Origin: Schmidtea nova
Lineage: Eukaryota
Length of the DNA stretch: 64,000 nt
Reading direction: 5' to 3'
Assembly: GCA_044892505.1 (NCBI GenBank)
Contig: CM097882.1
Span: 138,136,001-138,200,000 of the forward strand
Shown: positions 1 through 64,000 of the stretch, piece after piece
Numbering within the stretch: position 1 is the first letter of the stretch
How the letters are laid out: each line of letters starts with the position of its first letter
The notes under the pieces: model-generated
What the model was told of the DNA's origin: nothing
Databases searched by the model: none
What the model saw: only the letters and a program-made list of their open reading frames with translations
Position numbers and translations under genes: made by a program

Positions 1-618
1 ATTTAGTTTTCATTACACGAGGAATGTCCTTTGGACTAGATGCAAGCCATCTATTATTCTGCGTGTTGTATTTTTGATCCTGGCAAACGTTTTTCTCATC
101 GGAAAAGAACCAGATTGTTTGTGGTTCAGCAGGATGTTTCACTTTGCTCAGAAGTTTCTTCGCGTTTATCAAACGATTTTCACGGACCTTTTGTGTGAGC
201 AGCTGTACTTTGCGGCGCTTGTATGAGTAGTAGTATTTTAATGATTTTAAAAATTTTTATTCATGTATTTATTTGACTTTGAAAATTGATTTTTAAAAAC
301 GACTATTATTGTGATCAATTTAACTTTGAAAATTTTTATTGATATTTAAATGATTATCTACTCGTGTTTTATATTATAATTTGTAGGTTGATGTTACTGT
401 GCTATTTTTATTATGAACATATATTGGCAAAGAAAATAAAAATATGTATATATTTTATATAATTTAGTTTAAATGGTATNNNNNNNNNNNNNNNNNNNNN
501 NNNNNNNNNNNNNNNNNNNNNNNNNNNNNNNNNNNNNNNNNNNNNNNNNNNNNNNNNNNNNNNNNNNNNNNNNNNNNNNNNNNNNNNNNNNNNNNNNNNN
601 NNNNNNNNNNNNNNNNNN

Positions 619-1389
619 GGCCAAATAATAATTTTTATTCGTTTCCATAACTAAATAAACAACATTCAAATAGTCTTTCGAGAGGATTTCGGGAGAATCG
701 TCAAATCGAACTATGACATCGTTACTGCCAGACAATGCTTGGATTTTATCATTAGATTTCGTTTTGTCCATTTCGCCACGAACTGACATTGATTGTTTAA
801 CTACTTCATTGAATTTGTCCAGGCAACGACTTTTACAGATTACCATTATAGCTTGCAATGTAGAACTCCTGAATTCATTTGTGATTAACTTATCAATTTG
901 TGGACTCTGCATCGGTGTAGAAATGACAATTGATTTCGAAAAATACATCTTTCCTTCCAATCCTACATACACATCTAATGCAAACTGGAAAAACATTCTC
1001 ACAATATGCGAACCGATATTGTTTTCTAAATGATCCGGATAATGTATCCACATATATTCACAGAATTTTTGACTCTGAAATCTCACAATCTCATTTTTAG
1101 AAATGTCTTTGGATTTACAGGCTAAAAGAACTTTTTCCAATAATCTAGATGTATTTTTACTGATGATTACGCCACCCAAATATGCATCGATAGATCTAAA
1201 TATAGAACCAACTACTTCACTTGTAGGATATGAAGAAACAAATCTTTCGATGATGGAGCATATTGTTTCATGAAAACATACTTTAATACCATTTTTATTC
1301 AATGAAGCGACTGTTTTAATTACAATTTCATATCTTTCTTCTTCTTCTTCGGGTGCACTTTTCATTAGTAAAGATTTAGGTATCTCCAT
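619..1389 (-). CDS. Unknown ORF, uninterrupted copy of the N-terminal part of ORF A of the tandem unit; runs into N gap
   Basis: MEIPKSLLMKSAPEEEE... reads through the point where the second copy (5951-4475) is frameshifted. No recognisable domain. Confidence 0.45.
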
Positions 1390-1458
1390 TTTTTAGCCCA
1401 GAATATTCGTAAATTCCAGAAAAACTCGATTAATAAAACAACAAAAAAAACGTTCAAA

Positions 1459-1678
1459 GCGCACACAGACGCGAGCTTGTCTTTATCGCAGCGCACACAG
1501 ACGCTGATAGCAATCTCTCAATGCGCACACGGACGCGAGAACAACACAAAAAAATGAAATGCGCACACAGACGCAAAAGCACAAACCCACAACCACGCAC
1601 ACAGACGCAGTACAAAATCTCTAAGCCTCGCGCACACAGACGCGACAACCAAAATTATCACAGAGACAATGCGCACAC
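1459..1678. repeat. Array of 7 GCGCACACAGACGC-type motifs with unique spacers (putative LTR U3/regulatory array)
   Basis: Copies start at 1459, 1491, 1523, 1561, 1595, 1630 and 1671 (partial). A second array at ~6020-6200 lacks one unit. Confidence 0.85.
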
Positions 1679-1846
1679 CCAAAATTCACCATTCCCCCCT
1701 TCTTGACACCCTTGTGTCAATCCCAAGTGTTTTTTATTCTTATTCCTTTTCGTTTTTAACATTAAGCCTTTTCACTTTTCACCTTTACTACGAGAATAGA
1801 ACTAAATTAATCTATAAAAGCTCACACGGATGCAACTTCATTCATG

Positions 1847-2755
1847 CTACGCACACAGGCTCAGATAAAAGCAAGCCTTGATCCCATTCATCTCTGGGGG
1901 GCAAACCTTCTGATTGTTAACTTTATTTTTCCATTTCGGCCAATACTTATTTTTGTCCCTGAATTTTTCTTCGACCATTAATCCTCTTGTATTAATTTGG
2001 ATACTCACCCTCATACATATGGACATTTTTATTTCCGAATTTACCATTGCCAATTTATCGTTAATGTCATTTACATTTCCCATGTCCACTGATAACTTTT
2101 CTACAGTTTCAGCCAAATTCTTTAACTTTACTTCTAACTCTTTAATTTCACTTTTATATTCTAACTCGGTCGTTTTTATTTTATTTTCAAGATCTTCTAT
2201 TTCTAATTTCAAGATCTTTATCCTATTTCCGAATTCATCTTTATCATTTATATTTTCATTTATCAAATTCACATTTTTTAATTCTCCCATGAGTTTTTCA
2301 CCTTTGTCTTTACTTGTTTCCAATACATTTTGGAGTGTCTGCTGAAACTCAACAGATTGTTGCTGACAAACAATTTCCATTCCCGAAGACATTTCATCTC
2401 TTTTGTCATCTTTATTAATATTCGAACTCTCAAATATTTCTTGCCCCATCTTTTCATCAACAATGGAATTCTCTCCACTATTTTCCTCAATTTTACAATT
2501 TTCTTCGATATCGTTAATATTTTCCATAATTTTCTCTTCGACAATGCAATTTTCATCAGTAATTTCTTCATTCATTGCCTGCTCATCTTCCACAACCATT
2601 GTAGATTCAATTTCCGTCCTTACTTCTTGCGATAATTCGTTTGAAGTAGTATTTATTTCATTCTCGCTTTCAATACCGACAGACTTAAAGTTGTCAACCA
2701 TTTCACCAGCAATATTATACTTTTTCGTGTTATCTTCATTTTGATTTGAATTCAA
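1847..2755 (-). CDS. Acidic, coiled-coil-rich protein of unknown function (ORF C of tandem unit)
   Basis: 302 codons, E/N-rich N-terminus, heptad-like stretch KILKLEIEDLENKIKTTELEYKSEIKELEVKLKNLAETVEKL. An upstream in-frame ATG (~2858) is cut off by a TAG. Confidence 0.45.
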   Translation of the reverse strand: MNSNQNEDNTKKYNIAGEMVDNFKSVGIESENEINTTSNELSQEVRTEIESTMVVEDEQAMNEEITDENCIVEEKIMENINDIEENCKIEENSGENSIVDEKMGQEIFESSNINKDDKRDEMSSGMEIVCQQQSVEFQQTLQNVLETSKDKGEKLMGELKNVNLINENINDKDEFGNRIKILKLEIEDLENKIKTTELEYKSEIKELEVKLKNLAETVEKLSVDMGNVNDINDKLAMVNSEIKMSICMRVSIQINTRGLMVEEKFRDKNKYWPKWKNKVNNQKVCPPEMNGIKACFYLSLCA

Positions 2756-2894
2756 ATCGCTATCACCAGTTTGATTTTCATTAAAAACTTCTTCCTGAGC
2801 TTTAGGTGCAAAACTCTCGATATATTCCTTTTCACACTATTCTTCTCGATATGTCACCATTGACATATTTTGCTTCTTGGCTGTCTTTTTACTG

Positions 2895-4469
2895 TCAATC
2901 ATTTTTACTCCTGGGCTGCAGTAAAAAATGATGTTTTATCTTACATTTTAGTGCCGTTATTCCGTTTCTTGACATGTTTGCCTTGTTATCATTCCTATCC
3001 ACTACTTGTCCAACAAGCGCTTGGTTCCCTTGTCTTAGATTTACAAGGTTTCTTGACGATCCGTCCTGCTTCTTCCAATTGTTTCTTCTATTGTCATCAA
3101 CAACTCCATAAAGAGTTTCTTTGATTGACCTTAACAGCTCGACTTCATCTTGTAACCAATTTCTTAAGTCTTGGATACACTCGGTTACCTTTTCCTCCTT
3201 AACATCTTTCTTCCATTTGTATAGCAGCGAGCTGGGTAGTTTCTGAAGGCATCTCTTCAATAAGTAACTATTCTTCATTTCGCCCTCTAGTCTATTATTA
3301 ATAATTCTAACTTCTAGCGTTTCCAATAATCCAACAAATGCCTCTATTTCCAGCATTTCATTTTCACGAACGGGTTGAAATCTGTCGATATCTTCCAGAG
3401 CAGCTAAGTAATTTCGTTCTTCCCCGCCATATCTTTTATCGAGCTTTTCCTTTGCCATTTTGTAACCAGTTGCAGAAAATCCTAAATTTTCGATCAACTT
3501 TAGCGGTTCACCTTTCAGATAGGATCGAAGGTGTAACATCTTTTCATCATCATCACCATGTGCACTATCAACACAAGTATGGAAGGCAGCTCTCCAACTT
3601 TCATATTCTTTCTGGTGTCCATCAAATATCTGGATTCGTATCTTCTGCATTTTACCTAATTCTTTCTTCGTTTCATTCCCACTTACCACTTTAATGGTGT
3701 TATTGTCATCCGACCTAACTGACTGATTGGCCTTTGACGAAATTAGCTCTTCCACCTTATCATCCATTTCTTTAATCTCTTTTAAATCCGCTTCTAGCAC
3801 AGCCGTCGTATCTGACCTTCCTAATCTTCTGCTGATGTCCAACAGTCTTTCAAAACTCTCTATGGAACTCTCCATTGCTTCCTGATATTCATCAAGCACA
3901 TGTGATGCATCTTCTGCCAGCATATCGTTCATCCATTTATTTCTTAATCTCGTCAACCTATACTTAACACTCCTCTTCTTTCTCAATCCTTCTTCTAGTT
4001 CCTCCTCCTCATCATTCCCTCCACACAATCTCAGTGATAGATGAATAGTAGATTCCTTTTGAATGTTGTAATCTGACAGGATTCTTCCGCCTACCAATTG
4101 TTTACCTGCAAATATCAATCTCTGTTGATCAGGCGGGATTCCCTCTTTCTCTTGGATCCTTGCTTTTACTTTCTCAATAGTGTCCCTCGGTTCAACTTCC
4201 AGTATTATGGTTTTACCTGTTAGAGTCTTAACAAAAATCTGTATTCCACTTCTCAATCGCGAAACAAAATGCAAAGTTGACTCCGTCTTATTTTCTTTCA
4301 CTCGCGAACTATAATCTTTAAAACTTGTCCTTTCATCACCACTTGACATTGAATAAAAATGAAATAATTTCCCTATTCTATTCATATTTACCCTGTCTTC
4401 ATTAATACCCAATTTATTATTTTTAGCAACCTGATCATAGAGCTTTTTATAATTACCTTTATCTCCCAT
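2895..4469 (-). CDS. Chimeric ORF: Hsp90 middle-domain fragment, ubiquitin tail plus full ubiquitin unit, BEL/Pao Gag (DUF1759-like)
   Basis: [19 protein letters not shown]...[19 protein letters not shown] resembles Hsp90. [14 protein letters not shown] is followed by [12 protein letters not shown]...[10 protein letters not shown] (76 aa, 4244-4017). [21 protein letters not shown]...[14 protein letters not shown]...[10 protein letters not shown] is a Pao gag core. Confidence 0.75.
4017..4244 (-). other. Diverged ubiquitin unit embedded in chimeric ORF
   Basis: Exactly 76 codons matching ubiquitin ([25 protein letters not shown]), ending LRLCGG. Confidence 0.9.
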
Positions 4470-4576
4470 TATTCCTACAAAGTCCCCACTAAATCTTTTC
4501 TGATTACTTTCAAAATTTTATCTTGTTGCAACATTTCCCGTTTGATATTCAATAGAAAATCTTCACTATCGTAACC
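4290..4576 (-). pseudogene. HSP90: Captured degenerate Hsp90 mRNA fragment spanning the ORF A/ORF B junction
   Basis: [28 protein letters not shown] compares with Hsp90 [28 protein letters not shown]. After a TAG and frameshift it continues as [18 protein letters not shown]. Confidence 0.8.
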
Positions 4577-5951
4577 AGTGCGCCTACTAACATCTACACA
4601 TTTAAATATCGAAATATCTTTTTCTATACATATTGCTTCATAAGCAGGTGACACAATTTTATCTCTTTGTCTATTTAATTCAATAAATGATCTTTGTTTA
4701 TTTTCAACTTTCACGCCTTCAATTGTATCGCTGCATGCAACTTCTAAAGTGATGGGTTTTCCCGTTAAAGCTTTTAAAATTATCTGCCTTTCCTGTCTCG
4801 CTCGCCCAACCCTATGCAGATACCTCTTACGAGCACCTTCCTTACCAATGTTATCCCGGAATTTGAAAGAATGCTGGGGCCCATAGCAGCCGTCTTTCAC
4901 AATATCCGGTGGCCAAGCCATTCCAACTTTCACTTCCCTTTCATTAATTAACTTCAACTTTCGCGTCTTATCCCCTAACCTCATTTCCCATTCAAAACGC
5001 ACTTGGGAGGGAATGGTGATCCATACCCCAATTACAAATTTAACCCATTTACAAAAATTTACAAAAAACATAATAGAATCTTTAATAAAAATGTATACTA
5101 ACAGATTTACAAAGTGTGCGTGGCCCCCCGGTGGGAACCACGCTCTGTTACCATGTAAAATCATCAATTGAACGGCCAAATAATAATTTTTATTCGTTTC
5201 CATAACTAAATAAACAACATTCAAATAGTCTTTCGAGAGGATTTCGGGAGAATCGTCAAATCGAACTATGACATCGTTACTGCCAGACAATGCTTGGATT
5301 TTATCATTAGATTTCGTTTTGTCCATTTCGCCACGAACTGACATTGATTGTTTAACTACTTCATTGAATTTGTCCAGGCAACGACTTTTACAGATTACCA
5401 TTATAGCTTGCAATGTAGAACTCCTGAATTCATTTGTGATTAACTTATCAATTTGTGGACTCTGCATCGGTGTAGAAATGACAATTGATTTCGAAAAATA
5501 CATCTTTCCTTCCAATCCTACATACACATCTAATGCAAACTGGAAAAACATTCTCACAATATGCGAACCGATATTGTTTTCTAAATGATCCGGATAATGT
5601 ATCCACATATATTCACAGAATTTTTGACTCTGAAATCTCACAATCTCATTTTTAGAAATGTCTTTGGATTTACAGGCTAAAAGAACTTTTTCCAATAATC
5701 TAGATTCTAGATGTATTTTTACTGATGATTACGCCACCCAAATATGCATTGATAGATCTAAATATAGAACCAACTACTTCACTTGTAGGATATGAAGAAA
5801 CAAATCTTTCGATGATGGAGCATATTATTTCATGAAAACATACTTTAATACCATTTTTATTCAATGAAGCGACTGTTTTAATTACAATTTCATATCTTTC
5901 TTCTTCTTCTTCGGGTGCACTTTTCATTAGTAAAGATTTAGGTATCTCCAT
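4475..5951 (-). pseudogene. ORF A of tandem unit, frameshifted by a 7-bp duplication; C-terminus has partial ubiquitin and Hsp90 fragments
   Basis: Split into 5700..5951 and 4475..5695 by TCTAGAT-TCTAGAT at 5699-5712. RQIILKALTGKPITLEVACSDTIEGVK is a ubiquitin N-terminal fragment. YLHRVGRA resembles DEAD-box motif VI. Confidence 0.6.
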
Positions 5952-6738
5952 TTTTTAGCCCAGAATATTCGTAAATTCCAGAAAAACTCGATTAATAAAA
6001 CAACAAAAAAAACGTTCAAAGCGCACACAGACGCGAGCTTGTCTTTATCGCAGCGCACACAGACGCTTATAGCAATCTCTCAATGCGCACACGGACGCGA
6101 GAACAACACAAAAAAATGAAATGCGCACACAGACGCAAAAGCACAAACCCACAACCACGCACACAGACGCGACAACCAAAATTATCACAGAGACAATGCG
6201 NNNNNNNNNNNNNNNNNNNNNNNNNNNNNNNNNNNNNNNNNNNNNNNNNNNNNNNNNNNNNNNNNNNNNNNNNNNNNNNNNNNNNNNNNNNNNNNNNNNN
6301 NNNNNNNNNNNNNNNNNNNNNNNNNNNNNNNNNNNNNNNNNNNNNNNNNNNNNNNNNNNNNNNNNNNNNNNNNNNNNNNNNNNNNNNNNNNNNNNNNNNN
6401 NNNNNNNNNNNNNNNNNNNNNNNNNNNNNNNNNNNNNNNNNNNNNNNNNNNNNNNNNNNNNNNNNNNNNNNNNNNNNNNNNNNNNNNNNNNNNNNNNNNN
6501 NNNNNNNNNNNNNNNNNNNNNNNNNNNNNNNNNNNNNNNNNNNNNNNNNNNNNNNNNNNNNNNNNNNNNNNNNNNNNNNNNNNNNNNNNNNNNNNNNNNN
6601 NNNNNNNNNNNNNNNNNNNNNNNNNNNNNNNNNNNNNNNNNNNNNNNNNNNNNNNNNNNNNNNNNNNNNNNNNNNNNNNNNNNNNNNNNNNNNNNNNTAA
6701 ATTTATAAACACCCCTAATGCTGTAATAATAATAAAAA

Positions 6739-7125
6739 TAATCACTACCACTTAAGTGTAATGAAAACTAAAATGAGATTATAAACGGATCAAATTTTCA
6801 GTTGCATCACCCTTAAAATTCTTGCGGTCAAGAAGAATTTCAAAGTTGGTAATTGACTTCTGAAATTTTAAAATCGAGCGTTCAGTACATCGAGCTCGAA
6901 TCGAAATTGACACAATTACATATATTATATTAAATATAATATATGTAATTGTGTCAATTTCGATTCGAGCTCGATGTACTGAACGCTCGATTTTAAAATT
7001 TCAGAAGTCAATTACCAACTTTGAAATTCTTCTTGACCGCAAGAATTTTAAGGGTGATGCAACTGAAAATTTGATCCGTTTATATTCTCATTTTAGCTTT
7101 CATTACACTTAAGTGGTAGTGATTA
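6739..7125. repeat. 387-bp near-perfect palindrome (192-bp arms, 3-nt loop)
   Basis: The arms mirror exactly about 6931-6933 with no indels; two mismatches were seen near the outer ends. Confidence 0.95.
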
Positions 7126-7379
7126 CAAATATATATGTATGTAATATAATATATTACAAACATATATATTTTTCTTTAATAAAATGATTTGTACTTTTTA
7201 TTTTTTTTAATCAGGTGATCATTTTGTATTTATAATATAAAATAAAATTTATTAATGAGACTTAACTTGGTACTTGTCTGTTAATTCACCCAAATTATTC
7301 TATTTTTATTTTTTAAAGCGTTTTCTATTTAATTGTTTGCACACTTATTGTCACAGGTTAGAGAGGTATCACAATATCA

Positions 7380-8230
7380 GCGAGAATCGCATCAAATAAA
7401 TCCAATTGTCGAACTTTTGTACATGTACGCCACATGTATTCACACATGTATGAATCCAACATGCTTCTGTGTGTTCCATTGTGACGTTTGGTCCTTTCTT
7501 TTGCTACCTTTAACGAACGTTCAATTCTTTCAGTGTTTGCTTCAGTGCTAGAATCAACAAAATTTAGATAGTGATCTAGAGTCTGATGATGGAATCCACC
7601 TCCAGCAATTGCAGTGATGCCATTATAGACTATCCATTGATCTGATATGACTAGTTCCTGGCAATATGTGCTTAGATATTATCGGAAGAAGAGTGGCGGC
7701 TGTTCTGTCTGGGATAGTAAACATGAAACATTCGTCAGTTTGTCAATATATACCTCCAAACACCCACTGTTGAGATAATACTCGGCCAACACAGTTTATG
7801 CGACGAGTAAGCAGGCTTTTGTCAATTTCAAAAGTAGTGTTTGGCCCACCAATAACAATGGGATTATTGATCAATGTATTAGCGCACACCTCTCGAAGAT
7901 AGTTTTTCCAGTCTATGACAGATGACTTGAAAATTTCAAGCTCAGTTTCACAGAAACGCATACTTTTTAACTCCTTTGACCAGCAATAAATAAACTAAAT
8001 TATTTGCCTGTATGCTAACTGAGATCCTTGTAACCATGTTCCTTGCCTATATTGACGACATAAACTCTGGCGACATCTACAACGATCCTGCCGACCTGTC
8101 AGCGACAAAATAATGATATGGTTGTTTGAACAGTGACACAGGCTATGCACAATTCCATATTGCGGAAGAAACTGTAGACTACTTCTTTTATTATTACATA
8201 AAGCGGATAATTGTAACAAATTCATATTAA
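7380..8230 (-). pseudogene. Merlin/IS1016-like (ISXO2-type DDE) transposase remnant
   Basis: IVIGGPNTTFEIDKSLLTRRINCVGRVLSQQWVFGGI matches the Merlin IGG..VEIDES...GR....WVFGG motif. Upstream Cys-rich CRCRQSL...QGTW remnant. Broken by stops and frameshifts. Confidence 0.7.
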
Positions 8231-9416
8231 TATTTTATTATTTATTTATGCCACTTATTGAATAATTTAACTGAATTAATTTAAATGACTAAATATATTT
8301 GGGGTGAAGTAACAGACAACTACCCTTAGCTTTGTTTTTATAAGATTATCAAGTTGAGATTCAGTGAACCTCAACACATAAAGGTTCATCTAACAATATC
8401 ATGTGAATTAAAAATATAAAAAATAAAGTCATATCTTTAGGATATATACGACGAATACTATAAAGTATAATGCTCAATAAAAACATTGTAACATGAAATT
8501 AAATTATAATATAGAATTTACATATACTCACTTGTGTGTTAGCGGTGTGAAAACGATATATAAATTTTTTTATAGCATACAATAAATATACATTAAGATA
8601 AACACAGAAAGCAGCAAATATGCATGCTTTTAATTCTGACAATGAAAAGGTAGAAATGCATTGACAGTAAGCATACATTTTCTAACATTTCTTTGCATTT
8701 GTATTATGATTTTTATGACGTTATGATGATTGTTGTGATTGCCATCAACCTGTATTATATTTTTATATTTGATTATTTTTATTAACTGCGCAATCATGTG
8801 TAGTTGCTGGTCGACAGTTTGAAATAATAATGAAATTTAATGTCAAATTTGAATTATAAAAACAAGAAATCTAGTAAATTAATTTTTATAGGAATTTTAA
8901 AAACATTAATAAACGATAAATAAAAAACTATTAAAATTTTGAATAATAAAAGTACTATTAGCAACAAGCTTGTTCACAGTTTTACACTACAAATCAGAAC
9001 GCCACGAATTTGATCTCTATTTCAATAACCGCACAACCAATTTGATTATAAACAGCATAGACTAAATTGTGATATTTTGAAATTATTTGTGTATATTGGA
9101 ACCAAGAAGGATTATTGTAAATTGTACTATTTTCGAGACCATACGCGAGTAGTAAGTTAATAAAATTTATTATTTTTGAATAAAGTTGTATCTTTATTTT
9201 GAATTTTTAGTTCACTGTTAATTATTCAAACAAATTATATACACAAACGCACATTTATACAAAGCAATCACCCTAGGCCGACACGACACAGTTTTAAAGG
9301 AGACTTGACTGAGCTCAACAGTTTTTCTAGTACACATAATCAAATTTTATACTTTAACAATGTGTATTACATAGATTTTATTCACCGTTAAAACACAACT
9401 AAGACATTGGTGAGTG

Positions 9417-12400
9417 CAGCACCGGTCCTAGCCTTAATGGCGCCCTAGGCAAAGCATACTGTGCTCTTGTATTTGTACAAAGAGTTCTGCAATCGAATTA
9501 TTAGCCGTATCAACGATGACTTTAAAATTTTCAATCCGATAGCAAGTTTCAGGATCTTGAATTGGATCATCTCTCGATTCATAGTCAAATAAACTCTTCT
9601 TGCGACGAATTCTAATCTGTACCGTTGCTGGAAAACGGTTTCAGCATCTACACTTTTTGCAAGCTCTGTTGCTGTTATTTTTGTTTCTTCAAATCCTTTT
9701 TCCCTGTAACGGTTTAAAAAAACTGAAGTTTCTTCCATAAGTCTTACAACAGCGTGTTGAGGATACCTAAATAACAATTTACTAATAAATAAATAAAATT
9801 ACCTGGGGAAAATCGTCATGACGAATGAGATGGCTAATGGGAACTCAGAAAAGAAAACGGAAATAAAAAGAAATGAGAAATGAGAAAGAGGAAACAGACA
9901 AAAGAAAGCAGACAAGGAAACAAAAACAAAGGTCAGCACTAATTAATTAGTACATAGGGAAAAAGAATTTCAAATCGGGAAAAACAAAAATAATAACAGT
10001 ATGCTTATCTCGACAGCTTGTCAGAGATAACGGGAACAAAAACAAAACAGGCCGGAGCGGCAAAAAGAAAATACAAAGTAGTCAAGTTGCTAAAGGCAGC
10101 ATGGGAGTTCAAAAGAAGTATGATAAATGCCAGAAGCAGAAATGGAAAAAAGCAGGTGGTCACGAGTGCCGAACTGTCCGGCGTAACATGGGAGTTGCGG
10201 GAGAAAATTGGAAAATGCCAACGATGGGAATGGCAAAAGCGACATGCCATGAGTGACGAACGATGACAAACTATAAAAGGCGAAAGCAATCGGAACTGAA
10301 TCAGAAGTAAAATTGGAGAAGAAAAATTGAAGTAAATTCGAAGAAGCAAATCGGAGAAATAAAATTGAAGAAGTGAATTTGACAAAGAAACTAGTGAATT
10401 CGAGTGTAATTGATTAAAGGCGAGTGCGTAGAATTGGAAAACGATAGAAGATTAAATTGTGTGTGGAGAGCCGAGAGCGAAATAATCTAATTGAACAGAA
10501 CAAAACATTTTGATTGAATAAAGAGTCGGAGCGGAAAACAAAGAATAAAGTCAAAGCGTGGAAACAATCGAAACCAAGTACCAGTATTAAATCAAATCAG
10601 TGGTTAGTAGTTATTGTTTTCTAGGCAATATACAAGTGAGCTATTCTTCACGAAGTGTCGTAATAAGCTCGTATAATTGTCGAAAGAGTTTATTGAATTG
10701 GTTGTGAAAATTGAATCGTGTAAATCTGTGTAATAATCAATAAAGTTTGTGTTGTTGAAAGTGTTATTGGGGTCAATTAAAAACACGTTTTGGAGTCAGA
10801 TATTTGATTGGTAACTTTTACCATTTCACCAACAACCCCAGAACCCAACAAGCGGATAGTTCTAATTTAGGATCCTGCATAAGCTTGCCGATGATGTTTA
10901 TTCAGTGAAGAATATAATGCCATACAACCAACGAAAAGATAAACTTGAAGTCCTTCAGAGCATTAGCTCGTGTAGCTACCTCGTTTTGAACTAAAGTGTC
11001 ATTTTCTTTTTCTGACAGTTCAAACAGAGAATAATAAACCTCGCCTAGTTGATATAGTATTAGTACTATAATGTCAATTCTTGACTCCCAACGAGTTTGA
11101 GACACTGGCTTTGCAATAAGCCGAGAAACGTGTTGCTTCCAAAGAGCTTTGGATGCAGAGAAAAAACATAAATCTTCTAAATTAAACTAAAAAAGAGGAT
11201 GCAGCACCTGTAGATTTTGCGGCATCGCCAACAACAAGATTTAAACTATGGCAACCACAAGGAACAAAAATTTCAAGTGGGTTCATATTAAGAATTCTTC
11301 GCTGGACGCCGGAACTTTTACTTTTCATGTTGGCTCCATTGTCATAGCCTTGCCCTCAGCAGTTAGTAATAGAAAGATTACATTTTTGCAATTCTTCCAG
11401 AAAAGCAGTGGTAAGACCCTGGCCTGTTGAATCTTCGACTACAATAAAACCAACGAAATGCTCGCGTATAGAAACATCTTCATTAATATCTACAAAGCGT
11501 ATTGTGATATACATCGGCTCTTTATGCTCTGATTCGGAGTGCAATCAAGAATAATAGAGAAATATTTTGCCTGTCAAGCATAATCTAATATTGTTTCTTT
11601 AACTTTGTCAGCCATTAGAGTTATTAATTCATTTTGGATTCTTTTTTCCAAGATAATGGTGACATGAATAAGTGTTCTTGCAAAACTGGATCAAACTTTC
11701 TTATAATTTCTACCAAGGCAAGAAAGTTACCATTGTCTATTTGATTAACCTTTTCTGATGAGCCCCGAAAAGCCAGGTTGTGTTGAGTTAAATATTGAAT
11801 GATTGAGAGCAATTTTTCAAAAACGTTTCGCCAGTGTACAGTCAGACCTTCGTTTAATCTTATTTTCAATTCAGCCCACCTGTTAACGCTTTCACAATGC
11901 ATTGGAGAGCACTCGTGGTTCGAAAAATGCCATGATATATTTTTCCAGTCACTATACTCATCTTATGTCAATGCAATCTTGTTTTTTGGAAACAATTTAC
12001 AAAATAAACAGTAGACGGCATCGCTATTTTTTGAATAAACTAATCATAATCTCACTACTTCTCCTCACTTCTCCATTCTTGAGTTTTCGTTTATAATATG
12101 CTTCCTTTAAACTACAATTGTTTTGAGTTTCATTTTTAGGAAAATCATACTCTGATTCTTACTGGGCCTTTCTTTACAAGTGCTACTCGAGTGGCATCAT
12201 CTATTACATTTTGCCAATTGAATGGATCGTCAAAATCAAATTGATTTTCTTCCACGGCTTCTTCATTATTTTCTGTACTTGAAGATGTATTTGAATCGGA
12301 ATAAGAGGCAAATGGACTTATTAGTTCATCTTCAGGTACAAAAAGCATACCTATGTTTCATTTTTAGTAACATCTTCACTATTAATATTGAGCATTGCGA

Positions 12401-12584
12401 TTTCTGAATTGCTAGGTAATGACTGTCCAGACTGGGCAATAACATTAACAGCTGGTGTAGTTTTGGTTTTCTCTAAATAACTGGAAATCCATCCTGTTTG
12501 CTTTTTCATACTAATTTCTGTTTGTCGCTTTTTCTGACGACATTGAACACTCGATAACATCTGACATTTCATATGGTTTGGCAT
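9417..12584 (-). pseudogene. Fragmented hAT-superfamily (ZMYM1/DUF4371-type) transposase with terminal-repeat-like end at ~9417
   Basis: Fragments DDPFNW...KKGP, LAFRGSSE...NGNFLALVE, ITIRFVD...EHFVGF...STGQGL and TRWESRID. CAGCACCGGTCCTAG...GGCGCCCTAGGCAAA at 9417-9453 resembles hAT termini. Interrupted by a solo LTR. Confidence 0.75.
9757..10850. mobile_element. Solo LTR (1094 bp) inserted in the hAT transposase
   Basis: TGTTG...CAACA termini with a 4-bp TSD AGCG at 9753-9756 and 10851-10854. Confidence 0.85.
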
Positions 12585-14986
12585 TATTTTTTAATATTTA
12601 GAAGTTAGATATAACTAAGGAAATTGATTAAAATTTAAAAGTACTACAGATTTCAAAGGATAGTTAACTTATTTCAATACCTTTTGTTTTGTTTTTTTCA
12701 ACTGATCACATATCAATACTGTCTGCGTTTTGTTGCAAAATCGATTTCCTCCAGTGTGAGTTTTTGTGTGTTTTTTCAAAATACTAATCTGAGTGTTGTA
12801 TTGATCACAACAAAAACTCAAATTTAAATCCAATCAAGATGCGGATATTTTTTAATTAAAACAAAGCGATCATTTTAGTATTTCAACCAAATTTTAAGTA
12901 AGATTGAATATATTTTTTGCACAATTAAAATTTTTTACTTTTGAAACCTAAATCTTGCAGAGAAAACTTGCATAGAAAACTTATTTTATTATTTATTTTA
13001 ATTATTAAATATTATAGTTTATGTTCATAATGTATACTAAATAATTTATTTATTTATTTTTAAGAAACTTAAATTTTTACTTAATAATTTTATGAATTTA
13101 TTAAAATTTTCAATAAACATCAAAACGAGAAATTTGCTAACATTAATTTTTATAGTTACAGTAGATTAATTTCTTTTGATGTTATTTTGGAAATGTTTTA
13201 TTTCTATTTTGAAAAATTAATTTTCAGATAAATATATTTCTAAAATTTTAATTTTAACTTTAAAATATTTATATTTGTTATAATTTGTGGTATCTATTCT
13301 TATTTAACTGAATTTTTTCAATAACAAGCCTATTAACTATTAATCGTCAATTATATTGTTTGATTTATTCATGTCCTTTAAGTAAGGAGAAGTAAGCTCT
13401 TTGACACAAGCTATTTATCTCTAAACTAAATATGTGCTGACCAATTACTGAATCCTATTATTTTGGAAGTGAACGCGAATATAACATGAAGAGTCTGCAT
13501 AAAAAGTATATTCAAATATCTGAGCAAACACTAAGTAAATTAAATTTATTAGAAACACAGGATAAAGTTAATAAACAAAAATAAAATTTAAATTGAACAA
13601 AAGCAAGAAGTAAACACAAAAAAACATAATCAAAACAAATTGACCAAAAACTCATAAAAAATTAGGTAAATATAAAATTTCAGAAATTTTTATAATTAAT
13701 TTTTTTAATTTTAATAGTATAAATGTGAAAATGTAGAAGTAAATTGGAAAAATTAATTTTATGTAAAATAAAATATTTTGATAAAAATAAAATTTATTAA
13801 AGAAATTAATAAAATTTTATACATAAAATTTATACTTATTATAGGAAAAAGTAAAATATTTAACTATTAATTTAATTAGAAAGAACATTCTAGAAGAATT
13901 TGTTTTACTGCATCAATTAAAGTCATTGCTCTAAAATGGTATAATAGAGATGCCATTTTCATAATTATAACAATATATTATAATTAAATTACGGATTTTT
14001 ATGAAATGTGTTTAAAAAACACATGAGTCAGAGAAGATTCTTTTCTGTTTTTGCGGTAGTTGTTGTAGTTGTTTATTTTAATCTAAAATAATTTACACTA
14101 TTTAATTGTGAATAGTTACCAGTCAGCCAATCAAATTCAAGTATTCATCAAAATAAATTACTATAAATACCACATCTTTGAAAATATAAATCAAATGTTG
14201 TGTAATATAAATTATAAAGGTAAGTATTTAGTACCCGGCATAATATTCTCGGACGGAAAATCCCAAAAAGTTGTAGATAGACGCTGGAAATATTCCATCA
14301 TCTTTTTCAGATTGAAGAACTGTCATATAATGGAATCCAAACAACCGTTGTTAGCAGGAGATTTATCAGGAGGAGATTTATCATTTACTGCAACTGTTGA
14401 CATTCTAATGAAGATTGCTTTAAACATATTGAAAACAAAACAATTTTATTTATGAACCAGAAATATTCCCAGTTTGAGAGTGCTGGAATTTAATCCATTA
14501 TGTGTTAATGTATTTACCAGTTGAAACATAGTTATTCTTGAAATAAAAAATTTAGAATATCATGCTATGGTTGATGAATTTGTAAACTTCATAAAAACAA
14601 TGATTATAGATCTTCTTTTGATGACCAATGCAGATTTTCTAAAGTTTTTAAATTGATATGGAGAAAATATTTTGAAAAATAAAAATTTTTCAACTATTTA
14701 TTTTATATTAGAAATTATATTAGTTTTCCCGTGGAATTTTTATTATCTTATTTTTAATTATTTCAACTTTGTAATTCATGTTTAATTATTTCTTTTATTG
14801 TAACTTTCAACTAAAATAATAATATTTCAATGTAAATATTTTCTATTAAATTGATTTCTTTTAAAAAATTTATATTTGTAATTCATATTTAATTATTGCA
14901 AAAGTAATTTTTTATTAAAATAATATTACTATGTAAATAATTTCTATTAATTTGACTTTTCATTTAATTGAAATTATAATTTTATT

Positions 14987-14996
<10 letters not shown>

Positions 14997-15032
<36 letters not shown>
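14997..15032. repeat. (TA)n microsatellite
   Basis: Direct inspection. Confidence 0.9.
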
Positions 15033-15037
<5 letters not shown>

Positions 15038-15151
15038 AAGTCATCGATTACATTATAAAATAAAAATAAAAATATTATATCATCAATTTCATAATCAAAA
15101 TATTGCGTGGTTGATAATGTAATTATACAATGTTGTTCAATATATTATATA

Positions 15152-15497
15152 TGTTGAGGTTCCGAGAATCTCAACTTGATGTTTCTTATATAAATAAAAA
15201 ATAAGACTGGTTCTTTGAAATTTTATTTAAATTACAACAATTACAACTTTGATAAAAATAACAATTATCTCAAAGATAATAATTTTAGTTTTTTTGTACG
15301 TACATGTATGTGTATGTAAGTGCTTGCAGTTTCCTGAGCTCGGATGTGCAAAATCTGTATGCTCTATTTTAATTTACAAATCGTTTACCAAATTTGTAAT
15401 TCTTTTTAAGAGTATAAGATTTTATTGGTGGTTTGACTGAGAAATCAGTCTACTTATATATCAGATTTTTGTTGACACTCCATTTCGAGTGTCAACA
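15152..15497. mobile_element. ~350-bp dispersed repeat (solo-LTR-like or HINE-like) with hairpins at both ends
   Basis: Starts TGTTGAGGTTCCGAGAATCTCAAC and ends with the 10-bp stem TGTTGACACT/AGTGTCAACA. Homologous pieces lie at ~8340-8386 (minus), 52820-52965 plus 59487-59660, and in the arms of the 6739-7125 palindrome. No TSD found. Confidence 0.55.
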
Positions 15498-16284
15498 CAC
15501 TTTTTTTTTGTATTTTAAAAATTGTTTGCACAAAATGTGCAGTGTTTATTTTGGAGCACTTAGTGCTTTTTCTTTTCTGGCACTAATTGTCTTTTGTTTG
15601 TTAAAAAGAAACAATGAGCTTTTAGTGCTCTTGTTTAAATAAATAAAATAATAATAATAATTTTAAAATAATCAAACATAAAATAAATTCTCAAATAATA
15701 CTAATAAATCAAACATCTGCCCTAAAAATAATGTGGGAAATATTACCTATTGGGTATATATAAATAATAATTATTATAATTTTATTACTATACATCGTTT
15801 TTGGATACTCAAACCCACTGCTGCACAAAAATACTTATCAAAGTAACAAAGTAAAATTCTATTTAAATTTCCAAATTTATTAATAATACCATAAAATAAC
15901 AGCAACATAACTTACATCTAAATCTTATTTTGTGGATACGATGAATAGGAAATATTGCTTTCTGCTTTAATTGGTTGTGGATAATTTGGGGGATAATGAT
16001 AGCCGAACCCGTTGTAAAAATCAGTAAATGTTCCCGTCGAAGGAAATTGAGATTCCGAAGATCTATATCTATACTTGGTTAATATTAAGGAAATGTCCTA
16101 GGTGAATCATTTCTCCGAATTAAACCTCTTCAAAATGGAATTGATAAAAATCACGAGTGATTGGACGAAGGTTTCTACGAACCAAACGAGACGATGGTGT
16201 AAATAAAGCGGAAAATATATTTTTGTAAATAATTGTATGAAATGTAGTGTCAAATTGTATTGATCTATCTGTAAAGAAAACAGT

Positions 16285-16857
16285 ATGAAAAAGCTCAGAA
16301 TACCGATATTCCTATACCTAATAACAATCACCCTACAAAGAGAAGATCTTCAACTCACAGAGAAGGAGCTACGAGCCCTACCCGAGAAAACCTATCAAGA
16401 ACTAGATAAACTAATCAGCGAAGCAACACAAGAAATCACCCAACTTCAACAGATAACATCAGACAACCCAAACGATGAAAAATTTCAACAGGTCCTATAT
16501 GAACATCGAATCAAATTGAAAACAATCAGAAAAACCCTAATAGAAGGTTGAGAACCCATAAAAAGCTTAGCCCAAGCAGAGATAGAATATCAAGAAAAAT
16601 GGATCATCGCAATTATAATAATCCTTGCACTCAGCGTGACCATTATCGCGATCACAATCCTCATAACATCATACCGAGTGAAGATCCTAAAACAAAAACA
16701 AGTCATCCTGAATCGAACAACAATACAAGACATCAGAACCCAAAAGCGAATGAGAAAACACCTAAACCGAATCCAAAGCCACTATGAACTACGAACAATC
16801 AGCGAAAGAACCCCAATCCAATCCAATACCAATCATGAAATCAAAGAGCTTGTGTAA
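16285..16857 (+). pseudogene. Left copy of the 190-aa membrane/coiled-coil ORF, truncated by CGA>TGA
   Basis: Identical to 41517..42089 except T at 16549 versus C at 41781. Confidence 0.85.
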
Positions 16858-17427
16858 AACTGATAAATTACATTCACTTTATGTATGATCCACGTACAAT
16901 TAACAATAATATGACTTTGTGCTTACGTATAAAATCTATCACCTTATGTGATTCTATGTGTACATGTAAATTGACATTTATCTGCTTAATTTTTATGTAT
17001 GATGATATAGGTGTAAATGTATAATTAATTGCTGGACGCAATTTTAGGGGTCCCCGAGTGATGTTGGGCCAGCCAAATAGAGGGAACAGTGAAATAAAAG
17101 TAGATTAATTAAAACAAAAAAGAGAAAAATAAGGTAAAAAGGGGAATATTTATTTATTAAAAGAAAGGAATAATATAGTAAAAATATAGATAAACTAAGT
17201 ACAAGCTATAAATAAAAATAAATGAATTGCTAGATATTAACGGGCCCAGGAGACATCTAAAAACAAATAAAATACAAATAATAATAATTAAAACCAAATA
17301 AAAGTACTTGTTATTGAATAATTGTTTTTGAAACCCGGACCTCCAAGGAAGAATACAATCTAAAAAATAAAAATTAATTAGAATCAAAAACAATAATTAA
17401 AAACCACCATGAAGCTGGCCGAACCTG

Positions 17428-17471
17428 ATTGGTCGGTCTAGACACGACTGATCAGTATAAATACTGATCAG
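17428..17471 (+). promoter_or_regulatory. Putative LTR core promoter: inverted CCAAT (ATTGG) plus TATAAA inside an 11-bp inverted repeat; second copy 42660-42703
   Basis: ATTGG at 17428; CTGATCAGTAT-AA-ATACTGATCAG at 17448-17471; AATAAA ~200 nt downstream. Confidence 0.55.
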
Positions 17472-18439
17472 ATTTTTCATAAAAAGAGAATAGAGACGTT
17501 GTTAGACTGTGTAAAAACTTAGACTTTGTTAGAATATAGATTTTAGACTTGTGACTTTGTTTGAGACAAAAATTTAGACTTGTGTTCAGACTAAAAATTT
17601 ACATTAGATTGCACATTGCCCCGACGACGATCACCGTTTAGACCGATTTTGATCAATAAATTTTCAGAATTCAATTGAGGTATTCTTGGTATATTTACGT
17701 TTATTGTTTGATATCGTTGTATTCATATGTCATTATCATATTATAATTTATTAGTTATCTCATTATGATTTATGTTATATTTAAACTATTTAAACTATCA
17801 TATTAATCTTGCGCCGTTGGGAGCTTTAGGTTCCCAAGGTGTCCGTCCGTGGCGTGGTGCTCGAGGGCTCCACACACGGTAAAGTAATAAATAACAAAAC
17901 ATAATTTTATTAGTGATGGTTGAGATTTGCACATGGGACACCCAACAAATCCGGGGAATTATTTTCTGATCGTTTTGGCTACGGAGGGGACGATAATTTT
18001 TTGATAAAGCTTAAAGATATGAAAGAATTTGTTAACCGGGAGGAGGCACAATTTTTCACCCTCACCACAGCGCAGCTGTTTAATAAACGTCTAATAAACC
18101 TTAGGAAAATTATGTCGACCGCATTTGATACAAAAGAGCGTTTTCGAATAAGCTAGGGATACATGACGTGAGAGAGCTTCCGTTTTGAGGTATCAATATT
18201 TTGAAAATCCAAGCAGACAAATCACCAATTCTTCGACTATAAAATTGATCGTAAACAGATAAATCTAAGTAGATACGAGAGTAATGTATACCGTAACAAG
18301 CAACAGTTTTTTCTTGATTTCAGCTAAGGTCTAAGGGGAAGGCAAATAATAAGGGTATCACGATGAGAGATAACATTTACTATGATTAATTATTGATGTA
18401 AATTGTAACTATTATCAAATTCAGCATCGTTTTGGAATC

Positions 18440-18907
18440 ATGACTAAGCATAGATACACTATCAAAAAACGACAAGAACGAGCCCGAGTTAGCCCATTAA
18501 AGCCGGCTCCTTTCGAGATTTTACAGCAAATCCATCAAAAAATGTGGGCATGGCGCCGAGAGCTTGAAACCGCCTGTCCATTTACATTATGGGACCATCC
18601 ACGGCACCACGTATGGTACCGGGGATGCGCTAGTTGGCCAATTATTCCAGACGAGGAATGCGAATCATGGCACGCCGCCTGGTTCGTCCTGATGTTGGAT
18701 AAGGGAGGATTCCCGAAATGTGTGATATATTGGGGGTTCATTCCAGCCTCTACCTTCAAGGAATTGGGGTTCAAGTTCAATACCGCAATACGACCCCTTC
18801 GAGAAGCTGAGAGGATCCGTTTTCAGCAGGCCTCGTCCAATATCAACACAAATTTGCAAATCAGATCGATATTTTCATATCGAGGAAAAATGACCGAAGA
18901 TGAATAG
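18440..18907 (+). CDS. LTR-encoded Trp-rich protein of unknown function (155 aa)
   Basis: ATG-initiated, preceded by a TTCAG acceptor-like site, identical in both repeats, more GC-balanced than its flanks. Confidence 0.6.
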   Translation: MTKHRYTIKKRQERARVSPLKPAPFEILQQIHQKMWAWRRELETACPFTLWDHPRHHVWYRGCASWPIIPDEECESWHAAWFVLMLDKGGFPKCVIYWGFIPASTFKELGFKFNTAIRPLREAERIRFQQASSNINTNLQIRSIFSYRGKMTEDE

Positions 18908-19228
18908 TTGAATCAATGGCCACATGTTTTTTTTAATTTAATAAATGTTTTAAAAAAGGTCTGAAGTGTCTCATTTTGTTAATAGTGTTGTCATGTAGAT
19001 TTAGTATTCTAGTTGTTATAGTCATTAGGAAATTCATTTAATAATCTCAAACTAGTTCAATAAATCCTTTGAGCCTTCAATAAATAGATAGTTAATTAAT
19101 TTTGCAACAAACTTAATAATTAAAAACATTAGTATGCATCTCGTTTAATGATAGTAAATAATAGACTAAATAAAATAACATTGTTGACAGGTCCTCCAGC
19201 GAATTTATCGTTATAATATTCAGACAAC

Positions 19229-19813
19229 ATGCCGACTTCAGAAAATTCCAAGAAAATCATGGGACAAATCCAAGAGAGGAAGTTGAGGGACCAGCAGCGT
19301 CAGATCAAGCGACTCACGGTCGCCAATGATGAATTGAGAGCGAAGTGGTTCTCACCCGAACAAATGAAGGACCAGTCGAAAAAACTTGAGCGAATGCAGG
19401 AAGCACTGGCCACAACCAAATTGGAACTAGATGCCGTCCAGCGAGAACTCCGAAATTGCCTAAACGCAGTAACAAGAAGTTACATCGACTCCGAATTACG
19501 AGCGCTAATCCGGCCGATCACGGCTCAGCGCTGGATACAATGCACTCACCAAGATGTCGCTTGCGGGACGGAAGAGGGAATCATCATGGCCCCCTCTCTT
19601 ACAACGGAAGATTTGCCTATTTTTCTCAGTGATCCCCCGAGAACAATAGCGCCAGCACCGGTCATAAACCAACAGCTTCGAAAACACCGAATGGGATCGC
19701 GACAGCGTCGTCGTCGCCGAGAATTTGCAAAGCGCCTGGACGAACAAATCCACCACTTGAACTCCTTAACCGAAGCGGAGTTGATTCAGGAGATTAGTCT
19801 GGAATTCGCTTAG
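19229..19813 (+). CDS. LTR-encoded coiled-coil protein with Arg-rich motif (194 aa)
   Basis: ATG-initiated, preceded by TTGTTGACAG, contains RKHRMGSRQRRRRRE, followed by AATAAA. Identical in both repeats. Confidence 0.65.
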   Translation: MPTSENSKKIMGQIQERKLRDQQRQIKRLTVANDELRAKWFSPEQMKDQSKKLERMQEALATTKLELDAVQRELRNCLNAVTRSYIDSELRALIRPITAQRWIQCTHQDVACGTEEGIIMAPSLTTEDLPIFLSDPPRTIAPAPVINQQLRKHRMGSRQRRRRREFAKRLDEQIHHLNSLTEAELIQEISLEFA

Positions 19814-20378
19814 GAAAACATCCATGTAAAATAACAACCTGTTTTTAGTATTTTAATAAAAGTATTTCTGTGTAAATTTTGTCTCTCATCGGGTGATGTT
19901 ACTAAATGAAATAAAATAACAAAAATGAAATCATCGAAATAAAAAAATATCGCCCCGAAATTTTCTCAAACCGACCGTTTATACGCAGGGACTGATTAAT
20001 TACATTGTAGATCAATTAAGGAAAGTCGTTGGGAAAGGCGTGTGATAGAGCATAAGGATATGTAGTACAAAATTTAGTAGAGCGAACATCCATAGAATGA
20101 AAATGCGTAAGACCTTCTATCGGCAGCAAGGACCCGAGGGAAGATAAATGGGGAGTAGTTTTGGCAACAAAGCTCACCTGCCCATCATTTTTCCCCCACC
20201 GTATGCAGTACCAACTTGACTAGTAGGGAATAGTCAAGGGCATACGCGTGTAGTAGTCATGTTATGTATGGTTATGGGCGTGGAATCCCTAGTATACATA
20301 TTCATCAATAGTCGTTCAATTAATGATTAACTATTTATTTGAATTACTTAAAACCCACCCATAACCCCAGCATAAATT

Positions 20379-20396
20379 TGGGGGCTCAGCCGGGAT
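20379..20396 (+). promoter_or_regulatory. Primer-binding site, tRNA-Pro type
   Basis: TGGGGGCTCAGCCGGGAT matches the canonical tRNA-Pro complement TGGGGGCTCGTCCGGGAT at 16/18 positions, 6 nt after the LTR-terminal CA. Confidence 0.85.
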
Positions 20397-20700
20397 CAAC
20401 TTTGTTTTATGCGGAAAAGGTGAACCCAATGACAACAGAGAAATTTAAAGTCAGAATTTTGTGAGTAGAAATAGTAACCGAAAGAGTAATCGAGATAAAA
20501 GTGAGTTGCGTGGAAATAGATAATTACAGACAGGGAATTAAAACAAATTAGTAGATAAATTGAACAAATGCATTCATAAATAACAGGTCGGGACGACAAT
20601 TTACCGAAACACGGGGGGAGGCTATAAAACTGTCAGAAACGAAAGACAGTACTACTTTTCGAATAATATTAACACAGTAATTAAATAAATTATCTAGGAA

Positions 20701-21162
20701 ATGGAGGAAAAACTGAAAGAAATCGAGGAATTTTTCAACACCGAGAACGATACATTTGAGACAGTCTGCGAAAAAATAACCCGAATAAGAGCATCCGAAT
20801 ATGAGGAACCTACGACACAAACGGAGGAAACAACTGAGTTAATAAAAATCATAGAGAAAGTAAATAAACTCGATATAAATACGCGATATAAATGGTACAA
20901 AGCACGATTAGAGGATGCCGAGTTGAATATCAGATGCCGACATATAGAACAGCAGTTAAGTCTAACATATAACCGATGGATGTCGCAAGGGGTCGAGGCA
21001 GCAAAACAATATAAACAATGTTACATATGCGAAGACAGTGAAATCCAAATAATGTTTTTGCCATGTGGACATTTTCGATTCTGTAAAAACTGTGCGAATA
21101 AGTGTGATGAGTGCCCCATGTGCAGTTTCTCTGTAGCTGATAGAATTGTAGTTTATTTATAA
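20701..21162 (+). CDS. Coiled-coil plus C-terminal IAP-type RING finger (putative E3 ligase) upstream of gag
   Basis: CYICEDSEIQIMFLPCGHFRFCKNCANKCDECPMC...IVVYL: IAP-like C3HC4 RING at the extreme C-terminus. Confidence 0.85.
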   Translation: MEEKLKEIEEFFNTENDTFETVCEKITRIRASEYEEPTTQTEETTELIKIIEKVNKLDINTRYKWYKARLEDAELNIRCRHIEQQLSLTYNRWMSQGVEAAKQYKQCYICEDSEIQIMFLPCGHFRFCKNCANKCDECPMCSFSVADRIVVYL

Positions 21163-21639
21163 TAAATATTTAGAGTGTGTTAATATATTGTATCGAATGA
21201 CAAAGTCAGGGGAGCAATCAACAATGTTAATTAATTTTTGAGCTACTGTCAAGTAGTCCGTTAAGCACCCATTGGGAGGTACCAGTTGATCAACCCACTC
21301 GGGGTATATAGAAAGGGGCCAATCGCAAATGTTGGAAAGCTTTTGTGATGTGATTGATCACCACATCCCGCATTAGTAGACCAACGCGATCTTTTTGTAT
21401 ATTTTGGTTGGGGAGAGAAATAGGGAAAACCCTGATGAGGTAAGATGCGCGCAGAGAAAATAATAAAAATTGAATTATGACTGATCAGCGAAAGAATTAG
21501 TAATAAAACAAAGAATCGAGGAATTATAGAGAAAAATAAGAGGTGCATAATCAGCTCGCATGAAATTGAGAGAACTCAGCTGAGAAATTGTAGTCGCTAG
21601 CGAAGTTAAGAATTACGATTAACCGGTTAAGGAAAATTT

Positions 21640-21852
21640 ATTAGAATTTGTCCCTTGAAACAAAGGGTTATCAGCGGTTTGTCCCTTGAAACAAAGGGTT
21701 ATTAGAATTTGTCCCTTGAAACAAAGGGTTATTAGAATTTGTCCCTTGAAACAAAGGGTTATCAGCGGTTTGTCCCTTGAAACAAAGGGTTATTAGAATT
21801 TGTCCCTTGAAACAAAGGGTTATCAGCGGTTTGTCCCTTGAAACAAAGGGTT
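21640..21852 (+). repeat. Leader tandem array 1: 7 x GTCCCTTGAAACAAAGGGTT with two alternating spacers (30/31-bp units)
   Basis: Spacers ATTAGAATTT (A) and ATCAGCGGTTT (B) in the order A,B,A,A,B,A,B. Confidence 0.95.
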
Positions 21853-22130
21853 GAGGCCAAAGAGCCATATTGAATGACCTAGCTAGGCGTTATTGAGAGA
21901 TACGATTTAAGGCCAATAGAGCCATTTGAGATAATTGAGATATGATTTAAGGCCAATAGAGCCATTTGAGATAATTGAGATATGATTTAAGGCCAATAGA
22001 GCCATTTGAGATAATTGAGATATGAATTTAAGGCCAAAAGAGCCATTTGAGATAGTTGAGATATGAATTTGAGGCCATAAGAGCCATTTGAGATAATTGA
22101 TATTAATTAGAGGCCAAAGGAGCCAATAGG
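21853..22130 (+). repeat. Leader tandem array 2: ~40-bp unit AAGGCCAATAGAGCCATTTGAGATAATTGAGATATGATTT
   Basis: GGCC cores at 21855, 21911, 21951, 21991, 22032, 22073 and 22112. Confidence 0.9.
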
Positions 22131-22148
22131 GATATCCGGATATATAGT

Positions 22149-22359
22149 AACGGAGGGAATATAGGCCCAGGGTTACAATTGTTGAGTAGCAACGGAGGGA
22201 ATATAGGCCCAGGGTTGCAATTATTTAAAATTAAAGGAAGATAGTAACGGAGGGAATATAAGCCCAGGGTTACAATCGTTTGAGTAGCAACGGAGGGAAT
22301 ATAGGCCCAGGGTTGCAAGTGATAAGAAATAACAACAGAGGGAATATAGGCCCAGAGTT
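22149..22359 (+). repeat. Leader tandem array 3: 5 x AACGGAGGGAATATAGGCCCAGGGTT with variable spacers
   Basis: Copies at 22149, 22191, 22246, 22289 and 22334; higher-order period ~97 bp. Confidence 0.9.
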
Positions 22360-22909
22360 GTGATCGTCGACGATAATGAGAATAGTGCGCACCAGGAATT
22401 GAGAAATGCGAGTAAAGCTGATTATGCGACCTAAAATAATGCATGCAAGTAGAATCGAGAAATAGGAGCTGACCGGAAAGACCGGCAGAATTAATAATTA
22501 GAGGCTAGCAGAGAGAAAGATAAAGAGATAATAAAATAATAATCGAGTCAAATGACTCAGGGAATTAGAGCGTTCGAACGACAAATAAATTGGGAGACCG
22601 CGGGAAAAATAATTGATGTATTTTAATAACCGATAGATAATTGTTATGACTAAATAGATAATTGTGACTAGTATATAGATAATTTAAATAGACTTAAATA
22701 AAGGGGAATCTGGGAATGGGGAAAAATAATAGAAACCCAGTAATGAGAAGTCCCGTAAAAAGGGAATAAAAGCGCAACGATAACAATAGAGTATCGTTGA
22801 AGTGACATTTGTATTTTAGATAAATCAATCAAACCAAACCAAGCAACCAAGGAAGAAAAGAATCGGAACACGATAAGACAGGAAAATTGAGTATACAAAA
22901 GTAATCCCG

Positions 22910-25900
22910 TTGAGAAAAGGAGAAAAGAGTGTCATAATAAAACCAGCAGAAAAGAATAAAGCTACCAAGAATAATAATCAGAAAGGCCTAAAAGGAAGTA
23001 AAGCAAGGCAGATAATAATACAAAAGTCGATTATCGAAAACGATAAATTATCAGTAACAAGCAACAGTTCAAGCAACAAAGAAAATCAAGCAGAACCCGA
23101 GAGAAACCCAATAAGTGAAATAGAAGTCGACAAAACCAACAACGATTATATAGAAGAAATAGAAGACGAAGTAGAACAAGAAACAGAAAGTGACGATACC
23201 GATAACGATAGTAAAGCATCAGATAACGAATCAGCAAAAGAAACTGAGATCGACCGAAATTCGAGTGACGAACCTAACAGTGAACTAGAAACAAGAGGAA
23301 ACGAAAGTAAAATAACTACAGACAGCGGAATTGAAATGAGCGAACCCAGAGAAGAGATAAAAGACAAATTTTCCGGAGAACCGTTTAATGGAGATGCGAG
23401 TAAATTAGAAACTTTCTTAAAGGAATTTGGCATATTCGTGGAAGTATGCAAGTGGAAACCAGAAACAACTGTAAGCAGAATTCAGCTATATTTAAAAGAT
23501 AGCGCATTAGATCTATATTTGGAAGCAAAAAATGGAATTAATCCACCTACAAGTTGGTCAGCGATAAAGGACTTTTTCCAACAAACCTTCGGAATAAACA
23601 AAGTATTGAATGAGGCATTCACGGAATTCTCAATGAGGAAACAAAAGATAAATGAATCAAATGCGGTATATGCAAGCGAATTAAAAAAGTTGGCAAAGTT
23701 GATTTTCAATCAAGACAGTCCAATAAATGAAGAGTTAATGGCAGCTATCTTTGTGGGAGGATTAAGAAGACCCGACATAAGAGCGCAAGTTGGATGTCAA
23801 GGTTGTAAAACCATCGACCAAGCACTAGAAACAGCTAATAGATTTGAACTACACATGATAGGAAATGACGGTAGAATCTATTTAGCTATGGATACAGCAC
23901 AAAACGAACAAGAAGTGAACCTGAATAACCACATTCCAAATTCACAACAATTAAACCGACCACCACCGCAACGAAGGAATGAAGGGAATAAAGTATCAAA
24001 TTACGGAAATCAAAACAATTACAACCCCCAAGGACCAACGAAACAATGCAAAACATGTGGGAAATTGGGACATTGGCAACAAGAATGTTATCAGAACTTG
24101 AATTGTGGAAAATGTGGAGTAAAAGGGCATTCAGAGAGCAGAGGTTACACAATAACCTGTTTTAATTGTGGACGACCTGGACATCTATCAAGAAATTGCG
24201 GACAAAGAAGCAATCAACGAGGAAACTGGCAGAATACCGGAAACCGACAAAACTATGGAAACCAACCAACTGGTGGAAACCGACAGAATTATGGAAATCA
24301 GCCAAATAATGGAAACCAACCGGAATACGGAAACCAACCAAATAGTAATAATAATAACCAAAATAAAAATACCACTAAAGAGATACATTTAATGCAAGAG
24401 GTTCAAAGATTGACGGAGCTGATAAACAATACAAACAGAGGAAATCAGCAAACAGGTCAACAACAAATCAATATGATGAGAAAAATAGAAAGCGAAAACG
24501 AACAATTGAATCGGGAAAGTCAAGCACGACATGCTCAGGAATGGGCAAGAATACAAAGAGAAGAGGAACAAAAACAGCAAGAAAGAGAACGACAACCTCT
24601 AAGAATTAATATGATGAGAGCAACCAATCAAACAAATACCCACGAGAAAGAGACTGTACCAGAAATAAATCCAACAAACCCGAATCCAACCAACAACGAA
24701 GGCCGAAAAGAGATAATACAAGAAGATGAAGAAGCAGAAAAAGAAACAGAAAAGGAAGTAGAAAAAGAAGGGAACCAAGAAGAGAAAAGGAAACTCGGGA
24801 AAAGAGGAATGATGGTAATTTTGCCAAACAAGCACGTGTTTCGATTCCAATATAACATAAAGGAAGAAGTAGAAATATTGTTCAATAAAGTGAATGAAAT
24901 GGCTCCAGGAGTAACGAAACTGCCCAGAGAAGCATTCCTAAAAATAGAAGGTGCACCAGAAGTAAAATTGAAACTAACGGATACATGGGAAAACATGGGA
25001 GTAGTAGAGACAAAAAGAAATGTGATGGTAATCAAGGAAATAGAACCAGAAGGAATTCCATCGCCAGTGCGTCACGAAACACGAATCAGTCGAATATTTA
25101 AAGGGAAAATGATACGAAGACGGTTGGGAGAAATAGACGAGTTAGAACGAAAAATGAGAAAGGTCGAAGTAGTAGACAACAAGAGTGAATCAACACAAAA
25201 AGCTATTAAAAGTGAAACAAGACCAACGGAAAATACACCAAGCGAAACCAACCAAATAAAACACATTAACATGTTGAGAGGCCAGGCAAAGAATTTTTCA
25301 GACGACGAAGAGGATAGTGACGTCAGTAGTCTAGCAGGGGACATGCTAGACGAACCGGAAATTGAAGACAAAAAGATAGAAGTAGTAAAGACACCAGAAA
25401 CTATTCAAGTAAAAGAAGACGAGATCCAGAAATTATTAGATAATACGCTAGAAGTAATATATAATGAGGAATTCATTGACAAGAAACACTATAGAAAATT
25501 CATGAGAGCAATATTACAAATGAACTATAAAGAGTGGTTACCAGGCCGGGAAGTAGAAACACTAAGCCAATACGTAGGAAAATTATTAAAAGAACCACTC
25601 CATGAATATATAATCCTAATTGAGATAAAAACATGTTTGCCAAGGATTTGGATCAAAACTCCACTCACGGAAGATATTTATCAATGGGTAGAAGATAGAT
25701 TAGGGAGTTCATATAAAAACAAATTCCTCTATTCACAGAATGGACTAGTGAAGAAAAGGACGCATTTGATAGAAACAGGCATATGGCCAGGAGAGGTGAC
25801 AACATTATCGATATGCGATGATAAGAGAGAAGAGAACCTACAAGAAGTAGCAAAGGAAGCAAATATGTGTTTCGAGAAGAAGATAAAACCACGGTTAGAA

Positions 25901-28162
25901 TATGAGAAAGGACGAATCTTACGAGGAAATCTAAATTCCATGATAGAACAAATCATCCCACAAATCAAAAAACATAGAAAGGAGTTAATGAGAAGCGAAT
26001 ACGAAAAGTTGAAACGATGTATCGAGTGCATACGTGACACAAGTCACACGAGATGGTCACAGATCTCATACGGAAAAGTAATTGCCAAAATGGGAAAAGC
26101 AATGTTCAGACAAGGGAAAATAACAGATCTAAAAATTTCAGTGGAATTGCCTAATGAGGATACCAAAGAAATTGAAGTGGTAGCAGATTGTACCATAAAA
26201 GAATTAGTAAATGTCATCAACGAGACACTATTACAAAGAGAACCAGAAGAAGAATGGGAGGATGACATAATCATGAAATATAACGAACATGTATTATGGG
26301 ATCACGATGAAAGACGGCTATATAAAATTGGTATATGGGATAATCACCAAACCATCCACGTTATCAGAATGGACGATACACCAAGAGAAACTGCTAAAGA
26401 TGAGAAAAGAGAACGGGAACGACAAAAAGAAGTTGTGCATAAATTACAACAAATAGTAGACATCTATCGAAATTGGCGGATTTGGCCAGAATGGGAAAAT
26501 GTATTAGAGGAACTCAATCTCAACAGACGATTACGAACACCCGTAGAAAAGAAATGGAACGAACGAGGAAAATGTTGGGAACCAAAAGCAGGCGAATACG
26601 AAGAGGAATACGAAATAAGCATAGAAGACGATCACAAACCGGAAACCGGAAGAGTCTGTATGGTAACAAGAAAAGCCATGCCAGCGGATTTAGACGGACC
26701 AGAAACGGCAACCATGTGGTTGGAAAGAGAAAAACAAAAAACGGAAGAATTTGTCGAAATATTAAAAACCAATGCTCATGGCAAGAGAAAATTAGTAAAA
26801 GGTCTCGCAGATTTTTTCGTAGTTAATGGAGAAGACATAACCTGCCTGCGTAAAGTAGCAAAAGCAATCGCCGAATACAAAAGAGTTAACGAGTGGTGTC
26901 CAGAACAATTGGATCAAGTAATTAAAAAATGGAGAAACCAAGAATTCTCGCAGGAATCGCCACAGAAAGTACACCTAAGAATAGTATATCCGAACCAAGA
27001 AAAGGAAGAGTTTTGGGTAGGGATAGCGGAGAAAGTTCGAGACATTAAAAAGAAATTGAGATATGAACCACCATTCCATTTACAACACCAAGGACGATCA
27101 TTAGATAACAGCTTGGAAATTGGAATAACGCCAGCGCAATTAGATATCGCAAATACATTGACAGTGGCAGCAATAGCAGGTCAACCATTGAAATTGAAAG
27201 AGGAAAAGAAATCAAAAGGAAGTATGAGTACGCCGAGCCCAATGAAATCGGTAATGACTCCAGGAACAAGCTCAGAACAAGCTAGAACAACACCAAGAGA
27301 GACAAGAGAAAGAACACCACCAGAACCATACGACGTAGACGAAATTTTTACAGATAGCGATGATATGTTAGAGGAGTTAATAGAGCTAACAAAAGAGAAA
27401 GATGATAATATTTTCGAAAGAATCCAAGAATTACCAACAGCAATACCGGTAACCAACACCGAAGATGAAGTCGAACAAGAAATAATAATAGAAGAAGTAA
27501 ATGAAATAGCAGAAGAGGAAGCAAGGAGGGCAAATGTAGAAAATGTACAATTCACACAAGAAATGGAAAGATGGTTAGAAGAAAGAGCCAATGAACCAAG
27601 AGACGTCACAGAAGAAACTGGACGAGAATCAAGATTAGTAGAAACGGGCACGACAATGGATAAACGACCTAGAGGTAGACCCAAGATAGATCCAGCAAAT
27701 GTAGTTATAAAATCAAGAGAGGAAAAAAGACGGGATCAATGGGATTTGTGTTTAAAGAAACTAAATAAAATAGCCGAAACGAAAGAAAAAGAAACAACAC
27801 AAACATATCAAGGCGAAGAATGGATATCAAAGATGTTAATGGAAATACTGGCAATAATCGATCCGGAATTAAAAAAATGGTGGAGAATAAATGAAATAAG
27901 CGAAAGGGCGAAATCACTGCATAGCGCCATCGCACCAATCCTACCAGAACTAATAAAAGAGAAGACAAGGTCAAACCACCTAGATTGGCAAGGAACCACG
28001 ATGTTGATAAAGAAGTTAACGGAAGGAGCAGAGACGGATAACAAATATTTAATAGCTATGGCATACACCATTTACAATCTGCTGACACTGAGTAGAGGTC
28101 GACTGAAACCCACAGCACTCGAAAGACATATAAAGAATACAGCCAAAATTATAGAGAAATAA
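22910..28162 (+). CDS. gag: Gag with large C-terminal extension (first ATG at 23336): capsid-like core, CCHC knuckles, Q/N repeats, putative ubiquitin-like domains, AT-hook
   Basis: MSEPREEIKDKFSGEPFNGDASKLETFLKEF gag start; knuckles CKTCGKLGHWQQEC and CFNCGRPGHLSRNC plus one degenerate knuckle; KRPRGRPK. The track start at 22910 is TTG. Confidence 0.9.
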   Translation: MRKGEKSVIIKPAEKNKATKNNNQKGLKGSKARQIIIQKSIIENDKLSVTSNSSSNKENQAEPERNPISEIEVDKTNNDYIEEIEDEVEQETESDDTDNDSKASDNESAKETEIDRNSSDEPNSELETRGNESKITTDSGIEMSEPREEIKDKFSGEPFNGDASKLETFLKEFGIFVEVCKWKPETTVSRIQLYLKDSALDLYLEAKNGINPPTSWSAIKDFFQQTFGINKVLNEAFTEFSMRKQKINESNAVYASELKKLAKLIFNQDSPINEELMAAIFVGGLRRPDIRAQVGCQGCKTIDQALETANRFELHMIGNDGRIYLAMDTAQNEQEVNLNNHIPNSQQLNRPPPQRRNEGNKVSNYGNQNNYNPQGPTKQCKTCGKLGHWQQECYQNLNCGKCGVKGHSESRGYTITCFNCGRPGHLSRNCGQRSNQRGNWQNTGNRQNYGNQPTGGNRQNYGNQPNNGNQPEYGNQPNSNNNNQNKNTTKEIHLMQEVQRLTELINNTNRGNQQTGQQQINMMRKIESENEQLNRESQARHAQEWARIQREEEQKQQERERQPLRINMMRATNQTNTHEKETVPEINPTNPNPTNNEGRKEIIQEDEEAEKETEKEVEKEGNQEEKRKLGKRGMMVILPNKHVFRFQYNIKEEVEILFNKVNEMAPGVTKLPREAFLKIEGAPEVKLKLTDTWENMGVVETKRNVMVIKEIEPEGIPSPVRHETRISRIFKGKMIRRRLGEIDELERKMRKVEVVDNKSESTQKAIKSETRPTENTPSETNQIKHINMLRGQAKNFSDDEEDSDVSSLAGDMLDEPEIEDKKIEVVKTPETIQVKEDEIQKLLDNTLEVIYNEEFIDKKHYRKFMRAILQMNYKEWLPGREVETLSQYVGKLLKEPLHEYIILIEIKTCLPRIWIKTPLTEDIYQWVEDRLGSSYKNKFLYSQNGLVKKRTHLIETGIWPGEVTTLSICDDKREENLQEVAKEANMCFEKKIKPRLEYEKGRILRGNLNSMIEQIIPQIKKHRKELMRSEYEKLKRCIECIRDTSHTRWSQISYGKVIAKMGKAMFRQGKITDLKISVELPNEDTKEIEVVADCTIKELVNVINETLLQREPEEEWEDDIIMKYNEHVLWDHDERRLYKIGIWDNHQTIHVIRMDDTPRETAKDEKRERERQKEVVHKLQQIVDIYRNWRIWPEWENVLEELNLNRRLRTPVEKKWNERGKCWEPKAGEYEEEYEISIEDDHKPETGRVCMVTRKAMPADLDGPETATMWLEREKQKTEEFVEILKTNAHGKRKLVKGLADFFVVNGEDITCLRKVAKAIAEYKRVNEWCPEQLDQVIKKWRNQEFSQESPQKVHLRIVYPNQEKEEFWVGIAEKVRDIKKKLRYEPPFHLQHQGRSLDNSLEIGITPAQLDIANTLTVAAIAGQPLKLKEEKKSKGSMSTPSPMKSVMTPGTSSEQARTTPRETRERTPPEPYDVDEIFTDSDDMLEELIELTKEKDDNIFERIQELPTAIPVTNTEDEVEQEIIIEEVNEIAEEEARRANVENVQFTQEMERWLEERANEPRDVTEETGRESRLVETGTTMDKRPRGRPKIDPANVVIKSREEKRRDQWDLCLKKLNKIAETKEKETTQTYQGEEWISKMLMEILAIIDPELKKWWRINEISERAKSLHSAIAPILPELIKEKTRSNHLDWQGTTMLIKKLTEGAETDNKYLIAMAYTIYNLLTLSRGRLKPTALERHIKNTAKIIEK

Positions 28163-28240
28163 ATAGAACCGTACATCATCAGTAAAGGAGGATGGGAAAC
28201 ATTCACAAAAACGAACCAAAAGAAAACCCAAGCCAAAAAT

Positions 28241-31200
28241 ATGAAAAGGAAATTCGAAGAGATATTGGGAGAATTGGAAAAGGAAAAGTCGGGAACAGGA
28301 AACGGGAAATCATCACTAAACTTGAGTTCTATCATTATGATGATGTTAATATGGATGATTAGTACTGACGGAGCAACAGCATTTGAAGTATTCGATTGTG
28401 ATCAAATGGCATTAGGTGAGAAATATTCACTACGAGGGACAGAACAATGTAAGGACGCAACCCCAACGGAGCTAAAAACATTAAAAAAGAGACAATTATA
28501 CCACGTATATCAGGAAGCTGAACTGATAAGAACAATGGTCAGAGAATGCAAAGTTTATAAAACCAGATTTGCTTTTTATTGTGGGCACCGCCATTATTCA
28601 GCAATCGTGATGCCAGGAACGGAAAGAGAATCGGTAATGCTGCAAGGAGAAGACTGTGAAAAATTATTTAAACATGGGGAAGTAGAGACTAGAGATAGAG
28701 TAAAGATAAGAGGAAAAACGGGAGTGATATTGCAACAAACATATTATGTAGCAGGAGCTATTACGGGAGGAGAAGGGTACTGCCAAGGAGCAACATATCC
28801 AATATTCGGAGTAGCAGCAACAAACCTAGTGGTAATAGATACGTATACAGTGGAACTAAAAACGTACGAGGCATTCTTCGATCCAACGACGGGAGAAATG
28901 AAAACTCTACCTATGTGCAAAATCGAGTCAAACACTTGTCAGACTGGTATGTCAACCCTAACCTACCAGATACGAGGAAAGGAATGTCAACTACAACTGT
29001 TAAAGGAAGCAGAATTCGATGAGATACAAGGGAAAACCTTCCAGGAGGAAGAAGAAGACGAGGCAGCAAGAGGAAAAATACTTCAAGACACAGTACGAGG
29101 AGAGAAAAAGATTGAAACACGAACACAAGAAAAGCAAATCAAAATGAGAAATACACCAACGGTACTAATTACCTCAGATGCAGATATCGGAATGAGGTTT
29201 GTAAAAGGAAAAACAGCCTTGAAATGCGGAGTAGCCATGTTGGAAACCAACTACCCCGGCATTTTCGTATCGAAACAAGAAGTACCTAGTGCGAAACGCA
29301 AAGTGCACACGAACGATGTTAAATTACACCTGTACATGAACAATAAAATGGATTTTCTATTCCATAGAGGACAAGCGTCACTACAAAAAGTGTATTACGA
29401 TTTAATTAACAACGATTGCATATTAAATAGGGAAATATTAAAGACAAAATTAGCAGTTGCAATCACAAACCCGGATTGTGCAATGCCATTATTACCATTG
29501 AGAGAAGGTCATTTTGGAAGGGTAGTCGGAGAAGTCATGTATGTATACATATGTAAAAAGACAAATGCGAAGGTAGCGACAATGACAAAATTACAACCAG
29601 GGCAGTGTACTAACGAACTAGAAATCGAATACAAAGGGAAGGTAAGATATGTGCAACCAGTGACAAGAATCATAAATCCAGTAAGCTTCGAACCAAATCC
29701 TTTCAATTGCAGCAACGCATATGGACCACTATACCAAAAACCAGACGGAAATTGGGTTATGTTTCCGTCAAGAACAGAGGTACCAGCACCAAGGGAATTT
29801 GAATTGATGCAACTATCAAAAGGACGAAAATTTAAAGACGTAGATGTAAGTAATATGGGATTCTATAGCGCAAAAGACTTAGAGGCAGCGAGGCAAAACA
29901 TACTATTTCCAGCAAGAAGGGAAGCGGTGCTATCCAGTATTGTAACAATAACAGGAGGAACAAATTACCAAGGTGGACCAAATTACGAATTATTATTGTC
30001 ACCAGCCCACTTTAAGAAGGCAACGGAAAACATGATGAAAGCGATGTGGGGAAGATTTTTAATATTTGGACAAATGATGGCAGGAATACTTGGTGTTATA
30101 CTAATTATACAAATAATACGGGTAATAATAACGCAAATGTTAGCCTGTTTTGACATCTATAAAAGAGAAAAGAAAGTAAATTGGAAATTGGTGGTAGGAT
30201 TCTTACCATTTTTGGCTAAAACAATGGTATTACACGGTCATTCAAAAGATATTCACCGAATAAAGAGACTCCTAAAAATACTGGCAAAAATGAAAGGAAC
30301 CGATGAAGAGGTGGGACGAAAATTTAAAAAGATAATGAATAACGAGCAAGCAAGACAACAACTAAAGAAAGAGAGAAAAGGACTATGGGAAAGAATGAAA
30401 GGGTACAGAACCCAAGACGATTCCAGTGACGACGATGATGATGATAACGAAGGAGGTCAAGTATTTAAAAATCAAGTACCACAGTATGTCGAAAAGAATC
30501 CAGCGGAAATGTGGAAATGTTACGCACCCCCACCAACCATGTACCAAGAACCAACACCAGGGATGAGACAAAATACAATGCAAATGATGCCGATGACAAA
30601 CATATATCCTATGATACCAGAAGACTATAGAACGAGACGGTGCAGAAGCGTAGATCCGCAAGGAGACTCACATACAATTGCAGTAATGTCATCAAACACC
30701 GGTCCAGTATTAACTACAACAATCGAAATTAACGGAAGGGAAATTGAAGCGATGATTGATACAGGAGCAAATATCTCAGCAATAGATATAAAATGGATAC
30801 CACAAGAACAAAGACGGGATATTGAGAGAACCAACGTTCACGTAATAGCATGCAGTAAAGAAGTAGTAGAAGTTGCCGGAAGATGGTGGGTAAAGATAAA
30901 ACATCAAAACACAGAAATCGAAACGTACGTAGCAGTAATACCAGCACTGAGCGTACCATGCATTATAGGCACAGATTTAATGCCAGCATTATTTAAAGAA
31001 ATAGTTATTGACCTCGGAACAATGAGATTAAAGGATAGGACAGGACAGATATGCGCAATAGAAGCAAAAGTAACAAGTTCGAAACAAATAATTGTACCAG
31101 CACGGAGAGAGAAAATATGTTTCGTAAAAATAGATCCTACAATAGAAGGTGATATGATCTTTGAACCCAGTAAAAGATTTGAAAAGAGAAAGTCGTTGCC

Positions 31201-34200
31201 AATGGCAAGGGGATTAGTGAGTGCGAATGACAACGGAGAAATCCCAATAAATGTAGTAAATTTCGATGAAGAGGATAAAATAATTTATGAAAACGAAAGA
31301 CTAGGTAAACTAACTCCAATGATAGATATCGAAATACCAATAAAAGAAGGAGTAAAAGAGGAGGAACCCACTTGGAACATTGATAGCCAACTATTAAATG
31401 AGGACCAAAAAAAACAGCTAGAAAGATTACTGATAGAATATAAAGACATATTCGCAGCATCCGATTTAGATCTAGGGACATGCGACGTCACACTACATAC
31501 GATTCCACTTACAGACGAAACGCCGATTGCGTTAAGACCATACAAGTTAGCTGAAGCGCAAAAATCAGTAGCCGAAGCAGAAGTACAGAAAATGCTAGAC
31601 GCAGAAGTAATTGAACCAAGCTGCTCACCGTGGCAATTCCCAGTTGTAATGGTGAAAAAGAAAGACGGAACACAACGATTTTGTATTGATTATCGGAGAT
31701 TAAATGCGGTAACAAAACGGGATACATACCCATTACCAGACATCAACGAGATGTTATTGACATTACAAGGAGCGGCATACTTTACATCATTAGATTTGAA
31801 AAGCGGATACTGGCAAATTAAAATGAAGGAAGAAGACAAAGAGAAAACTGCTTTCACGATCGGAAGAGACTTGTACCAATTTAGGAAAATGCCATTCGGA
31901 CTAACCAATGCGCCAGCATCATTTCAAAGATGTATGAATTTCGTTACCCACGGCATAAAACAATGCATGGTTTACATTGACGACCTACTGATCTACTCAA
32001 GCACATTTGAACAACACATCCAAGATATCAGAGATGTATTTGTTAGATTGAGACAATGGAAACTCAAGCTCAAACCATCGAAATGCGATTGGGCAAAAGA
32101 GAAAGTGACATTCTTAGGACATATTGTGTCCGCAAAAGGAAAGGAACCAGATCCCAGAAACATTGATAAAGTAAAAGAATGTCCAGTACCAAAGACGATA
32201 ACGCAGATCCAAGAATTTCTCGGATTATGCGGTTACTATAGAAAATTCATAAAGGATTACGCAGGAATTGCAAAACCAATCCAGGAGCTAGTAAAGAAAG
32301 ACGTATCGTTCATATGGGGAAGCGAACAACAAACAGCCTTCGAAACATTACGAGATAAGTTAATAACTGCACCAATATTGGTTCACCCGGATTTCAAGAA
32401 GCCATTTTTACTCGCAACCGACGCAAGTGGATATGCAGCAGGAGCAGTGTTAGGACAATATGATGACGAGGGAAAAGAGCGGGTAATCGGATATTATAGC
32501 AGAACATTCAAGAAACACGAGAAGAATTATTCAGTAACGGAAAGAGAAGCATTGGCAATAATATTAGCAATAAAACACTTTAAATATCTATTATGGGGAC
32601 ACGTTATATGCATAACCACGGATCATCAACCACTGGTATGGCTAGGACAACATAAGGAAACATCCAGCAGGTTGATGAGATGGGCGATGCAATTACAAGA
32701 ATATTCACCAGATATAAAATTCAAATCAGGAAAAGCGAATGCCAACGCAGATTGCATGTCAAGATTAACGTTTCCAGAATTAACAGACCCAGAAGTGCAA
32801 AGAATATGCATAATGATAGCAGAGGATTTGGATTTCAGCGAGTTAAAGAAAGATCAGCAAGAGGATAAAGAACTAAGACCCATCATAGAATTCCTAAGCT
32901 CACGGAATATGGATGTATTCAAAGACAATGCGGAGTTAAAAGAACACATGAGGAAATACCAACATCGATACACAATAGAAAAAGGATGGTTATTAATACA
33001 GGATGGAGAAAAACGATTAATGTGTCTGCCAAGTAATAGACGAAAAGAGATAATAACTCAATACCATGACGGAAAGTTGGGAGGACACATGTCCGATAAG
33101 AAAACATTAGATCGCATGAGACAAAAATATTATTGGCCAACAATGGACGAGGACGTAAAGGAATGGATAAAGAACTGTTTAACTTGTGCCACAAGAAAGG
33201 ATAGTGGGAAGAAATGGAAAAATCCCTTAAAACCCATGCCAATACCAGCGGAACCAATGACTACCATTGCGATGGATGTAATAGGACCATTGCCAGAAAG
33301 TTTAAACTGGAATCAATATATATTGGTAATAACGGATTATTTGACGAAATTCCCTGAAGCATTTGCGATGCCGGATCAAAAAGCAAAGACCGTAGCAAGA
33401 ATTTTAGTAGAGGAAATATGTTGTCGATACGGAACCCCGAAACAAATACTAACAGATCAAGGAACAAATTTTATGAGCGAAATATTAGATGAAGTAACAA
33501 ATTACTTCAGAATAGCCAAATTACGAACGTCACCATATCATCCGCAAACTAATGGACAAACGGAAAGATTTAACGGCACATTGATTCGAATGTTATCCAA
33601 TTATGTAAGCAAACACCAAACAGATTGGGATGAGTACATAAAGCTATGTCTAATGGCATACCGAATGTCGATACACGCAGCAACAAAATTGAGTCCATTT
33701 CAATTAATGTATGGAAGGGAATGCAATATGCCAATAGATCTTGAATATCAACCACCTTTGTCTCAATATATGGAGGAAGATGATTACGTCACCAAATTCA
33801 AAGAACGAATGCAAGAGATATGGAAGACAGCAGAACTAAACATAAAGTTTTACCAAGAAAGTTACAAGGACCTACACGATCAAAAGAAAAATGTTAAAAC
33901 AAATGATCTTAAACCCGGAGATTGGGTAATGATAGAAACCCCAGAAATAATACCAGGAACCGTTAAAAAACTACAAAGACCAGGAAAAGGCCCTTACGAA
34001 GTTATATACAAAAAGGAAAACAATGTGAAGGTAAAACTTGTTAATCGACCATTGATACGACCAATATACGTTAATACATGCAGATGTAAAAAAGTACCAA
34101 AGACAATAACCACAGCGCCAGAAGAACGAATAATAACCAGATCCCAGACAGCCAGAATGAATATGCTCAGAGCAACCAATGAAAGTACCGAAGCAGAAAA

Positions 34201-37200
34201 CAATCAACAAGAAAAAAGAAACAAGGAAATTGTACTAAAAGCCAGGGAAATAATGGGAAAATGGCATGTCAGAGACGATATATTAAGAGATATACAATTG
34301 ATAATTAGTGATTACGCAAGGGGACTACCAACAAAACCAGTCATTTCAGAACTATTGGAGAAAATTCCAGAAATACTTTCACTACAAGACATAGGAGGAC
34401 AACCAGCATTACATAACGCCATAAAATGGGGAGAAGTAGAGAGAGTAAAAGAATTTCTAAAAATCGCTAAGGAAACAAACCAACACCTTGGTTTTGGGAA
34501 TAGCGAACAAGAAACACCATTAATGGTAGCAGCCATCTACAAATCGGATAAAGCAATAATAGACCTTTTGATAAATGCCGATTTCAACTGGACGGAACGC
34601 GATAGAGAAAACAAAACAGTCTTGAATCACGCAATATGGAGCTCAAATCAGATAATGCTCAAACAAATAATCGAGAAGGCCACTTGGGAAATAGACGAAC
34701 TGATCAAAGGTGATATAATCAAGGAGGCAATAAAAATCGGTAACTGCAAAACAATACGCAAGCTAATAAAGTGGAAAAGATCCGAAAATGATACATGGGT
34801 ATTAAATATAAACGAGGTATACAGTGAAGGACAAAACGCGTTATTACAATTCCTATTAAAATTCGTCTGTGATCAGAAAACACTGTTAACGCTATTAGAT
34901 AGAGGAAATATCATAATGTCCAAAAACAAAGAGGAGTGTAAATTCAAAAGTGAAAAAGAAGCATTATTCAGGAATATTAGGGAATGGTGTACAAAATCGC
35001 TAACCAAGACGATAACTTACAAAGATATATCCAATTTTCAAGACAAATACAAAACGGTGGAGGAGGAGTATGACAAACTAATAGACATATTAAACCACCC
35101 CGAAAGATGCAAACAATTCCTATGTCGAAAGGAAAGAGAAAGCAAAAGGAAATTTACACCACTTTTCAGCGCAGAGGTACCTTATCAAGAAAGGTTAGAT
35201 GCGATACAGGACAAAGCAAAAAAACTATTACCAGAATTCGAAAATTCTAAACATACACTGGAGATACTCGGAGCAATTGTGGAAAAGATACACGCATATG
35301 CGGAAGGAACCTACAATGAAAACGATATGATGCTCATAAAAAGAGAAATGCCAGTGACTTTCTTATTAACAAAGAATGGAGTATTGCCAATACATAGAGC
35401 CTTACGAGCAGGAAAAGATAGGAGGGTAGTCGAAATTGCACGGTTGATGCAAGATTGCGGAAGTGACATGAACATGAAAGATAAAAAGGGAGATACCCTC
35501 ATGATATTCGCAGCAAGAGCGAACACAAAAACCCGAGTGTTACAGGAACTGTACGAAGCAGGTGCAGGACTCATGGGAAGAACGAACAAAGACAGCTCAA
35601 TACTAGACGTAGCGTTGTTAACGCACAATTGGGAGGTAATAAACTTTATAAAAACAATCACAAATCAGGAGGAAATAGAATACCTTACAAGGATAGTTAA
35701 AAAAGCTAGCGTACATTCCATGATGCATAACGCTGAACTAACCGAAGCAATACTCAATTGGATGAACCCAAACACCAATGAACCAGCATTCAGGATCAAC
35801 GAGTTCATGGAACAAGGCCAAAATTTGTATATAAAGTGTGCATTAATAATAAACAAATGGCCAAAGATAATAGACATCTTCATGAGAAGAAAAGATTTGC
35901 GATTCACAAACAACCCAAAGGAAACAGAACGTACGGACAAATGGAAAGAACTAATGAAAACGTACCTTAATAATTGGATAAAAGCCAAGAAAGAGATTCT
36001 AGATTGTAAATTAACCGATAAGGAAATACCTAAGCAGGCAGTAACACAAGAATATGAAGCAAGTATACTCACAACCATAACGTATGAAAAAATGATAGAA
36101 GCAATTAATGTCGAGGACGACATTTTCAACGACCAAAGGGGAGGCGACAATACAGGAAACGACGACGATAGTACTCGAGAAAATCCAGAGGATCATGAGT
36201 TATCAGATGAAGAGGACAGTGAAGAGAAAGGAAGGGACACAGAGAAAAATGATAAGAAAAATGAATTTGGGAAACAAAGAAACAACAACTATAAAAATAA
36301 AAACGAAGCAAAAAGAACAAGCTACAAACAAACAATAAATCCATTCTTTAAACCAGAACTATTATTACTAACGGTAATCATGACCTTAATTAGTCCCACT
36401 CAAGGAATGATATGTGAAGAAAGAACGACAATACAAATTGGAAACGCAAAAGGAATCGAACGAGTATGTTGGTCAAAAAAGGACAAAATATCGGGACAAA
36501 ATAGTCCAATGGATTGCAGGATCTCAGAATACGAACAAGAAATCATAGAGATCGATGACCTAGAGCTAGATACTTGGTACAGAATGTGCACCGTTCGGAA
36601 ACCAAAGGATCCGAGATCACATAAGACAATTGCATGTGCAAACTACCTAACACCCAAAATAACCATAACAGTACAGCAGACATCCAAAGGAGACTACGCC
36701 GTAGGAAAGTGTGGAAAAACAGAGACCCAAGGAACAAAAAACAAAAAACCCCAGACAATAGATAGACGAACAACGCCAACTATACGAATTACCATAGACA
36801 GGCCCGAAGCAAGAGTAACCACAAATGAAACCAAAAGAGTGACCTACCAAACAGAATTACTATGTTTAGCACTCATATTAACAATGTTAAAACGGTTAGA
36901 AGAAGGGATAGACATTGACACAATGGCAGTAACAGAGATGAACGACACCCAAAACACCAACCCAAAGTGTTGGGCCAGAAGCAACGAAGAAATTGGCGTA
37001 AGCGAAATAAAGACGAGTCGGAAAAGGAAAACAAATAAAGTAACCAAGATATCAGAAGTAAAAGCAGACAGGACGTATGAACTATGTTTACTAGAAAAAG
37101 AAAGACACAAGAAAGGAACGACAATTTGTAAAACATTTCAACCTGGGGAAACAATAAAGTTCATAAGACGAGGAAGAAAAAATATACGCACCAAACGGAG

Positions 37201-38299
37201 AACAACTATAATGTTAGAGTTAACCGGGATAGAACCGGACGTCAAAGGCGTATGCTGGAAGAAGCAGGAAAAGAAAACAAACCAGAATACACCGCCGCAA
37301 TGTCGAACAAACAGAGGAACAACCACAATACAGATAGAAGGGTTAGAAAGTAATCAAACGTACGAAATATGCCTGATCAGGAAGAGCGACAAAATAACAG
37401 TAAATGAACTGGAATGCAAAATATATAAAACACCCAGCAGAACAAGAATTGGAAAGACAACGCGAAAAAGCAGAAGACAACGGAACAAAGGAAAAGCGAG
37501 GTATACCACTACTTTTGAACCTAATGGACAACAGAAAAACCAAGAAATACAAATAAGAACCGAAAAGAATACTACAGCAACTCTTATACTATGGAGAATA
37601 GACAATAAAACGTTAGAAATATGTTGGGCAGTAGTTCAGGAACAAAAAGAAAGACAGCCACGATCCTGCGAAAACGTAAAAGGAAAAGAAGAAATGAGTA
37701 TCAAAAATCTGAAATTTAATAGAGAATACGAGATATGTGCGGTAGAAAAGACGGACATATTGGGAAATCAGCAGGAAAGATGCGAAACGTACTACACACC
37801 GGTAAACTCAACGTCCAAAGGGAAAGTGAGAAAACTCGAATTTAAAGAATTAAGTCAGACAACGAAACAAATGGACGCAGAACAAGTAGTAATAGACCCT
37901 TACGCAAGATGGACGCCGGAAGAAGTAATTAAAGAAGTTAAAAGAAAACAACAAGAACGAGAACAACTACTAAATAAACTAAAGGGACAATACGGACCAA
38001 TGATTAACCAGAGTGAAATTACGAAGATGGACGTAAACAAACAAGTTAGAGAACTAATTGGTCTAGGAATACTAGCAGCAACTATTCCAGTAATAACAGT
38101 ATTATTAATAATATGGATATATGATGTATTCAACAAGAAACCAATAACACATTGGCCAGATATAAAAATTATGAACTACAGAATAGAATTACCGGAAGAA
38201 GTACAGAAAGAATTTCAAAGGAGGACGAAAGGCAAGGAATTTTGGAGACAAATAGAAGATGAGGAGCGATACGAAGGAAAGACAGTGATGGTGATATAG
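28241..38299 (+). CDS. pol: 3352-aa polyprotein: Env-like glycoprotein, protease, RT, RNase H, integrase, ankyrin repeats, FN3-like type I membrane protein
   Basis: MIDTGAN (30758), YIDD (31973), LLATDASG, HDGKLGGH...CLTC, MDVIGPLP/TDQGT/NGQTERFN, GKGPY, ankyrin motifs, and several hydrophobic segments. Confidence 0.95.
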   Translation: MKRKFEEILGELEKEKSGTGNGKSSLNLSSIIMMMLIWMISTDGATAFEVFDCDQMALGEKYSLRGTEQCKDATPTELKTLKKRQLYHVYQEAELIRTMVRECKVYKTRFAFYCGHRHYSAIVMPGTERESVMLQGEDCEKLFKHGEVETRDRVKIRGKTGVILQQTYYVAGAITGGEGYCQGATYPIFGVAATNLVVIDTYTVELKTYEAFFDPTTGEMKTLPMCKIESNTCQTGMSTLTYQIRGKECQLQLLKEAEFDEIQGKTFQEEEEDEAARGKILQDTVRGEKKIETRTQEKQIKMRNTPTVLITSDADIGMRFVKGKTALKCGVAMLETNYPGIFVSKQEVPSAKRKVHTNDVKLHLYMNNKMDFLFHRGQASLQKVYYDLINNDCILNREILKTKLAVAITNPDCAMPLLPLREGHFGRVVGEVMYVYICKKTNAKVATMTKLQPGQCTNELEIEYKGKVRYVQPVTRIINPVSFEPNPFNCSNAYGPLYQKPDGNWVMFPSRTEVPAPREFELMQLSKGRKFKDVDVSNMGFYSAKDLEAARQNILFPARREAVLSSIVTITGGTNYQGGPNYELLLSPAHFKKATENMMKAMWGRFLIFGQMMAGILGVILIIQIIRVIITQMLACFDIYKREKKVNWKLVVGFLPFLAKTMVLHGHSKDIHRIKRLLKILAKMKGTDEEVGRKFKKIMNNEQARQQLKKERKGLWERMKGYRTQDDSSDDDDDDNEGGQVFKNQVPQYVEKNPAEMWKCYAPPPTMYQEPTPGMRQNTMQMMPMTNIYPMIPEDYRTRRCRSVDPQGDSHTIAVMSSNTGPVLTTTIEINGREIEAMIDTGANISAIDIKWIPQEQRRDIERTNVHVIACSKEVVEVAGRWWVKIKHQNTEIETYVAVIPALSVPCIIGTDLMPALFKEIVIDLGTMRLKDRTGQICAIEAKVTSSKQIIVPARREKICFVKIDPTIEGDMIFEPSKRFEKRKSLPMARGLVSANDNGEIPINVVNFDEEDKIIYENERLGKLTPMIDIEIPIKEGVKEEEPTWNIDSQLLNEDQKKQLERLLIEYKDIFAASDLDLGTCDVTLHTIPLTDETPIALRPYKLAEAQKSVAEAEVQKMLDAEVIEPSCSPWQFPVVMVKKKDGTQRFCIDYRRLNAVTKRDTYPLPDINEMLLTLQGAAYFTSLDLKSGYWQIKMKEEDKEKTAFTIGRDLYQFRKMPFGLTNAPASFQRCMNFVTHGIKQCMVYIDDLLIYSSTFEQHIQDIRDVFVRLRQWKLKLKPSKCDWAKEKVTFLGHIVSAKGKEPDPRNIDKVKECPVPKTITQIQEFLGLCGYYRKFIKDYAGIAKPIQELVKKDVSFIWGSEQQTAFETLRDKLITAPILVHPDFKKPFLLATDASGYAAGAVLGQYDDEGKERVIGYYSRTFKKHEKNYSVTEREALAIILAIKHFKYLLWGHVICITTDHQPLVWLGQHKETSSRLMRWAMQLQEYSPDIKFKSGKANANADCMSRLTFPELTDPEVQRICIMIAEDLDFSELKKDQQEDKELRPIIEFLSSRNMDVFKDNAELKEHMRKYQHRYTIEKGWLLIQDGEKRLMCLPSNRRKEIITQYHDGKLGGHMSDKKTLDRMRQKYYWPTMDEDVKEWIKNCLTCATRKDSGKKWKNPLKPMPIPAEPMTTIAMDVIGPLPESLNWNQYILVITDYLTKFPEAFAMPDQKAKTVARILVEEICCRYGTPKQILTDQGTNFMSEILDEVTNYFRIAKLRTSPYHPQTNGQTERFNGTLIRMLSNYVSKHQTDWDEYIKLCLMAYRMSIHAATKLSPFQLMYGRECNMPIDLEYQPPLSQYMEEDDYVTKFKERMQEIWKTAELNIKFYQESYKDLHDQKKNVKTNDLKPGDWVMIETPEIIPGTVKKLQRPGKGPYEVIYKKENNVKVKLVNRPLIRPIYVNTCRCKKVPKTITTAPEERIITRSQTARMNMLRATNESTEAENNQQEKRNKEIVLKAREIMGKWHVRDDILRDIQLIISDYARGLPTKPVISELLEKIPEILSLQDIGGQPALHNAIKWGEVERVKEFLKIAKETNQHLGFGNSEQETPLMVAAIYKSDKAIIDLLINADFNWTERDRENKTVLNHAIWSSNQIMLKQIIEKATWEIDELIKGDIIKEAIKIGNCKTIRKLIKWKRSENDTWVLNINEVYSEGQNALLQFLLKFVCDQKTLLTLLDRGNIIMSKNKEECKFKSEKEALFRNIREWCTKSLTKTITYKDISNFQDKYKTVEEEYDKLIDILNHPERCKQFLCRKERESKRKFTPLFSAEVPYQERLDAIQDKAKKLLPEFENSKHTLEILGAIVEKIHAYAEGTYNENDMMLIKREMPVTFLLTKNGVLPIHRALRAGKDRRVVEIARLMQDCGSDMNMKDKKGDTLMIFAARANTKTRVLQELYEAGAGLMGRTNKDSSILDVALLTHNWEVINFIKTITNQEEIEYLTRIVKKASVHSMMHNAELTEAILNWMNPNTNEPAFRINEFMEQGQNLYIKCALIINKWPKIIDIFMRRKDLRFTNNPKETERTDKWKELMKTYLNNWIKAKKEILDCKLTDKEIPKQAVTQEYEASILTTITYEKMIEAINVEDDIFNDQRGGDNTGNDDDSTRENPEDHELSDEEDSEEKGRDTEKNDKKNEFGKQRNNNYKNKNEAKRTSYKQTINPFFKPELLLLTVIMTLISPTQGMICEERTTIQIGNAKGIERVCWSKKDKISGQNSPMDCRISEYEQEIIEIDDLELDTWYRMCTVRKPKDPRSHKTIACANYLTPKITITVQQTSKGDYAVGKCGKTETQGTKNKKPQTIDRRTTPTIRITIDRPEARVTTNETKRVTYQTELLCLALILTMLKRLEEGIDIDTMAVTEMNDTQNTNPKCWARSNEEIGVSEIKTSRKRKTNKVTKISEVKADRTYELCLLEKERHKKGTTICKTFQPGETIKFIRRGRKNIRTKRRTTIMLELTGIEPDVKGVCWKKQEKKTNQNTPPQCRTNRGTTTIQIEGLESNQTYEICLIRKSDKITVNELECKIYKTPSRTRIGKTTRKSRRQRNKGKARYTTTFEPNGQQKNQEIQIRTEKNTTATLILWRIDNKTLEICWAVVQEQKERQPRSCENVKGKEEMSIKNLKFNREYEICAVEKTDILGNQQERCETYYTPVNSTSKGKVRKLEFKELSQTTKQMDAEQVVIDPYARWTPEEVIKEVKRKQQEREQLLNKLKGQYGPMINQSEITKMDVNKQVRELIGLGILAATIPVITVLLIIWIYDVFNKKPITHWPDIKIMNYRIELPEEVQKEFQRRTKGKEFWRQIEDEERYEGKTVMVI
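28331..30231 (+). other. Env-like domain: chuvirus/Monjiviricetes-type fusion glycoprotein with signal-like and transmembrane segments
   Basis: IIMMMLIWMI...ATA|FEVFDC; YSL...C; ECKV...R...YCG..HYS; AG...G.G.C.G..Y; CG...ETNYP; LYMNNKMDF; C...REILKTKL; GEVMYVYIC; CTNEL; ILFPARREAVL; TM FLIFGQMMAGILGVILIIQII. Motif and Cys order recognised by eye. Confidence 0.75.
34390..35660 (+). other. Ankyrin-repeat region downstream of integrase
   Basis: GQPALHNAIKWGE, ETPLMVAAIY, KTVLNHAIW, VLPIHRALRAG, GDTLMIFAARAN, SSILDVALLTHN. Confidence 0.8.
36353..38130 (+). other. C-terminal membrane protein: signal-like segment, four Cys-containing FN3-like repeats, TM anchor
   Basis: PELLLLTVIMTLISPTQG; four repeats of the form xCW...(C)...I..L....Y.(I/L/M)C...C; TM LIGLGILAATIPVITVLLIIWIY. 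Confidence 0.65.
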
Positions 38300-38424
38300 G
38301 AGGCGGGATATGACTGTAAATAATAGTGTAAATAACAATGCATTACCGTAATAGTATGGGTATCGATATTATAAAAATATAAAAAGAGAAATCGAGAAAA
38401 CGATTAATGTATATAATTTAGAAA

Positions 38425-38781
38425 ATGAACGAACAGGAAGAAATAGCAGAAACTACTATGGCTATGCGATGGAAAGCCCAGTGTGACATGTTAATACGAA
38501 CAATCAACTCACTACAAAATCAGTTAATTGAGAAACAGAATTTGTTATCCGAAAGTTATAATAATAGTTTTGAACAACTCCACAGAATCGAGGAGCAACA
38601 GAGATTGATAACGCAACTTACCAGAGAGAATCAAGTGATGAGCGACATAAATCAGAGACAAGCAATAGAGATAGACCGTTTAACAATGGGGGAGATAGAA
38701 GAAGCAGAGGATGGATGGACAAATTGGGCAATAAACAGGTCGGAAAATGACCCAGAACCAGATTCAACAAACGAGCCGTAG
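38425..38781 (+). CDS. Small coiled-coil accessory protein (118 aa)
   Basis: ATG-initiated with heptad pattern; TTTAG acceptor-like site 3 nt before the ATG. Confidence 0.6.
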   Translation: MNEQEEIAETTMAMRWKAQCDMLIRTINSLQNQLIEKQNLLSESYNNSFEQLHRIEEQQRLITQLTRENQVMSDINQRQAIEIDRLTMGEIEEAEDGWTNWAINRSENDPEPDSTNEP

Positions 38782-38872
38782 ATAAATAAAGCGAAAAATT
38801 GTAAATATGTAAAAACAAAAACAAGAAAAATCAAAAAATAGATAACAAATCAAGTGTATATATCATTGTAGA

Positions 38873-40256
38873 ATGAATACAGAAGGAAAAGCCGAAGAGC
38901 GGATAATCGAAATTTTGAGAGCCGAGAACAGGAAATGGAGTCAGAGACTCACTTGTGTAAATTGTAAAAACATAATATTGAAACCAAGACAAACCCTATG
39001 CGGATGCAGAGTATGTACCAAATGCATACACGAGTTAAGTATGAAAAGACCACCAGAATGTCCAGAATGCAAAGAAGGACAAATAAAATTCGAAGAAACC
39101 GGACCAGATAGAGCAACTCAGAGAGAAATCATGAACACGAAAACCGAATGTATAAATCAACCATGTATATGGCAAGGACAAATACGCGATCTCGAGAACC
39201 ATCTGGAGAACTGCGAAGAGAAGAGAACTGAATGTAACAAATGCCAACAAAAAATAACTATAAAGAATAAAGAGCAGCACAAAGATGAATGTAAAGAAGA
39301 GGAAAGTCTATGCGAATATTGTGGAACTCGAGAAACGAGGAGAAAGATCGAAGAAGAACACCTGAATGTAAAAGAGGAGAAAGTATGTAGACAATATGTA
39401 GGAATATGTTCAAACGAATGCGAGATAACGGTAGAAGTAAAATTACAAGAACATTGGAAAGTGTGCACGGAGAAACCAAGGGAATGTCCTTATAACAAAC
39501 AGGGATGTATGGAGAAAAGAACGCAAAAAAACCATGAAACAACATCTGGAGGAAGCATTGCTAAAGCATGCGGAAATGACAAACGAAGCAACAAAAGAAA
39601 CCGAACAAACAATCAAAAAATTAGAAAGAGAAATAGAGTCACACAAGATAATGGTAAACCTACTGTTGGAAACCAGAGAGCAATTCGAACTAACACGAGA
39701 AAAGATGGAGGAAAAGATAAAAGCTATCGAAGAATTGGCTAAAGGAATGAAAATCCAGTACAACAAACTCACCCAGGATACCGAGGAAAAGTTGCCAATC
39801 GCACCCTATGTGTGGAAAGTGACAGATTTTAGAGACAAATTAACAGAGGCCAGAAATATGACGAAAACAGCAGTAATAAGCCCACCATTTTATTTATGGA
39901 GAAACGGAGCTAAAGTGAGATTGAAGCTATACCCAAATGGAGACGGAAGAGGACGAGGAACACATGTGTCAATATTTTTCTCGCTATGTAAAAGAGAATA
40001 CGACGACCTAGTAGAATGGCCCTTGAAAGTAGGAGTCATTATAAGAATCAGAAGTGTAGCAAAACCAGTGGAAAAATTCTTTGAGACAGAGAAACATGCG
40101 AGTACGAGCGAGAAACCAACCACAGAATGTGGATTAGCAGCGGGAGAACCGATGTTTATAACGAAAGAAAGCTTATGGGAACGATTATATGCAGACACCC
40201 TATACATAGAAATGGAAAGGAATGAGAAAGCGGATAGAAAAGGATGGTTGACGTAA
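38873..40256 (+). CDS. TRAF: Intronless TRAF-family protein (RING, TRAF Zn fingers, coiled coil, MATH) with one frameshift in an A7 run
   Basis: CVNC...CGCRVCTKC...CPEC RING; ECINQPCIWQG...LENHLENC Zn fingers; YVWKVTDF...SPPFY...KLYPNGDGRGRGTHVSIFF...YDDLVEWP MATH. Removing one A from 39525-39531 joins the two ORFs as EKRTQKTMKQHLEE. Confidence 0.9.
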
Positions 40257-40372
40257 CAAGAGAAGTGATCATGTAAATAATATGTACAGTTAAATACCCA
40301 AAAATTATTATATAAACAAAAATAACTGATATATAAACCGATTAAAAATTTTTTTTCTCTGTAATTATAGCA

Positions 40373-41434
40373 ATGGGAAATATCGAAGTATGCTTACAGG
40401 AAATTACGATGCATCAAGCAGAAGCGATTAGCGATCATCTAGAACAGATCGAAATATGGGTCAATGCATATTATAGAAAGCAAGAGGAGATAGAGAGACA
40501 AGCCGAATTATTAAAAGAAGCGGAAAGATCAAGTCAAAGAAGTCGAGAAAAAATAGAAGAAGTATACAAAATGCTAAAACAACAAAAGGAATATTACCAG
40601 GGAATGATGAAAGAGCGACGAGAGGAAAGAGACAGACAGCAGATGGAAGCTGAACACAAGATGTATTCGATTACAGAACAAGCAAGATACTGGAAGAAAG
40701 AAGCGAAAGAATCTTACGAAAAAGCTAGAGAAATAATAGAAAGGACAGCTTATAGTGATGACTGGAAATTATATAAAGAGATCGACGAATTAAAAGACGA
40801 ATTAGAGAAAAAAATCAACCAGGAAGTGTTAAATAAAAGATGGAATACAAAAAGACAGCAATTTATCCGCGAACAAGCAAAGAAAATTAAAGGACTAACC
40901 TATCAAGTTCAAAGAATGGGAGAAGAACTAGCTAATCAAGAACAACTGAAAACTATGCTCACCGGAATATGGAATCAGAAAGAAGAAGAGATGAAGAGAG
41001 ATATAAATGGTTATCAAGGAGTGATTACCCAGAAGAAAATAGAGCTAAAAAGAACCAGAGAAAGGTTAAAGGAAGAGAAACAAAGTTATGAGGAAAATTT
41101 AACGAATTTGATGAAAGAAAACGAAGAATTGAAACAGAAACGAGTAACAGTATCAGTAATACCCAAAGAAGCAAGTATAACGGCAGCCGTAACAAAAATG
41201 ATGAAGGAAGACGAACAAAAGACAAAAGTAATCGAATTAGAGAAGCAAATAGAAACATTAACAGAACAAGCAAATTACCTAGAATATTTGCTGGACGAGG
41301 AGATCCAGATATCTCACATGTATCGAGATGAAGTCGAAATGTGGAGGAGCAGGGTTGTTTGGATACCACTCCCCACGAACCAGGTAGAACCTCAGGACGA
41401 AGGTTTCTACGAACCAAACGAGACGATGGTGTAA
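40373..41434 (+). CDS. Long coiled-coil (SMC/myosin-tail-like composition) accessory protein (353 aa)
   Basis: E/K/Q/R-rich heptads; polypyrimidine tract plus TAG acceptor-like site 2 nt before the ATG. Confidence 0.7.
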   Translation: MGNIEVCLQEITMHQAEAISDHLEQIEIWVNAYYRKQEEIERQAELLKEAERSSQRSREKIEEVYKMLKQQKEYYQGMMKERREERDRQQMEAEHKMYSITEQARYWKKEAKESYEKAREIIERTAYSDDWKLYKEIDELKDELEKKINQEVLNKRWNTKRQQFIREQAKKIKGLTYQVQRMGEELANQEQLKTMLTGIWNQKEEEMKRDINGYQGVITQKKIELKRTRERLKEEKQSYEENLTNLMKENEELKQKRVTVSVIPKEASITAAVTKMMKEDEQKTKVIELEKQIETLTEQANYLEYLLDEEIQISHMYRDEVEMWRSRVVWIPLPTNQVEPQDEGFYEPNETMV

Positions 41435-41516
41435 ATAAAGCGGAAAATATATTTTTGTAAATAATTGTATGAAATGTAGTGTCAAATTGTATTGATCTAT
41501 CTGTAAAGAAAACAGT

Positions 41517-42089
41517 ATGAAAAAGCTCAGAATACCGATATTCCTATACCTAATAACAATCACCCTACAAAGAGAAGATCTTCAACTCACAGAGAAGGAG
41601 CTACGAGCCCTACCCGAGAAAACCTATCAAGAACTAGATAAACTAATCAGCGAAGCAACACAAGAAATCACCCAACTTCAACAGATAACATCAGACAACC
41701 CAAACGATGAAAAATTTCAACAGGTCCTATATGAACATCGAATCAAATTGAAAACAATCAGAAAAACCCTAATAGAAGGTCGAGAACCCATAAAAAGCTT
41801 AGCCCAAGCAGAGATAGAATATCAAGAAAAATGGATCATCGCAATTATAATAATCCTTGCACTCAGCGTGACCATTATCGCGATCACAATCCTCATAACA
41901 TCATACCGAGTGAAGATCCTAAAACAAAAACAAGTCATCCTGAATCGAACAACAATACAAGACATCAGAACCCAAAAGCGAATGAGAAAACACCTAAACC
42001 GAATCCAAAGCCACTATGAACTACGAACAATCAGCGAAAGAACCCCAATCCAATCCAATACCAATCATGAAATCAAAGAGCTTGTGTAA
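41517..42089 (+). CDS. Small membrane protein: N-terminal hydrophobic segment, coiled coil, TM, basic tail (190 aa)
   Basis: MKKLRIPIFLYLITITLQ; TM WIIAIIIILALSVTIIAITILI; CAG 1 nt before the ATG. Confidence 0.75.
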   Translation: MKKLRIPIFLYLITITLQREDLQLTEKELRALPEKTYQELDKLISEATQEITQLQQITSDNPNDEKFQQVLYEHRIKLKTIRKTLIEGREPIKSLAQAEIEYQEKWIIAIIIILALSVTIIAITILITSYRVKILKQKQVILNRTTIQDIRTQKRMRKHLNRIQSHYELRTISERTPIQSNTNHEIKELV

Positions 42090-43671
42090 AACTGATAAAT
42101 TACATTCACTTTATGTATGATCCACGTACAATTAACAATAATATGACTTTGTGCTTACGTATAAAATCTATCACCTTATGTGATTCTATGTGTACATGTA
42201 AATTGACATTTATCTGCTTAATTTTTATGTATGATGATATAGGTGTAAATGTATAATTAATTGCTGGACGCAATTTTAGGGGTCCCCGAGTGATGTTGGG
42301 CCAGCCAAATAGAGGGAACAGTGAAATAAAAGTAGATTAATTAAAACAAAAAAGAGAAAAATAAGGTAAAAAGGGGAATATTTATTTATTAAAAGAAAGG
42401 AATAATATAGTAAAAATATAGATAAACTAAGTACAAGCTATAAATAAAAATAAATGAATTGCTAGATATTAACGGGCCCAGGAGACATCTAAAAACAAAT
42501 AAAATACAAATAATAATAATTAAAACCAAATAAAAGTACTTGTTATTGAATAATTGTTTTTGAAACCCGGACCTCCAAGGAAGAATACAATCTAAAAAAT
42601 AAAAATTAATTAGAATCAAAAACAATAATTAAAAACCACCATGAAGCTGGCCGAACCTGATTGGTCGGTCTAGACACGACTGATCAGTATAAATACTGAT
42701 CAGATTTTTCATAAAAAGAGAATAGAGACGTTGTTAGACTGTGTAAAAACTTAGACTTTGTTAGAATATAGATTTTAGACTTGTGACTTTGTTTGAGACA
42801 AAAATTTAGACTTGTGTTCAGACTAAAAATTTACATTAGATTGCACATTGCCCCGACGACGATCACCGTTTAGACCGATTTTGATCAATAAATTTTCAGA
42901 ATTCAATTGAGGTATTCTTGGTATATTTACGTTTATTGTTTGATATCGTTGTATTCATATGTCATTATCATATTATAATTTATTAGTTATCTCATTATGA
43001 TTTATGTTATATTTAAACTATTTAAACTATCATATTAATCTTGCGCCGTTGGGAGCTTTAGGTTCCCAAGGTGTCCGTCCGTGGCGTGGTGCTCGAGGGC
43101 TCCACACACGGTAAAGTAATAAATAACAAAACATAATTTTATTAGTGATGGTTGAGATTTGCACATGGGACACCCAACAAATCCGGGGAATTATTTTCTG
43201 ATCGTTTTGGCTACGGAGGGGACGATAATTTTTTGATAAAGCTTAAAGATATGAAAGAATTTGTTAACCGGGAGGAGGCACAATTTTTCACCCTCACCAC
43301 AGCGCAGCTGTTTAATAAACGTCTAATAAACCTTAGGAAAATTATGTCGACCGCATTTGATACAAAAGAGCGTTTTCGAATAAGCTAGGGATACATGACG
43401 TGAGAGAGCTTCCGTTTTGAGGTATCAATATTTTGAAAATCCAAGCAGACAAATCACCAATTCTTCGACTATAAAATTGATCGTAAACAGATAAATCTAA
43501 GTAGATACGAGAGTAATGTATACCGTAACAAGCAACAGTTTTTTCTTGATTTCAGCTAAGGTCTAAGGGGAAGGCAAATAATAAGGGTATCACGATGAGA
43601 GATAACATTTACTATGATTAATTATTGATGTAAATTGTAACTATTATCAAATTCAGCATCGTTTTGGAATC

Positions 43672-44139
43672 ATGACTAAGCATAGATACACTATCAAAAA
43701 ACGACAAGAACGAGCCCGAGTTAGCCCATTAAAGCCGGCTCCTTTCGAGATTTTACAGCAAATCCATCAAAAAATGTGGGCATGGCGCCGAGAGCTTGAA
43801 ACCGCCTGTCCATTTACATTATGGGACCATCCACGGCACCACGTATGGTACCGGGGATGCGCTAGTTGGCCAATTATTCCAGACGAGGAATGCGAATCAT
43901 GGCACGCCGCCTGGTTCGTCCTGATGTTGGATAAGGGAGGATTCCCGAAATGTGTGATATATTGGGGGTTCATTCCAGCCTCTACCTTCAAGGAATTGGG
44001 GTTCAAGTTCAATACCGCAATACGACCCCTTCGAGAAGCTGAGAGGATCCGTTTTCAGCAGGCCTCGTCCAATATCAACACAAATTTGCAAATCAGATCG
44101 ATATTTTCATATCGAGGAAAAATGACCGAAGATGAATAG
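43672..44139 (+). CDS. Second copy of LTR-encoded 155-aa protein
   Basis: Identical to 18440..18907. Confidence 0.6.
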   Translation: MTKHRYTIKKRQERARVSPLKPAPFEILQQIHQKMWAWRRELETACPFTLWDHPRHHVWYRGCASWPIIPDEECESWHAAWFVLMLDKGGFPKCVIYWGFIPASTFKELGFKFNTAIRPLREAERIRFQQASSNINTNLQIRSIFSYRGKMTEDE

Positions 44140-44460
44140 TTGAATCAATGGCCACATGTTTTTTTTAATTTAATAAATGTTTTAAAAAAGGTCTGAAGTG
44201 TCTCATTTTGTTAATAGTGTTGTCATGTAGATTTAGTATTCTAGTTGTTATAGTCATTAGGAAATTCATTTAATAATCTCAAACTAGTTCAATAAATCCT
44301 TTGAGCCTTCAATAAATAGATAGTTAATTAATTTTGCAACAAACTTAATAATTAAAAACATTAGTATGCATCTCGTTTAATGATAGTAAATAATAGACTA
44401 AATAAAATAACATTGTTGACAGGTCCTCCAGCGAATTTATCGTTATAATATTCAGACAAC

Positions 44461-45045
44461 ATGCCGACTTCAGAAAATTCCAAGAAAATCATGGGACAAA
44501 TCCAAGAGAGGAAGTTGAGGGACCAGCAGCGTCAGATCAAGCGACTCACGGTCGCCAATGATGAATTGAGAGCGAAGTGGTTCTCACCCGAACAAATGAA
44601 GGACCAGTCGAAAAAACTTGAGCGAATGCAGGAAGCACTGGCCACAACCAAATTGGAACTAGATGCCGTCCAGCGAGAACTCCGAAATTGCCTAAACGCA
44701 GTAACAAGAAGTTACATCGACTCCGAATTACGAGCGCTAATCCGGCCGATCACGGCTCAGCGCTGGATACAATGCACTCACCAAGATGTCGCTTGCGGGA
44801 CGGAAGAGGGAATCATCATGGCCCCCTCTCTTACAACGGAAGATTTGCCTATTTTTCTCAGTGATCCCCCGAGAACAATAGCGCCAGCACCGGTCATAAA
44901 CCAACAGCTTCGAAAACACCGAATGGGATCGCGACAGCGTCGTCGTCGCCGAGAATTTGCAAAGCGCCTGGACGAACAAATCCACCACTTGAACTCCTTA
45001 ACCGAAGCGGAGTTGATTCAGGAGATTAGTCTGGAATTCGCTTAG
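44461..45045 (+). CDS. Second copy of LTR-encoded 194-aa Arg-rich coiled-coil protein
   Basis: Identical to 19229..19813. Confidence 0.65.
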   Translation: MPTSENSKKIMGQIQERKLRDQQRQIKRLTVANDELRAKWFSPEQMKDQSKKLERMQEALATTKLELDAVQRELRNCLNAVTRSYIDSELRALIRPITAQRWIQCTHQDVACGTEEGIIMAPSLTTEDLPIFLSDPPRTIAPAPVINQQLRKHRMGSRQRRRRREFAKRLDEQIHHLNSLTEAELIQEISLEFA

Positions 45046-45684
45046 GAAAACATCCATGTAAAATAACAACCTGTTTTTAGTATTTTAATAAAAGTATTTC
45101 TGTGTAAATTTTGTCTCTCATCGGGTGATGTTACTAAATGAAATAAAATAACAAAAATGAAATCATCGAAATAAAAAAATATCGCCCCGAAATTTTCTCA
45201 AACCGACCGTTTATACGCAGGGACTGATTAATTACATTGTAGATCAATTAAGGAAAGTCGTTAAGAAAGGCGTGTGATAGAGCATAAGGATATGTAGTAC
45301 AAAATTTAGTAGAGCGAACATCCATAGAATGAAAATGCGTAAGACCTTCTATCGGCAGCAAGGACCCGAGGGAAGATAAATGGGGAGTAGTTTTGGCAAC
45401 AAAGCTCACCTGCCCATCATTTTTCCCCCACCGTATGCAGTACCAACTTGACTAGTAGGGAATAGTCAAGGGCATACGCGTGTAGTAGTCATGTTATGTA
45501 TGGTTATGGGCGTGGAATCCCTAGTATACATATTCATCAATAGTCGTTCAATTAATGATTAACTATTTATTTGAATTACTTAAAACCCACCCATAACCCC
45601 AGCATTATTTATCTGTAATGGTTTATCAATTTGCGTTTGATATGCACACAAAGGATACACAGCAGTGTAAGGATAAAGTCCGAT

Positions 45685-46258
45685 CAGGGGCGCTCCAAGC
45701 GGGCGTGCAGCGCGTGCGTTGCACTCAGGCGGCAGTTTGAAAGGGCGGCAAATTTAAAATAAAAACCATTTGCAAAAAAAATTTCATTTTGTAAAATAAA
45801 ACAAAATTACGAATATTTTGTCATTGAACGCACTCCAGCTTTATTTTCATATATCTGTCATTATCTTGTCAAAGTCATTTAGTGTTTTAATTTTTGAACC
45901 AAATCAACATTTCAAGTTTTAAAATTTATAAAAATCAATAAGAGATTTTTATATAAAAAATTAGAGATATACATTACAATTTGTTAGATTAGAAAGCAGG
46001 ATTATATTATAGAATTTGGTAAGTATAACTACATGTTTTCTATATCTTTGTTAACCAATATTGTTATGATGTACGTTATATATTTATTATTTGTATGATT
46101 TGCATGTGATATGTGTGTTATTCCATAGTTAGTTAATTTTTACTTTAATTAAAATGTTATTTTTATTTTGGATAATAGAAAGTTTTTTTAAAGAAAGGAC
46201 GGGGAGCGGCAGGAAACTATTTTGCACGCAGGCGGCCCAACAGCTCGGCGCGCCTCTG
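45685..46258. mobile_element. hAT-type MITE (574 bp)
   Basis: Imperfect TIRs CAGGGGCGCTCCAAGC / CAGAGGCGCGCCGAGC; perfect 8-bp TSD AGTCCGAT at 45677-45684 and 46259-46266. Confidence 0.9.
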
Positions 46259-46901
46259 AGTCCGATCATCTTTGCTGCAGTTAGCACACTGCTCGAGACT
46301 GTTTATATGGATTAAAGGTGAAATTGACAAAAATATAATTAAAATAATAAAGCACAAATGGTACTCAACTAATATTATGATAAAATGTTACAAACCTTTG
46401 TAAAGATTTCTCTAAATTAAAACTGTTTCTAAACGACATTAATTACTTACTTAGTGGCAATGATGCATTTGCTTTACAGACTCCATTAACCATTGAAAAT
46501 TAAGCTTAATATTTGATAATTGAATTATAATTTCTCGTTATGCGTCCAATTTGCGGCGATATCTTGTTTTTTGTTTGGATTCAAAATTGTAAGTGGCTGC
46601 TACTGGGAAAGGTTAAAGCATTCCCATTTTAGTTAATTTTGGATACTCATCAAATACACTTCCCAAAAAGTTGCCAATCGAAATCTCATCAATCATGACT
46701 TTTAATTTTTAATTTGAAGAAATTTATATTAAATATAATGTCAGAGTGTAATGCAGACATTAAGTCGACCATGGAACTATTATCTATTATGGATCAGTGA
46801 CATCATGAGAGTTTCCAAATGGTTACCAGAATGAAGGCAATCTGGCACTTTAGCTGCTTTTAGGAGAAACCCAAATCAGGATGACTTTGGCATTAAAGCT
46901 T

Positions 46902-46904
<3 letters not shown>

Positions 46905-46987
<83 letters not shown>

Positions 46988-47201
46988 CATAATTATCTTT
47001 TTTCACCTTTGATCTTTTTTTATTATTATTATCAATAATTCTCATAATGACTATAGATCAACATTTTTTTTTATAAATAATAACACAATATTTCGGCACA
47101 GCCTTTATCAAGTGTGTATTTGATAAAGGCTGTGCCGAAATATTGTGTTATTGTTTATAAAAAAAAAATTTTGATCTATAGTCATTATGAGAATTATTGA
47201 T

Positions 47202-47276
<75 letters not shown>
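46905..47276. repeat. ~185-bp palindrome (47024-47208) embedded between two long (TA)n tracts
   Basis: Arms ~88 bp, 8-nt loop GTGTGTAT at 47112-47119; (TA)n at ~46905-46983 and ~47207-47276. Confidence 0.9.
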
Positions 47277-47277
<1 letters not shown>

Positions 47278-47699
47278 CTGATGCTACTTAAAGATTAGGC
47301 CATGTTTTCTTGGATAAATTAAAATAAAATTTATATTTGCTTCAAGCCACCTCTCGTGGACTGACTTTCATCATTCTTATATATTAGTTGAATATGTAAG
47401 ATCTTACAGATAATTTGTAAATTTGCAAATATGGCGTATGAACATCATATTCTACTTTACGCCCTAATAGTTTAACTCAGAAACTGTTTTCAAGTCACCC
47501 AACTTGAAAGAACGCAAAGATTTTGAACCAAAAAAAATATTTAATAAAGTCGTTTCAACTTTGACTAATACTTACCTGGCGTGAAGAGTAATCTTGATGA
47601 GAGTCAAAAGGGTATACAAAAAGCACAAAAACTATGTGCAAATCAATAAAAACATAAAAATTAATAATTAAAATGCAGGAATTAATTAAAATTTGAAAA

Positions 47700-49470
47700 A
47701 TAAAAAAGATTTAGCGGGATAAACTGGTATGGGAGGATGTTAAATGAGAAGACGAATTCAAATATGGAAATATAAAAATATAAAGGGGACTCTAAAAGAA
47801 ATATAAAAAACAAATTAATTAAAGAAGTTAATTATCTAATGGAAACCCCAAGCTAATTAGAATGCCGAGCTAATGGGAAACCCGAGTGGTATGGAAACCC
47901 AAGCCATCAACAAAATTATTAAATTACTAGGGGAAATTGAGTCATCTAGAGACAGCCCGGGTGAGCAGCACTTAAGACAATTAGCCATAACAAAATTAAT
48001 TAACGAAAACCAAGAGAAGATTAAAAGACCCGAGTGCTAAAGGGAGCCCAAAACAAAATAATTTGGGTTTAGGCCAAATTGAAGTAAGAAGCGCTGACGA
48101 GTAATACAATCAAACAGGAGATTTACTCAATTAAAGGAACAGTATAAAAAAGAGAAACGAATCTAATGTTCACGTCAGTTGGTTGAAGAAAGAAATAACA
48201 AATCTAAAACTATTTAAAAAATTACTAAAGAGAAAAAGGGCGAAGTTTTAAAGTTTACAGAAAATTATAATTTGTGTCAAATTAATTGTTTGCGCATCAG
48301 AAAAGGGGATTTCTCATTGTAAGACCTACTTTTAACGCTTGAAGAGTGCAGATAACTATGTAACTGCAATTGCATGGTGAAATTTGAAAATAAAGATTAT
48401 TGTGTTGGGTGTTGTTAATTTGTTTCTAAAGAAAGGGTACAAGGAGTCAGACAGTAACCGATTATTTAATTATAACTGTTTGGGTTTGGCAGAAGTGACT
48501 CAAAATTAAAGTGAAAATTTTAAAAATTAAGTAAAAATTAATTAAAATACAAAAACATTAATTAAAAAATTAAGAAAATTGAAAATTGAAAATCAACATA
48601 TGGTGGGGGAAATTGGTATGGGTGTATGCCGATTGATGAGACGAATTCAAATATATAAAAATAAAATCGATGGGGGTACCCAGAAAGAAATAATTAAAAA
48701 ATTAAAATATTAATTAAGAATTATTTAAAATACAAAAACATTAATTAAAAAATTAAGAAAATTGAAAATCAACATATGGGGGGAATTGGTATGGGTGTAT
48801 GCCAATTGATGAGACGAATTCAAATATATAAAAATAAAATAGATGGGGGTTCCCAGAAAGAAATAATTAAAATATTAAAATAATAATTAAGAATTAATTA
48901 GCTAACCGAAAGCCCGAGCTAACGTAAAACCCGAGCCAATGGAGAACCCGAGCAATGAGGAAAACCCGAGGTGACAAGTTAATTGCCTTGAAAATTAATA
49001 TTCCCGGTAGAAGGCAAATGGCAATTAGCATCTAAATTGTCTCAGAATGTAAATTGGAATTTCGAGATTAAAAATTGATGGTAATGGCCTTTAACGGGCA
49101 ATTTACATTTGAACGAAAGAAAACATATAAATCAACTCTCAAAATTTTATATAAAAAGAAAGGCAAGATCAGCAAAGGTTCTAGTTACGGTCGAAGCGTG
49201 AAAAGCAAAAAGAACGACTAGGTCAGTGATACTCTAATTTAAAATCATTTGTTAGCACGTGCACCAGAAAGGGACATCTGCCATTGGGAGATATATCCCT
49301 GTGCCTTTGCGAAAAGACTGAAAAGCAGTTAAATAATTTGTAAAGACAATTGTGCATTAGATTGATTATTAATAAAGGTTACTGTGTTGGGTCTTGTTCA
49401 TTGATTTTAATAAGAACACTGAGGAGTCAGATAAACACCGACTTAACCAATAAATACCCAACATAACCCA
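47700..49470. repeat. Diverged tandem ~0.9-1-kb units (LTR- or leader-like) with an internal ~180-bp duplication
   Basis: Shared blocks GGTATGGG...GACGAATTCAAATAT (47720s, 48610s, 48780s), AACCCGAG clusters, and TGTGTTGGGT...GGAGTCAGA (48400s, 49380s). Confidence 0.55.
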
Positions 49471-50620
49471 ACAGCTCGAACCTAGTCTGTTATTGGGGTT
49501 TTGCACTTTTATATGAAAGCTTTACTTTTTATTAATTGTTTTTTTAAAAAACAGTTTTCCCTCAAATATATTTTACAGGTAACTGCTTACCATTGTTGTT
49601 ACACTTCCTTCATTTCATATTTAAAGCATCATGTCTGTAGTGAGTTTAATCGCTTTAGAAAGTTAAGATAAACTTTGATTCAAAGTTTCAACATTAAAAG
49701 ACTTATCATAATCAATTTGAACGACAGACTGTAAAATCTTTAACAAACCATAATTAGTAGTCAAGAAATTTGGAAGATTGATGTAATCCGGGTCCTATAT
49801 TATCAGGTTTATATTATAGGATTAAATATTCTTAATAAAGTTATTATAATTGTAAATTTGCAAAATATAAGAGTTTTATTTAATCTTTCAATTAAATTTA
49901 ATTAAATTAAGTAGAAGTTCATAAAAAGTAATTTGTTATAAATTCCTAATTTCTAATTGAAATGCAATACTAAAAGTTGCTCATATTTATTAATGCGTCA
50001 TTATTTCGCTTCATTAGCGTTTATTAATTGTATCTTTACAACGGCTTTAAGGTAGATCCTAAGCAGCCCTGAATGCTGTTGTGATTCTCATAGATTTTTA
50101 CTTTTATAATTTGATATTTATTGTAAGCAAATTAATAAATGCAATCTCTAATTTTCTTTCGTGATTTATTAGAAAAATATCAATTGTTTTATAAATTTGT
50201 TTTTTTAATGTTATCAACTAATATCAAAAATCTTTGACTTCCGAATCTAGATTTAATCTTTGAGAATAAAAAATTAAAATTTATCAACGATTTATTTTGT
50301 CAAACTAATTAATGGTATAGCTGGTAGTATTTGGAAACATCCTTTAAAATACGCACTTTCTAGTGATTAATGTTGAGCATCTTCAGACCATAAAGTCGCT
50401 CTTGGCTCATTATTTATTGAAAATAATATTTTTTTTTAAAAACATGATTGATTTCTTTTTCAAACTGTTATATCGTTTGTATAAAATTTTGGTGCCCAAA
50501 CTTGGGCGCCCGCAAAAAAATCTCTATGGGGGGGCAAAATATTTTTAGTAATGTTTTAATGTAGTTTTAATTTACTGTAGCGTATTTGTATGGTGAATGA
50601 ACAGACAGAACACTGTAGTA

Positions 50621-51904
50621 CGTAGTGCGGTCAAAATGTTTCTGGCCTCCCCAGAAAAAAGTAAAAGCAAGAAACCACAACTATATTTTTATCAACACCA
50701 AAACCATTTCTTCTCGAACCAATTACCTCCGACATCGACACACTTCTGCCAACGACCAGGGAGGGCTTCGAATGCCCCATGGTAAAATGAGGGTGGAAGC
50801 TGGTCAAAAATCCGATTTACAGCCTCCTCTAAATCGCCTGCATCCATGAAATACTGTCCCCGCAGTTGCTTCTTCAATTCCGTAAATAGGCAGTAATCTG
50901 AGGGAGCCAAATCAGGGCTGTATGGAGGGTGGCTAATGATCTTGAAGCCACAGTCATTGAGTTTTTCTTGGGTAATGCGGCTGGTGTGAACTGGCGCATT
51001 GTCATGTTGAAACCAGTGAGACAGACCATATGGTTTTTGGCACTTTCTACGAACTTGCTCAACGAGATTACCGTAATATTCTCCGCTGATTGTCCATCCC
51101 TTCTCAAGAAAGTCGGTGAGGATCACTCCCTTATGACTCCAAAACACAGTCAACATGAGGTCCCTTCTGTGCAACATTCCGGAACGAGACTTCCAAACTT
51201 TTCCTTCTTCCGGCTTTTTCCATTCCATAGACTCCGGCTTTGATTCAGGCTGATGTAGGGGCAACGGTGTCTCATCAACAGTGAGGATGTTTTGGATAAA
51301 TCTTTCTCCATACTTGCGGTAAATGGCGAGGTTCATGAGACACGCATTCTTTTGGTTATTGCACATCTCAGTTGTCAAAAAGCGAGACACCAGCTTGTTG
51401 AAGTTAAGGTCTTTCAATAATTGCACTACGGTGCCATGTGATATTTGTAGGGATTCTTCCAGCTGCCTGGTAGTTATACAGCGATCTTCCAGTACCATTT
51501 TCTCCAATTTTTCCTTCACATCTTCATTTCTCGAAGTCGTTGGTCGACCCTCTCGTTCCTCATCTGACACTTTGCCGACCCCTTTTGAATTCAGCAATAT
51601 AAAACTTGATGGTAGACTGAGACAGACACTTTTCGCCATAGGCTCGATTCAGATTTGCTATGATTTCCTGGTTGGTTTGGCCGAGAAGAACACAAAAGCG
51701 AATAGCACAGCGATACTCAATTTTTTCCAGCGAATGCACTTGCAACGACATTTCTATCTGCAACAGATAAAGTAAATGGATTAGGTCAATAAGATTTTCA
51801 ACATGAAATTGTCAATAAATTTCCAATAAAATAAACTTATTTCCATTAAAAAATCAATTTGTTAAGTAGGGTAGGCCGGAAACTTTTTTTATTTTGACCG
51901 CACG
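50621..51904 (-). mobile_element. Mariner (DD34D) DNA transposon, 1284 bp, frameshifted transposase
   Basis: TA TSDs; TIRs CGT(A)GTGCGGTCAAAA..GTT(C/T)(C/T)GGCC; VDET / HDNAP-34aa-PSD and HPPYSPDLAPSDY; HTH N-terminus in another frame (51560-51763). Confidence 0.9.
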
Positions 51905-52021
51905 TAATGAAGGGCATAGTGTAGCAACAAATTTTTTATTAACACAATATATGTATATAACAAAAAATATTACAACATAAATTTAAAATAAAATTTATTC
52001 TTTAAACAAGAACTGGAGTCA

Positions 52022-52810
52022 TCAGTTATCGCTACCAAACATATCTACAATTTGTTCATAAAGTCTTTTTTGTTGTAGTTCACTTTGTCTCTGTACGCTT
52101 AACATGCACAATCCAGACAGACGTTCATCTGACATTGTAGATCTAAGCCATGTTTTTACACGACGTAATGTGCTGAAGGATCGCTCCATCGTACATGTTT
52201 TTGCTGGTAATGTTAGAAAAACTAGTAAGGTATACCTGACACTCGGATAAAATTTTGTCAAAGGTAACAAGTCGATGAAATCTTGGCTACTTTTGTATTC
52301 TCAAGGCTTCAATTTCAAAATTATCAATGTGGTATACATGATTAATAGTAGACATTATATACTTAAACTGTTGACGATTCAGTTTGCACATTTTCGAAGG
52401 ATGTAGCAACACTAAGTTAAATTGTGCACTGTTGGCTTCACAAAATCGACTCTACATTGAGTTAATTAAAGTATCTAAGTATGGAATGTAAACTGTTTGT
52501 CTGAAGTACTCTTCAACACTTATGGTTCCGGATTACTTCGATGCTTTTGTCTTCCACACTTTCTTGGGATAATAAGTTCAATATCCACTTTCTGTGCGAG
52601 TTGTACTGTTTTCTCAAAAATACCCCTGAAATCTTTATCGGAATCACCTCGGTGAAGCTTTACTACACTGAGCTTGTTTTTAACTTGCAGTTGGGCTTCT
52701 GGAAGATCAACTTGAACAGCTTGAAGAGCCTGAGTAACTGGTTCCAGCATGGCAGAGTACTGCAGAATAATATTAGGACAAAACAAAACATGCTTGACTT
52801 TGATGAACAA
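52022..52810 (-). pseudogene. hAT transposase C-terminal/dimerisation-domain remnant; probable element end at ~50500 with the mariner nested inside
   Basis: LTLPAKTCTMERSFSTLRRVKTWLRSTMSDERLSGLCMLSV; hAT-terminus-like GGGCGCCCGCAAAAAAA...GGGGGGCAA at ~50504-50537. Confidence 0.75.
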
Positions 52811-54124
52811 TATAACTGATGTTGAGGTTCCCAGAATCTCAACTTGGTATCTTATATAAATAAATAAGATAACACTGGTTAAAAGATTTTATTCAAATAC
52901 AACAAATACAAATTACCTAAAAAATTATTACAGATTCACAATGTTGTTCCTTTAATGTGTAAATATATATATATATATATATATATTAGTATCTTGTTAG
53001 GTAGAAATGTTATGTGAGGGAAATATGTAAGGGCCCAAAAGAGTCTCCCAAAGAAAAATTGAATTGTGGGGACAATTGGGGTGCGTGATATATATATATA
53101 TATTTTGCGTGATAGTTCTACAATTAAATATAACAAATTATAAAAAAAACAATAGAATGAACAGAACTATTAATCAAGTTATCAAATTTTATTAAAAGTT
53201 AAACAATAAAGAAAAAAACCACGAACTATTACTTTGATTTTTTTTTTGAGTGTGGGATAATACTGTTATTGGATAATAATTGTTTATGGCGGCGAAGTGC
53301 TGTCCGAATGAGGATTGTGGACTAGAGATCGTTTCTTTTATTTCTATTCTTTGTAAAGATCTTTTGGATTTGTTAGATTTTCAAGCGGGATAATACTGTT
53401 TATGTATATTAATGGTTTATGAATAATAATGGTTTCTGTAGGCGAAATGCAGTCCAAATGAGGATGGTGGACTAGAAAGTATTTCTTTTGTTACTATTCT
53501 TCGTAAAGATCTTTGGTATTTGTTCGATTTTCAAGCGGGATAATACTGTTTATGGATAACAATGGTTTATTTTCCTTGGTTTTGCAGATTAGGGAATTAT
53601 TAGGAATTAATCTTAGGACTTAATTTTAGTAGCTTCTTTTTCGATTGATTCTTTTTCTTCCTTGGTAATAATTTTTTTATTGATTTTTTTTAATTTCAAT
53701 TTTTAATTTTTAATTCTATTTTAATTATAAGGTTGATAATAATAATAATTATAATAATGAGATTAAAATCAATTGTCCAATACCCGACCAAATGGGGGGG
53801 GGCCTCCGCACTCCATACGCTACCCAAAATCGCAACAATTACTCTAACAATAAAAATACCCATAAAAAAAACATAATTACAATAAACCTTTGAGTACAAC
53901 ACACAACTTCCCCCTTTAAAACCGGAGGTTAACAAACATACCGAAAAATTTACAGATTAACAATGTTGACGACTTATTTTTGTTTTGTTTTGTTTTTTTT
54001 TTTTTTTTGTTTTATTTTGTTGTTTATAATGTTTTAACCGTAACATTTACATATTTACAAAAGACTAAAAACTGTACATTTAGCTATGTTGTGCCTGTGT
54101 TTGCTTGTGTATGTTTATGTATTT

Positions 54125-57100
54125 TTATTTGAGGCATTCGCTATATCGTTTTTTGTATAGGGGTGTGATTATTGTGTCCTTGTCGAATAGTTTTATTGAG
54201 TTTTTGGTGTTGAATGAGATGTGTTTTTGTTTTGTTGGGGTTTTGTTTGGAGGGTTTTGGTTGTGGTCAATGTTGGATGGTGTTAGTTTGTTTTCGTAAA
54301 ATGGTTTTAATCGGCGTATGTTTATTTTAATTGACTTGTTGTCTTTTACGATAGTACCGACGTTTTTGTACAAATTTAGTAATTTGTATGGACCTTCATA
54401 TTTTGTTTCGAAACCACTTGTGAAAGGTTTCTTTATTAAGACTTTGTCTATTATTAGTCTGGTTTGGTTTTGTGTTTGTTGACAGTTTTTGTTTTTCGGG
54501 GTGTTTTTTACTTTGGTCATTTGTGGTTCGTTGAATTTGTAGTTTGTCTCAACTTTGTTTTCTGTTTCGTCTTTTAAGTTTGGCAGGTTTGTGTTGTGTC
54601 CAAATACCAATTGGCTAGGACTTTTGTTGTTTGAGCTTGAAGGGTTGTTGCGCAATCCGATCAAAATTTCTGGTAATTTTCCCAACCAGTTATCGTTATT
54701 GTTAGTTTTTGTTCTGATTGCTTGTTTTATAGATTGGTGTAATCTTTCCACTTTTCCGTTTGATTGGGGGTTATACGCTGTTGTTCTGTTTTTCTTAATG
54801 TTATATTTATTACACAGTCCTTTAAAAATGTCGGATTCAAATTGTCTACCTTGATCGCTGATTATTGTTTTTGGGCAACCATACCGTGCGAACCAATTTA
54901 GTTCTAATTTGTTGCAAATCTTTGCTGCGGATATTTCCTTTATGGGTGTGGCTTCAAACCAGTTTGTTTTGCGATCTATTATTGTTAACAAATACTTGTG
55001 TTTGTTATTGGGTGGTAGAGGTCCGACTATGTCGATGTGTATTGTTTCGAAAGGTTCCGAACTGGGAAATTGTACCACCGTTGTTTTAAATTGTTTTTTC
55101 GTTATTTTGTTCTTTTGACACTGTGGGCAGTTTCTAACAAAGGTTTTTACGTCCCTTCTCATATAAGGCCAGATTACTTTGGTATGCAAAAGTTCATATG
55201 TGGCTTTGTTTCCTGGGTGGTAAAGGTTGTGATATTTCTGTAGGTACTGTTCGCGTAATTCAGGCGGTACAATGATTCTTTTATTATTGTCGTTTGAAGT
55301 GTCGTACCAGATTCCGTCTATTTCTTCCAATTTGAGCGAGTTCATCCTCGGAGACTCTGTTATGTTTTGTTTTTGTATAGGTTTTAGATTTTCTAACTCT
55401 ATGATTGGTGGTATGTTTAGTGCGTTGATATCAGTCTCGATTCTTGATAATGCGTCTGCACTTATATTAGCTGATCCTGCTATGTATTTAATTTTACAAT
55501 TGAATTGTGAAATATAATTCAATTGTCGTATTTGTCTCGGTGAAGGATTTCTCATATTCATTGCATTTATTAGGGGTTTATGATCGGTATAAACCTCGAA
55601 TTCTTTACCTTCCAGTAGGTATTGAAAGTGTCTGATCGTGTCGTGTAACGCTAATAACTCCCTGTCGAAAGTAGAGTATCTCATTTGATGCGTTTTCAAT
55701 TTCTTTGAAAAGAATGCTATGGGTCGTTTTTCATTGTTTTCCTCTTGGAATATAGTTCCTCCCATTGCTAGTCCTGAACAGTCTGTGTTGACTATGTATG
55801 GTAATTCCTGATTAGGGTAGCTTAGGATGCTTGCATTTTTCAGATTTTCTTTTGCTTGTTCAAATGCTGTTATTAGATTTTCGTTCCAATTTATTTTAAT
55901 ATTTCTCTTTATTTTGTTTAATTCGTTGAGAGGGGCTAACATTTCGCTACATTTTGGTATGTATTTGTGATAAAAGTTGATCATTCCCAGGAATCGTCTT
56001 AGTTCTTTTGTTGTTTTGGGTAATGGATAGTTTTTTATTGCTTTTATCTTGTCCTCTAGTGGTTTTGTTCCCGATTCGTTCAACAAGTGACCCAAGAATT
56101 GTATTTCAGTTTTTAAAAATTGGCATTTTTTTGTATTAATTTTTAGTTTGTGTTTGTTGAGTATTTCCAACACATTTCTTATGTTTTCGATGTGTTCCGA
56201 TTTGGTTGTGGACGCAATAAGTATGTCGTCTAGGTAAGCGACTGTATTTCGTTGGTTTCGCAGAATTTGGTCCATAAAACGTTGAAACGTTGCCGCAGCG
56301 TTTTTTAAACCAAAAGGCATTCTGTTGTATTCATAGAGGCCTAAGGGTGTGATGATCGCTGTTTTCTTTATGTCTTCCGCTCTGACGGGAATTTGATGGT
56401 AGGCTTTTTTCAAGTCGATTTTGCTGAAGAGTTTGGGTTTGTTGAATCGGTTAATTATATCATTTATGATGGGAATTGGATATTTGTCAGGTGTTGTGAT
56501 GCTGTTTAGTGCTCTGTAGTCTCCACAAGCACGCCATTCACCATTTGCTTTTTCTTTAAGCATGAGAGCTGAGGACCAATTTGAATTAGAATGTTTGACG
56601 ATTTGATTTTCTAATAATTCGTCAAATATTTTCTTTGTTATTTCGAGTTTATTTTTGTCCAACTGTCTGACTTTTGCATGCACAGGATTTCCATTGCTTA
56701 TTATTGCGTGTTCAGTTATGCATTTTGTTTCGCTAATTGTTTGTAGTTTGTTTGTTATGTTTGGCATTGTTTGTATCAGTTTCATGATTTCATTAGGAAT
56801 ATGCCCGTCCTTATTTTCTGATTTTAGTTTCTGCTCATTCGTTTTTATTTCACCATGTAGAGCTGTTATCACTCCAATGTCGCAGTTGGTTTGTTTTGTT
56901 GATTGGTTACTTTTGGGGGTTGAGTTATTTGAATCGTTTGATATAATTTTCCCATTTTTACAATCGACTAGTAAGTTGTATCTTGCGAGGAAATCTGCTC
57001 CTAATATGACTTGTTTCACTTCTGCGATGGTGAAATGCCACTTGTATTTTATATTATTGACGGAAATGTCGATGTTTTGTTTTCCGAATGTTTTGATAGG

Positions 57101-57259
57101 GCTGCCGTTTGCAGCACATAAACTTGCGGTTTCTGTTTTTGTGTTTTTGTAGAGGTAGTTCGGCAGTAAGGAAATTATTGAACCTGTATCAACGAGAAAG
57201 TTAATACCGTTGCTGTGCACCGTGAATGTTTGGCTGTCACCAATGGTCGGTGCGATCAT
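54125..57259 (-). CDS. pol: Gypsy Pol (PR-RT-RNase H-IN)
   Basis: LVDTGS, AYLDDILI, IVNTDCSG, HNLYHPG...CPQC, HIDIVGP/SDQG/NGKVERLH, GPY. Confidence 0.95.
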   Translation of the reverse strand: MIAPTIGDSQTFTVHSNGINFLVDTGSIISLLPNYLYKNTKTETASLCAANGSPIKTFGKQNIDISVNNIKYKWHFTIAEVKQVILGADFLARYNLLVDCKNGKIISNDSNNSTPKSNQSTKQTNCDIGVITALHGEIKTNEQKLKSENKDGHIPNEIMKLIQTMPNITNKLQTISETKCITEHAIISNGNPVHAKVRQLDKNKLEITKKIFDELLENQIVKHSNSNWSSALMLKEKANGEWRACGDYRALNSITTPDKYPIPIINDIINRFNKPKLFSKIDLKKAYHQIPVRAEDIKKTAIITPLGLYEYNRMPFGLKNAAATFQRFMDQILRNQRNTVAYLDDILIASTTKSEHIENIRNVLEILNKHKLKINTKKCQFLKTEIQFLGHLLNESGTKPLEDKIKAIKNYPLPKTTKELRRFLGMINFYHKYIPKCSEMLAPLNELNKIKRNIKINWNENLITAFEQAKENLKNASILSYPNQELPYIVNTDCSGLAMGGTIFQEENNEKRPIAFFSKKLKTHQMRYSTFDRELLALHDTIRHFQYLLEGKEFEVYTDHKPLINAMNMRNPSPRQIRQLNYISQFNCKIKYIAGSANISADALSRIETDINALNIPPIIELENLKPIQKQNITESPRMNSLKLEEIDGIWYDTSNDNNKRIIVPPELREQYLQKYHNLYHPGNKATYELLHTKVIWPYMRRDVKTFVRNCPQCQKNKITKKQFKTTVVQFPSSEPFETIHIDIVGPLPPNNKHKYLLTIIDRKTNWFEATPIKEISAAKICNKLELNWFARYGCPKTIISDQGRQFESDIFKGLCNKYNIKKNRTTAYNPQSNGKVERLHQSIKQAIRTKTNNNDNWLGKLPEILIGLRNNPSSSNNKSPSQLVFGHNTNLPNLKDETENKVETNYKFNEPQMTKVKNTPKNKNCQQTQNQTRLIIDKVLIKKPFTSGFETKYEGPYKLLNLYKNVGTIVKDNKSIKINIRRLKPFYENKLTPSNIDHNQNPPNKTPTKQKHISFNTKNSIKLFDKDTIITPLYKKRYSECLK

Positions 57260-57267
57260 TGGTGACT

Positions 57268-58326
57268 TTATATGTTTTCCGGCTTTTTATTGGTGAAAGT
57301 GCAAGGTGCGTTGCACTTGTACGCCTTGTCTCCAAATCTATTGTGAAAATAACACCAATTTTCATTTTGTATGTAGCTGTTGCTTGAGTTATTATATCGG
57401 TTAAAATTTGGTTTTTGCTCTGTTGGGTTGTTATGGTTATTTTGGTAACGGTTAAAGTTAGGGTTTTGTTCTGAACGGTTGTTTTGATTGATTTGGTTTC
57501 TTTTGGTTTCTCTCGCTTGTGCCTCTTGTAAGTCATTCCTGAGGTTCTTGTTTTCTGTTAGGACCTCGTCAACTTTTTTTATTAACGAGTTCAGCAGTAG
57601 ATTGGTATCATTGTTTGGGTTATCTCGATCTTGAAGGTTTTCCTGCTTGTTTTCCCACGGGTGTTGTTTTCGGTATGTTCTACATACAGTTGGGAATATT
57701 TCGTCATTAATTTTGTCCGCGATATCGGCTATTTTGTCGAGGTCTGTGCAGTCGTTTGCCACTAAGATGCGTCTAATTTCCTGCGGCATTGCCCTCATGA
57801 ATAGGTCTTTCACGAAATCGTTTTGACCCGCACTTGTGATTTTGGGTTGCAAAAATTCCAGTTTGCTTTTTAGATTTCGCAGAAATTCGCTTGGTTTGTC
57901 ATTTCCCAGCTGTATATCTTTTAGACAAGACTCCAAAACTTCCCTCCTGTTCCCCTTATTTCTATTTACTAAGGTTGTGTATAGTAGGTTAAATGGGTCG
58001 TCGCTATTCGCTATTTCGTCGATTCGATCTGCTATTTCATTTAGAATATTGCTAGGTAGAGCGGCTATTATGTGGGAGCATAAGCTTTTTGTCGATTTGA
58101 TTCCTGACAGTGTCAATGTTAGTTTTGAGAACTCTAGCCATTTTTGGGGTGTGCCGTTCTCATCTGTAAAGTAGTTTGGAATGTTTGCCTTGGGGTTTAT
58201 TATCGAATTTATGGTGTGGTGGTTTTCAGGGGTGTAAAAATAGCTGGTATTCTCTTGTTGATTGGGTATGGTTTCGTAGTTGTGTGTTTGGGGATTGTTT
58301 GTTAGATTTTGTTGGTTTGATGCCAT
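57268..58326 (-). CDS. gag: Gypsy Gag; pol lies in the -1 frame with slippery G-GAA-AAC at 57280-57274
   Basis: Gag core plus terminal CYFHNRFGDKAYKC motif. A -1 shift at GGAAAAC reads GGA AAA CAT ATA AAG TCA CCA ATG into the pol frame. Confidence 0.85.
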   Translation of the reverse strand: MASNQQNLTNNPQTHNYETIPNQQENTSYFYTPENHHTINSIINPKANIPNYFTDENGTPQKWLEFSKLTLTLSGIKSTKSLCSHIIAALPSNILNEIADRIDEIANSDDPFNLLYTTLVNRNKGNRREVLESCLKDIQLGNDKPSEFLRNLKSKLEFLQPKITSAGQNDFVKDLFMRAMPQEIRRILVANDCTDLDKIADIADKINDEIFPTVCRTYRKQHPWENKQENLQDRDNPNNDTNLLLNSLIKKVDEVLTENKNLRNDLQEAQARETKRNQINQNNRSEQNPNFNRYQNNHNNPTEQKPNFNRYNNSSNSYIQNENWCYFHNRFGDKAYKCNAPCTFTNKKPENI

Positions 58327-59454
58327 TTGTCTTTATGTGTAGTGTTGTTTTGTTTCTTTATTTTTTTAAATGTGCAGAAAAAAATGAGATTAACTGAAGG
58401 ATATAGCCTACTGTGTTCGGCTAACAGAGTCAACTATCCTTTATAGCTCTATCTATAGCTATTCTAAAAGGCGTAGTGATTGAAAAAAAAATGAGAATCG
58501 GCGAGTGTGTGTTATGTTTTTTTTTCCTTCTGACACCAGTTATTATAAGTATCTTGTTAGGTAGAAATGTCATGTGAGGGAAATATGTAAGGGCCCAAAA
58601 GAGTCTCCCAAAGAAAAATTGAATTGTGGGGACAATTGGGGTGCGTGATATATATATATATTTTGCGTGATAGTTCTACAATTAAATATAACAAATTATA
58701 AAAAAAACAATAGAATGAACAGAACTATTAATCAAGTTATCAAATTTTATTAAAAGTTGAACAATAAAGAAAAAAACAACGAACTATTACTTTGATTTTT
58801 TTTTTGAGTGTGGGATAATACTGTTATTGGATAATAATTGTTTATGGCGGCGAAGTGCTGTCCGAATGAGGATTGTGGACTAGAGATCGTTTCTTTTATT
58901 TCTATTCTTTGTAAAGATCTTTTGGATTTGTTAGATTTTCAAGCGGGATAATAATGTTTATGGATATTAATGGTTTATGAATAATAATGGTTTCTGTAGG
59001 CGAAATGCAGTCCGAATGAGGATGGTGGACTAGAAAGTATTTCTTTTGTTACTATTCTTCGTAAAGATCTTTGGTATTTGTTCGATTTTCAAGCGGGATA
59101 ATACTGTTTATGGATAACAATGGTTTATTTTCCTTGGTTTTGCAGATTAGGGAATTATTAGGAATTAATCTTAGGACTTAATTTTAGTAGCTTCTTTTTC
59201 GATTGATTCTTTTTCTTCCTTGGTAATAATTTTTTATTGATTTTTTTAAATTTAAATTTTTAATTTTTAATTCTATTTTAATTATAAGGTTGATAATAAT
59301 AATAATTGTAATAATGAGATTAAAATCAATTGTCCAATACCCGACCAAATGGGGGGGCCTCCGCACTCCATACGCTACCCAAAATCGCAACAATTACTCT
59401 AACAATAAAAATACCCATAAAAAAACATAATTACAATAAACCTTTGAGTACAAC

Positions 59455-59490
<36 letters not shown>

Positions 59491-61689
59491 TGCGTGTGTA
59501 TGTGTGAATGCCTTCTGAGCTCGATATCTTGTATGCTTGAAATTATTATTTCAATAGTCGATAACAACTTTGAAATTCTTCTTACGCAGATTTTATGGGT
59601 GATTTGACTGAAAAATCAGTCAGTTTATATACTAAATTTTAAGGCACTTAATCTGTCAATAATGATTGTTATTTTGCTTCTTGAGTTGATTGAAATTGTT
59701 TTGAAAATAGAGTTGTTTTCAAAATAGAATTGTTTTTAAAATTATTTTTTAACCTTGGAATTTTATTTCATTTTGCTGACCTTTGTAGGTCATAAATATA
59801 ATTTATTTAAACAAACAGTAATTTATTTATTTTTAATTTATTTAAACAATCTGTATTATTTATTTATTTTATTATTATTATTATAATTTATTGAATTAAA
59901 ATATTAAAATATAAATGAAAATATAATCCATTTTCCATATAGTTTAAAAAAATATTTTTACATAAAATATTTTCAAAACAAAATATTCTTTCAAAATTAT
60001 ATAAAATTTTATCCATCACCATAAAAAATGTCAATAAATGTTTGCAAGATCATAAATGATAAATTGTCATGCCGATAAATTGTCATTACAAAAATTAATT
60101 GTCAACAATATTTTATTAACAGTAGCAAAATAAAATTATCCCATAAAATAAAAATTGTCAGATAGTCACAGCTTAATCACATAATTGTCATGAATATACA
60201 ATAGATAATTATCATCATAAAACAAAAGTCAAATAATATCAACAGTAAAATATCATCATATATAATCACTAAAATCATAATGTCATCGAAGATGATATTT
60301 TCCATTGATTATTAAATTGTCATTGCCATCCGATCCACATGTATATTTATTCTGTACCTTCCATTTCCCACTGTATAATATTTTAATTTTAAAACCCCTA
60401 TTCTACGCCCATCTTCTAACACTGATGTGCAGTCTGTCGTGTATTTCCACTTGCATGCAATGAAAATTCTTCCAATTGTCAATAATTATCTTCAAATTTA
60501 CTAGAAAAAATCAGAATACTTTGATAACTTTAACCACTTAATCTTTTTCAAGATTTTTGTTAAGGAAAAAATTATCATATAATTTTATTATTGAAATGAG
60601 TTCAGGGATCAATTATCGATCTCCACTAATTTCAAAATTGCGAGTAATCTTCTGGACCAATCTCAATGTACCTAGTGTCTTTCGACTCAAAAAAATGCCC
60701 CATCTTGTGATCCAAAAATATTTCAAAAATTATTGATATTTAAATACTTTTTTCCCAACAACTGCATCAACCTAGAGTTAATTTTCATTACCCATGTTAA
60801 AATCAAGTGCCCTTTCTGCCCATGTGAAAACATTTTTAAAAACAACCGATTTTTTTATTTTACACCTTCTGCACTTCAACTTTTTCATAAGTGCTTGAAA
60901 TTATTTTCAAGATATTTATAGCTCATTTTATCTGAAAAATATTCTCTATAAGTTGATATATAAAAGTTTGTTATAATATTAATTTTAATTTTTTGCACAC
61001 TGTACACTTCAACTTTTTCATAGGTGCTCAATTATTATTTTAACATTATATTACATCAATCTTCTTGAAAACTTATTTTTCTATAATCTCTTAATTTTGG
61101 TTATAATATTGTACATTTCATGTTTTCTGAAACTGTTAGACATTATTTTCAACTATTATATAGTTCGTTCTATTCAAAATTTAATTCTCTACAAGATTCT
61201 TTTTAAACTTATTAGAATATTGATTTTTAAATTTTCTCCTCACTGCACTTTGATTTTTTCACAACTTCTCAAATTATTTTTCAACAAATTTTTATATGAT
61301 TCAACTTGTAATTTATTTATCTACAAAACCCTAATAATAACTTTTGAATCAATATTATGTTAATAATCTATTTTTCCAACAAAATTATATTAAGACAATA
61401 ATTTTTAACTAATAACTAGGGTAATCAAAACATGCAAAGTTCTTTAACTAAAATATTTACAGTTTCATTTTTTTGTAATCAACACATTCTTGACATTTGT
61501 ACAACAAATTAATTTCTAAAGTATGTTAGTTTGTTTTTCGAAACCATATATCAGAAATCTATGATTTATAATAAAAAATATTGATTCCAGTAAATTGATA
61601 GATTTTTAGATGTGCGATTTCTTGAGCACTATTCAAGATTTCGTCTTTAATTTCTAGATAAATCTCAATAATTTAAACTTCACCAAATT

Positions 61690-63800
61690 AGACATTATCA
61701 AAGTCTACCACCAGATACCGATTGCGAAAGAAGACAGACACAAAACTGCAGTGATAACCAAAATTTGGATTATTCCAATATAATATGATGCCTTTTGACT
61801 TACGGAATGCATCTCAGACATTCCAACAACACATAAATAACATTCTCAGAGATTTGCAATCATTCTGTGTCACTCATGTAGATGATGTCCTAATATTTTC
61901 AGACAGCCTGGAGAACCATAAATCTCACGTCAGAACAGTTCTGAAAAATCTTTATGCAGCCGGTCTCAAAGTGAACATTTTTAAATGCAAATTTAATAAT
62001 GAAAGAATCCAATTTCTTAGATTCGAATTGAACAAAGACGGAGTCAGAGCATCTCAAGAAAGAACTTCAAACATTCTTCAAATAGAAAAACTACAAAGTG
62101 TACGCATGCTAAGAAGCTTCATTAGCGCCATCGGATATTACCACTGGTTGACTCTATATCTATCTGATACTTTGGCTCCATTGCATGATATAATAACGAA
62201 AGCTGCAGCAGACAAGAAAAAGTTCATTTGGAACGAAATTCATGATAGCACATTTGAACAAGCTAAAGAAGCCCTATGAAAAACAGTACCTACTGGATAT
62301 CCAGACCAATCCAGGCCATTCATACTATGCACGGATGCAAGCCTAAATCAAACAGGTACAGAAAACCGTCTAATACCAAGTGCATTTTTCTCAGACGCTG
62401 TCCAAATCCAAAATGAAATATTCGACATTTGACAGGGAAGTTTTGACTGTTAGCAATACAACTTGCAACGAAACACTTCAAATACAATCTCCTAGCCTCT
62501 TCATTCACAATAAATACTGACCACAAACCACTCATTCACATAATGTCGATGAAAAAGCCATCTACAAGATAATTAAGAATCATTGAACATCTATCTCAGT
62601 TTACCTCCAAGATCGAATATATAAAAGGCAAAGAGAATGCAACTGCTGACCTGCTATCAAGACAACATTCTATGGAGATAGACATGATCCAGATGGATGC
62701 AATCAATACCTTTGAGAATGCAAATCTCCTAACAGAACAAAAGTCCGACAAGTCATTGGCAAACCTAAAAATGGTATCCTAGTAGATATCAGTCTGGGGA
62801 AGCTAAGAATCATCCTTCCAAAATCACTCAGATTCCAGGAATTTCAAAGGCTACATAGCATCTCACATCCTGGTTACAAATCAATGATGCGATTATTAGC
62901 ATCAAGATACGTTTGGCAAGAAATATGATCTGATGTTAGAACTTGGAATCGTCATTGTCAGAAATGTCAACAATCAAAGATAAGTCGTCATACCAAGATC
63001 CCTCTCGGAGATATTCCAAAAACTGAGCGATTCAAAACCATTCACATTGATCTCGTAGGACAACTAACCCCAGTAAACAATAAAAAAGTCTTCCTTACAA
63101 TGATCGATAGATCAACGTCGTGGGGGAAACCATTTCAATTAATGAAATCTAATGTGATAACAATAATGAATAGAGAATGGATAAGTAGATACAGTGTACC
63201 TGAAGTTATCATCAGTGATCAAGGGTCGCAAATTGTATTTACCTTATTTTACAATATTTGCAGAAATATGGACATTGAACGTAAAAAACTACAGCATATC
63301 ATCCACAATGCAATGGGAAGGTGGAAATATGGCGCCGAAGTCTCAAGAACTCGCTCAAGGCTCATGCGGAAGATGCAAATAAAACATGGGATCATGATCT
63401 CCCGACAATACTACTAGGTTTACGCAGCTGTTGCACCTAGATAATTCCTCATCGTCAATTAAACTCGTGTTTGGAACTAAACTCAGATTATCTGGCGATT
63501 TATCGATCACAACATCAGACGTTGACGAAGAAGAATCCAATACCCTAATAATCTACAATCCCATATCAAAAGAAAGGAAGAAAGATCCAAAACAAAACAA
63601 TTCCATACAGAAAGAGCTGGTCATATGCATCATGGTATGGTTACATAAACCAATCACCAAAAGACTCGATCTTGCATATGATGATCCGTTTAACGTAGTG
63701 GACTCAAGACATTTAAAATATCAATATACGACAAAAACAAAATCGTCTCTGCTGATCGACTGCGAGCAAGAATAGAGCCAGAACTCAATCTTTGAGGGGA
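61690..63800 (+). pseudogene. Decayed Gypsy pol (RT-RH-IN), followed by PPT GAGGGGGAG and LTR start TGTTGG at 63806
   Basis: YHQIPIA.EDRHKTAVIT, MPFDLRNASQTFQ, HVDDVLIFS, CTDAS, TDHKPL, HIDLVG and SDQGSQ in shifting frames. Confidence 0.85.
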
Positions 63801-64000
63801 GTTATGTTGGATTTAATTAACTCATTTTGTAAATTAATTCCAAACTTCTCTAAAACATCTATAAACAGTTAAAATTTGTTTACATATGTAGATAATTGTA
63901 ATAAAGAGATTTATAAATAATGTCCATAGTTTTTTGATAAACTTAACAGACATTTCCCTGTTTTGAAAAATATTATTGTTTAGTTATCATTTTTATCTAT

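Follow-up and report, generated by a model that had tools for sequence, protein, structure and literature searches.

The window, a 64,000-bp stretch of the Schmidtea nova genome, contains a giant LTR element, and all features described below are located on its plus strand. Two direct repeats of 4,210 bp (16163-20372 and 41395-45604) differ by three substitutions (16549/41781, 20031/45263, and 20032/45264), lack indels, and span 29,442 bp. These values, which were given in the first-pass annotation, hold, but not as the dimensions of the LTRs and of the element. The true LTRs have a length of 3,311 bp and TG...CA termini, are located at 17062-20372 (5' LTR) and 42294-45604 (3' LTR), and differ by two mismatches. 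A 4.2-kb LTR is rejected because all 15 other genomic copies start at the equivalent of position 17062, each with a 4-bp target duplication. The element proper comprises 28,543 bp, i.e., 3.3-kb LTRs and an interior of 21.9 kb. An 18-mer resembling a primer-binding site (20379-20396), presumably that for tRNA-Pro, is shared without change by the sister family and the 15 other copies, and the leader contains tandem-repeat blocks (21638-22380) with periods of about 30/61/91, 40, and 43 nt.

The 899 bp ahead of the 5' LTR (16163-17061) duplicate bases 41395-42293 from the 3' interior of the same element, with one mismatch to that region versus 13-27 to the 15 other copies. The window copy is devoid of a target duplication, and its unique left junction has a microhomology of about 3 bp to a truncated host repeat. 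As this junction occurs once in the genome, a subfamily with an extended left end is rejected. The continuation of the host repeat was not found within 150 kb upstream or 50 kb downstream, and a search for remains of a left tandem unit in 20 adjacent 10-kb stretches revealed only two short LTR-like pieces. Contigs from four runs of one study did not bridge the left junction, a gap that is uninformative; these runs are possibly the assembly's own source. As the most likely origin, we lean towards an LTR-sharing tandem, of which the window copy is the right half and the left unit was largely deleted; such a tandem was seen in one of 10 copies of a sister family. Aberrant reverse transcription is a possible origin, and an assembly error an unlikely one. 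The identity of the repeats in this copy may date the local duplication rather than the insertion. The window copy, or at least its left end, could also be a chimera assembled from collapsed repeats, but this is highly improbable. The single occurrence of the junction, the absent target duplication, and the missing continuation of the host repeat would be in agreement with a chimera, but the extra 899 bp fit the copy's own 3' region and none of the other sampled copies, and the microhomology is compatible with a real deletion. As the architecture was established from the 15 other copies and from two sister families, an error in the window copy would not alter the family-level result.

Read from its first ATG, the polyprotein gene (23336-38299) has 4,987 codons; from stop to stop, it has 5,140. 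It is interrupted in the window copy, and gag and env-pol had been annotated as two genes; however, the stop at 28160-28162 is private to this copy and all 15 others read through, which also rejects a programmed read-through. All 15 other copies have a frame that continues from gag into env, in eight of them intact to the end of the polyprotein, and frames of at least 5,000 codons hold 33 of 88 close matches (counted by hand). The window copy itself is incapable of making the full polyprotein. The domain order within the one frame is Gag, Bcl-2-like domain, Env, protease, reverse transcriptase (RT), RNase H, integrase, ankyrin repeats, and a tail of fibronectin type III (FN3) units. The Gag region (23489-24199) combines a Retrotrans_gag match under the cut-off (E 1.7e-4) with CCHC knuckles, three of which are present in the 15 other copies, while the second one has lost a cysteine in the window copy. 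Three candidate ubiquitin-like segments (24797-25045, 26132-26371, and 26963-27196) have no match in the window; ubiquitin matches were obtained for the relatives P0001 and P0007. The Bcl-2-like domain (27797-28231; omega 0.21), which contains the private stop, has a profile match to Bcl-xL (E 2.5e-4), and its motif is separated from the Env signal by 45 residues in the window, 58 in P0005, and 64 in P0007. The block from 30716 to 33544 has the Gypsy order of protease (30716-30988), RT (31652-32128), RNase H (32315-32704), and integrase (33029-33544). A linker between protease and RT (31088-31375) is conserved, as a segment of 80-95 aa, in seven relatives, and has no match, dUTPase having been looked for. 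This order, a Ty3-like RT (best match Ty3 Gag-Pol, E 3e-119), and the TG...CA LTRs, primer site, and short target duplication of all 15 other copies place the element in the Ty3/Gypsy group (Metaviridae). Two clusters of ankyrin repeats (34409-35743; omega 0.32) follow.

The env part (28322-30130) encodes the ectodomain of a Monjiviricetes/chuvirus-type fusion glycoprotein (PF24664, E 8.9e-68) between a signal-like segment (28322-28360) and a membrane anchor (30074-30130). A PDB sequence search yielded no match. Comparison of 15 copies revealed 105 silent versus 14 replacement variants and an omega of 0.04, which does not differ from the 0.07 of protease-RT (Fisher p 0.23). In contrast, omega was 1.07-1.93 in four non-coding controls and 2.4 and 4.4 in shifted frames of Env. 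Choosing the 15 copies by their best RT matches favors young ones, and the p-values assume independent variants. Env is under purifying selection as strong as that on RT. Relatives with 54-59% identity in RT still share 36-40% identity along nearly the full Env. The constraint reveals a needed protein, not infection, and budding into the ER or the correct release of Pol could be alternative reasons for it. Env contains only one glycosylation sequon, which is unusual for a luminal protein.

Behind the integrase, the frame encodes a second predicted membrane protein (36359-38299) with a signal-like segment (36359-36397), four FN3-type units (36404-36658, 36887-37147, 37178-37438, and 37541-37804; omega 0.39), an anchor (38057-38113), and a short tail; signal-like or anchor segments thus occur at four places of the polyprotein. 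According to its predicted model (pLDDT 82.6), unit 3 adopts a beta-sandwich of FN3 topology, with a Z-score of 8.1 against an FNIII domain (rmsd 2.7 over 76 residues), and FN3 domains occupy most of the 50 rows of a structure search. The remaining units were assigned by alignment only (17-34% identity, eight invariant columns), and the model of the whole tail is poor (pLDDT 39). An Atlas match of the tail to fn3 (0.87) is a lead only. Pfam did not call fn3 in the window tail or in eight relatives, a PDB sequence search with the tail yielded E 0.98 at best, and no homologs were found among 3,075 candidates or 1.84 billion representatives. The seven database relatives that extend past the integrase all end with a hydrophobic segment, a domain of 280-410 aa with cysteines and glycosylation sequons, and an anchor. 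The window tail has no sequence match to their tails, and with a profile of 10 relatives' units it did not score above shuffled sequences. It is strongly basic (19% K+R), unusual for a luminal protein. A third hydrophobic segment is located between units 1 and 2 and is, in the sister families, the stronger segment; therefore, the topology of the polyprotein may differ from that proposed below.

ATG-initiated ORFs of at least 100 aa are 13 in number on the plus strand (up to 3,352 aa) versus six on the minus strand (at most 152 aa). All long ORFs are indeed on the sense strand, as annotated previously, but the "eight or more" accessory ORFs are reduced to seven distinct genes, because halves of the TRAF gene or LTR duplicates had been counted. 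The first (20701-21162; omega 0.24) encodes 153 aa with a C-terminal C3HC4 RING, which we take to be of the IAP type; RING was the only match, and no BIR domain was found in the 10 ORFs scanned. ORF118 (38425-38781; omega 0.23) has no family assignment. The TRAF-like gene (38873-40256), with zinc fingers, a coiled coil, and a MATH domain, is split into two frames in the window copy and had been taken for two ORFs. It is a single 469-codon frame in 13 of the 15 other copies, and a programmed frameshift is rejected on the same grounds. ORF353 (40373-41434; omega 0.24), a charged helical protein, also has no family, and ORF190 (41517-42089; omega 0.32) is a small predicted membrane protein with an anchor at residues 107-125. 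Both LTRs carry ORF155 (18440-18907 and 43672-44139; omega 0.14) and ORF194 (19229-19813 and 44461-45045; omega 0.16); searches with ORF155 gave no explanation for it. The seven genes are mostly constrained. A YAG is located 0-6 nt upstream of six of the seven accessory ATGs; among 624 other ATGs, the proportion is 16.5% (p 1e-4, with a distance window picked post hoc).

An env piece had 88 genomic matches with at least 95% identity, and the LTR pairs of the 15 other copies have only 0-4 mismatches. These data support a very young, currently expanding, many-copy family of giant env-bearing Gypsy elements; the youth ascribed to the element before is true for the family, but the window copy is damaged. 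The RT tree, which has an unstable outgroup and includes no named Burro, unites three families of the S. nova genome (100/100). Young copies from which RT, RNase H, and integrase have disappeared in frame, with gag and env kept, number about 40 or more in one sister family: 20 of 24 sampled copies are pol-less, and all 40 scored matches cross the deletion junction. These copies retain one open frame of about 4,100 codons with gag, env, protease, ankyrins, and tail as well as all cargo. Their LTR pairs have 0-5 differences, target duplications are visible in six of eight, and env has an omega of 0.07-0.09. As pol-less and full copies are intermixed in the env tree, the env of the pol-less copies may be purified via recombination with helpers. 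In the window's own family, none of six odd-length copies is pol-less; one is devoid of most of the tail.

We consider it probable that this expanding Burro-type family has a polyprotein that is threaded twice through the ER membrane, and that it builds enveloped particles for cell-to-cell transfer. Judged from the hydrophobic segments, the N-terminal Gag/Bcl-2 part would remain in the cytosol. Cleavage by signal peptidase would leave the Env signal segment as its C-terminal anchor, similar to tail-anchored cellular Bcl-2 proteins. The fusion protein would enter the lumen, the Env anchor would bring the chain back to the cytosol, and the element's protease would free the cytosolic enzymes. The second signal would begin a type I FN3 protein, which likely serves as attachment or decoy protein. 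RING, TRAF, ORF118, ORF353, ORF190, and the LTR ORFs are likely expressed from spliced RNAs, and the accessory genes likely keep the producing cell alive. As the pol-less sister copies show, the element can obtain RT and integrase in trans. From the sequences we infer that the family is possibly infectious, for which the omega of Env and the retention of env in pol-less copies are indirect support.

A more far-reaching reading, which we put forward tentatively, is that Burro-type elements are a lineage of infectious, complex retroviruses of invertebrates with a two-part envelope cut from one membrane-threaded polyprotein (a conserved chuvirus-type fusion protein and exchangeable FN3 attachment proteins), spliced anti-death genes, and co-packaged pol-less, env-keeping genomes that outnumber their helpers. 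Somewhat doubtful is a purely intracellular retrotransposon with the same polyprotein and topology, the particles of which bud into the ER or remain in the cell, with Env as the scaffold for positioning Gag and releasing Pol, and FN3 as host-directed cargo. In its favor, a misfolded Env within the polyprotein would damage Pol in cis, Env is poor in sequons, the tails vary widely among relatives and are far less constrained than Env, and planarian stem cells can transmit new insertions without infection. However, a scaffold has no obvious need for RT-level constraint across a whole ectodomain, or for its conservation along nearly the full length in relatives this distant in RT, and the pol-less copies retain env in frame.

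The host could also maintain the element as a mutualist, with RING, Bcl-2-like, and TRAF proteins kept mainly for the protection of its stem cells and the pol-less copies as favored cargo carriers. The retention of all cargo in these copies and the constraint on the accessory ORFs would fit, and a functional anti-apoptotic role of the Burro1 B-IAP is cited in PMC13465017. Nevertheless, this is very unlikely: the constraint is found in dozens of dispersed copies whose LTRs are identical, which indicates selection in the course of element replication and not at host loci, the most constrained part is Env and not the cargo, and the RING gene has no BIR match. For a proviral nature of Burro elements, the copies provide indirect evidence at the population level: the family is inserting at present, its Env is constrained to the level of RT, and RT and integrase are dispensable in cis with gag and env staying in frame. 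A second surface protein behind the integrase, with its layout retained in distant relatives, would provide an LTR element with a fusion-plus-attachment envelope and with a polyprotein topology reminiscent of enveloped RNA viruses. This specifies which proteins, cleavage points, and RNAs to search for, in an experimentally tractable group of animals.

Env-bearing Gypsy elements that infect neighboring cells are well known from insects, i.e., the errantiviruses gypsy and ZAM, which express env from a spliced RNA. Unlike the S. nova family, they have a size of about 7-8 kb and a separate 3' env of the baculovirus F type, and they are not known to have a second surface protein. Helper-dependent defective elements are exemplified by mouse ETn/MusD, copies of which without RT and integrase are amplified by a helper; in contrast to these, the pol-less sister copies keep their one long open frame, which runs from gag to the tail. 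The Anakin elements of mosquitoes also have a captured chuvirus-type glycoprotein and near-identical LTRs, and have been proposed to be retroviruses, but they are BEL/Pao elements of normal size, and cargo of the Bcl-2, TRAF, ankyrin, or FN3 kind is not named in the abstract (PMC7642597).

The closest counterparts are Burro1-4/GYPSM1 of Schmidtea mediterranea and a Burro-like element of Dugesia tigrina, also of the giant Gypsy type, whose proviral nature was left as a hypothesis (PMC6431247). None of 12 protein matches carries the name Burro; the element is of the Burro type by its layout. It is shorter (28.5 kb versus more than 30 kb, with interiors of "up to 25 kb" given for Burro), its RING gene has no BIR, which Burro has in B-IAP, and TRAF is a separate downstream gene, while it is inside the polyprotein in Burro1 and upstream in the D. 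tigrina element. Burro elements are also characterized by a ubiquitin/SUMO-like domain ahead of the Bcl-2-like one and a dUTPase-like segment between protease and RT; the window has the three candidate segments for the former and the conserved linker in the place of the latter, none of them with a match. The 5,140 codons from stop to stop equal the length given for ORF1 of D. tigrina, but the knuckle number and the TRAF position differ, and the agreement is probably due to chance. Section 7 of PMC6431247 already reports the env between gag and pol as well as MATH/TRAF, ankyrin, and Bcl-2 modules, which removes much of the novelty claimed earlier. The signal-FN3x4-anchor tail, the LTR-encoded ORFs, the splice-acceptor-like starts, the selection on Env, and the pol-less env-keeping subfamily are unmentioned in that section. 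No description of the module behind the integrase, of such a subfamily, or of an Env-selection analysis was found in the literature searched, which did not comprise the primary Burro reports. Both families are giant Gypsy elements with tandem repeats, MATH/TRAF and RING cargo, and a single polyprotein of about 5,000 aa (about 4,900-5,100 aa for the gag-to-pol frame) with Gag, a Bcl-2-like domain, protease-RT-RNase H-integrase, and ankyrins. The three CCHC knuckles are shared with the S. mediterranea Burro, and in both families an env related to mononegavirus-type fusion proteins lies in frame between the Bcl-2-like domain and the protease.

The repeat pair of the first-pass annotation (16163-20372 and 41395-45604, 4,210 bp, three substitutions, no indels) was recovered unchanged, as were the location of the long ORFs on the + strand and the Gypsy identity, with Ty3 as the best solved relative. 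However, these repeats do not bound the element, as had been claimed for a length of about 29 kb. Fifteen other copies in the same genome were compared, chosen from the 40 best RT matches as those with a correctly spaced 3' match, which favours young copies. In all of them the 5' LTR starts at the equivalent of 17062, and therefore the LTR has 3,311 bp (17062-20372 and 42294-45604), the element 28,543 bp (17062-45604, +), and the window copy carries a surplus of 899 bases on its left. All 15 have LTRs ending in CA and a 4-bp target duplication, their LTRs are 3.24-3.34 kb long, except one of 2.44 kb, and their LTR pairs differ at 0-4 sites, in six copies at none. No target duplication was found at the ends of the window copy, and no long polypurine tract before its 3' LTR (42274-42293), where a brief conserved sequence including a G4/C4 mini-palindrome occurs in all 15 copies.

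The window also contains a small LTR-bounded element (469-5728, -), whose ORFs carry an HSP90 fragment, a ubiquitin domain (E 2e-26) and a BEL/Pao-type gag (DUF1759) and gave no pol match, a near-perfect palindrome (6739-7125, 193-nt arms, 1 nt between them), a high-copy MITE-like insert of 575 bp with 7-8 bp of duplicated target 80 bp right of the giant element (45685-46259), a Tc1/mariner-type transposase (50692-51648, -), and a Gypsy element of ordinary size (52984-59425, -).

The extra bases correspond to the window copy's own 3' internal sequence with one mismatch, compared to 13-27 for the other copies. Because they were copied from the window copy itself, its repeat identity, from which a very young element had been deduced, may date the left-end event and not the insertion; the youth of the family, evident from the 15 LTR pairs, is independent of it. 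We lean towards a tandem made from the window copy and later cut back by deletion. An LTR-sharing tandem, with a further internal region after the copy, was present in one of ten sister-family copies checked, and the extra bases meet the host repeat at about 3 bp of microhomology. Mis-primed reverse transcription is a possible but weaker explanation, and an assembly error is improbable. The left junction occurs only once in the genome, and the continuation of the host repeat was found neither in the right flank nor in 20 neighbouring 10-kb stretches.

The stop at 28160-28162 is private to the window copy: the frame reads through in all 15 others and is unbroken to its end in eight. The TRAF gene, split in the window copy, forms a single frame of 469 codons in 13 of the 15. 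Among 150 scored matches to a piece of env, at least 88 had at least 95% identity, and at least 33 of these, counted by hand, lie in frames of at least 5,000 codons, most commonly 5,140; all these counts are lower bounds. The polyprotein comprises, in this order, Gag with CCHC knuckles, three predicted candidate ubiquitin-like segments, a Bcl-2-like part (profile match to Bcl-xL, E 2.5e-4), Env (Monjiviricetes fusion glycoprotein, E 8.9e-68), protease, RT, RNase H, integrase, and ankyrins.

For omega, the distinct variants by which the 15 copies depart from the window were counted, using four-fold sites for the mutation spectrum, and a simpler variant count was run too; the variants are not independent, so the p-values are rough. 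Env had 0.04 (105 silent, 14 replacement), RNase H-integrase 0.05, protease-RT 0.07, the Gag core 0.09, the Bcl-2-like part 0.21, the ankyrins 0.32, and the FN3 units 0.39. The accessory genes had 0.14 and 0.16 (LTR ORFs), 0.19 (MATH), 0.23 (ORF118), 0.24 (RING and ORF353), and 0.32 (ORF190); the N-terminal part of TRAF (0.63) was not significant (p 0.32), and four non-coding control stretches had 1.07-1.93. The Env protein is required by an element that now replicates. Among the new evidence this constraint speaks most strongly for particles, while it falls short of proving infection. A YAG precedes six of the seven accessory ATGs by 0-6 nt, a distance picked after looking, versus 16.5% of 624 other ATGs (p 1e-4). 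It is kept in both sister families before RING, ORF118 and ORF353, and absent before the TRAF ATG picked there. Judged from sequence, the accessory genes are likely expressed from spliced RNAs.

Hydropathy revealed signal-like and anchor segments flanking Env, and a second signal-like segment (36359-36397) and anchor (38057-38113) behind the integrase, between which lie four related units with eight invariant columns. The predicted fold of unit 3 (pLDDT 82.6) matches FNIII domains (Z 8.1, rmsd 2.7 over 76 residues), FN3 takes up most rows of its structure match list, and its best Foldseek E is 8e-3; the whole tail gave 1e-4, but from a poor model. At the level of the model, one tail unit thus has the FN3 fold. 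Seven of nine long database relatives (Env 36-40% identical) continue past the integrase, and all seven end in a hydrophobic segment, a 280-410-aa domain and an anchor. BLAST connects six of these tails, in which an FN3-type motif can be seen by eye; the window's tail matched none of them, and Pfam called no fn3 in the tails. Hence, the layout of the tail is conserved, its sequence is not. The proposed novelty of the FN3 module holds for the literature searched, which had no description of the tail and did not extend to Grohme 2018 and Lee 2026. In a copy of a third, older family (L106:7161-10000 plus L107:1-2081) the FN3-anchor tail apparently occurs twice in tandem, with two anchors, and a window-family copy (L150) lacks about 2.2 kb, most of the tail. 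Several database relatives (P0001-P0008) have two or three aspartic-protease-like domains, some behind the integrase, and place ankyrins between Env and protease.

The sister family has the same gene order and an env 76-77% identical. Of 24 sampled copies (15 picked for a frame of about 4,100 codons, two for one above 5,100, and seven others), one and the same in-frame loss, about 3.0 kb long, is found in 20; it removes RT, RNase H and integrase (for example at L095:2380-2420) and retains gag, env, protease including its DTG motif, ankyrins, tail, and accessory genes. The loss was present in five of these seven others, and its junction was spanned by the 40 best scored matches, one of which stops 10 bases short; about 40 or more young copies carry it. 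The LTR pairs of eight pol-less copies differ at 0-5 sites (in one copy over an alignment of just 760 bp) and six of the eight have a visible 4-bp duplication; therefore, pol-less copies have been mobilised in trans. Pol-less and full copies are mixed on the env tree, the pattern that co-packaging with template switching would give, and this mixing confounds the low env omega of pol-less copies (0.07-0.09). The LTR-sharing tandem noted above is such a pol-less copy (L139/L140), with a second internal region beyond its 3' LTR.

Beyond the anatomy, youth, constraint, modelled FN3 fold of one unit and trans-mobilised pol-less copies established here, enveloped spread of the element seems reasonably probable. 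The polyprotein would adopt a membrane topology and be cleaved, the Env signal, which lies 45-64 residues from the Bcl-2-like part in three sequences, might double as the anchor of that part, and the accessory cargo would be anti-death. What weighs against enveloped spread is that Env has few sequons and that the tail is basic and contains an extra hydrophobic segment; intracellular budding instead is rather unlikely.

The headline architecture has been known since 2019. The Burro description (PMC6431247) reports a planarian ORF1 of 4,873-5,140 aa, an in-frame env that is placed between Bcl-2 and protease and hits mononegavirus fusion proteins, and MATH/TRAF, BIR, ankyrin, ubiquitin-like and dUTPase-like parts, and it already raises the provirus hypothesis; the claimed novelty of an env-first Pol and of TRAF is thereby lost. 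In the parts available of other papers, an anti-apoptotic function is cited for Burro1 B-IAP (PMC13465017), Burro1 RNA is reported upon loss of SMEDWI-2 (PMC8532177), Burro is merely named (PMC11410931, PMC13238120), and chuvirus glycoproteins are described in Pao elements (PMC7642597). The window element works like Burro and shares most listed features, but neither the size above 30 kb nor BIR, and is therefore filed as a Burro-type variant, by comparison of descriptions and not of sequences. The element type by itself suggests that the host is probably a planarian. To the known Burro picture the analysis adds a second membrane protein, selection data, and a pol-less subfamily, which together make the Burro provirus question testable.

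Follow-up and report, generated by a model that had tools for sequence, protein, structure and literature searches.

Candidate self-protease cleavage sites along the giant polyprotein of a Burro-like retrotransposon in Schmidtea nova

Short hydrophobic motifs recur between the modules of a retrotransposon polyprotein in Schmidtea nova, and they are probably best explained as recognition sites of the element's own retropepsin. Support for this reading, drawn from sequence comparison, is good at the junction of RNase H and integrase (RH/IN), ahead of the protease (PR), at HINMLR and at RVCMV; it is moderate for QINMMR, RINMMR and RMNMLR, where it comes from their likeness to the motif family and their place in linkers. 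For EIHLMQ and QICAIE it is weak. Self-processing of an LTR-element polyprotein is textbook and ordinary; the new part is its extension to five or six accessory junctions, and our literature search found no published extension of self-protease processing to accessory modules. The window analysed was a stretch of 64,000 nt (assembly GCA_044892505.1, contig CM097882.1, positions 138,136,001-138,200,000 of the forward strand), and coordinates are given as window positions (Table 1).

The element and its polyprotein

The element is a 29.4-kb Ty3/gypsy LTR retrotransposon with Burro architecture. Its LTR copies are 99.93% identical (3 mismatches over 4,211 bp). Their right ends read ...GCA-T, and the 5' copy is followed by a probable primer-binding site, which we take to resemble the 3' end of tRNA-Pro; TG is missing at the left edge of the shared repeat, and the 5' LTR is probably truncated there. 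No clear PPT or target-site duplication was found at the element's ends. Gag has a capsid-like domain and CCHC knuckles (Pfam, BLASTP), and the Pol order is PR-RT-RH-IN (Pfam coordinates, AlphaFold, Foldseek), with Foldseek matches of RT/RNase H to CaMV, foamy and Ty3 RT. In a tree, the RT grouped with 10 Env-bearing relatives at a support of 88/94, below threshold. Further Burro traits are the in-frame Env between Gag and Pol in about 5,000 aa, the ankyrin repeats and the MATH/TRAF domain. A Pfam search gave no BIR or BCL2 match in the element, and no named Burro was among its sequence matches.

The earlier note spoke of two polyproteins, which was mistaken: the two open reading frames share a frame (1,761 + 1 + 3,378 = 5,140 codons stop to stop), and a single TAA lies inside a domain that is continuous in P0024 and P0039. 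With an X placed at the break, homology spanned the stop in both of these relatives (z 9.6 and 7.9, respectively); the other five of the seven tested gave no significant match. As read from these comparisons, ORF1 and ORF2 are one Gag–accessory–Env–PR–RT–IN–ankyrin polyprotein of about 5,000 aa, interrupted by TAA in the present copy.

Env belongs to the class III-type fusion glycoprotein family (PF24664), and its signal-like segment was recognised from the sequence and from a corresponding hydrophobic stretch in relatives. Pairs of hydrophobic segments likewise recur correspondingly in relatives in the C-terminal membrane region, where no Pfam match was obtained. The accessory module of about 460 aa is homologous to P0123 (E 1.2e-48). 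By hhalign it also matched, weakly (E 5e-4, probability 33%), modules of relatives that in turn match ubiquitin/UBX Pfam families; its ubiquitin-like character is thus seen via relatives only, from weak profile matches. A domain with weak phmmer matches to dCTP deaminase/dUTPase (E 0.03-0.1) separates PR from RT by about 90 aa, so QICAIE does not mark a PR/RT boundary, as had been proposed. The MATH domain, in a separate ORF here, aligned to one within the polyprotein of P0123, just before a candidate site (score 229 vs a shuffle maximum of 62).

Table 1. Features of the element in window coordinates; matrix ranks refer to a matrix built from relatives' junctions.
Feature	Position	Strand	Evidence or remark
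5' LTR copy	16163..20373	+	4,211 bp; left end without TG
Probable primer-binding site	20379..20396	+	read from sequence
ORF1, Gag and accessory modules, 5' part of polyprotein	22877..28162	+	1,761 aa stop to stop; first Met 23336
Capsid-like domain	23369..23866	+	BLASTP to relatives' Gag, E 7e-22 to 8e-6
Nucleocapsid zinc knuckles	24047..24199	+	two intact CCHC, degenerate one between; PF00098 aa 427-441
EIHLMQ, weak candidate site ending NC region	24380..24397	+	matrix rank 701/5085
QINMMRK, strict-family candidate site	24464..24484	+	covered by no homolog
RINMMRA, strict-family candidate site	24602..24622	+	covered by no homolog
HINMLRG, best-supported accessory candidate site	25262..25282	+	conserved in P0123
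Accessory module, ~460 aa	25283..26650	+	helical parts and ubiquitin-like-looking segments
RVCMVT, candidate site before last ORF1 module	26651..26668	+	matrix rank 4/5085
In-frame TAA, break of present copy	28160..28162	+	inside helical domain
ORF2, 3' part of polyprotein	28163..38299	+	3,378 aa
Signal-like segment, Env, transmembrane helix	28322..30130	+	PF24664 E 9e-68; TM aa 640-656
TIAVMS, candidate pre-protease site	30674..30691	+	10 residues ahead of protease profile start; matrix rank 6
Aspartic protease, DTG intact	30707..31033	+	PF00077 E 3.6e-8; AlphaFold
QICAIE, PR/dUTPase-like junction, doubtful site	31046..31063	+	unconserved
dUTPase-like beta domain, ~90 aa, between PR and RT	31058..31318	+	folded in AlphaFold
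Reverse transcriptase and RNase H	31358..32770	+	PF00078, PF17917, PF17919
RICIMI, candidate RH/IN site	32801..32818	+	low-pLDDT stretch; matrix rank 693/5085
Integrase	32831..34096	+	PF17921, PF00665; AlphaFold
RMNMLRA, strict-family candidate site, integrase/ankyrin junction	34154..34174	+	P0032 has RVQML before its ankyrin module
Two ankyrin-repeat modules	34268..35938	+	Ank_2 E 3e-13; two BLASTP matches to P0032 module
Second signal-like segment, repeated Cys-containing beta units, C-terminal transmembrane helix	36353..38119	+	TM aa 3303-3319
TRAF-like accessory gene, two frames: Cys-rich part, coiled coil, MATH domain	38846..40256	+	MATH_2 E 4.7e-21
3' LTR copy	41395..45605	+	direct repeat partner of the 5' LTR copy

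Recurrence, context and conservation of the motifs

All eight motifs named in the earlier note are in frame on the plus strand and fit [IVM]xx[ILMV]; its positions were right, save that for three motifs they give the Ile, which starts 3 nt after the motif itself. The VITAL (56872-56858, minus strand) and INAL (55429-55418, minus strand) that it cited for comparison are present in the window's small Gypsy element. TIAVMS was not among the motifs it listed. RVCMV and RICIM have R-[VI]-C in common. The four strict copies (QINMMRK, RINMMRA, HINMLRG and RMNMLRA) share just 11-21 of 45 nt in their DNA flanks and differ in Leu codons, and so are not recent duplicates.

Evidence that the motifs recur above chance is mixed, as only part of the look-elsewhere tests gave significance. 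Four matches to the post hoc pattern [IM]NM[ML]R were counted, where block shuffles averaged 0.006, and none of 2000 shuffles reached 4. With look-elsewhere correction, gapped 3-residue patterns were not significant, nor were BLOSUM62 6-mers (matched by 72 of 72 shuffles); composition-adjusted recurrence was reached by 0 of 109 shuffles for 5-mers, 6 for 6-mers and 32 for 7-mers. When the search was restricted to hydrophobic islands within hydrophilic stretches, a restriction that follows the earlier note's own hypothesis, the strict 5-mer family ranked top (0/5000 shuffles), with EIHLMQ as its next neighbour; the 6-mer version, whose filter drops family members, was not significant (778/5000). 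A matrix trained on 36 junction windows from 14 relatives did not predict the sites (12 windows of ≥6 bits in the element vs 9.1 in shuffles).

That the motifs lie in disordered linkers was borne out in part. Among 198 [IVM]xx[ILMV] 4-mers ranked by hydrophilic flanks, the strict copies ranked 1 (RINMMRA), 12, 13 and 21, and the other named motifs 8 (EIHL), 53 (RVCMV), 63 (RICIM) and 126 (QICAI); the eight differed from the other 190 (Mann-Whitney p=0.0008). An AlphaFold model of ORF2 aa 820-2015 had a mean pLDDT of 84, with 98 of 1196 residues below 50; TIAVMS, RICIMI and RMNMLRA lay wholly within such residues. RICIMI, modelled as a low-confidence helix, falls within an internal run of 20 such residues; the low values of TIAVMS and RMNMLRA are less telling because both motifs are close to an end of the modelled segment, where low confidence is expected in any case. 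QICAIE, in contrast, is a 5-residue low-confidence loop running into a strand that takes up its C-terminal half, and the dUTPase-like/RT linker is flexible in the model yet carries no motif. The ORF1 model (pLDDT 31) was unusable for placing motifs; for the ORF1 sites the linker position is judged from hydropathy.

Alignment to relatives favoured some sites and not others. In 10 relatives the motif shape stood ahead of 13 of the 21 protease copies, where 2.8 were expected (pattern set after the data were seen); among these 13 were 5 of 7 extra protease copies behind the integrase. RICIMI does precede the integrase, as claimed, and the same shape occurred in 8 of 10 relatives' RH/IN linkers (3.1 expected; windows overlapping the training set of the EM search), with RICAL at this position in P0038. 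From 86 extracted RH/IN linkers, the studied element left out, 50 non-redundant ones were submitted to de novo EM, which returned x-V/I-A/N-A/T-L/V/I-T/S with a log-likelihood of 90.1, where 20 shuffles gave 74-85. Control hydrophilic windows held the motif in 54 of 400 cases (43.9 expected); because of this excess, the post hoc pattern and the overlap, the junction-enrichment p-values are optimistic. No enrichment was found at relatives' post-IN junctions (5/10 vs 3.5 expected), post-NC junctions (3/6 vs 2.1) or CA ends (1/5 vs 0.9), nor for [IVM][NACSTQG]M[ILMV] across 11 relatives (15 vs 11.3); the excess at module starts (4/9 vs 1.5, p=0.04) is circular, as the starts were chosen around motif-like text.

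The sole accessory-region homolog in our searches, P0123, is 31% identical and does not cover the first three sites. HINMLR is its longest identical run (6 aa), and RVCMV aligned gap-free to RISVL (local score 114 vs a shuffle maximum of 53), 11 residues past the end of the inserted MATH domain. The QICAIE position, by contrast with these kept sites, held the motif in 0 of 9 relatives (alignment inspected by eye). Since the PR-RT interval of this clade shows no conserved site, PR may stay fused to RT.

Proposed processing and its alternatives

The motifs fit a Ty1/foamy-type retropepsin site with hydrophobic P2/P2′, which by analogy would be cut as I-N↓M-M/L. The proposed order of events is as follows: an unbroken copy, to judge from relatives, would make a single polyprotein of about 5,000 aa, and two signal segments within it would guide it through the ER membrane. 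The protease alone could not make all products, because Env and the C-terminal membrane protein start at hydrophobic signal-like segments; we infer that host signal peptidase frees both. A protease dimer would then cut cytosolic linkers at [IVM]-[N/C/A]↓[M/small]-[M/L/V/I], each site a short hydrophobic strand within a charged linker, in a register borrowed from Ty1. From motif positions, CA-NC would be followed by short spacers of 28 and 46 aa and by three accessory proteins (~220, ~460 and ~500+ aa), the third of which would stop at the Env signal; further predicted products are PR, RT-RH, IN (~450 aa) and an ankyrin protein of ~750 aa. We predict that TIAVM and RICIM are very likely cleaved, HINMLR and RVCMV likely so, and RINMMR, QINMMR and RMNMLR somewhat less surely; cleavage is conceivable at EIHLM and doubtful at QICAI.

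Cutting might instead be confined to the canonical Gag/PR/RT/IN junctions, the accessory copies being slow or decoy sites or uncut linear motifs that dock by beta-strand on capsid, protease or a host protein, and the accessory region a large Gag extension. Such an arrangement would suit the conservation of HINMLR in all six residues, stricter than in the loose canonical sites, the dissimilarity of the strict family to the element's canonical sites (N-M vs A-V and C-I), and foamy viruses, in which most of Gag and Pol stays uncut (PMC3185560, as far as available). We regard it as unlikely, however: at P2/P2′ the strict motif agrees exactly in shape with Ty1 sites, canonical junctions of relatives also carry xM[IL] forms (SMNML at RH/IN in P0057; QISML in P0038 and VIAML and LIGMV in P0032, ahead of protease copies), and RVCMV resembles RICIM in its first three residues. 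Chance, with selective reading of low-information hydrophobic 4-mers in 5,139 residues, or unselected relics of old junction duplications, is quite improbable as a general account and is probably true of EIHLMQ or QICAIE. The three unrestricted tests that were not significant (gapped 3-residue patterns, BLOSUM62 6-mers, 7-mers), the failure of the matrix and the 61 windows that fit a loose motif pattern speak for chance; six of six identities at the pre-named HINMLR site in a 29% background (chance about 6e-4) and the island and composition-adjusted 5-mer results speak against it.

An RNA-level signal is suggested by the A at -3 of an ATG in all four strict copies, each heading a would-be module: an A-rich context with ATG (AAT-ATG) could provide internal or subgenomic starts for separately translated accessory proteins. 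We consider this very unlikely, since P0123 keeps H-I-N upstream and L-R downstream of the Met, Leu codons vary, and RISVL, TIAVM and RICIM do not fit. Cleavage by a protease of the host, or by that of the element in a shifted, orthoretroviral type-2 register (I-N-M↓M/L-R), is very unlikely; to our knowledge, the sites show none of the known host-protease motifs (dibasic, Asp at P1). In type-2 retroviral sites P1 and P1′ are indeed hydrophobic, and in type-1 sites HIV-1 protease favours Asn at P2 (both from the available part of PMC3185560), but Arg at P2′ is unlike described sites, and the clade's junction matrix shows hydrophobic residues three positions apart flanking two small ones.

Returning to self-protease sites, we tentatively propose that the site is a portable joint. 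Burro-type elements may capture or duplicate modules in frame, each with or beside a site; MATH, ankyrin, ubiquitin-like modules and extra proteases would all be carried in one ORF, from which the element's protease and signal peptidase might release at least ten proteins, several of them with an N-terminal Met, that could act on host ubiquitin or apoptosis pathways. Hints come from MATH and ankyrin, which shift place beside motifs (the ankyrin module is positioned differently in P0024, P0032 and the studied element, with a motif upstream in the latter two), and from the motif kept before most extra post-integrase proteases. Burro-type elements have the largest retrotransposon polyproteins described in the available text of one review (PMC6431247), and Burro1 is reported to protect planarian stem cells via an IAP-like region (as cited in the available text of PMC13465017). 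If true, the portable-joint reading would mean that a retrotransposon expresses its proteins in a flavivirus-like way, and would define the units in which Burro's host-acting proteins really exist. From the site map itself, product termini and masses can be predicted exactly, which is of use for antibodies, proteomics and expression constructs; it also yields the specificity profile of an animal Ty3/gypsy protease.

Comparison with known systems

Flavivirus-like positive-strand RNA viruses make a long polyprotein that is cut by the viral protease on the cytosolic side and by signal peptidase on the luminal side. The same division is predicted for the element, by analogy and not kinship; protease class and replication are unrelated.

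Ty1 and Ty3 release CA, spacer, NC, PR, RT and IN with their own aspartic protease, as predicted here, at sites that combine hydrophobic P2/P2′ with small or polar P1/P1′ (available text of PMC6952103 and PMC4974528). The Ty1 sites are VPTIN*NVHTS, IHLIA*AVKAV and TARAH*NVSTS, with hydrophilic P1/P1′ (PMC6952103). As described there, Ty1 has these three sites and no accessory modules, whereas the element has up to nine candidates, five or six of them non-canonical, and a Met-rich form with Arg at P3′. Foamy virus sites resemble those of yeast retrotransposons, and the PR-RT fusion may be shared by the element's clade; in the account given by the available part of PMC3185560, however, foamy viruses have cleavage at two sites only, and their Pol and Env are separate expression products.

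GAG-ENV-POL errantiviruses with gB-type Env occur in Platyhelminthes, Nematoda and Bryozoa, and share with the element the gene order and a class III-type Env between Gag and Pol; in the available text of PMC13524379, mentions of cleavage concern furin sites in Env, with no self-protease site map, and the giant accessory load is not seen. Burro, a group of giant planarian Gypsy elements (PMC6431247, in part), differs from the studied copy in lacking its in-frame stop and in placing the MATH ORF upstream rather than downstream; no BIR or BCL2 Pfam match was obtained for this copy, and section 7 of that review names no processing sites for Burro. Shared with Burro are long LTRs, CCHC knuckles in Gag, an in-frame Env between Gag and PR, ankyrin repeats and a MATH/TRAF domain, and the size is near 30 kb (29.4 kb with a probably truncated 5' LTR). 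Of the ubiquitin/SUMO-like, BCL2-like, dUTPase-like and BIR motifs of Burro, the element shows the ubiquitin-like one through relatives and, between PR and RT, the dUTPase-like one by weak matches. A Burro-like ORF of Dugesia tigrina has 5,140 aa, two knuckles and MATH in a separate ORF (PMC6431247, in part); the present element has 5,140 codons stop to stop, two intact knuckles and a separate MATH.

Organization of the polyprotein

The giant element is 29.4 kb long and flanked by direct repeats; its two ORFs are consecutive and in the same frame, with a single TAA between them. The main comparison set comprised ten close relatives (41-46% identity) among the 120 matches listed of 212 to the Pol region. 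In relatives of sufficient length, Gag, Env, and Pol are all encoded in one ORF. With the stop represented as X, the helical domain around the TAA aligned without interruption in two related proteins, P0024 (z 9.6) and P0039 (z 7.9). Across the TAA, no significant match was obtained with five further relatives tested, and one more could not be anchored. Judged by this homology in P0024 and P0039, the two ORFs are therefore a single polyprotein interrupted in this copy, and not the two polyproteins of the earlier note. Alternatively, the stop may be subject to programmed read-through or may be an assembly error.

Counted stop to stop, the two ORFs (22877-38299) hold 5,140 codons, equal to the figure for a Dugesia tigrina Burro-like ORF in the Burro section of PMC6431247; the match may be coincidence, because codon 154 holds the first Met of the present sequence. 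The shared LTR sequence begins without TG and within an ORF, and the 5′ LTR thus looks truncated.

Features of the giant element and of other elements in the window
Feature	Position (strand)	Description
Element with 997-bp direct repeats	619-6170 (-)	flanked by N runs; ORFs join DUF1759 Gag-like domain to captured ubiquitin and HSP90 fragments
Palindrome	6739-7125	perfect, 193 bp, beside an N run of 497 bases; may be an assembly artefact
Direct repeats (LTRs), giant element	16163-20373, 41395-45605	4,211 bp, 99.93% identity
Leader arrays	21638-22377	5′ of ORF1; three tandem arrays, units 30-31, 40, and about 43 nt
ORF1	22877-28162	1,761 aa; Pfam match: zinc knuckle
Helical domain	27680-28240	5′ of Env signal; ends in GGW
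ORF2	28163-38299	3,378 aa; Pfam matches: viral fusion glycoprotein, protease, RT, RNase H, integrase, ankyrin repeats
C-terminal membrane protein	36353-38299	second signal-anchored protein; repeated Cys-containing units; 3′ of ankyrin modules
TRAF-like accessory gene	38846-40256	lies in two frames, one with the Cys-rich part, the other with the MATH part
ORF containing LTR start	40346-41434
LTR ORFs	41496-42089, 43618-44139, 44449-45045	first with hydrophobic stretch
318-aa ORF	50692-51648 (-)	putative mariner-type transposase, judged by its motifs
Small Gypsy	52980-59457 (-)	Gag of 354 aa and Pol of 1,053 aa between LTRs of 924 bp (98% identical); on a long branch of the RT tree, far from giant element

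Recurrence and setting of the motifs

All eight motifs proposed earlier as self-protease sites (EIHLMQ, QINMMRK, RINMMRA, HINMLRG, RVCMVT, QICAIE, RICIMI, and RMNMLRA) were found in the element. The pattern [IM]NM[ML]R, which was drawn post hoc, occurs four times against 0.006 expected, a count matched in 0 of 2000 block shuffles. Whether the motifs exceed chance depends on the test used. Look-elsewhere-corrected recurrence was not significant for gapped triplets or for BLOSUM 6-mers. Under composition-adjusted scoring the strict four-copy family ranked first among non-tandem families; 0, 6, and 32 of 109 shuffles equalled it for 5-mers, 6-mers, and 7-mers, respectively. It was also the top 5-mer family in a search limited to hydrophobic islands within hydrophilic stretches (0 of 5000 shuffles), with EIHLMQ as its next neighbour; the 6-mer version was not significant (778 of 5000), because the filter drops family members. 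At DNA level, the flanks of the strict copies resemble each other no more than background.

The earlier note placed the motifs in disordered linkers, which held in part. The strict copies are hydrophilic-flanked, ranking 1, 12, 13, and 21 among 198 [IVM]xx[ILMV] 4-mers. In an AlphaFold model of ORF2 aa 820-2015 built from 45 sequences (mean pLDDT 84; 98 of 1196 residues below 50), RICIMI, RMNMLRA, and the added candidate TIAVMS fall entirely within residues of pLDDT <50, TIAVMS and RMNMLRA near the construct ends. QICAIE, however, extends from a 5-residue loop into the first strand of a beta domain, whose matches to dUTPase/dCTP-deaminase are weak. Reverse transcriptase (RT) begins about 100 residues 3′ of it and no motif occupies its position in nine relatives; QICAIE is therefore not the boundary between protease (PR) and RT that it was taken to be. 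In much of the clade PR and RT may remain joined. For ORF1, both the AlphaFold model (pLDDT 31) and a fold search (best Z 6.2, to coiled coils) were uninformative.

Junctions and candidate accessory sites in relatives

An EM motif search of 50 trimmed, non-redundant RNase H/integrase (RH/IN) linkers, of 86 extracted from other Gypsy proteins, returned x-V/I-A/N-A/T-L/V/I-T/S, better than 20 of 20 shuffles; a run on untrimmed windows had picked up the integrase QxxD fold motif and was redone. The motif has the same shape as Ty1 sites in PMC6952103 (VPTIN*NVHTS, IHLIA*AVKAV, TARAH*NVSTS), where P2 and P2′ are hydrophobic and P1 and P1′, between them, are hydrophilic; foamy virus sites resemble these, according to PMC3185560. 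By analogy, the predicted register is I-N↓M-M/L.

In the ten relatives this shape, set after viewing, lies 4-18 residues 5′ of 13 of 21 protease copies against 2.8 expected. The 13 are made up of 7 of 9 main copies, 5 of 7 extra post-integrase copies, and 1 of 5 extra post-Env copies. Here the corresponding position holds TIAVMS (30674), overlooked in the earlier note. P0023, P0026, P0038, P0032, P0024, P0030, and P0031 carry two or three protease-like copies per polyprotein, flanking Pol and mostly with intact DTG; the present element has one protease. The assignment of RICIMI to the RH/IN boundary was borne out: the general shape is in 8 of 10 relatives' linkers (3.1 expected, in windows overlapping the EM set), and P0038 has RICAL there. 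No enrichment was seen at the capsid (CA) end (1 of 5), after nucleocapsid (NC; 3 of 6), or after integrase (5 of 10). A post-integrase matrix test (Fisher p=0.00035) was discarded as circular, since five of its sites were also pre-protease training sites; retests gave p=0.026 with an RH/IN-trained matrix and p=0.24 with the pattern. Run on this element, the relatives' junction matrix found 12 windows against 9.1 in shuffles, no enrichment; the motif is thus low in information and much of the signal comes from context.

ORF1 aa 496-1474, used as query in an exhaustive search, returned one homolog, P0123 (E 1.2e-48, 31%), and further ORF1 searches added none. Conservation of the motifs across copies, QICAIE apart, was partly upheld there: the longest stretch of identity is HINMLR, six residues long, within a linker of low conservation (29% background identity), and RVCMV pairs gaplessly with RISVL (score 114, shuffle maximum 53). 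A MATH domain, the sole domain returned by Atlas analysis of P0123, is inserted directly before RISVL; its homolog here lies in a separate downstream ORF, the MATH part of the TRAF-like gene. In P0032, xM[ILV] forms lie 5′ of two protease copies, and RVQML, aligning near RMNML, precedes the ankyrin module. The module-start result (4 of 9 windows) was circular. RIYLAM (23873) was dropped as a CA-end candidate (matrix rank 3196; enrichment 1 of 5). Extra candidates are SDVSSLAG (25316; matrix rank 8), partly conserved in P0123, and NTMQMMPM (ORF2 aa 806).

ORF1 was not matched by an HMM built from the ubiquitin-like modules of relatives, nor in pairwise tests. The helical domain had no Pfam or PDB sequence match, and no BCL2 match across the stop; its terminal GGW resembles a motif of Bcl-2 BH2. 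Cuts at RVCMV and at the signal segment would make the domain a tail-anchored protein.

Proposed processing model and known systems

With domain order, motif positions, hydrophilic context, and conservation at four junction types established, we consider it probable that the motifs are cut by the element's own retropepsin. Two signal-like segments, one 5′ of Env and one 5′ of the C-terminal membrane protein, would take the polyprotein through the ER membrane and be opened by signal peptidase. The retropepsin would cut cytosolic linkers, and its products would be CA-NC, short spacers, PR, RT-RH, IN, an ankyrin protein, and three accessory proteins. Relatives likewise have hydrophobic segments in pairs. 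Of the chain, 78% is predicted to be cytosolic, and every candidate site falls there; this agrees with the model and is not significant. The C-terminal membrane protein has no Pfam match; relatives' polyproteins likewise end in a signal and TM protein.

Docking motifs that stay uncut are an unlikely reading. Chance or relic status is somewhat less likely again. Cutting by another protease, or in a register other than that drawn from Ty1 and foamy virus, seems improbable, and internal start codons slightly more so.

A literature search combining Burro with protease, cleavage, or polyprotein found no processing-site map; a Burro1 functional study, outside its coverage, could contain processing data. 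The Burro section of PMC6431247 names no processing sites, and the cleavage discussion in the GAG-ENV-POL survey PMC13524379, in the part available, concerns furin sites only. According to that Burro section, planarian Burro encodes Env between Gag and Pol, in frame with both, and the ORF is 4,873-5,140 aa long; PR and RT are separated by a dUTPase-like domain, and there are ankyrin and MATH domains. The layout here matches; by the membership tests the element is Ty3/gypsy, and by architecture it is likely a Burro. Retropepsin cutting would work like the self-processing of Ty1, Ty3, and foamy viruses (PMC4974528). The signal is real and largely expected; the new, testable variant is its extension to accessory modules that were captured.

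Follow-up and report, generated by a model that had tools for sequence, protein, structure and literature searches.

The in-frame TAA codon at positions 28,160 to 28,162 of the window, the 64,000-nucleotide stretch of Schmidtea nova DNA analysed in this study, is almost certainly a private point mutation. The copy that carries it is a decayed member of a giant, Burro-like gypsy family whose frame of about 5,100 codons is continuous and probably translated into one polyprotein that is cut later. From stop to stop, the frame extends from 22,877 to 38,299 on the plus strand, the strand of all features described here, and comprises 5,140 codons, not counting the stop at its end. The TAA, at aa 1762 of this frame, is its single internal stop and breaks the window copy. 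A sequence-only reading of the same DNA had given 4,988 codons for 23,336 to 38,299, the internal and terminal stops counted, and our recount agrees; the quoted context of the TAA, the ATG at 28,241 and the 78 nucleotides between them were also borne out. The ORF starting from this ATG encodes 3,352 aa.

When the 1.25-Gb genome was searched for the exact pattern including the TAA, one match was obtained, which is the window itself. With the same flanks and the codon left open, 78 places were found, and the other 77 have one common sense codon, which supports the proposal, made in the sequence-only reading, that a long single ORF has acquired a private nonsense mutation. A genome search with 601 nt, in which 40 of 513 candidates were scored, yielded 30 loci, the window among them; all 29 sisters fetched carry a sense codon, identical in each and a single base off the window's TAA. 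None of these 29 has a stop or an indel in the 78-nt gap, in agreement with the single-ORF model; in a partly overlapping sample of 20 copies, a stop at 28,187 and a frameshift at 28,239 were found there, each in a single copy. A sibling family with 81-83% protein identity also has the sense codon in 10 of 10 fetched copies, and 22-24 of its 26 gap residues are identical. As the other copies carry one unbroken frame, the stop is a product of ordinary decay rather than a regulatory signal for readthrough.

For a survey of the whole frame, every fourth of the 77 copies was taken (n = 20). No position of a stop or frameshift was common to two of these copies; five were fully covered without a break, and one more was unbroken at 94% cover. 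One surveyed copy (35% cover, 76% identity) was removed, so that later counts are based on 19 sisters. At least one private stop was present in 10 of the 19, and stops made up 17 of 834 private codon changes (2.0%) in the sisters versus 1 of 45 in the window copy, where 21 of the 45 changes are synonymous. The window copy carries further private lesions, namely a frameshift near 39,525 and a broken middle zinc knuckle. Among the 150 candidates scored out of 3,294, an open frame of at least 5,000 aa was counted by hand in 33 of 85 other matches with at least 90% identity, and in 14 of 64 matches at 76-81% identity; this hand count left out one 5,140-aa row with a stop inside the match.

Variants shared among the 19 sisters and the window were compared as synonymous versus non-synonymous changes. 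The ratio was 63:16 before the stop (26,399-28,159), 100:6 in Env and 121:12 in the region from reverse transcriptase to integrase, with 0:5 in a 3' non-coding control. The gap gave 2:1, too few variants to be informative, and constraint was much weaker in the ankyrin region (51:52) and at the C-terminus (53:65). Judged by these substitution patterns, purifying selection acts on the frame on both sides of the stop.

By its predicted domain content, the family encodes one frame in the order Gag, BCL-2-like domain, Env, protease, reverse transcriptase, RNase H, integrase and ankyrin repeats. Gag (23,489-24,199) was recognised by a Retrotrans_gag motif (PF03732, E 5.5e-4, under the cut-off) and three CCHC knuckles (PF00098, E 5.9e-10). 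The three knuckles are present in 19 of 19 sisters, and the middle one, privately broken in the window copy, is complete in all 19. The piece upstream of the stop had been taken as Gag, and the motif and knuckles are indeed there, but they end at about aa 441 and are followed by some 1,300 more residues. Inspection by eye had suggested ubiquitin-like domains between Gag and Env, for which a Pfam scan and a ubiquitin-domain search gave no match. In the scanned pieces, no Pfam match was obtained for BIR, ubiquitin/SUMO-like or dUTPase-like domains, which in Burro were detected by profile-profile search.

The stop itself lies in a region resembling BCL-2. An HMM built from the 15 best Pfam Bcl-2 loci of the same genome had its best match at aa 1672-1777 (27,890-28,207), spanning the stop, with 7.4 bits versus at most 3.2 in 50 shuffles. 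A GGW motif a few codons after the stop resembles BH2. The Pfam Bcl-2 search of the genome also revealed another multi-copy family, whose Env, 37-39% identical to that of the window, is directly preceded by a Bcl-2 domain. Because direct Pfam and PDB sequence searches of the region around the stop (with X at the break) gave no Bcl-2 match, the BCL-2-like call is a modest one. Going by this weak match, the stop probably falls within a BCL-2-like domain and not at the Gag/Env border.

The first internal signal-like hydrophobic segment (28,310-28,384; aa 1812-1836), predicted from hydropathy to be the Env signal, starts 23-29 residues past the Met of ATG 28,241, which fits the earlier remark that Env begins with something like an internal signal. 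Env (28,376-30,163) is a viral fusion glycoprotein by its match to PF24664 (Monjiviricetes_fusion, E 9e-68), and it ends in a C-terminal membrane segment placed by hydropathy at aa 2393-2429. Protease, reverse transcriptase, RNase H and integrase follow in the gypsy order between 30,716 and 33,544 (Pfam RVP, RVT_1, RT_RNaseH, Integrase_H2C2 and rve), and an ankyrin-repeat region (Ank_2, E 3e-17) extends from 34,409 to approximately 35,656. In seven of seven distant homologues with 34-39% Env identity, Env is in frame with at least 380 upstream residues; a CCHC knuckle is found upstream in six, four align to the window Gag, and six have a signal-like segment at the start of Env. A stand-alone Env could not appear in this comparison, because the candidates of the homologue search were all proteins of 1,857-5,912 aa.

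Hydropathy places four strong hydrophobic segments outside Pol, the two of Env and two more at aa 4489-4513 and 5057-5088. The latter pair belongs to a C-terminal module (36,341-38,140) in which hydropathy and repeat alignment show a second signal-like segment, four cysteine-bearing repeats resembling fibronectin type III (FN3) domains, and a membrane segment. The cysteines are invariant across the four repeats, and the ectodomain carries 7 sequons. One repeat was modelled as a seven-stranded sandwich (pLDDT 84), whereas a single-sequence fold of the whole ectodomain reached a pLDDT of 40 only. The best fold matches of the repeat were FN3 domains, with Foldseek E values of 0.008-0.03 (none reaching 0.001) and, in VIA, a Z of 7.8 for FN3 (rmsd 2.8, 77 aligned; none reaching Z 8), pilin/CnaB-type sandwiches tying with FN3 within 1 Z. 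Atlas gave a lead for the repeat at 0.87, to be read as a lead only. Pfam gave no FN3 match on the C-terminal repeats, and a viral fold library gave no match at E 0.001. The module is predicted to be a second surface protein.

At the other end, the frame had been started at the first ATG (23,336); the length so obtained is correct, but conservation extends well upstream of this codon. About 150 codons before it (22,877-23,335) are conserved and coding-like, with 11:3 shared synonymous to non-synonymous changes in 23,000-23,335, and the net length change upstream of the first ATG is zero or a multiple of three in 17 of 19 sisters. The 590 nt from 22,746 to 23,335 are devoid of ATG in every frame, versus about 8.6 expected. 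Two near-cognate codons, ATT at 22,886 and TTG at 22,910, are retained by 19 of 19 sisters. The conserved codons before the first ATG suggest that the frame begins at a non-AUG or spliced start.

The frame is contained in an LTR element of 28.5 kb with an internal region of 21.9 kb. The 5' LTR (17,062-20,372; TG...CA, 3,311 bp) is matched by sisters starting at 17,061-17,062 in six of six cases, and the 3' LTR (42,294-45,604; TG...CA) has 2 differences from it. Adjoining the 5' LTR upstream is an extra copy of the element's 3' internal end (16,163-17,061, 899 bp), with 1 difference from 41,395-42,293 and missing in six of six sisters. Owing to this duplicated internal piece, the direct repeat found by self-comparison was 899 bp too long. 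A target-site duplication was looked for around the element and none was found. Dating of the insertion from LTR identity was rejected on both grounds, as the age given by the 2 differences in 3,311 bp may be that of a later duplication rather than of the insertion. Upstream of the frame lies an accessory ORF (20,698-21,162) with a RING finger at its end (PF13920, E 9.9e-12), which we take to be IAP-like. Downstream is an accessory TRAF-like gene (38,873-40,256) with a MATH domain (MATH_2, E 4.7e-21), a coiled coil and RING/zinc fingers identified by eye; it is broken near 39,525 by the private frameshift, which is present in none of 19 sisters.

The private-mutation explanation of the stop is compatible with the idea of a continuous family frame in which ATG 28,241 serves as an additional, separate start for Env-Pol, on a spliced or internally started RNA. 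We regard such an additional start as improbable. All 29 sisters and all 10 sibling copies retain the Met of 28,241, which lies 23-29 residues ahead of the signal-like segment; one Met kept at 82% overall identity is unremarkable, though, and the 26 codons preceding it show the same degree of conservation as the remainder. By eye, no pyrimidine-rich splice acceptor was visible before the ATG. If the separate start were real, the window copy could still supply Env and Pol.

It is less likely still that the assembly consensus is wrong at the TAA, the locus really having the family's sense codon. The TAA was seen once only, and contigs of four of four public runs (from one study) show only the other letter at the site; as contigs drop rare variants, they cannot decide between mutation and assembly error. 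In a search for expression, no RNA data set was listed among 4 runs, and the contigs over 22,400-30,400 gave 7 low-depth joints, none with GT..AG ends. Against an error, the 45 private codon changes of the window copy, 21 of them synonymous, resemble those of true sister copies, and the share of stops among them equals that in the sisters.

In gammaretroviruses, gag-pol readthrough occurs at a UAG followed by a pseudoknot. The window copy alone has a comparable geometry, with an in-frame stop in a retroelement frame between a Gag-bearing part and Env-Pol and a conserved gap, but the notion that programmed readthrough sets a Gag:Env-Pol ratio here, as at the gammaretrovirus gag-pol junction, can be dismissed with near certainty: the copy test that the sequence-only reading itself proposed refutes it, with the stop in 1 of 78 copies and 0 of 10 sibling-family copies and no lineage of copies sharing the TAA in the assembly; the stop lies about 1,300 codons past Gag, off any Gag/Pol border, and would cut the BCL-2-like domain; and of three RNA folds around the stop none beat shuffles, the RNA 3' of it giving z scores of 0.70 and -0.01 against 200 shuffles in pseudoknot-free folding.

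With the stop taken as a private mutation, a scheme for intact copies, one product translated and then cleaved, can be inferred from hydropathy. Gag and the BCL-2-like domain would be synthesised in the cytosol. Env would be led into the ER by the first internal hydrophobic segment, which signal peptidase would cleave. Past the Env membrane segment the chain would be cytosolic again, and protease, reverse transcriptase, RNase H, integrase and ankyrins would be released there by the element's own protease. The second internal signal would export the FN3-like membrane protein. The four hydrophobic segments would thus act as signal, anchor, signal and anchor, placing Env and the C-terminal ectodomain in the ER lumen, and the Gag:Env:Pol ratio would be set without readthrough. 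A truncated product is all that the window copy would yield, and its mobility would depend on a helper copy. In flaviviruses and hepaciviruses, one frame encodes capsid, an internal signal and an envelope protein, the enzymes being cytosolic; these are unrelated RNA viruses that serve as an analogy for the working of the intact frame, with the processing here being predicted. A wider reading is put forward tentatively, and we think it somewhat doubtful as a whole: a flavivirus-style polyprotein that crosses the membrane twice, has a non-AUG start some 140 codons upstream of the first ATG, and carries internal signals for a fusion protein and for a separate FN3-repeat surface protein whose repeat number varies between families. 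As part of this reading, and with the same reserve, the FN3-repeat protein might bind a receptor in partnership with Env, or act as an immune decoy. If true, this would be a retrotransposon with a two-component envelope from a single frame.

The single gag-env-pol frame is real but is already known from planarian Burro/GYPSM1 elements. Burro1-4/GYPSM1 of Schmidtea mediterranea and a Burro-like element of Dugesia tigrina are described, in excerpts of PMC6431247, as giant gypsy-like LTR elements with ORF1 examples of 4,873 aa and 5,140 aa and env in frame between gag and pol; the D. tigrina single-frame example is a reconstruction, and decayed copies with stops are also described there. Shared with these elements are: a single ORF1 of about 4,900-5,100 aa, found in the family and broken in the window copy; a retrotrans_gag domain (under the cut-off here) with CCHC knuckles; a BCL-2-like domain directly before Env, here a weak match to the own-genome HMM; an Env related to mononegavirus-type fusion proteins; and the order protease, reverse transcriptase, RNase H, integrase, then ankyrin repeats, with MATH/TRAF cargo (PMC6431247, excerpts). 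The D. tigrina ORF1 of 5,140 aa equals the stop-to-stop length in the window, a match of length only, its sequence not being shown in those excerpts (PMC6431247). Differences from the elements in the same excerpts are the size (28.5 kb here versus more than 30 kb, with internal regions of up to 25 kb), the number of knuckles (three versus two in the D. tigrina element) and the position of MATH, a downstream accessory gene here, inside ORF1 in S. mediterranea and upstream in D. tigrina (PMC6431247). Likened by architecture and not by sequence, the window element appears to work like Burro and shares most of the architectural features tested.

Errantiviruses with a GAG-ENV-POL arrangement and an HSV/gB-type Env occur in Nematoda, Bryozoa and Platyhelminthes, according to excerpts of PMC13524379. 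They resemble the window element in having a gypsy Pol, env between gag and pol, and an ectodomain with a membrane segment on one side and a signal or membrane segment on the other (PMC13524379, excerpts). Their Env is gB-type; that of the window has the Pfam Monjiviricetes_fusion match. The survey left out pairs of LTRs separated by more than 14 kb, and its text contains neither the word Burro nor "fibronectin" (PMC13524379). Burro is mentioned as abundant and PIWI-controlled in excerpts of PMC11410931, PMC8532177 and PMC13465017, where it is also related, second-hand, to aid regeneration through an IAP gene; an effect on planarian stem-cell survival is reported, likewise second-hand, in PMC13465017.

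By itself, the flagged stop matters little, as it reflects the decay of one among about 80 close copies; the lesson for high-copy elements is to check any in-frame stop across copies. The single gag-env-pol frame, on the other hand, is confirmed by dozens of natural copies belonging to three families of one genome; such elements would have to balance capsid against enzymes without recoding. Leads worth keeping are the missing start codon and the FN3-like module. The Burro section of PMC6431247 names neither, and among the papers listed in our searches none dealt with an FN3 module, a non-AUG start or processing by signal peptidase in Burro-like elements. If true, a second surface protein and a non-AUG start would extend what is described for Burro.

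The element's gag-env-pol frame appears, from sequence comparison, to be translated in its segment upstream of the first ATG (22,877-23,335). The variant comparison revealed a synonymous excess in this segment, in-frame length variants occurred at 22,939-22,975, and the stop codon bounding the frame upstream was present in 19/19 sister copies of the same family. In the 590 nt ahead of the first ATG, there was not a single ATG in any frame. An upstream ORF of 17 codons, which lies in a frame other than that of the polyprotein, starts at 22,716.

The C-terminal module of the polyprotein (36,341-38,140) consists of a second predicted signal followed by four FN3-like repeats and, last, a predicted membrane segment. 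Shared synonymous and non-synonymous variants in this module stood at 53:65, a much weaker constraint than that on Env or Pol. Compared with these four repeats, the sibling family in the same genome (loci L072-L077) has additional FN3-like repeats, and its frames reach ~5,640-5,690 aa among the matches listed. Hydrophobic segments were also seen downstream of the integrase in five of the seven distant homologues. Distant homologues P0001, P0003 and P0006 possess two or three aspartyl-protease-like domains. In a third multi-copy family (L103, L104 and L106-L108), whose open frames extend to at most ~3,080 aa, an Env that is 37-39% identical to the Env of the window's element is immediately preceded by a Bcl-2 domain recognised at Pfam level.

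Outside the polyprotein, the element contains a TRAF-like accessory gene (38,873-40,256; disrupted near 39,525 by a frameshift private to this copy), two further accessory ORFs (40,346-41,434 and 41,496-42,089), and two ORFs within the 5' LTR (18,386-18,907 and 19,217-19,813) that recur in the 3' LTR copies. Apart from the TRAF-like gene, none of these ORFs gave a Pfam match at the cut-off. By eye, the ORF at 41,496-42,089 has a signal-like N-terminal start and a membrane-like segment. A candidate primer-binding site (20,377-20,395), presumably resembling the complement of tRNA-Pro, lies 4-5 nt past the 5' LTR, and the leader holds three tandem-repeat arrays (21,638-22,377; units of 30, 40 and 42-55 nt) whose copy number differs from sister to sister.

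Elsewhere in the window, a separate minus-strand element (469-6,200), bounded by ~1-kb direct repeats (619-1,608 and 5,174-6,170), has ORFs combining HSP90 fragments, a ubiquitin domain and DUF1759. A near-perfect palindrome of 387 bp (6,739-7,125) adjoins an N run. Also on the minus strand are a Tc1/mariner-type transposase ORF (50,692-51,648) and a small gypsy element (52,980-59,457) whose 0.92-kb LTRs share 98% identity.

Preceding the 5' LTR, an 899-bp stretch (16,163-17,061) is a second copy of the element's 3' internal end, and was likely left behind by a tandem event or by recombination. Among the matches listed, four of the sibling family on C1 are spaced ~33 kb apart, which is consistent with tandem arrays.

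Follow-up and report, generated by a model that had tools for sequence, protein, structure and literature searches.

The window, the whole 64,000-nucleotide stretch of Schmidtea nova DNA analysed here, contains a giant LTR element with accessory genes and one long coding region. Its features, in order of position, are listed below.

16163..17061, + strand: second copy of 41395-42293 (internal 3' end of the element), 899 nt, preceding the 5' LTR (self-BLAST)
17062..20372, + strand: 5' LTR, 3,311 nt, with TGTTGGG...CCCAGCA ends, near-identical to the 3' LTR
20379..20396, + strand: primer-binding-site-like 18-mer, 6 nt past the 5' LTR (sequence inspection)
20698..21162, + strand: accessory ORF with an IAP-like C3HC4 RING (PF13920, E 9.9e-12)
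22877..28162, + strand: N-terminal portion of the polyprotein with Gag (first Met at 23336) and two CCHC knuckles, ending at a copy-specific stop
28066..28210, + strand: weak Bcl-2-like (BH2-type) stretch, spanning the copy-specific stop, about 40 aa ahead of the signal segment
28322..28381 (about), + strand: putative internal signal sequence (hydropathy, conservation), predicted cleavage after A-T-A and before F-E-V-F-D-C
28382..30073, + strand: ectodomain of 564 aa with 15 Cys, predicted to be a class III fusogen of the gB / chuvirus G type (Pfam, AF2, Foldseek, VIA)
30074..30142, + strand: predicted Env transmembrane helix, Kyte-Doolittle peak 2.57 over 19 aa
30176..30238, + strand: second hydrophobic stretch of the W-x-L...G-x-x-P type, weaker than the transmembrane helix
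30239..30715, + strand: charged linker, presumed cytosolic, that joins Env to the protease, with no stop in 55 of 57 sister copies
30716..34000, + strand: Ty3/gypsy Pol, with protease DTG at 30758, RT YIDD at 31973, RNase H, and integrase HHCC/rve/GPY (33989)
34400..35660 (end approximate), + strand: ankyrin-repeat region behind the integrase (Ank_2, E 3.3e-13, 3 stretches, best 34409-34678)
36359..38299, + strand: C-terminal part of the polyprotein, a second type I membrane protein as predicted by hydropathy
38846..40256, + strand: accessory TRAF-like gene with RING, zinc fingers, coiled coil, and MATH (MATH_2, E 4.7e-21)
42294..45604, + strand: 3' LTR, boundaries from sister-copy target-site duplications and self-comparison

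Boundaries and domain content of the element

The self-BLAST comparison gave a repeat of 4,211 nt (16163-20373 and 41395-45605) with 99.93% identity and three mismatches, which was initially taken as the LTR length. This estimate was dropped, since the mapping of target-site duplications gives 3,311 nt: 4-bp duplications are present in all 10 sister copies checked and fix the LTR ends, so that the element measures 28.5 kb (17062-45604). Inspection of the flanks showed the window's copy to be without a target-site duplication, and the extra 899-nt piece before the 5' LTR is probably left over from an insertion that was tandem or rearranged. The LTR features of a Ty3/gypsy retrotransposon are present, namely the TG...CA ends, the target-site duplications (in the sister copies), and the primer-binding-site-like 18-mer. 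This 18-mer may be a primer-binding site of the tRNA-Pro type; no tRNA genes were found in the window.

The Pfam domains in the Env frame follow the order PF24664, RVP, RVT_1, RT_RNaseH, Integrase_H2C2, rve, and Ank. The best PDB sequence match of the Pol region is the Ty3-G Gag-Pol (E 1.3e-120), and BEL/Pao families are absent among the 19 Pfam matches at E 0.1, which agrees with the Gypsy backbone assigned in the first-pass annotation. The Gag part shows two zf-CCHC stretches (Pfam, E 3.2e-7) and no hydrophobic peak in a hydropathy scan. Two further modules in this region score below the Pfam cut-off, a ubiquitin-like one at about 26130-26345 (Ubiquitin_4, E 0.034) and the Bcl-2-like stretch (Bcl-2, E 0.11). 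The PDB matches of the latter are only Bcl-xL chains (E 1.7; 37 of 37 matches in a second search, best E 0.56), and a search among longer proteins found no homologues of this segment, which is weak evidence. The downstream TRAF-like gene is split over two frames in the window's copy; RING and MATH share a frame in each of 10 sister copies.

One gag-env-pol frame in the sister copies

In the window's copy, an in-frame stop at 28160-28162 ends the upstream gag frame of 1,761 codons (22877-28162) and is followed by an open frame of 3,378 codons (28163-38299) with a Met at 28241, the position from which the gene had been annotated to start. Searching the species' own genome (1.25 Gb, AT-rich) yielded 3,165 candidates and, among these, 118 matches that were scored. 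Of the 118, 60 were fetched (rows 2-41 and 92-111); the anchor motif was found in 57 and was missing from 3. The stop occurs in 0 of these 57 assessable sister copies, which places the signal-like segment inside a single polyprotein; 28241 is not where the gene starts in this family. At the gag/env junction, 55 of the 57 copies have over 80 stop-free codons ahead of the mature Env, and nearly all have over 200, shares that are biased upward because the copies counted are the best-scoring ones. The run from Env to the DTG protease is likewise stop-free in 55 of 57, and both the gag-env-pol order and the env-pol join, which the first-pass annotation had proposed from a single copy, are thus seen in other copies. 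Of the 82 closest matches, 23 lie in a frame of 5,140 codons, exactly the sum of 1,761 + 1 + 3,378, and 35 in one of at least 5,060 codons. Contigs from two runs of one study, possibly made from the source sample and not counted as independent support, also cover this stretch without the stop.

It is safe to regard the stop as a lesion of the window's copy and the order gag-env-pol in a single frame as that of the family. The window's copy is young but damaged, carrying a private stop before env and a split TRAF-like gene. The 1:1 coupling of Env to Pol suggested earlier would hold for these two products but left out Gag; as Gag lies in the Env-Pol frame in the sister copies, synthesis would be 1:1:1 for Gag, Env, and Pol. 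Equimolar Gag and Pol would be a poor ratio for building a capsid and would need some correction, which speaks against the one-polyprotein reading.

The embedded glycoprotein resembles class III fusogens

The Pfam family PF24664 (Monjiviricetes_fusion) matches the Env ectodomain with 240 bits against a cut-off of 27 (E 4.9e-71), far past chance. The whole glycoprotein, including the transmembrane helix, covers 28382-30142. An AlphaFold2 model of the ectodomain, based on a 113-row alignment, reached a pLDDT of 89.7 and a pTM of 0.74 and contains a 48-residue helix. The predicted model agrees with a gB-like layout of beta-rich fusion domain, long central helix, crown domain, and C-terminal arm. 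In BFVD, Foldseek ranked glycoproteins of the chu-like type and of related Monjiviricetes highest (best E 6e-37, with TM values reaching 0.70), and all 35 PDB matches listed are herpesvirus gB (best E 2.5e-13). The VIA structural comparison aligned 433 residues with a Z score of 10.0 and an rmsd of 7.7 A. A PDB sequence search with the ectodomain gave nothing at E 1, gB being found by the fold search only. The Env is therefore predicted to be a class III fusogen of the gB / chuvirus-G fold, as the chuvirus-like identity given in the first-pass annotation had suggested. The ectodomain contains a single N-glycosylation sequon, a point against the mechanism proposed below.

Predicted membrane topology

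The signal-like segment, Cys-patterned ectodomain, transmembrane helix, and linker running into the DTG motif noticed earlier are all present (28322-30758). Assignments of signals and transmembrane helices were made by hydropathy and an approximate, position-independent insertion scale, on which both signal segments, that of Env and that of the C-terminal protein, score marginally (about +2.5). The Env signal-like segment and the small residues before FEVFDC are kept in 57 of 57 sister copies, and a comparable h-region precedes the [AG][YF]DC motif in 15 distant homologues among the matches listed. The Env transmembrane helix has an approximate insertion dG of -0.2, with basic residues C-terminal of the helix.

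The hydrophobic stretch that follows was considered as a second transmembrane helix, and it had raised doubts about the topology in the first-pass annotation, where it was placed at 30187-30231. We rejected a helix at 30176-30238: the approximate insertion dG is +7.2, and the 13 polyprotein homologues have a median of +5.9, 0 of 13 falling under 2; 12 of the 13 retain the Pro. If the chain crossed the membrane again here, RT and integrase would end up in the lumen, at odds with their function, and the stretch is thus likely to be membrane-associated on the cytosolic face without spanning the membrane. Together with the transmembrane helix it is 95-97% identical between subfamilies, compared with 79-84% for the ectodomain. 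From this arrangement it is reasonable to suggest that Pol would remain tethered to the membrane until cleavage by the protease.

The end of the polyprotein shows a second layout of this kind, with a signal-like segment (36359-36406), an ectodomain, a transmembrane helix (38057-38125), and a short tail. This protein had been overlooked in the earlier reading of the locus. Its ectodomain appears to consist of about four FN3-like repeats: in the ESM Atlas, 10 of the 10 listed matches are fn3, with scores of just 0.80-0.82, and a low-confidence AF2 model (pLDDT 48) matches FN3 proteins (E 1.2e-6). A homologue search among longer proteins found none for the ectodomain, which is weak evidence. The pattern of signal, ectodomain, and transmembrane helix is kept in three subfamilies with a dN/dS of about 0.2, and all 3 distant relatives whose sequence extends beyond the integrase have a second signal and transmembrane helix as well. 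On this weak evidence from modelling, we tentatively describe the C-terminal ectodomain as FN3-like.

Selection and relationships of the Env

The Env ectodomain is under strong purifying selection. Compared with a subfamily that is 84% identical, its dN/dS is 0.06-0.07, with 0.01-0.02 for the transmembrane region and 0.01 for RT, and the linker has 0.07-0.15 between subfamilies; these ratios are rough, as dS between subfamilies is about 1.4 and near saturation.

Scanning 1.84 billion representatives with the Env resulted in 822 matches at E 0.001. The best ones, mostly with 36-48% identity, are polyproteins or fragments, and most free-standing glycoproteins, of about 650 aa, have 20-29% identity to the window's Env. 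Among 20 long or partial matches examined, PR and/or RT lies downstream in frame in 12, 5 of the 20 also having a CCHC upstream; an in-frame upstream CCHC knuckle was found in 6 of the 20 in all. Further families in this genome also contain an Env of this family, in frames of 3,393-3,401 codons.

A FastTree phylogeny was built from the window's Env and 123 of the 150 listed matches, the other 27 having been omitted for a coverage under 200 aa; it was midpoint rooted and carries no host labels. All 13 polyprotein rows fall into one 20-row group (SH-like support 94, FastTree only). P0004 was classed as free-standing by length despite an internal signal. The tree argues against a capture peculiar to the window's element and is silent on the direction of transfer.

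A proposed mechanism and its alternatives

We consider it probable that the locus holds a giant multi-copy Ty3/gypsy element of the Burro kind, with gag, a predicted class III Env, and pol in one frame, and that its polyprotein is likely to thread through the membrane of the ER. What is observed is the order of the domains, an uninterrupted frame in the sister copies, and purifying selection, while the fold is predicted; from these we infer the following steps. The Gag part would be synthesised in the cytosol. The internal signal would then insert into the membrane and host signal peptidase would cut before FEVFDC, so that Env enters the lumen and the Gag-side fragment stays anchored by the signal. 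The Env transmembrane helix would stop the transfer, leaving the linker, PR, RT, RH, IN, and the ankyrins in the cytosol and tied to Env, and a second internal signal would export the FN3-like ectodomain with its own transmembrane helix. Finally, cleavage by the element's protease would set capsid and enzymes free at the membrane; an enveloped particle would assemble there and would use trimeric Env for fusion with another cell.

A more specific version of this reading is tentative, and we rate its chance as slightly below even. Burro-type elements may encode a flavivirus-like four-pass polyprotein with two cuts by host signal peptidase at internal signals, capsid and enzymes tethered to the budding membrane, and two surface proteins in a 1:1 ratio, in which the Env signal would also be the tail anchor for a Bcl-2-like domain upstream of it. 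As part of the same tentative proposal, the second surface protein would be an FN3-like attachment protein beside the class III fusogen, both made 1:1 with Gag and Pol. A four-pass topology was not found in the available text of PMC6431247 and PMC13524379 or in literature searches, and an earlier description elsewhere is possible.

Of the alternatives, the strongest is that Env has lost its role in an extracellular particle and now acts as a membrane anchor, or fuses neighbouring cells so that capsids pass directly from one to the next. We regard this as unlikely. In its favour, the transmembrane helix and the cytosolic stretch (95-97%) are more conserved than the ectodomain (79-84%), a second, adhesion-like surface protein would suit spread by cell contact, and the available part of PMC13524379 describes the way in which gB-type elements enter cells as unknown. 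Against it stand the strong purifying selection on the whole ectodomain and the complete class III fold of the model. These exclude a mere anchor and are still compatible with direct cell-cell spread.

It is less likely still that a spliced subgenomic RNA with its start at Met 28241 serves as an additional or the main template for Env-Pol, which would make the signal an ordinary N-terminal one and decouple Gag. All 57 sister copies have this Met, as does a third subfamily, but it sits in a segment that is conserved as a whole. The element probably does splice, as a YAG lies within 5 nt upstream of 6 of the 7 accessory ATGs checked; no YAG directly precedes the env Met, a weak objection, since the gag Met lacks one too. 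The more than 200 open codons upstream in nearly all copies, and the CCHC in frame upstream in 6 of 20 distant matches, also argue against a spliced Env-Pol.

The first-pass annotation had read the locus as an independent capture of a chuvirus-like glycoprotein within a Gypsy lineage, weighed here as a recent event in that of the window's element. Chu-like glycoproteins are indeed the nearest viral neighbours in structure and sequence, and the GAG-ENV-POL elements are non-monophyletic in Pol according to the available text of PMC13524379, from which it follows that several rearrangements or captures occurred somewhere. The nearest relatives of the window's Env (36-48%) are, however, themselves polyprotein-embedded Envs or fragments, most free-standing ones being at 20-29%; the 13 of 13 polyprotein rows in one 20-row tree group (SH-like 94) and the further families of the same genome with the same Env family (frames of 3,393-3,401 codons) point the same way. 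The authors of PMC13524379, in the text available, favour an ancient association. An independent capture is therefore very improbable.

A programmed read-through of the stop at 28160-28162, setting the ratio of Gag to Env-Pol in gammaretrovirus style, was rejected as having almost no chance of being correct: the stop is in frame and yields a gag / env-pol split in the window's copy, but it occurs in 0 of 57 sister copies, interrupts the Bcl-2-like stretch, and is accompanied by another private lesion in the TRAF-like gene.

Comparison with known systems

An env in frame between gag and pol of a Gypsy element is already known, contrary to the novelty claimed for it in the first-pass annotation. 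Arkhipova and Yushenova (2019, PMC6431247; part of the text available) described a Burro-like element from Dugesia tigrina with a 5,140-aa ORF1 in which env lies in frame between gag and pol. The likeness to Burro / GYPSM1 was judged by this published description. It includes the size of about 30 kb, the ORF length (5,140 aa there and 5,140 codons stop-to-stop here), the two-CCHC Gag, the in-frame Env, PR-RT-RH-IN, the ankyrins, and a TRAF/MATH domain on an accessory ORF. Candidates for the ubiquitin/SUMO-like and BCL2-like motifs reported between Gag and Env of Burro lie in the same place here, with scores below the cut-off. There are also differences, as far as the available part of PMC6431247 goes. 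The TRAF/MATH ORF lies upstream in the published Burro and downstream in the window's element. The dUTPase-like domain published between PR and RT on the basis of HHpred was not recovered here by Pfam (no match for 31013-31402 at E 10). The Burro BIR has no detected counterpart in the window's upstream RING ORF (20698-21162), in which only the RING was matched. In Schmidtea, RNA levels of BURRO1 rise when piwi is knocked down (PMC8532177).

The arrangement was generalised by Chary and Hayashi (2026, PMC13524379; likewise available in part), who describe GAG-ENV-POL elements with a gB-type Env in Platyhelminthes, Nematoda, and Bryozoa. They find these elements to be non-monophyletic in Pol, favour an ancient association or origin, and point out that gypsy Pol, too, can be accompanied by the chuvirus-like glycoprotein found in BEL/Pao elements of mosquitoes. 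Like the window's element, their Smed_errantivirus_1-6 are multicopy and combine a Ty3/gypsy Pol with a gB-like Env that lies between gag and pol. In the Env domain I-II rows given for the Smed elements, the same Cys spacing and motifs can be seen by eye, with Smed_5 and Smed_6 looking closest. The window's host is absent from the 9 flatworm elements listed in the accessible text. The main text, as available, has 0 occurrences of the words "polyprotein", "fused", and "ankyrin", and does not discuss a single-polyprotein topology.

With the design in print since 2019 and generalised in 2026, the element would not surprise a specialist. What remains of value is mechanistic, as the available text of PMC13524379 states that the assembly and cell entry of gB-type errantiviruses are unknown. 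The Burro account, in the part of PMC6431247 available, includes no internal signals, topology, C-terminal membrane protein, or fusogen class. Beyond it, the present analysis adds a putative topology, with a cytosolic Gag, a luminal Env, a cytosolic Pol, and a second signal followed by an FN3-like ectodomain and a transmembrane helix. Being young and high in copy number, the family offers specific predictions, namely two signal-peptidase sites, a membrane-tethered Pol, a juxtamembrane stretch that does not span the membrane, and a candidate attachment protein.

The Anakin elements, which Dezordi et al. are said to have described in 2020, are BEL/Pao elements of mosquitoes that reportedly carry a chuvirus glycoprotein. 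The glycoprotein belongs to the same gB-like family, whereas the backbone is BEL/Pao in the mosquito elements and Ty3/gypsy here.

In the polyproteins of flaviviruses and alphaviruses, and with the Env leader peptide of foamy viruses, internal signals and host signal peptidase release the glycoproteins. The window's element would resemble these systems in that internal signals free the glycoproteins while the upstream protein stays anchored in the membrane, a likeness for which no homology is claimed. It differs from them in its predicted class III fusogen, those of flaviviruses, alphaviruses, and foamy virus being of class II or class I, and flaviviruses and alphaviruses, unlike this Ty3/gypsy element, are not reverse-transcribing.

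Predicted C-terminal membrane protein and related families

The polyprotein of the giant element closes with a second predicted membrane protein, for which the following region was delimited.

36359-38299, C-terminus of the polyprotein: second signal-like segment, FN3-like ectodomain and transmembrane segment

This protein diverges faster than Env, with 52-72% between subfamilies and a dN/dS of about 0.2. Siblings that are 99-100% identical to the window's copy in Env are only 94-96% identical in this C-terminal region, a discrepancy that may reflect recombination.

The Schmidtea nova genome holds related subfamilies whose modal frame lengths are about 4,118, 5,115, and 5,641 codons, and the same Env family is also found in other families of this genome, where the frames span 3,393-3,401 codons. 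Further away, the distant relatives P0001, P0002, P0003, P0006, and P0017 carry two to four tandem retropepsin-like domains behind Env.

Accessory ORFs and leader repeats

Outside the polyprotein, the giant element carries additional ORFs and a repetitive leader.

18386-18907, repeated at 43618-44139: LTR-internal ORF, 173 codons
19217-19813, repeated at 44449-45045: LTR-internal ORF, 198 codons
21638-22380: three arrays of tandem repeats in the leader that separates the RING ORF from gag, units of about 30, 40, and 43-55 nt
38422-38781: coiled-coil-like ORF 3' of the polyprotein
40346-41434: coiled-coil-like ORF 3' of the polyprotein
41496-42089: coiled-coil-like ORF 3' of the polyprotein, with a hydrophobic segment

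Neither LTR-internal ORF has a Pfam match, and the coiled-coil-like ORFs at 38422-38781 and 40346-41434 are kept in all 10 of 10 sister copies.

Insertion context

The internal 3' end of the giant element (41395-42293) is repeated over 899 nt directly before the 5' LTR, at 16163-17061. The window's copy has no target-site duplication, whereas one is present in 10/10 sister copies; what is left here probably goes back to an insertion that was tandem or rearranged. Two smaller LTR elements flank the giant element; their repeats measure about 1 kb and 0.92 kb, and their ORFs reach up to 1,053 codons.

about 619-6170, minus strand: smaller LTR element
about 52980-59457, minus strand: smaller LTR element

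Stretch preceding the Env signal

Within 28066-28381, a weak BH2-like motif lies about 40 aa ahead of the Env signal; the motif was not found in the 14 distant homologues checked. The succession of BH2-like motif and Env signal in the window has the same arrangement as a Bcl-2 domain followed by its tail anchor.

Follow-up and report, generated by a model that had tools for sequence, protein, structure and literature searches.

The polyprotein frame of a giant Gypsy element in Schmidtea nova ends in 648 codons that encode a conserved module which, judging from its sequence, is likely a type I glycoprotein freed by signal peptidase. The module occupies positions 36353–38299 (+) of the window, a stretch of 64,000 nucleotides of contig CM097882.1, and corresponds to residues 2731–3378 of a 3,378-codon frame. 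It lies at the other end of Pol from the class III-type fusion glycoprotein of the element. We propose, with a probability of about 0.4, that the module helps this fusogen in attachment or cell contact. The role was chosen because the module would be made in a 1:1 ratio with Env and Gag, recurs in five families and has been duplicated as a unit. Cell choice and entry by env-bearing retrotransposons are described as open questions for nearly all lineages in the part of PMC13524379 drawn on here, and effects of Burro elements on planarian stem cells have been reported. The module is a concrete candidate for a fusogen partner or a host-cell surface modulator that would be produced in equal amounts with the fusogen.

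The host element and its coding frames

The element spans 16163–45605 (+), or 29.4 kb, and is bounded by two LTR-containing direct repeats of 4,211 nt (16163–20373 and 41395–45605, both +). The repeats are 99.93% identical to each other, and the insertion is therefore young. Four contig runs of unspecified kind cover the region and have no joint in common. Two long frames, 22877–28162 and 28163–38299, lie in the same phase and are separated by a single stop; the second is open over its whole length. Of the 68 copies of the module scored in the genome, 34 sit in frames of at least 5,000 aa (exactly 5,140 aa in 24), and so the stop at 28162 is a defect of this copy. The first frame is the Gag-side part of the polyprotein, with zinc knuckles recognized by Pfam, and ends at this premature stop. 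The second contains Env at 28322–30118 (+), with an internal signal-like segment (28322–28366), the ectodomain of a class III-type fusion glycoprotein (Pfam Monjiviricetes_fusion, E 9e-68) and a transmembrane (TM) segment placed by hydrophobicity (30056–30118). Protease, reverse transcriptase, RNase H and integrase (PR, RT, RH and IN) follow at 30716–33544 (+; Pfam RVP, RVT_1, RT_RNaseH, Integrase_H2C2 and rve). Three stretches of ankyrin repeats come next, the best at 34409–34678 (+; Ank_2, E 3e-13) and the others downstream of it. The polyprotein order is Gag-Env-PR-RT-RH-IN-ankyrin-module, in one frame in many copies. Beyond the frame lies a TRAF-like accessory gene with zinc fingers and a MATH domain (38846–40256, +; MATH_2, E 5e-21), which is divided between two overlapping frames in this copy and is a single 476-aa frame in copies of family E. 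Inspection by eye pointed to a putative IAP-type RING at 20698–21162, and no Bcl-2 match was obtained in this element copy.

By layout and size, the element is assigned to the Burro-type giant Gypsy elements. Like Burro and GYPSM1 (PMC6431247), it measures about 30 kb, with roughly 4-kb LTRs, a single very long frame and a TRAF/MATH accessory gene; its env lies between gag and pol in a frame of about 5,000 aa, and its cargo includes ankyrin and MATH/TRAF domains. The available part of PMC6431247 reports an env that lies in frame between gag and pol, together with ankyrins, TRAF and, in one element, an ORF of 5,140 aa, the length most often found among intact frames here (24 of 68). By that account, no more than about half of the Burro protein is taken up by known domains; the part used for this comparison, made by description, names no C-terminal signal, FN3 repeat or TM segment. 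About 650 Burro residues with no assigned domain there are now annotated. The IAP of Burro1 and its expression are treated in PMC13465017 and PMC8532177, both drawn on in part.

The Platyhelminthes GAG-ENV-POL errantiviruses (PMC13524379) are alike in having a class III-type, HSV/gB-type Env before Pol. They differ in that a single surface protein per element is described, as far as the available text goes. The words 'fibronectin', 'Burro' and 'ankyrin' have 0 occurrences in its main text. The kind of element, which the original prediction did not recognize as a published one, and the env-before-pol order are already known from the parts of PMC6431247 and PMC13524379 used here. A C-terminal membrane or FN3 module is named in neither of these parts, nor was one found in the literature searched, which covers Burro1 incompletely.

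Architecture of the C-terminal module and fold of its repeats

An acidic low-complexity linker, followed by the basic n-region of the signal-like segment (36116–36358, +), leads into the module. The internal signal-like segment itself (36359–36406, +) has a 12-residue h-region (36359–36394), then T-Q-G, with small residues at −3 and −1 and a predicted signal-peptidase site after 36406. Across aligned modules, the predicted −1 position is small in 7 of 7 and the −3 position in 5 of 7, and the n-, h- and c-regions are retained across families as a sequence pattern. Repeat 1 lies at 36401–36658. A second signal-like hydrophobic stretch of 11 residues with an invariant Cys, recognized by hydrophobicity and alignment and here called H2, is found at 36857–36889, ahead of repeat 2 (36902–37150), whose alignment lacks the Cys of strand C'. 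Repeats 3 and 4 follow at 37187–37438 and 37526–37804. A stalk (37805–38053) contains a predicted helix (37910–37996) flanked by two position-conserved N-glycosylation sequons. The TM helix (38054–38122) has 23 residues and a Kyte–Doolittle 19-mer value of 2.65, and the tail (38123–38299), with hydrophobic residues at its end, runs to the stop codon; all these features are on the + strand. The original prediction of a signal-like segment, four repeats, a TM segment and a short tail was confirmed, with a tail of 58 aa and repeat scores above those of 1000 shuffles. With a net charge of +34, the ectodomain is strongly basic, which is unusual for a secreted domain. The tail is better conserved than the ectodomain, with 70% identity between this family (A) and family C and 54% between A and E, compared to 53% and 39% for the whole module.

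The repeats are mutually homologous. With its own repeat class left out of the profile, each scored 35.9–54.3 bits (40.2 bits for repeat 1, 35.9 for repeat 2 and 54.3 for repeat 3), the register being taken from an alignment that still included the left-out class. Maximal scores were 10.6–15.5 bits in 1000 shuffles and 16.3–24.0 bits in 1000 shuffles with Cys and Trp held fixed, and in all eight tests the real score was reached by 0 of 1000 shuffles. Three Cys/Trp columns are invariant across the 31 aligned repeats. At the DNA level the repeats could not be aligned with each other, the best self-match being 29 nt. Pfam found 0 families on the whole module. Applied to the rows of the repeat alignment, Pfam fn3 matched 4 of 31 (best E 0.075), with repeat 4 at E 0.19 and 12.4 bits, below the curated cut-off of 25 bits. 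The repeats would accordingly be a diverged subtype of the FN3 fold, outside Pfam fn3.

An AlphaFold2 (AF2) model of repeat 4, built with the 31-row repeat alignment, showed six strands at a pLDDT of 87.5, strand A being outside the modelled cut. Foldseek against the PDB gave FN3 domains as the top matches to this model (probability about 1.0, TM-score at most 0.68), with a best E of 0.031 and no match at E 0.001. The top 50 of 48,161 chains compared by VIA-align were FN3 domains, FN3 scaffolds or FN3-containing receptors (Z 8.2–6.7, a Z near 8 being middling), as judged from chain titles, of which a few do not mention FN3 explicitly; the best match had Z 8.2 and an rmsd of 2.8 with 76 aligned. 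In the ESM Atlas, repeat 4 fell among fn3 clusters (0.93), and the shared features numbered 162, a little short of the usual 170. Although each of these methods is weak to moderate, they agree on FN3 and support an FN3 sandwich as the modelled fold of repeat 4, the most canonical of the four. A single-sequence AF2 prediction of the 630-aa whole module reached a pLDDT of 36 and was discarded. The original claim of four FN3-like repeats is borne out by AF2, Foldseek, VIA-align and Atlas for repeat 4, while for repeats 1–3 an FN3 fold is supported at sequence level by homology to the other repeats only.

The tryptophan of the CW motif had been read as the first residue of the FN3 hallmark W...L.P.T.Y. 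This reading did not hold. The W of CW aligns to FN3 strand C, both in the alignment with contactin-4 and in GVCW repeats. The strand-B Trp, the E–F loop Leu and the strand-F Tyr occur together in repeat 4, and repeats 1–3 retain Leu/Val and Tyr and lack the strand-B Trp.

When the repeat profile was compared to 1.84 billion proteins, 59 matches were obtained at E ≤0.001 and none at 1e-10. Pfam fn3 was present in 38 of the 40 best matches that were scanned from these 59. The 14 best resemble bacterial surface proteins with GVCW repeats and have a low score per repeat; another is a tick PTPRQ-like receptor (P0017) with the same Cys pair between strands F and G. No retroelement was found among all 59 by an RT-motif check. 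Word-index searches with the module among proteins of similar length, with the long-protein region, and with the repeat alignment among longer proteins gave no outside homologue in collections from which planarian repeats may be absent. The FN3 domains of receptor tyrosine phosphatases (P0017, PTPRQ-like) and Fn3_ELFN (PF22986) share with the repeats a Y-x-[IV]-C strand F and a second Cys in strand G, as well as a tandem array before a TM segment. In contrast to them, the module has an extra pair of CW and C' Cys residues, a strand-B Trp in repeat 4 only, and no phosphatase, LRR or Ig part. Fn3_ELFN matched 3 of 31 repeat rows (best E 0.066). As for a host donor, a genome search with Fn3_ELFN gave only 4 sub-threshold places, and the repeat profile did not exceed 7.7 bits at any of 34 loci, which were these 4 and a set of 30 drawn from the 92 host fn3 matches. 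Viral attachment proteins had no sequence or fold link to the module (BFVD best E 0.03, generic sandwiches).

A decoy cytokine receptor, one of the roles first suggested, received no specific support. Cytokine-receptor chains appeared only among generic FN3 matches, Pfam Interfer-bind matched 1 of 31 repeat rows, and the module sequence contains no motif like the WSxWS hallmark. Moreover, a membrane anchor and a conserved tail suit a soluble decoy poorly. The other suggested role, a receptor-binding partner of the fusogen, would be plausible.

Conservation across copies and families

Purifying selection acts on the module. Its pN/pS is 0.28 among 30 close copies, all of which (30/30) have the same Cys and Trp residues; 63 of 68 scored copies have no stop within the module. 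Compared to families B, C and E, dN/dS is 0.22, 0.24 and 0.29, values that are rough at a dS of 0.85–1.87. Each of the four repeats has a dN/dS of 0.12–0.28 in the A–B comparison, while H2 is at 0.06–0.26 and the linkers are near neutrality (0.35–0.89).

Four families of this genome retain the module, their relations being taken from pairwise identities and not from an RT tree. In family B, with frames near 5,685 aa, the module is 69% identical and is followed in frame by a second signal-to-TM unit with three repeats and about 34% identity. At least 150 places match this second unit (150 of 150 scored), and we count the in-frame doubling as evidence for a unit of function. Identity is 53% for the module of family C; of five C-like copies fetched, three have no in-frame RT-RH-IN and still keep it, and Env was also seen in two C-like stretches (L033/L034). 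In family E, the module was present in 4 of 4 fetched copies and is 39% identical, while RT-RH-IN is 89% identical. The ankyrin region is about as diverged as the module (44% versus 39% identity), and therefore the speed of divergence alone says nothing on receptor binding.

Family D has an RT that is 51% identical, frames of 3,393–3,401 aa, no ankyrins and 113 matches; it resembles the size class of the errantiviruses in the available text of PMC13524379, whose elements are about 12–18 kb. Its C-terminus consists of a signal, a 321-aa ectodomain with 8 sequons, a TM segment and a 25-aa tail ending in E-T-F-V, and has no H2. This ectodomain could not be aligned to the repeats (hhalign probability 0.2%), had no Pfam FN3 match and was negative in the PDB profile comparison; an Atlas value of 0.85 with low recognition gives only a weak FN3/Ig lead. 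No MATH match was found in the two downstream ORFs of family D that were scanned. A genome search with Ank_2 returned short frames only and no new long family. All five env-type families examined, which comprise env-bearing families only, have the signal-ectodomain-TM ending. The arrangement that the original prediction called highly unusual, with a membrane-protein module on either side of Pol, is supported by sequence and conserved across families.

Possible roles and membrane topology

Gag, Env, Pol, the ankyrins and the module share one frame and would therefore be made 1:1. After the TM segment of Env, the chain would stay cytosolic through PR-RT-RH-IN-ankyrin until the internal signal of the module re-opened translocation. 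H2, as a short duplicate of the signal, would enter the lumen, and the four repeats would become disulfide-bonded and glycosylated outside the cell. Signal peptidase would release Env and the module, so that Pol and the ankyrins would form a cytosolic loop between two membrane proteins, an unusual polyprotein topology. A protease-type motif recurs near aa 838, 962, 1547 and 1998, and at the last of these the viral protease may free integrase. No such motif was found between the ankyrins and the signal; the ankyrin part would therefore stay membrane-tethered by the signal remnant. Protease sites within the repeats were considered and rejected, the one match to the motif expression being in strand F of repeat 4, where the fold explains it. 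The weakest step of this scheme is that the module would travel with Env to the surface of the cell or particle. Equally weak are the steps by which the FN3 array would bind a host surface ligand and the conserved tail would bind Gag or trafficking factors.

Class III fusogens often need a partner. Herpesvirus gB acts with gD and gH/gL, and paramyxovirus F with HN/H/G, while alpha- and flaviviruses use internal signals to release glycoproteins from a polyprotein. The element resembles such two-component entry systems in having a fusogen and a separate surface protein, here predicted from sequence. We tentatively suggest, as a fuller form of the attachment-helper reading that we hold to be less probable than that reading itself, a two-component entry machine in flatworm Gag-Env-Pol retrotransposons: signal peptidase would cut from one polyprotein a gB-like fusogen located before Pol and a distinct FN3 attachment protein located behind it, and the FN3 module would be the replaceable and duplicable part that determines the choice of cell. 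Two-component entry with an FN3 attachment protein is described for no LTR retrotransposon in the literature searched, part of which was available in excerpt.

A close runner-up to the attachment helper is a protein of the same type I topology that would work on the surface of the element-carrying host cell, as a receptor mimic, an adhesion protein or a block to superinfection, with a tail that recruits adaptors such as the element's TRAF. This is possible, if somewhat doubtful. The TRAF-like gene lies directly downstream, and Burro carries IAP, BCL2 and TRAF cargo in the available part of PMC6431247; the Burro1 IAP is reported, second-hand in the part of PMC13465017 drawn on, to protect stem cells. 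Given the many host-modulating cargoes of Burro elements, a role at the cell surface fits no less well. The conservation of the tail above that of the ectodomain points the same way, as do the E-T-F-V of family D, an ending of the class I PDZ type, and the three copies that keep the module in frame without RT-RH-IN. However, the module is locked 1:1 to Gag and Env, whereas TRAF is a separate accessory gene, and the tails share P-x-E and have no full TRAF-binding consensus. In family D, the layout recurs with another tail, of 25 aa, and neither of the two downstream ORFs that were scanned matched MATH.

Both of these roles place the ectodomain on the surface, and it is quite probable that all four repeats are outside the cell. 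Module Cys residues are kept 18/18 in family B and 16/18 in family C, compared to 5/9 and 3/9 in the ankyrin region. The two Cys absent from family C vanish together and are also absent from the second unit of family B. The Cys count is even in 9 of 12 modules; family E is odd, with 17. An outside location also agrees with the Cys pair of strands F and G, which is found in the FN3 of an animal receptor phosphatase (P0017). Sequons occur at −83/−80 and −16/−13 from the TM segment in 10 of 10 four-repeat modules, and in the one after repeat 4 the middle residue varies though the sequon is kept; the sequon total is within chance (7 versus 4.4, p 0.14). The tail of this copy has no sequon and no Cys. 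K+R residues are more abundant after than before the TM segment in 4 of 6 modules, although the TM segment of this copy shows no positive-inside bias, with 3 before it and 2 after.

The main doubt about topology is H2, a near-twin of the signal segment that could stop transfer. An extra hydrophobic stretch between repeats 1 and 2 had been noticed in the original prediction. The stretch is there, yet it is not merely extra: in family E it nearly duplicates the h-region of the signal. H2 is likely a copy of the signal segment, and its sequence points to a unit of signal plus FN3 that was duplicated long ago. Were H2 to stop transfer, only repeat 1 would be luminal, repeats 2–4 would be cytosolic, the last helix would be inverted and the protein would pass the membrane twice. 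Such a split arrangement is rather improbable. It draws on the uncharged run of H2 (11 residues, versus 12 in the signal), on the K-R that directly follows H2 in 12 of 12 aligned rows, on purifying selection on H2 (dN/dS 0.06–0.26) and on the basic composition of the module. There is also precedent in the experiments excerpted from PMC2174215, in which a second signal more than 60 residues onward acted as a stop-transfer sequence; the spacer ahead of H2 is about 155 residues. Against it are the Cys pairs and the position-conserved sequons in repeats 3–4 and the stalk, a tail without either, and the K+R bias after the last TM segment in 4 of 6 modules. Furthermore, H2 reaches only 1.18 on the 19-mer hydropathy scale in this copy (1.83 in family E), and family D has a plain signal-ectodomain-TM layout without H2. 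In the part of PMC2114505 consulted, a second cleavable signal was passed through uncleaved. An interior signal behind a long chain failed to start insertion in the same work, and this calls for caution about the first signal of the module, which the acidic linker may free. One guess is that the Cys of H2 pairs with the unpaired CW Cys of repeat 2. Cys counts fit this in families A, B and C, not in E, where the signal segment also has that Cys; a complex prediction of H2 with repeat 2, in which alignments were not used, scored 0.02 and speaks neither for nor against.

An assembly role is less likely still. Here the signal and TM segments would tether the far end of the Pol-ankyrin precursor, the tail would sort with Env and the FN3 array would be a folded spacer. 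Hydrophobic segments do bound Pol at both ends, two lineages share the layout with ectodomains that cannot be aligned, and no protease-type motif separates the ankyrins from the signal. However, a signal alone would suffice as a tether. A spacer also accounts poorly for purifying selection on all four repeats (dN/dS 0.12–0.28, A–B) and for the second, diverged ectodomain retained in at least 150 matches of family B.

A captured block of host exons carried as a functionless passenger, a reading to which the near-neutral linkers (dN/dS 0.35–0.89) and the failure of the above searches to find a host donor or outside homologue would be congenial, is largely refuted by the 30/30 invariance of Cys and Trp among close copies and by a module dN/dS of 0.22–0.29, with frames that have stayed open across four families while synonymous sites became saturated in places.

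Variation in the FN3 module and in Pol

Copies of family A, to which the window element belongs, fall into two sub-types by repeat 4 of the FN3 module (window 37556–37816), which are ~97% versus ~88% identical to the window copy. Both pN and pS are elevated in this repeat, and there is little difference between copies in the module outside it. Together, these features hint that repeat 4 alone recombined.

In family B, a second signal-FN3x3-TM unit lies in tandem with the first, to which it is ~34% identical (genomic stretches L031:7201–8718, L032, L038 and L041). The conserved tail is present in these stretches only after the last TM. From the tandem unit and the position of the tail, the family B polyprotein is predicted to give rise to two different surface proteins.

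Three family C copies (L033, L034 and L035) lack RT-RNase H-integrase through an in-frame deletion. Despite this loss, all three retain the protease, the ankyrins and the FN3 module; RT/IN is retained in copies L039 and L040.

The C-terminus and neighbouring frames of family D

The C-terminus of the distant, env-type family D is ordered as signal, 321-aa ectodomain, TM and tail (L048:2–1789, L050:2–1528, L052, L059 and L061). The last residues of the tail are E-T-F-V, a PDZ-type ending. A weak Bcl-2-like match lies upstream of the fusion glycoprotein Env, and an ORF of 467–483 aa, for which a Pfam scan returned no significant match, lies downstream of the C-terminal module.

Accessory ORFs, long repeats and flanking sequence

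A TRAF-like gene occupies two overlapping frames in the window copy (38846–40256). The gene is found as a single 476-aa frame at many genomic places, directly 3' of the family E module at 4/4 fetched places. Between the 5' repeat and gag, an ORF at 20698–21162 ends in an IAP-type RING pattern, recognised by eye. A PBS-like run follows the 5' repeat (~20379), and the leader ahead of gag carries three short tandem arrays (21638–22377; units of 30–31, 40–41 and 42–55 nt).

The shared long repeat starts ~30–50 nt ahead of the first TG candidates (16163–16210 and 41395–41430), so that a purine-rich lead-in is common to the 5' copy too. This shared lead-in possibly reflects a tandem or recombined origin. 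An LTR-internal ORF at 41496–42089 (and 16552–16857) encodes a hydrophobic helix, is basic towards the C-side, and has no noteworthy Pfam match; other LTR-internal ORFs lie at 43618–44139 and 44449–45045.

Outside the element, the window holds two LTR-like repeat pairs (619–1608/5174–6170 and 52980–53903/58541–59457) and a near-perfect palindrome of 387 nt (6739–7125) that adjoins an N stretch.

Follow-up and report, generated by a model that had tools for sequence, protein, structure and literature searches.

In HIV-1, one major 5' donor is spliced to several alternative acceptors, and the subgenomic RNAs carry a short non-coding leader. In worm operons, about 100 nt separate a poly(A) site from the next acceptor, with a median of 99 bp in S. 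mansoni (PMC12582326). Among retroelements, Burro/GYPSM1 shares with the element described here a planarian host, a length of about 30 kb, a CCHC Gag, a mononegavirus-like fusion glycoprotein between Gag and protease, ankyrin repeats, a MATH/TRAF domain and accessory ORFs (PMC6431247). The size quoted there is >30 kb; our element is slightly smaller, with outer LTR ends 28,543 bp apart. Burro1 carries an anti-death gene with a reported role in sustaining the stem cells and the regeneration of planarians (as cited in PMC13465017). Our literature search listed no paper on Burro splicing, and earlier Burro studies may already describe transcripts.

We analysed a window of 64,000 nt from Schmidtea nova (contig CM097882.1) in which four accessory genes, A to D, form a cassette at 38300..42089. 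It makes up the 3' end of a Burro-like Gypsy element that is 28.5 kb long, carries env and lies in a planarian genome (Table 1). The LTRs are direct repeats with 99.93% identity. Their boundary was set by 5' and solo LTRs of other copies, nearly all of which start no more than 3 nt from 17062. The primer-binding site, which we liken to tRNA-Pro, is identical in the sister family. Pfam confirms the domain order PR-RT-RH-IN; the Gag and polyprotein region matches PF00098, PF24664, PF00077, PF00078, PF17917, PF00665 and PF12796. The fusion glycoprotein env (PF24664, E 9e-68) lies upstream of the protease, between gag and pol, and its nearest database proteins are 37-39% identical. An in-frame stop (28160-62) breaks the polyprotein in this copy; it is a single frame in the two other copies examined. 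BIR, BCL2 and dUTPase, which are reported to vary between Burro types, gave no Pfam match at E<0.01 in the element, and Rfam gave no match. We discarded an SL-AUG start of Gag from the AG at 22818-19, since this AG is followed by an in-frame stop and the sister family does not keep the frame.

Table 1. Features of the element, in window coordinates.
Feature	Position	Strand	Description
5' LTR	17062..20372	+	3311 bp, TG...CA; holds promoter, leader exon, donor, genes E and F
CCAAT-like and TATA box	17428..17462	+	putative promoter; predicted start ~17487
Leader exon	17487..17679	+	AUG-free; start predicted; AATAAA at 17655-17660
Leader splice donor GT	17680..17681	+	counterpart 42912-13 in 3' LTR
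LTR gene E	18440..18907	+	155 aa; no Pfam match
LTR gene F	acceptor AG 19222-23, ATG 19229, to 19813	+	194 aa
Primer-binding site	20379..20396	+	directly after 5' LTR
RING-finger ORF	acceptor AG 20696-97, ATG 20701, to 21162	+	153 aa; PF13920, E 1e-11
Gag (zinc knuckle), then fusion glycoprotein-PR-RT-RH-IN-ankyrin polyprotein	23336..38299	+	Pfam matches
Spacer 1	38300..38424	+	125 nt; TGTAAATA at 38315 and 38327; acceptor TAG ends 38421
Gene A	38425..38781	+	118 aa; no Pfam match above cut-off; coiled-coil-like by inspection
Spacer 2	38782..38872	+	91 nt; TGTAAATA at 38800; acceptor TAG ends 38871
Gene B	38873..40256	+	TRAF-like (RING, zinc fingers, MATH); PF22486/PF21355
Spacer 3	40257..40372	+	116 nt; TGTAAATA at 40272; T-tract; acceptor TAG ends 40370
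Gene C	40373..41434	+	353 aa; coiled-coil-like by inspection
Spacer 4	41435..41516	+	82 nt; TGTAAATA at 41456; acceptor CAG ends 41515
Gene D	41517..42089	+	190 aa; hydrophobic N-terminus, one likely transmembrane segment (by inspection)
3' LTR	42294..45604	+	direct repeat of 5' LTR

The gene layout of the preliminary description needs revision at the second position, which holds a single TRAF-like gene, B; this copy of it carries a frame break at about 39.5 kb. Gene B encodes 458-460 aa in 27/30 copies and has the complete domain set in relatives; the top PDB matches of the third-family protein are TRAF5/3/2/6 chains. Its MATH ORF had no viral contig match. In the two other families, the amino acid identity is 72% and 52% for A, 76% and 47% for C, and 60% and 33% for D. 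No homolog of gene C was found among 5156 candidates of similar length.

The spacers between these genes were originally described as 125, 91, 116 and 82 nt long, with an AG 3, 1, 2 and 1 nt before each ATG (38420-21, 38870-71, 40369-70 and 41514-15) and 3 nt before that of the RING ORF (20696-97). Our measurements agree. The four cassette acceptors and the RING acceptor are all YAG, a triplet that stands 1-3 nt upstream of 60 of the 631 sense ATGs in the element (9.5%). When the four spacers are base-shuffled, the product p is 3e-5 if YAG is required and 1.4e-3 if AG suffices, for a 1-3 nt window that was picked after viewing the data. YAG and ATG are identical in all 29 other copies compared, but these copies are about 98% identical. 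In the two diverged families, YAG lies 1-7 nt upstream at 7/8 cassette starts, and 3 nt upstream of the RING ATG in all three families. The AG-to-ATG distance changes between the three families (B 1/3/1, A 3/3/7, D 1/2/2), as expected for an AUG-free leader. T and C are exchanged within the YAG between families, where synonymous sites are saturated: spacers 1 and 2 are 72-87% identical (spacer 1, 87% and 76%), compared to 49% (35/72) and 33% (11/33) at four-fold sites. The earlier reading of the YAGs as splice acceptors is supported. A conserved structure in spacer 1 found no support (1/23 pairs covaries). Sister-family D has AAG at 2 nt instead of YAG, an observation that counts against cis-splicing.

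The 5' LTR provides a candidate leader for these acceptors. The promoter boxes (TATA kept in 28/28) and the terminus are the only significant likeness between the first 1.4 kb of the LTR and that of the sister family. The CCAAT-like and TATA boxes are present in the third family too, where TATA, a short leader and a candidate AG/GT donor occur in 29/30 loci. Other copies of our element carry a second leader type, unrelated in sequence, that ends at the equivalent AG/GT. Directly ahead of the donor, AATAAA occurs in leaders of the first type and of the third family, but not in those of the second type. The third-family leader has an ATG close to the predicted start in 27/29 loci, which also speaks against cis-splicing.

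Two independent integrated elements with 4-bp TSDs and 99.9% LTR identity have lost an exact GT-AG segment in both LTRs. In the LTRs of one of them (L100/L101), the loss of 1544 nt runs from donor 17680 to the F acceptor, and gene E is skipped. In the other, which has the second leader type, the donor is joined to an AG 4 nt before the ATG of gene E. The E-joined and F-joined elements carry different leader types, and the junction lies at the equivalent donor position, 4-5 nt from the ATG. The window copy lacks the AG 4 nt before the E start; its closest YAG is 15 nt upstream. The GT of donor 17680 is retained in 59 LTR matches and replaced by the F exon in 2. For E and F, alternative cis-splicing of a single leader has thus left its record in genomic DNA, as exact donor-to-acceptor losses in integrated copies. 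Both junctions show 2-4 nt of microhomology, and hence reverse-transcriptase template switching is formally possible. Two breakpoints read at the base level, among three internally deleted copies, are microhomology joins without GT-AG.

The multi-acceptor cis-splicing that the preliminary description had offered as one option therefore gains direct support from the E and F junctions, with a donor, 17680, outside its list. Of the donors it did list, 17879 is conserved (26/26) and is preceded by two hairpins that form a stable stretch (z -3.8). The search for junctions from this donor found none; a candidate junction was rejected because the lone non-G match is a point variant. The GT at 20107 is not kept in the sole sister-family copy examined. 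For 21440, 56 copies were counted.

No junction of the leader to A, B, C or D was found in the genome. Such DNA copies are not expected, since the corresponding RNAs would lack the primer site. Four contig sets, which look like genomic DNA (cover runs into the host flank), contained no GT-AG joint, leader-to-A-D joint or SL-like loose end among the matches listed; they missed the known E and F junctions too, so this test is insensitive. No junction copy was found in the sister and third families: sister-family candidate donors returned variants or nothing, and the third-family search gave 0 matches, then one chance match outside any LTR.

To explain how A to D are expressed, we propose nested subgenomic mRNAs, and on balance we think this is probably correct. 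Transcription would start in the LTR at about 17487. The one short leader would be alternatively cis-spliced from donor 17680 to the acceptor before each cassette gene, so that the same donor would also reach acceptors 20.7-23.8 kb away. All subgenomic RNAs would end together in the 3' LTR, where they would probably share the AATAAA at 42887-92 as poly(A) signal. As the leader lacks an AUG, the first ORF of each RNA would be the one translated.

Introns of 21-24 kb have to bypass several nearer acceptors, a further observation against cis-splicing.

A second signal is tied to the stops. TGTAAATA lies 14-21 nt past the stop in 11/11 cassette spacers. It occurs within 70 nt of the stop at 1/12 RING, D, E and F ends and is absent from 15 kb of coding sequence (0 matches). 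The motif resembles the PUF/Pumilio consensus. We tentatively suggest that a PUF/Pumilio-type protein might bind it at translation termination and, for example, shield messages with long 3' UTRs from nonsense-mediated decay. Planarian poly(A) sites are described without upstream UGUA in PMC5068929; hence TGTAAATA is unlikely to be a 3'-end signal, and its reading as a CFIm poly(A) element is disfavoured.

Alternatively, the cassette could be a retroelement operon: the RNA would be cleaved and polyadenylated in each spacer and the host SL trans-spliced downstream, alone or beside cis-splicing at the same acceptors. The host does trans-splice, since the published exon motif of planarian SL1 has 1,688 matches in its genome (reversed control 0), which also bears out a planarian host. 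The matches read are SL-capped mRNA-like copies, and the SL RNA gene was not among the 30 loci read; SL-capped mRNA ends have been copied into the genome in large numbers. Cassette spacing is within the flatworm operon range (<=300 bp), and acceptors common to cis- and trans-splicing are reported (PMC12582326), as is spliced RNA of C. elegans Cer1 with and without SL1 (PMC3315495). The AUG of the SL, out of frame at three of these sites, had been seen as an obstacle. This objection falls, because the SL-bearing host sequences L109 and L119 hold long ORFs that begin 5 nt after the SL. Furthermore, TGTAAATA marks precisely those stops after which another gene follows closely, as expected of an operon signal.

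However, the operon analogy is weaker than first stated, because the 75-125 nt must also fit the upstream 3' UTR, which leaves little space for an intercistronic stretch. AATAAA near the stops, as originally noted, is not above chance in the spacers: it occurs in 2/4 spacers of this copy, where the shuffle probability for each spacer is 0.28-0.78, and none of the three families has it in spacer 1, although variant hexamers are still possible. Despite the abundant SL-capped copies, exact-match, exact-start searches of the genome found the SL joined to none of A, B, C, D and the A gene of the third family; being limited to exact matches, this is a weak argument. In-frame SL-AUG spacing is not enriched (3/12 cassette starts). 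A working upstream cis donor would also compete, and cis-splicing is rare at operon acceptors in the data of PMC12582326. We consider an operon unlikely. Rather improbable, too, is a combination of two systems, with cis-splicing for the LTR genes and an SL-resolved operon for the cassette, in which the stop-anchored UGUAAAUA would be a new flatworm signal, linking the end of each cistron with the processing of the cistron after it.

The leader could be cis-spliced as we propose and each message could yet have a separate poly(A) site, located in the spacer that follows, in the style of the adenovirus late unit. AATAAA is present in 7/12 spacer sequences across the three families, and at or past the stops of RING, E and F; one-mismatch hexamers are used in planarians as well (PMC5068929). 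The 7/12 equals the shuffled counts, though, and the spacers are rich in A, with T at 19-36%, whereas U-rich cleavage sites are reported for planarians (PMC5068929). Hence we regard separate poly(A) sites as very unlikely. Expression without splicing, from internal promoters such as that of foamy viruses (PMC7828637) or by ribosome reinitiation, with the YAGs as relics of captured host mRNAs, would suit the TATAAAA-like word that spacer 1 has in all three families, some 50 nt ahead of the ATG, and a stop-anchored, translation-linked TGTAAATA, but is hardly credible given that the YAGs survive at saturated synonymous divergence with T/C exchange and that the same AG arrangement serves as a junction at E and F.

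How one promoter serves up to eight genes determines whether the TRAF and RING cargo can be produced independently of the replication genes. At its fixed distance from the stop, UGUAAAUA is a candidate termination-linked RNA signal. Compared to Burro/GYPSM1, TRAF here stands as a full gene of its own, placed after pol within a cassette of four. With SL-resolved operons (PMC12582326) the cassette has in common same-strand genes <300 bp apart, an acceptor before each downstream start and a host SL1; it differs in poly(A) signals at chance level, the absence of any SL junction found and an upstream cis donor joined to E and F. Cer1 (PMC3315495) is a Gypsy element too, and its spliced RNA can carry the host SL, but it makes one spliced product with a single ORF instead of expressing a multi-gene cassette. 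With complex retroviruses such as foamy virus (PMC7828637), our element shares one 5' donor, alternative acceptors and a short non-coding leader, which for A to D we infer. In contrast to these viruses, it is of the Gypsy type, it has its donor and two of the targeted genes within the LTR and thus ahead of the primer site, and its accessory genes do not overlap but follow 75-125 nt spacers >20 kb from the donor. If the proposed nested mRNAs are real, a Gypsy element with retrovirus-grade alternative splicing over >20 kb would represent a convergent route to the plan of complex retroviruses.

An LTR retroelement carries the cassette of genes A, B (TRAF-like), C and D at its 3' end. Aligned to itself, the window gives a 4211-bp repeat pair of 99.93% identity, and the true LTR bounds (table) give a total element length of 28,543 bp. 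At least 70 near-identical copies of the gene A start exist in the genome. Two defects break the window copy: a stop codon in frame between gag and env, and a loss of frame in the TRAF gene at about 39.5 kb. The 899-bp piece ahead of its 5' LTR has no matching target-site duplication (TSD), and in another copy (L085) a similar extension is ~150 bp long; this suggests aberrant plus-strand priming or recombination. The ATG-less frame ahead of gag is found in all three families compared and is possibly a non-AUG or spliced N-terminal extension.

Features of the window (window coordinates)
Feature	Position	Strand	Remarks
True LTRs	17062-20372 and 42294-45604		bounds set by other copies
Leader region	17487-17780		two unrelated sequence types
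Two-hairpin element	17806-17878 (43038-43110)		near-invariant, z -3.8
Extra 3' internal sequence	16163-17061		899 bp: end of C, spacer 4, D with a stop, 3' UTR
ATG-less open frame	22877-23335		149-174 codons, stop-bounded, directly upstream of gag, same frame
Likely LTR element with captured host gene pieces	469-6005	-	ORFs: HSP90 fragments, ubiquitin, Pao-type DUF1759 domain
Direct repeat pair flanking these ORFs	619-1608 / 5174-6170		~1 kb
Inverted repeat	6739-7125		193 bp, near-perfect, adjoining N stretch
Tc1/mariner-type transposase ORF	50692-51639		
Ordinary Gypsy element	52980-59457	-	6.5 kb, ~920-bp LTRs

The preliminary description gave spacers of 125, 91, 116 and 82 nt, each with an AG 1-3 nt before the ATG. 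These values are exact, and every AG is a YAG. As background, a YAG stands 1-3 nt ahead of 60 of the 631 sense ATGs of the element. Shuffling the spacers gives p = 3e-5 for all four YAGs, for a distance window chosen afterwards. All YAGs and ATGs are kept in 29 close copies, which are too alike to show selection. The cassette gene order is the same in a sister family (75-80% nucleotide identity) and a third family (33-56% protein identity). Across the three families, which are not independent, 11 of 12 cassette starts have a YAG within 1-7 nt (7-nt background 21-25%) and one has an AAG. Identity in spacers 1 and 2 is 72-87%, a figure inflated by gapped alignment of AT-rich DNA, with four-fold sites at 49% and 33%. 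Judged from sequence, the two diverged families, not the close copies, do show selection on acceptors and starts.

The window leader runs for ~190 nt without an AUG from a CCAAT-plus-TATA block to an AG/GT at 17680. Over the initial 1.4 kb of its LTR, the sister family shares only the terminus and this block with the window. The two leader types each end in AG/GTATT and are swapped among copies otherwise 97-98% identical. In the third family, 29 of 30 loci have a strong candidate donor 107-108 nt past the TATA, and 27 of these 29 an ATG near the inferred start. Behind the two-hairpin element, which is unchanged even in an LTR of 84% identity, come a conserved donor-like GT and AATAAA; the element is possibly a packaging or dimerisation signal.

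Two elements lack the sequence past this donor point. Targeted junction searches return exactly these two, whereas the two leader types have 59 and 67 exact matches in unspliced form (counts that omit any pattern in which a non-G is followed by T in second place). In the first (L100/L101), 17679 is joined to 19224 in both LTRs. The missing 1544 nt start with GT and end with AG, gene E is skipped, and the ATG of F follows 5 nt beyond the join (E and F are genes inside the LTR). In the second, which has the unrelated leader type, the join runs from the AG/GT of that leader to a point 4 nt before the ATG of E, where two of four fully covered LTRs of this type have an AG. Each of the two elements has a 4-bp TSD, and its LTRs agree at 99.9%. 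Because this region of either LTR is copied from the 5' end of the RNA, loss in both fits reverse-transcribed spliced genomic RNA. Template switching is a formal alternative, since 2-4 nt of microhomology are present at each join, but it is unlikely: it would have to occur twice independently at an equivalent donor and end next to a start codon both times. Searches from the third family's candidate donor found no junction copy, and genome searches found no spliced copy of the sister family.

The junction copies support, at E and F, the kind of multi-acceptor cis-splicing proposed earlier for the cassette; two of the three donors named for it fare less well. Position 17879 is conserved, yet has no junction, and 20107 is not kept in a sister copy. 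For the cassette, we consider it most likely, with reasonable but far from full confidence, that one LTR leader would be spliced to the acceptor of each gene, giving nested subgenomic RNAs. This extension from E and F rests on shared anatomy, because a leader-joined A-D copy was neither found in the genome (with a matched positive count, 70, for A only) nor expected: an RNA spliced from 17680 to A-D should not be copied back, because it has lost the primer site at 20379. The acceptor and spacer observation is real, conserved and explained in outline.

Resolution of the cassette by host spliced-leader (SL) trans-splicing, as in an operon, is doubtful. The host is a planarian and possesses the system: the published SL1 motif (PMC10899757) has 1,688 genome matches and its reversed control none. 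Cer1 is a Gypsy precedent for SL use (PMC3315495). The caveat that an SL-borne AUG would be out of frame is weak, as long ORFs starting 5 nt past the leader occur among the SL-bearing sequences of the host. However, AATAAA near the stops, also put forward earlier, is not above chance. According to PMC12582326, the operon distance of ~100 nt starts at the poly(A) site rather than at the stop, and cis-splicing to operon acceptors is rare, whereas the window element has a cis donor upstream. Exact matching found no SL-joined A-D start, though the genome is rich in SL-capped copies, and the 30 SL1 flanks read of 1,688 hold no element sequence. Mixed cis- and SL-use is possible. Polyadenylation of each gene separately is improbable, and routes to the cassette genes without splicing are slightly more so.

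At about 29 of the 30 SL1 loci read (L107-L136, G000 C1, 0.56-36.9 Mb), the SL1 exon stands directly behind one common ~150-bp repeat, often with an adjoining TAA microsatellite. Differing mRNA-like sequences follow, not the SL intron. SL-capped mRNAs of the host appear to have been taken up in large numbers by this repeat family; the loci would then form a fossil collection of trans-spliced 5' ends. Elsewhere (L091-L094, L104-L106), the gag of a third-family element is interrupted by an inserted sister-family element. For gene A of the third family there are at least 150 scored matches, and in many copies of this family the distance from LTR to LTR is shortened.

Besides the acceptors, the spacers hold a motif, TGTAAATA, which the preliminary description missed. 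Its six copies in the element all lie inside the four spacers or at their edge, with none in 15 kb of coding sequence. It begins 14-21 nt past the stop in every one of 11 spacers from the three families; outside these is third-family spacer 4, covered only in part and without the motif in that part. After RING (the RING-finger ORF past the 5' LTR), D, E and F it follows one of 12 ends, at 28 nt. TGTAAATA agrees with the Pumilio consensus, and its distance from the stop is about that of the downstream edge of a terminating ribosome. It may be a termination-linked site on messages with kilobases of RNA past the stop. Planarian poly(A) sites are described as lacking UGUA, and CFIm59/68 as not detected, in PMC5068929.

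In the literature searched, with the main Burro papers and supplements outside its scope, we found no account of a Burro expression scheme. New here are the junction copies for the window's family, the correction of the donor and a motif anchored to the stop. The element type is already known: its Pfam domains (RING ORF, Gag, a mononegavirus-like fusion glycoprotein followed by PR-RT-RH-IN, with ankyrin repeats, and a MATH domain) agree with the description of planarian Burro elements in PMC6431247.
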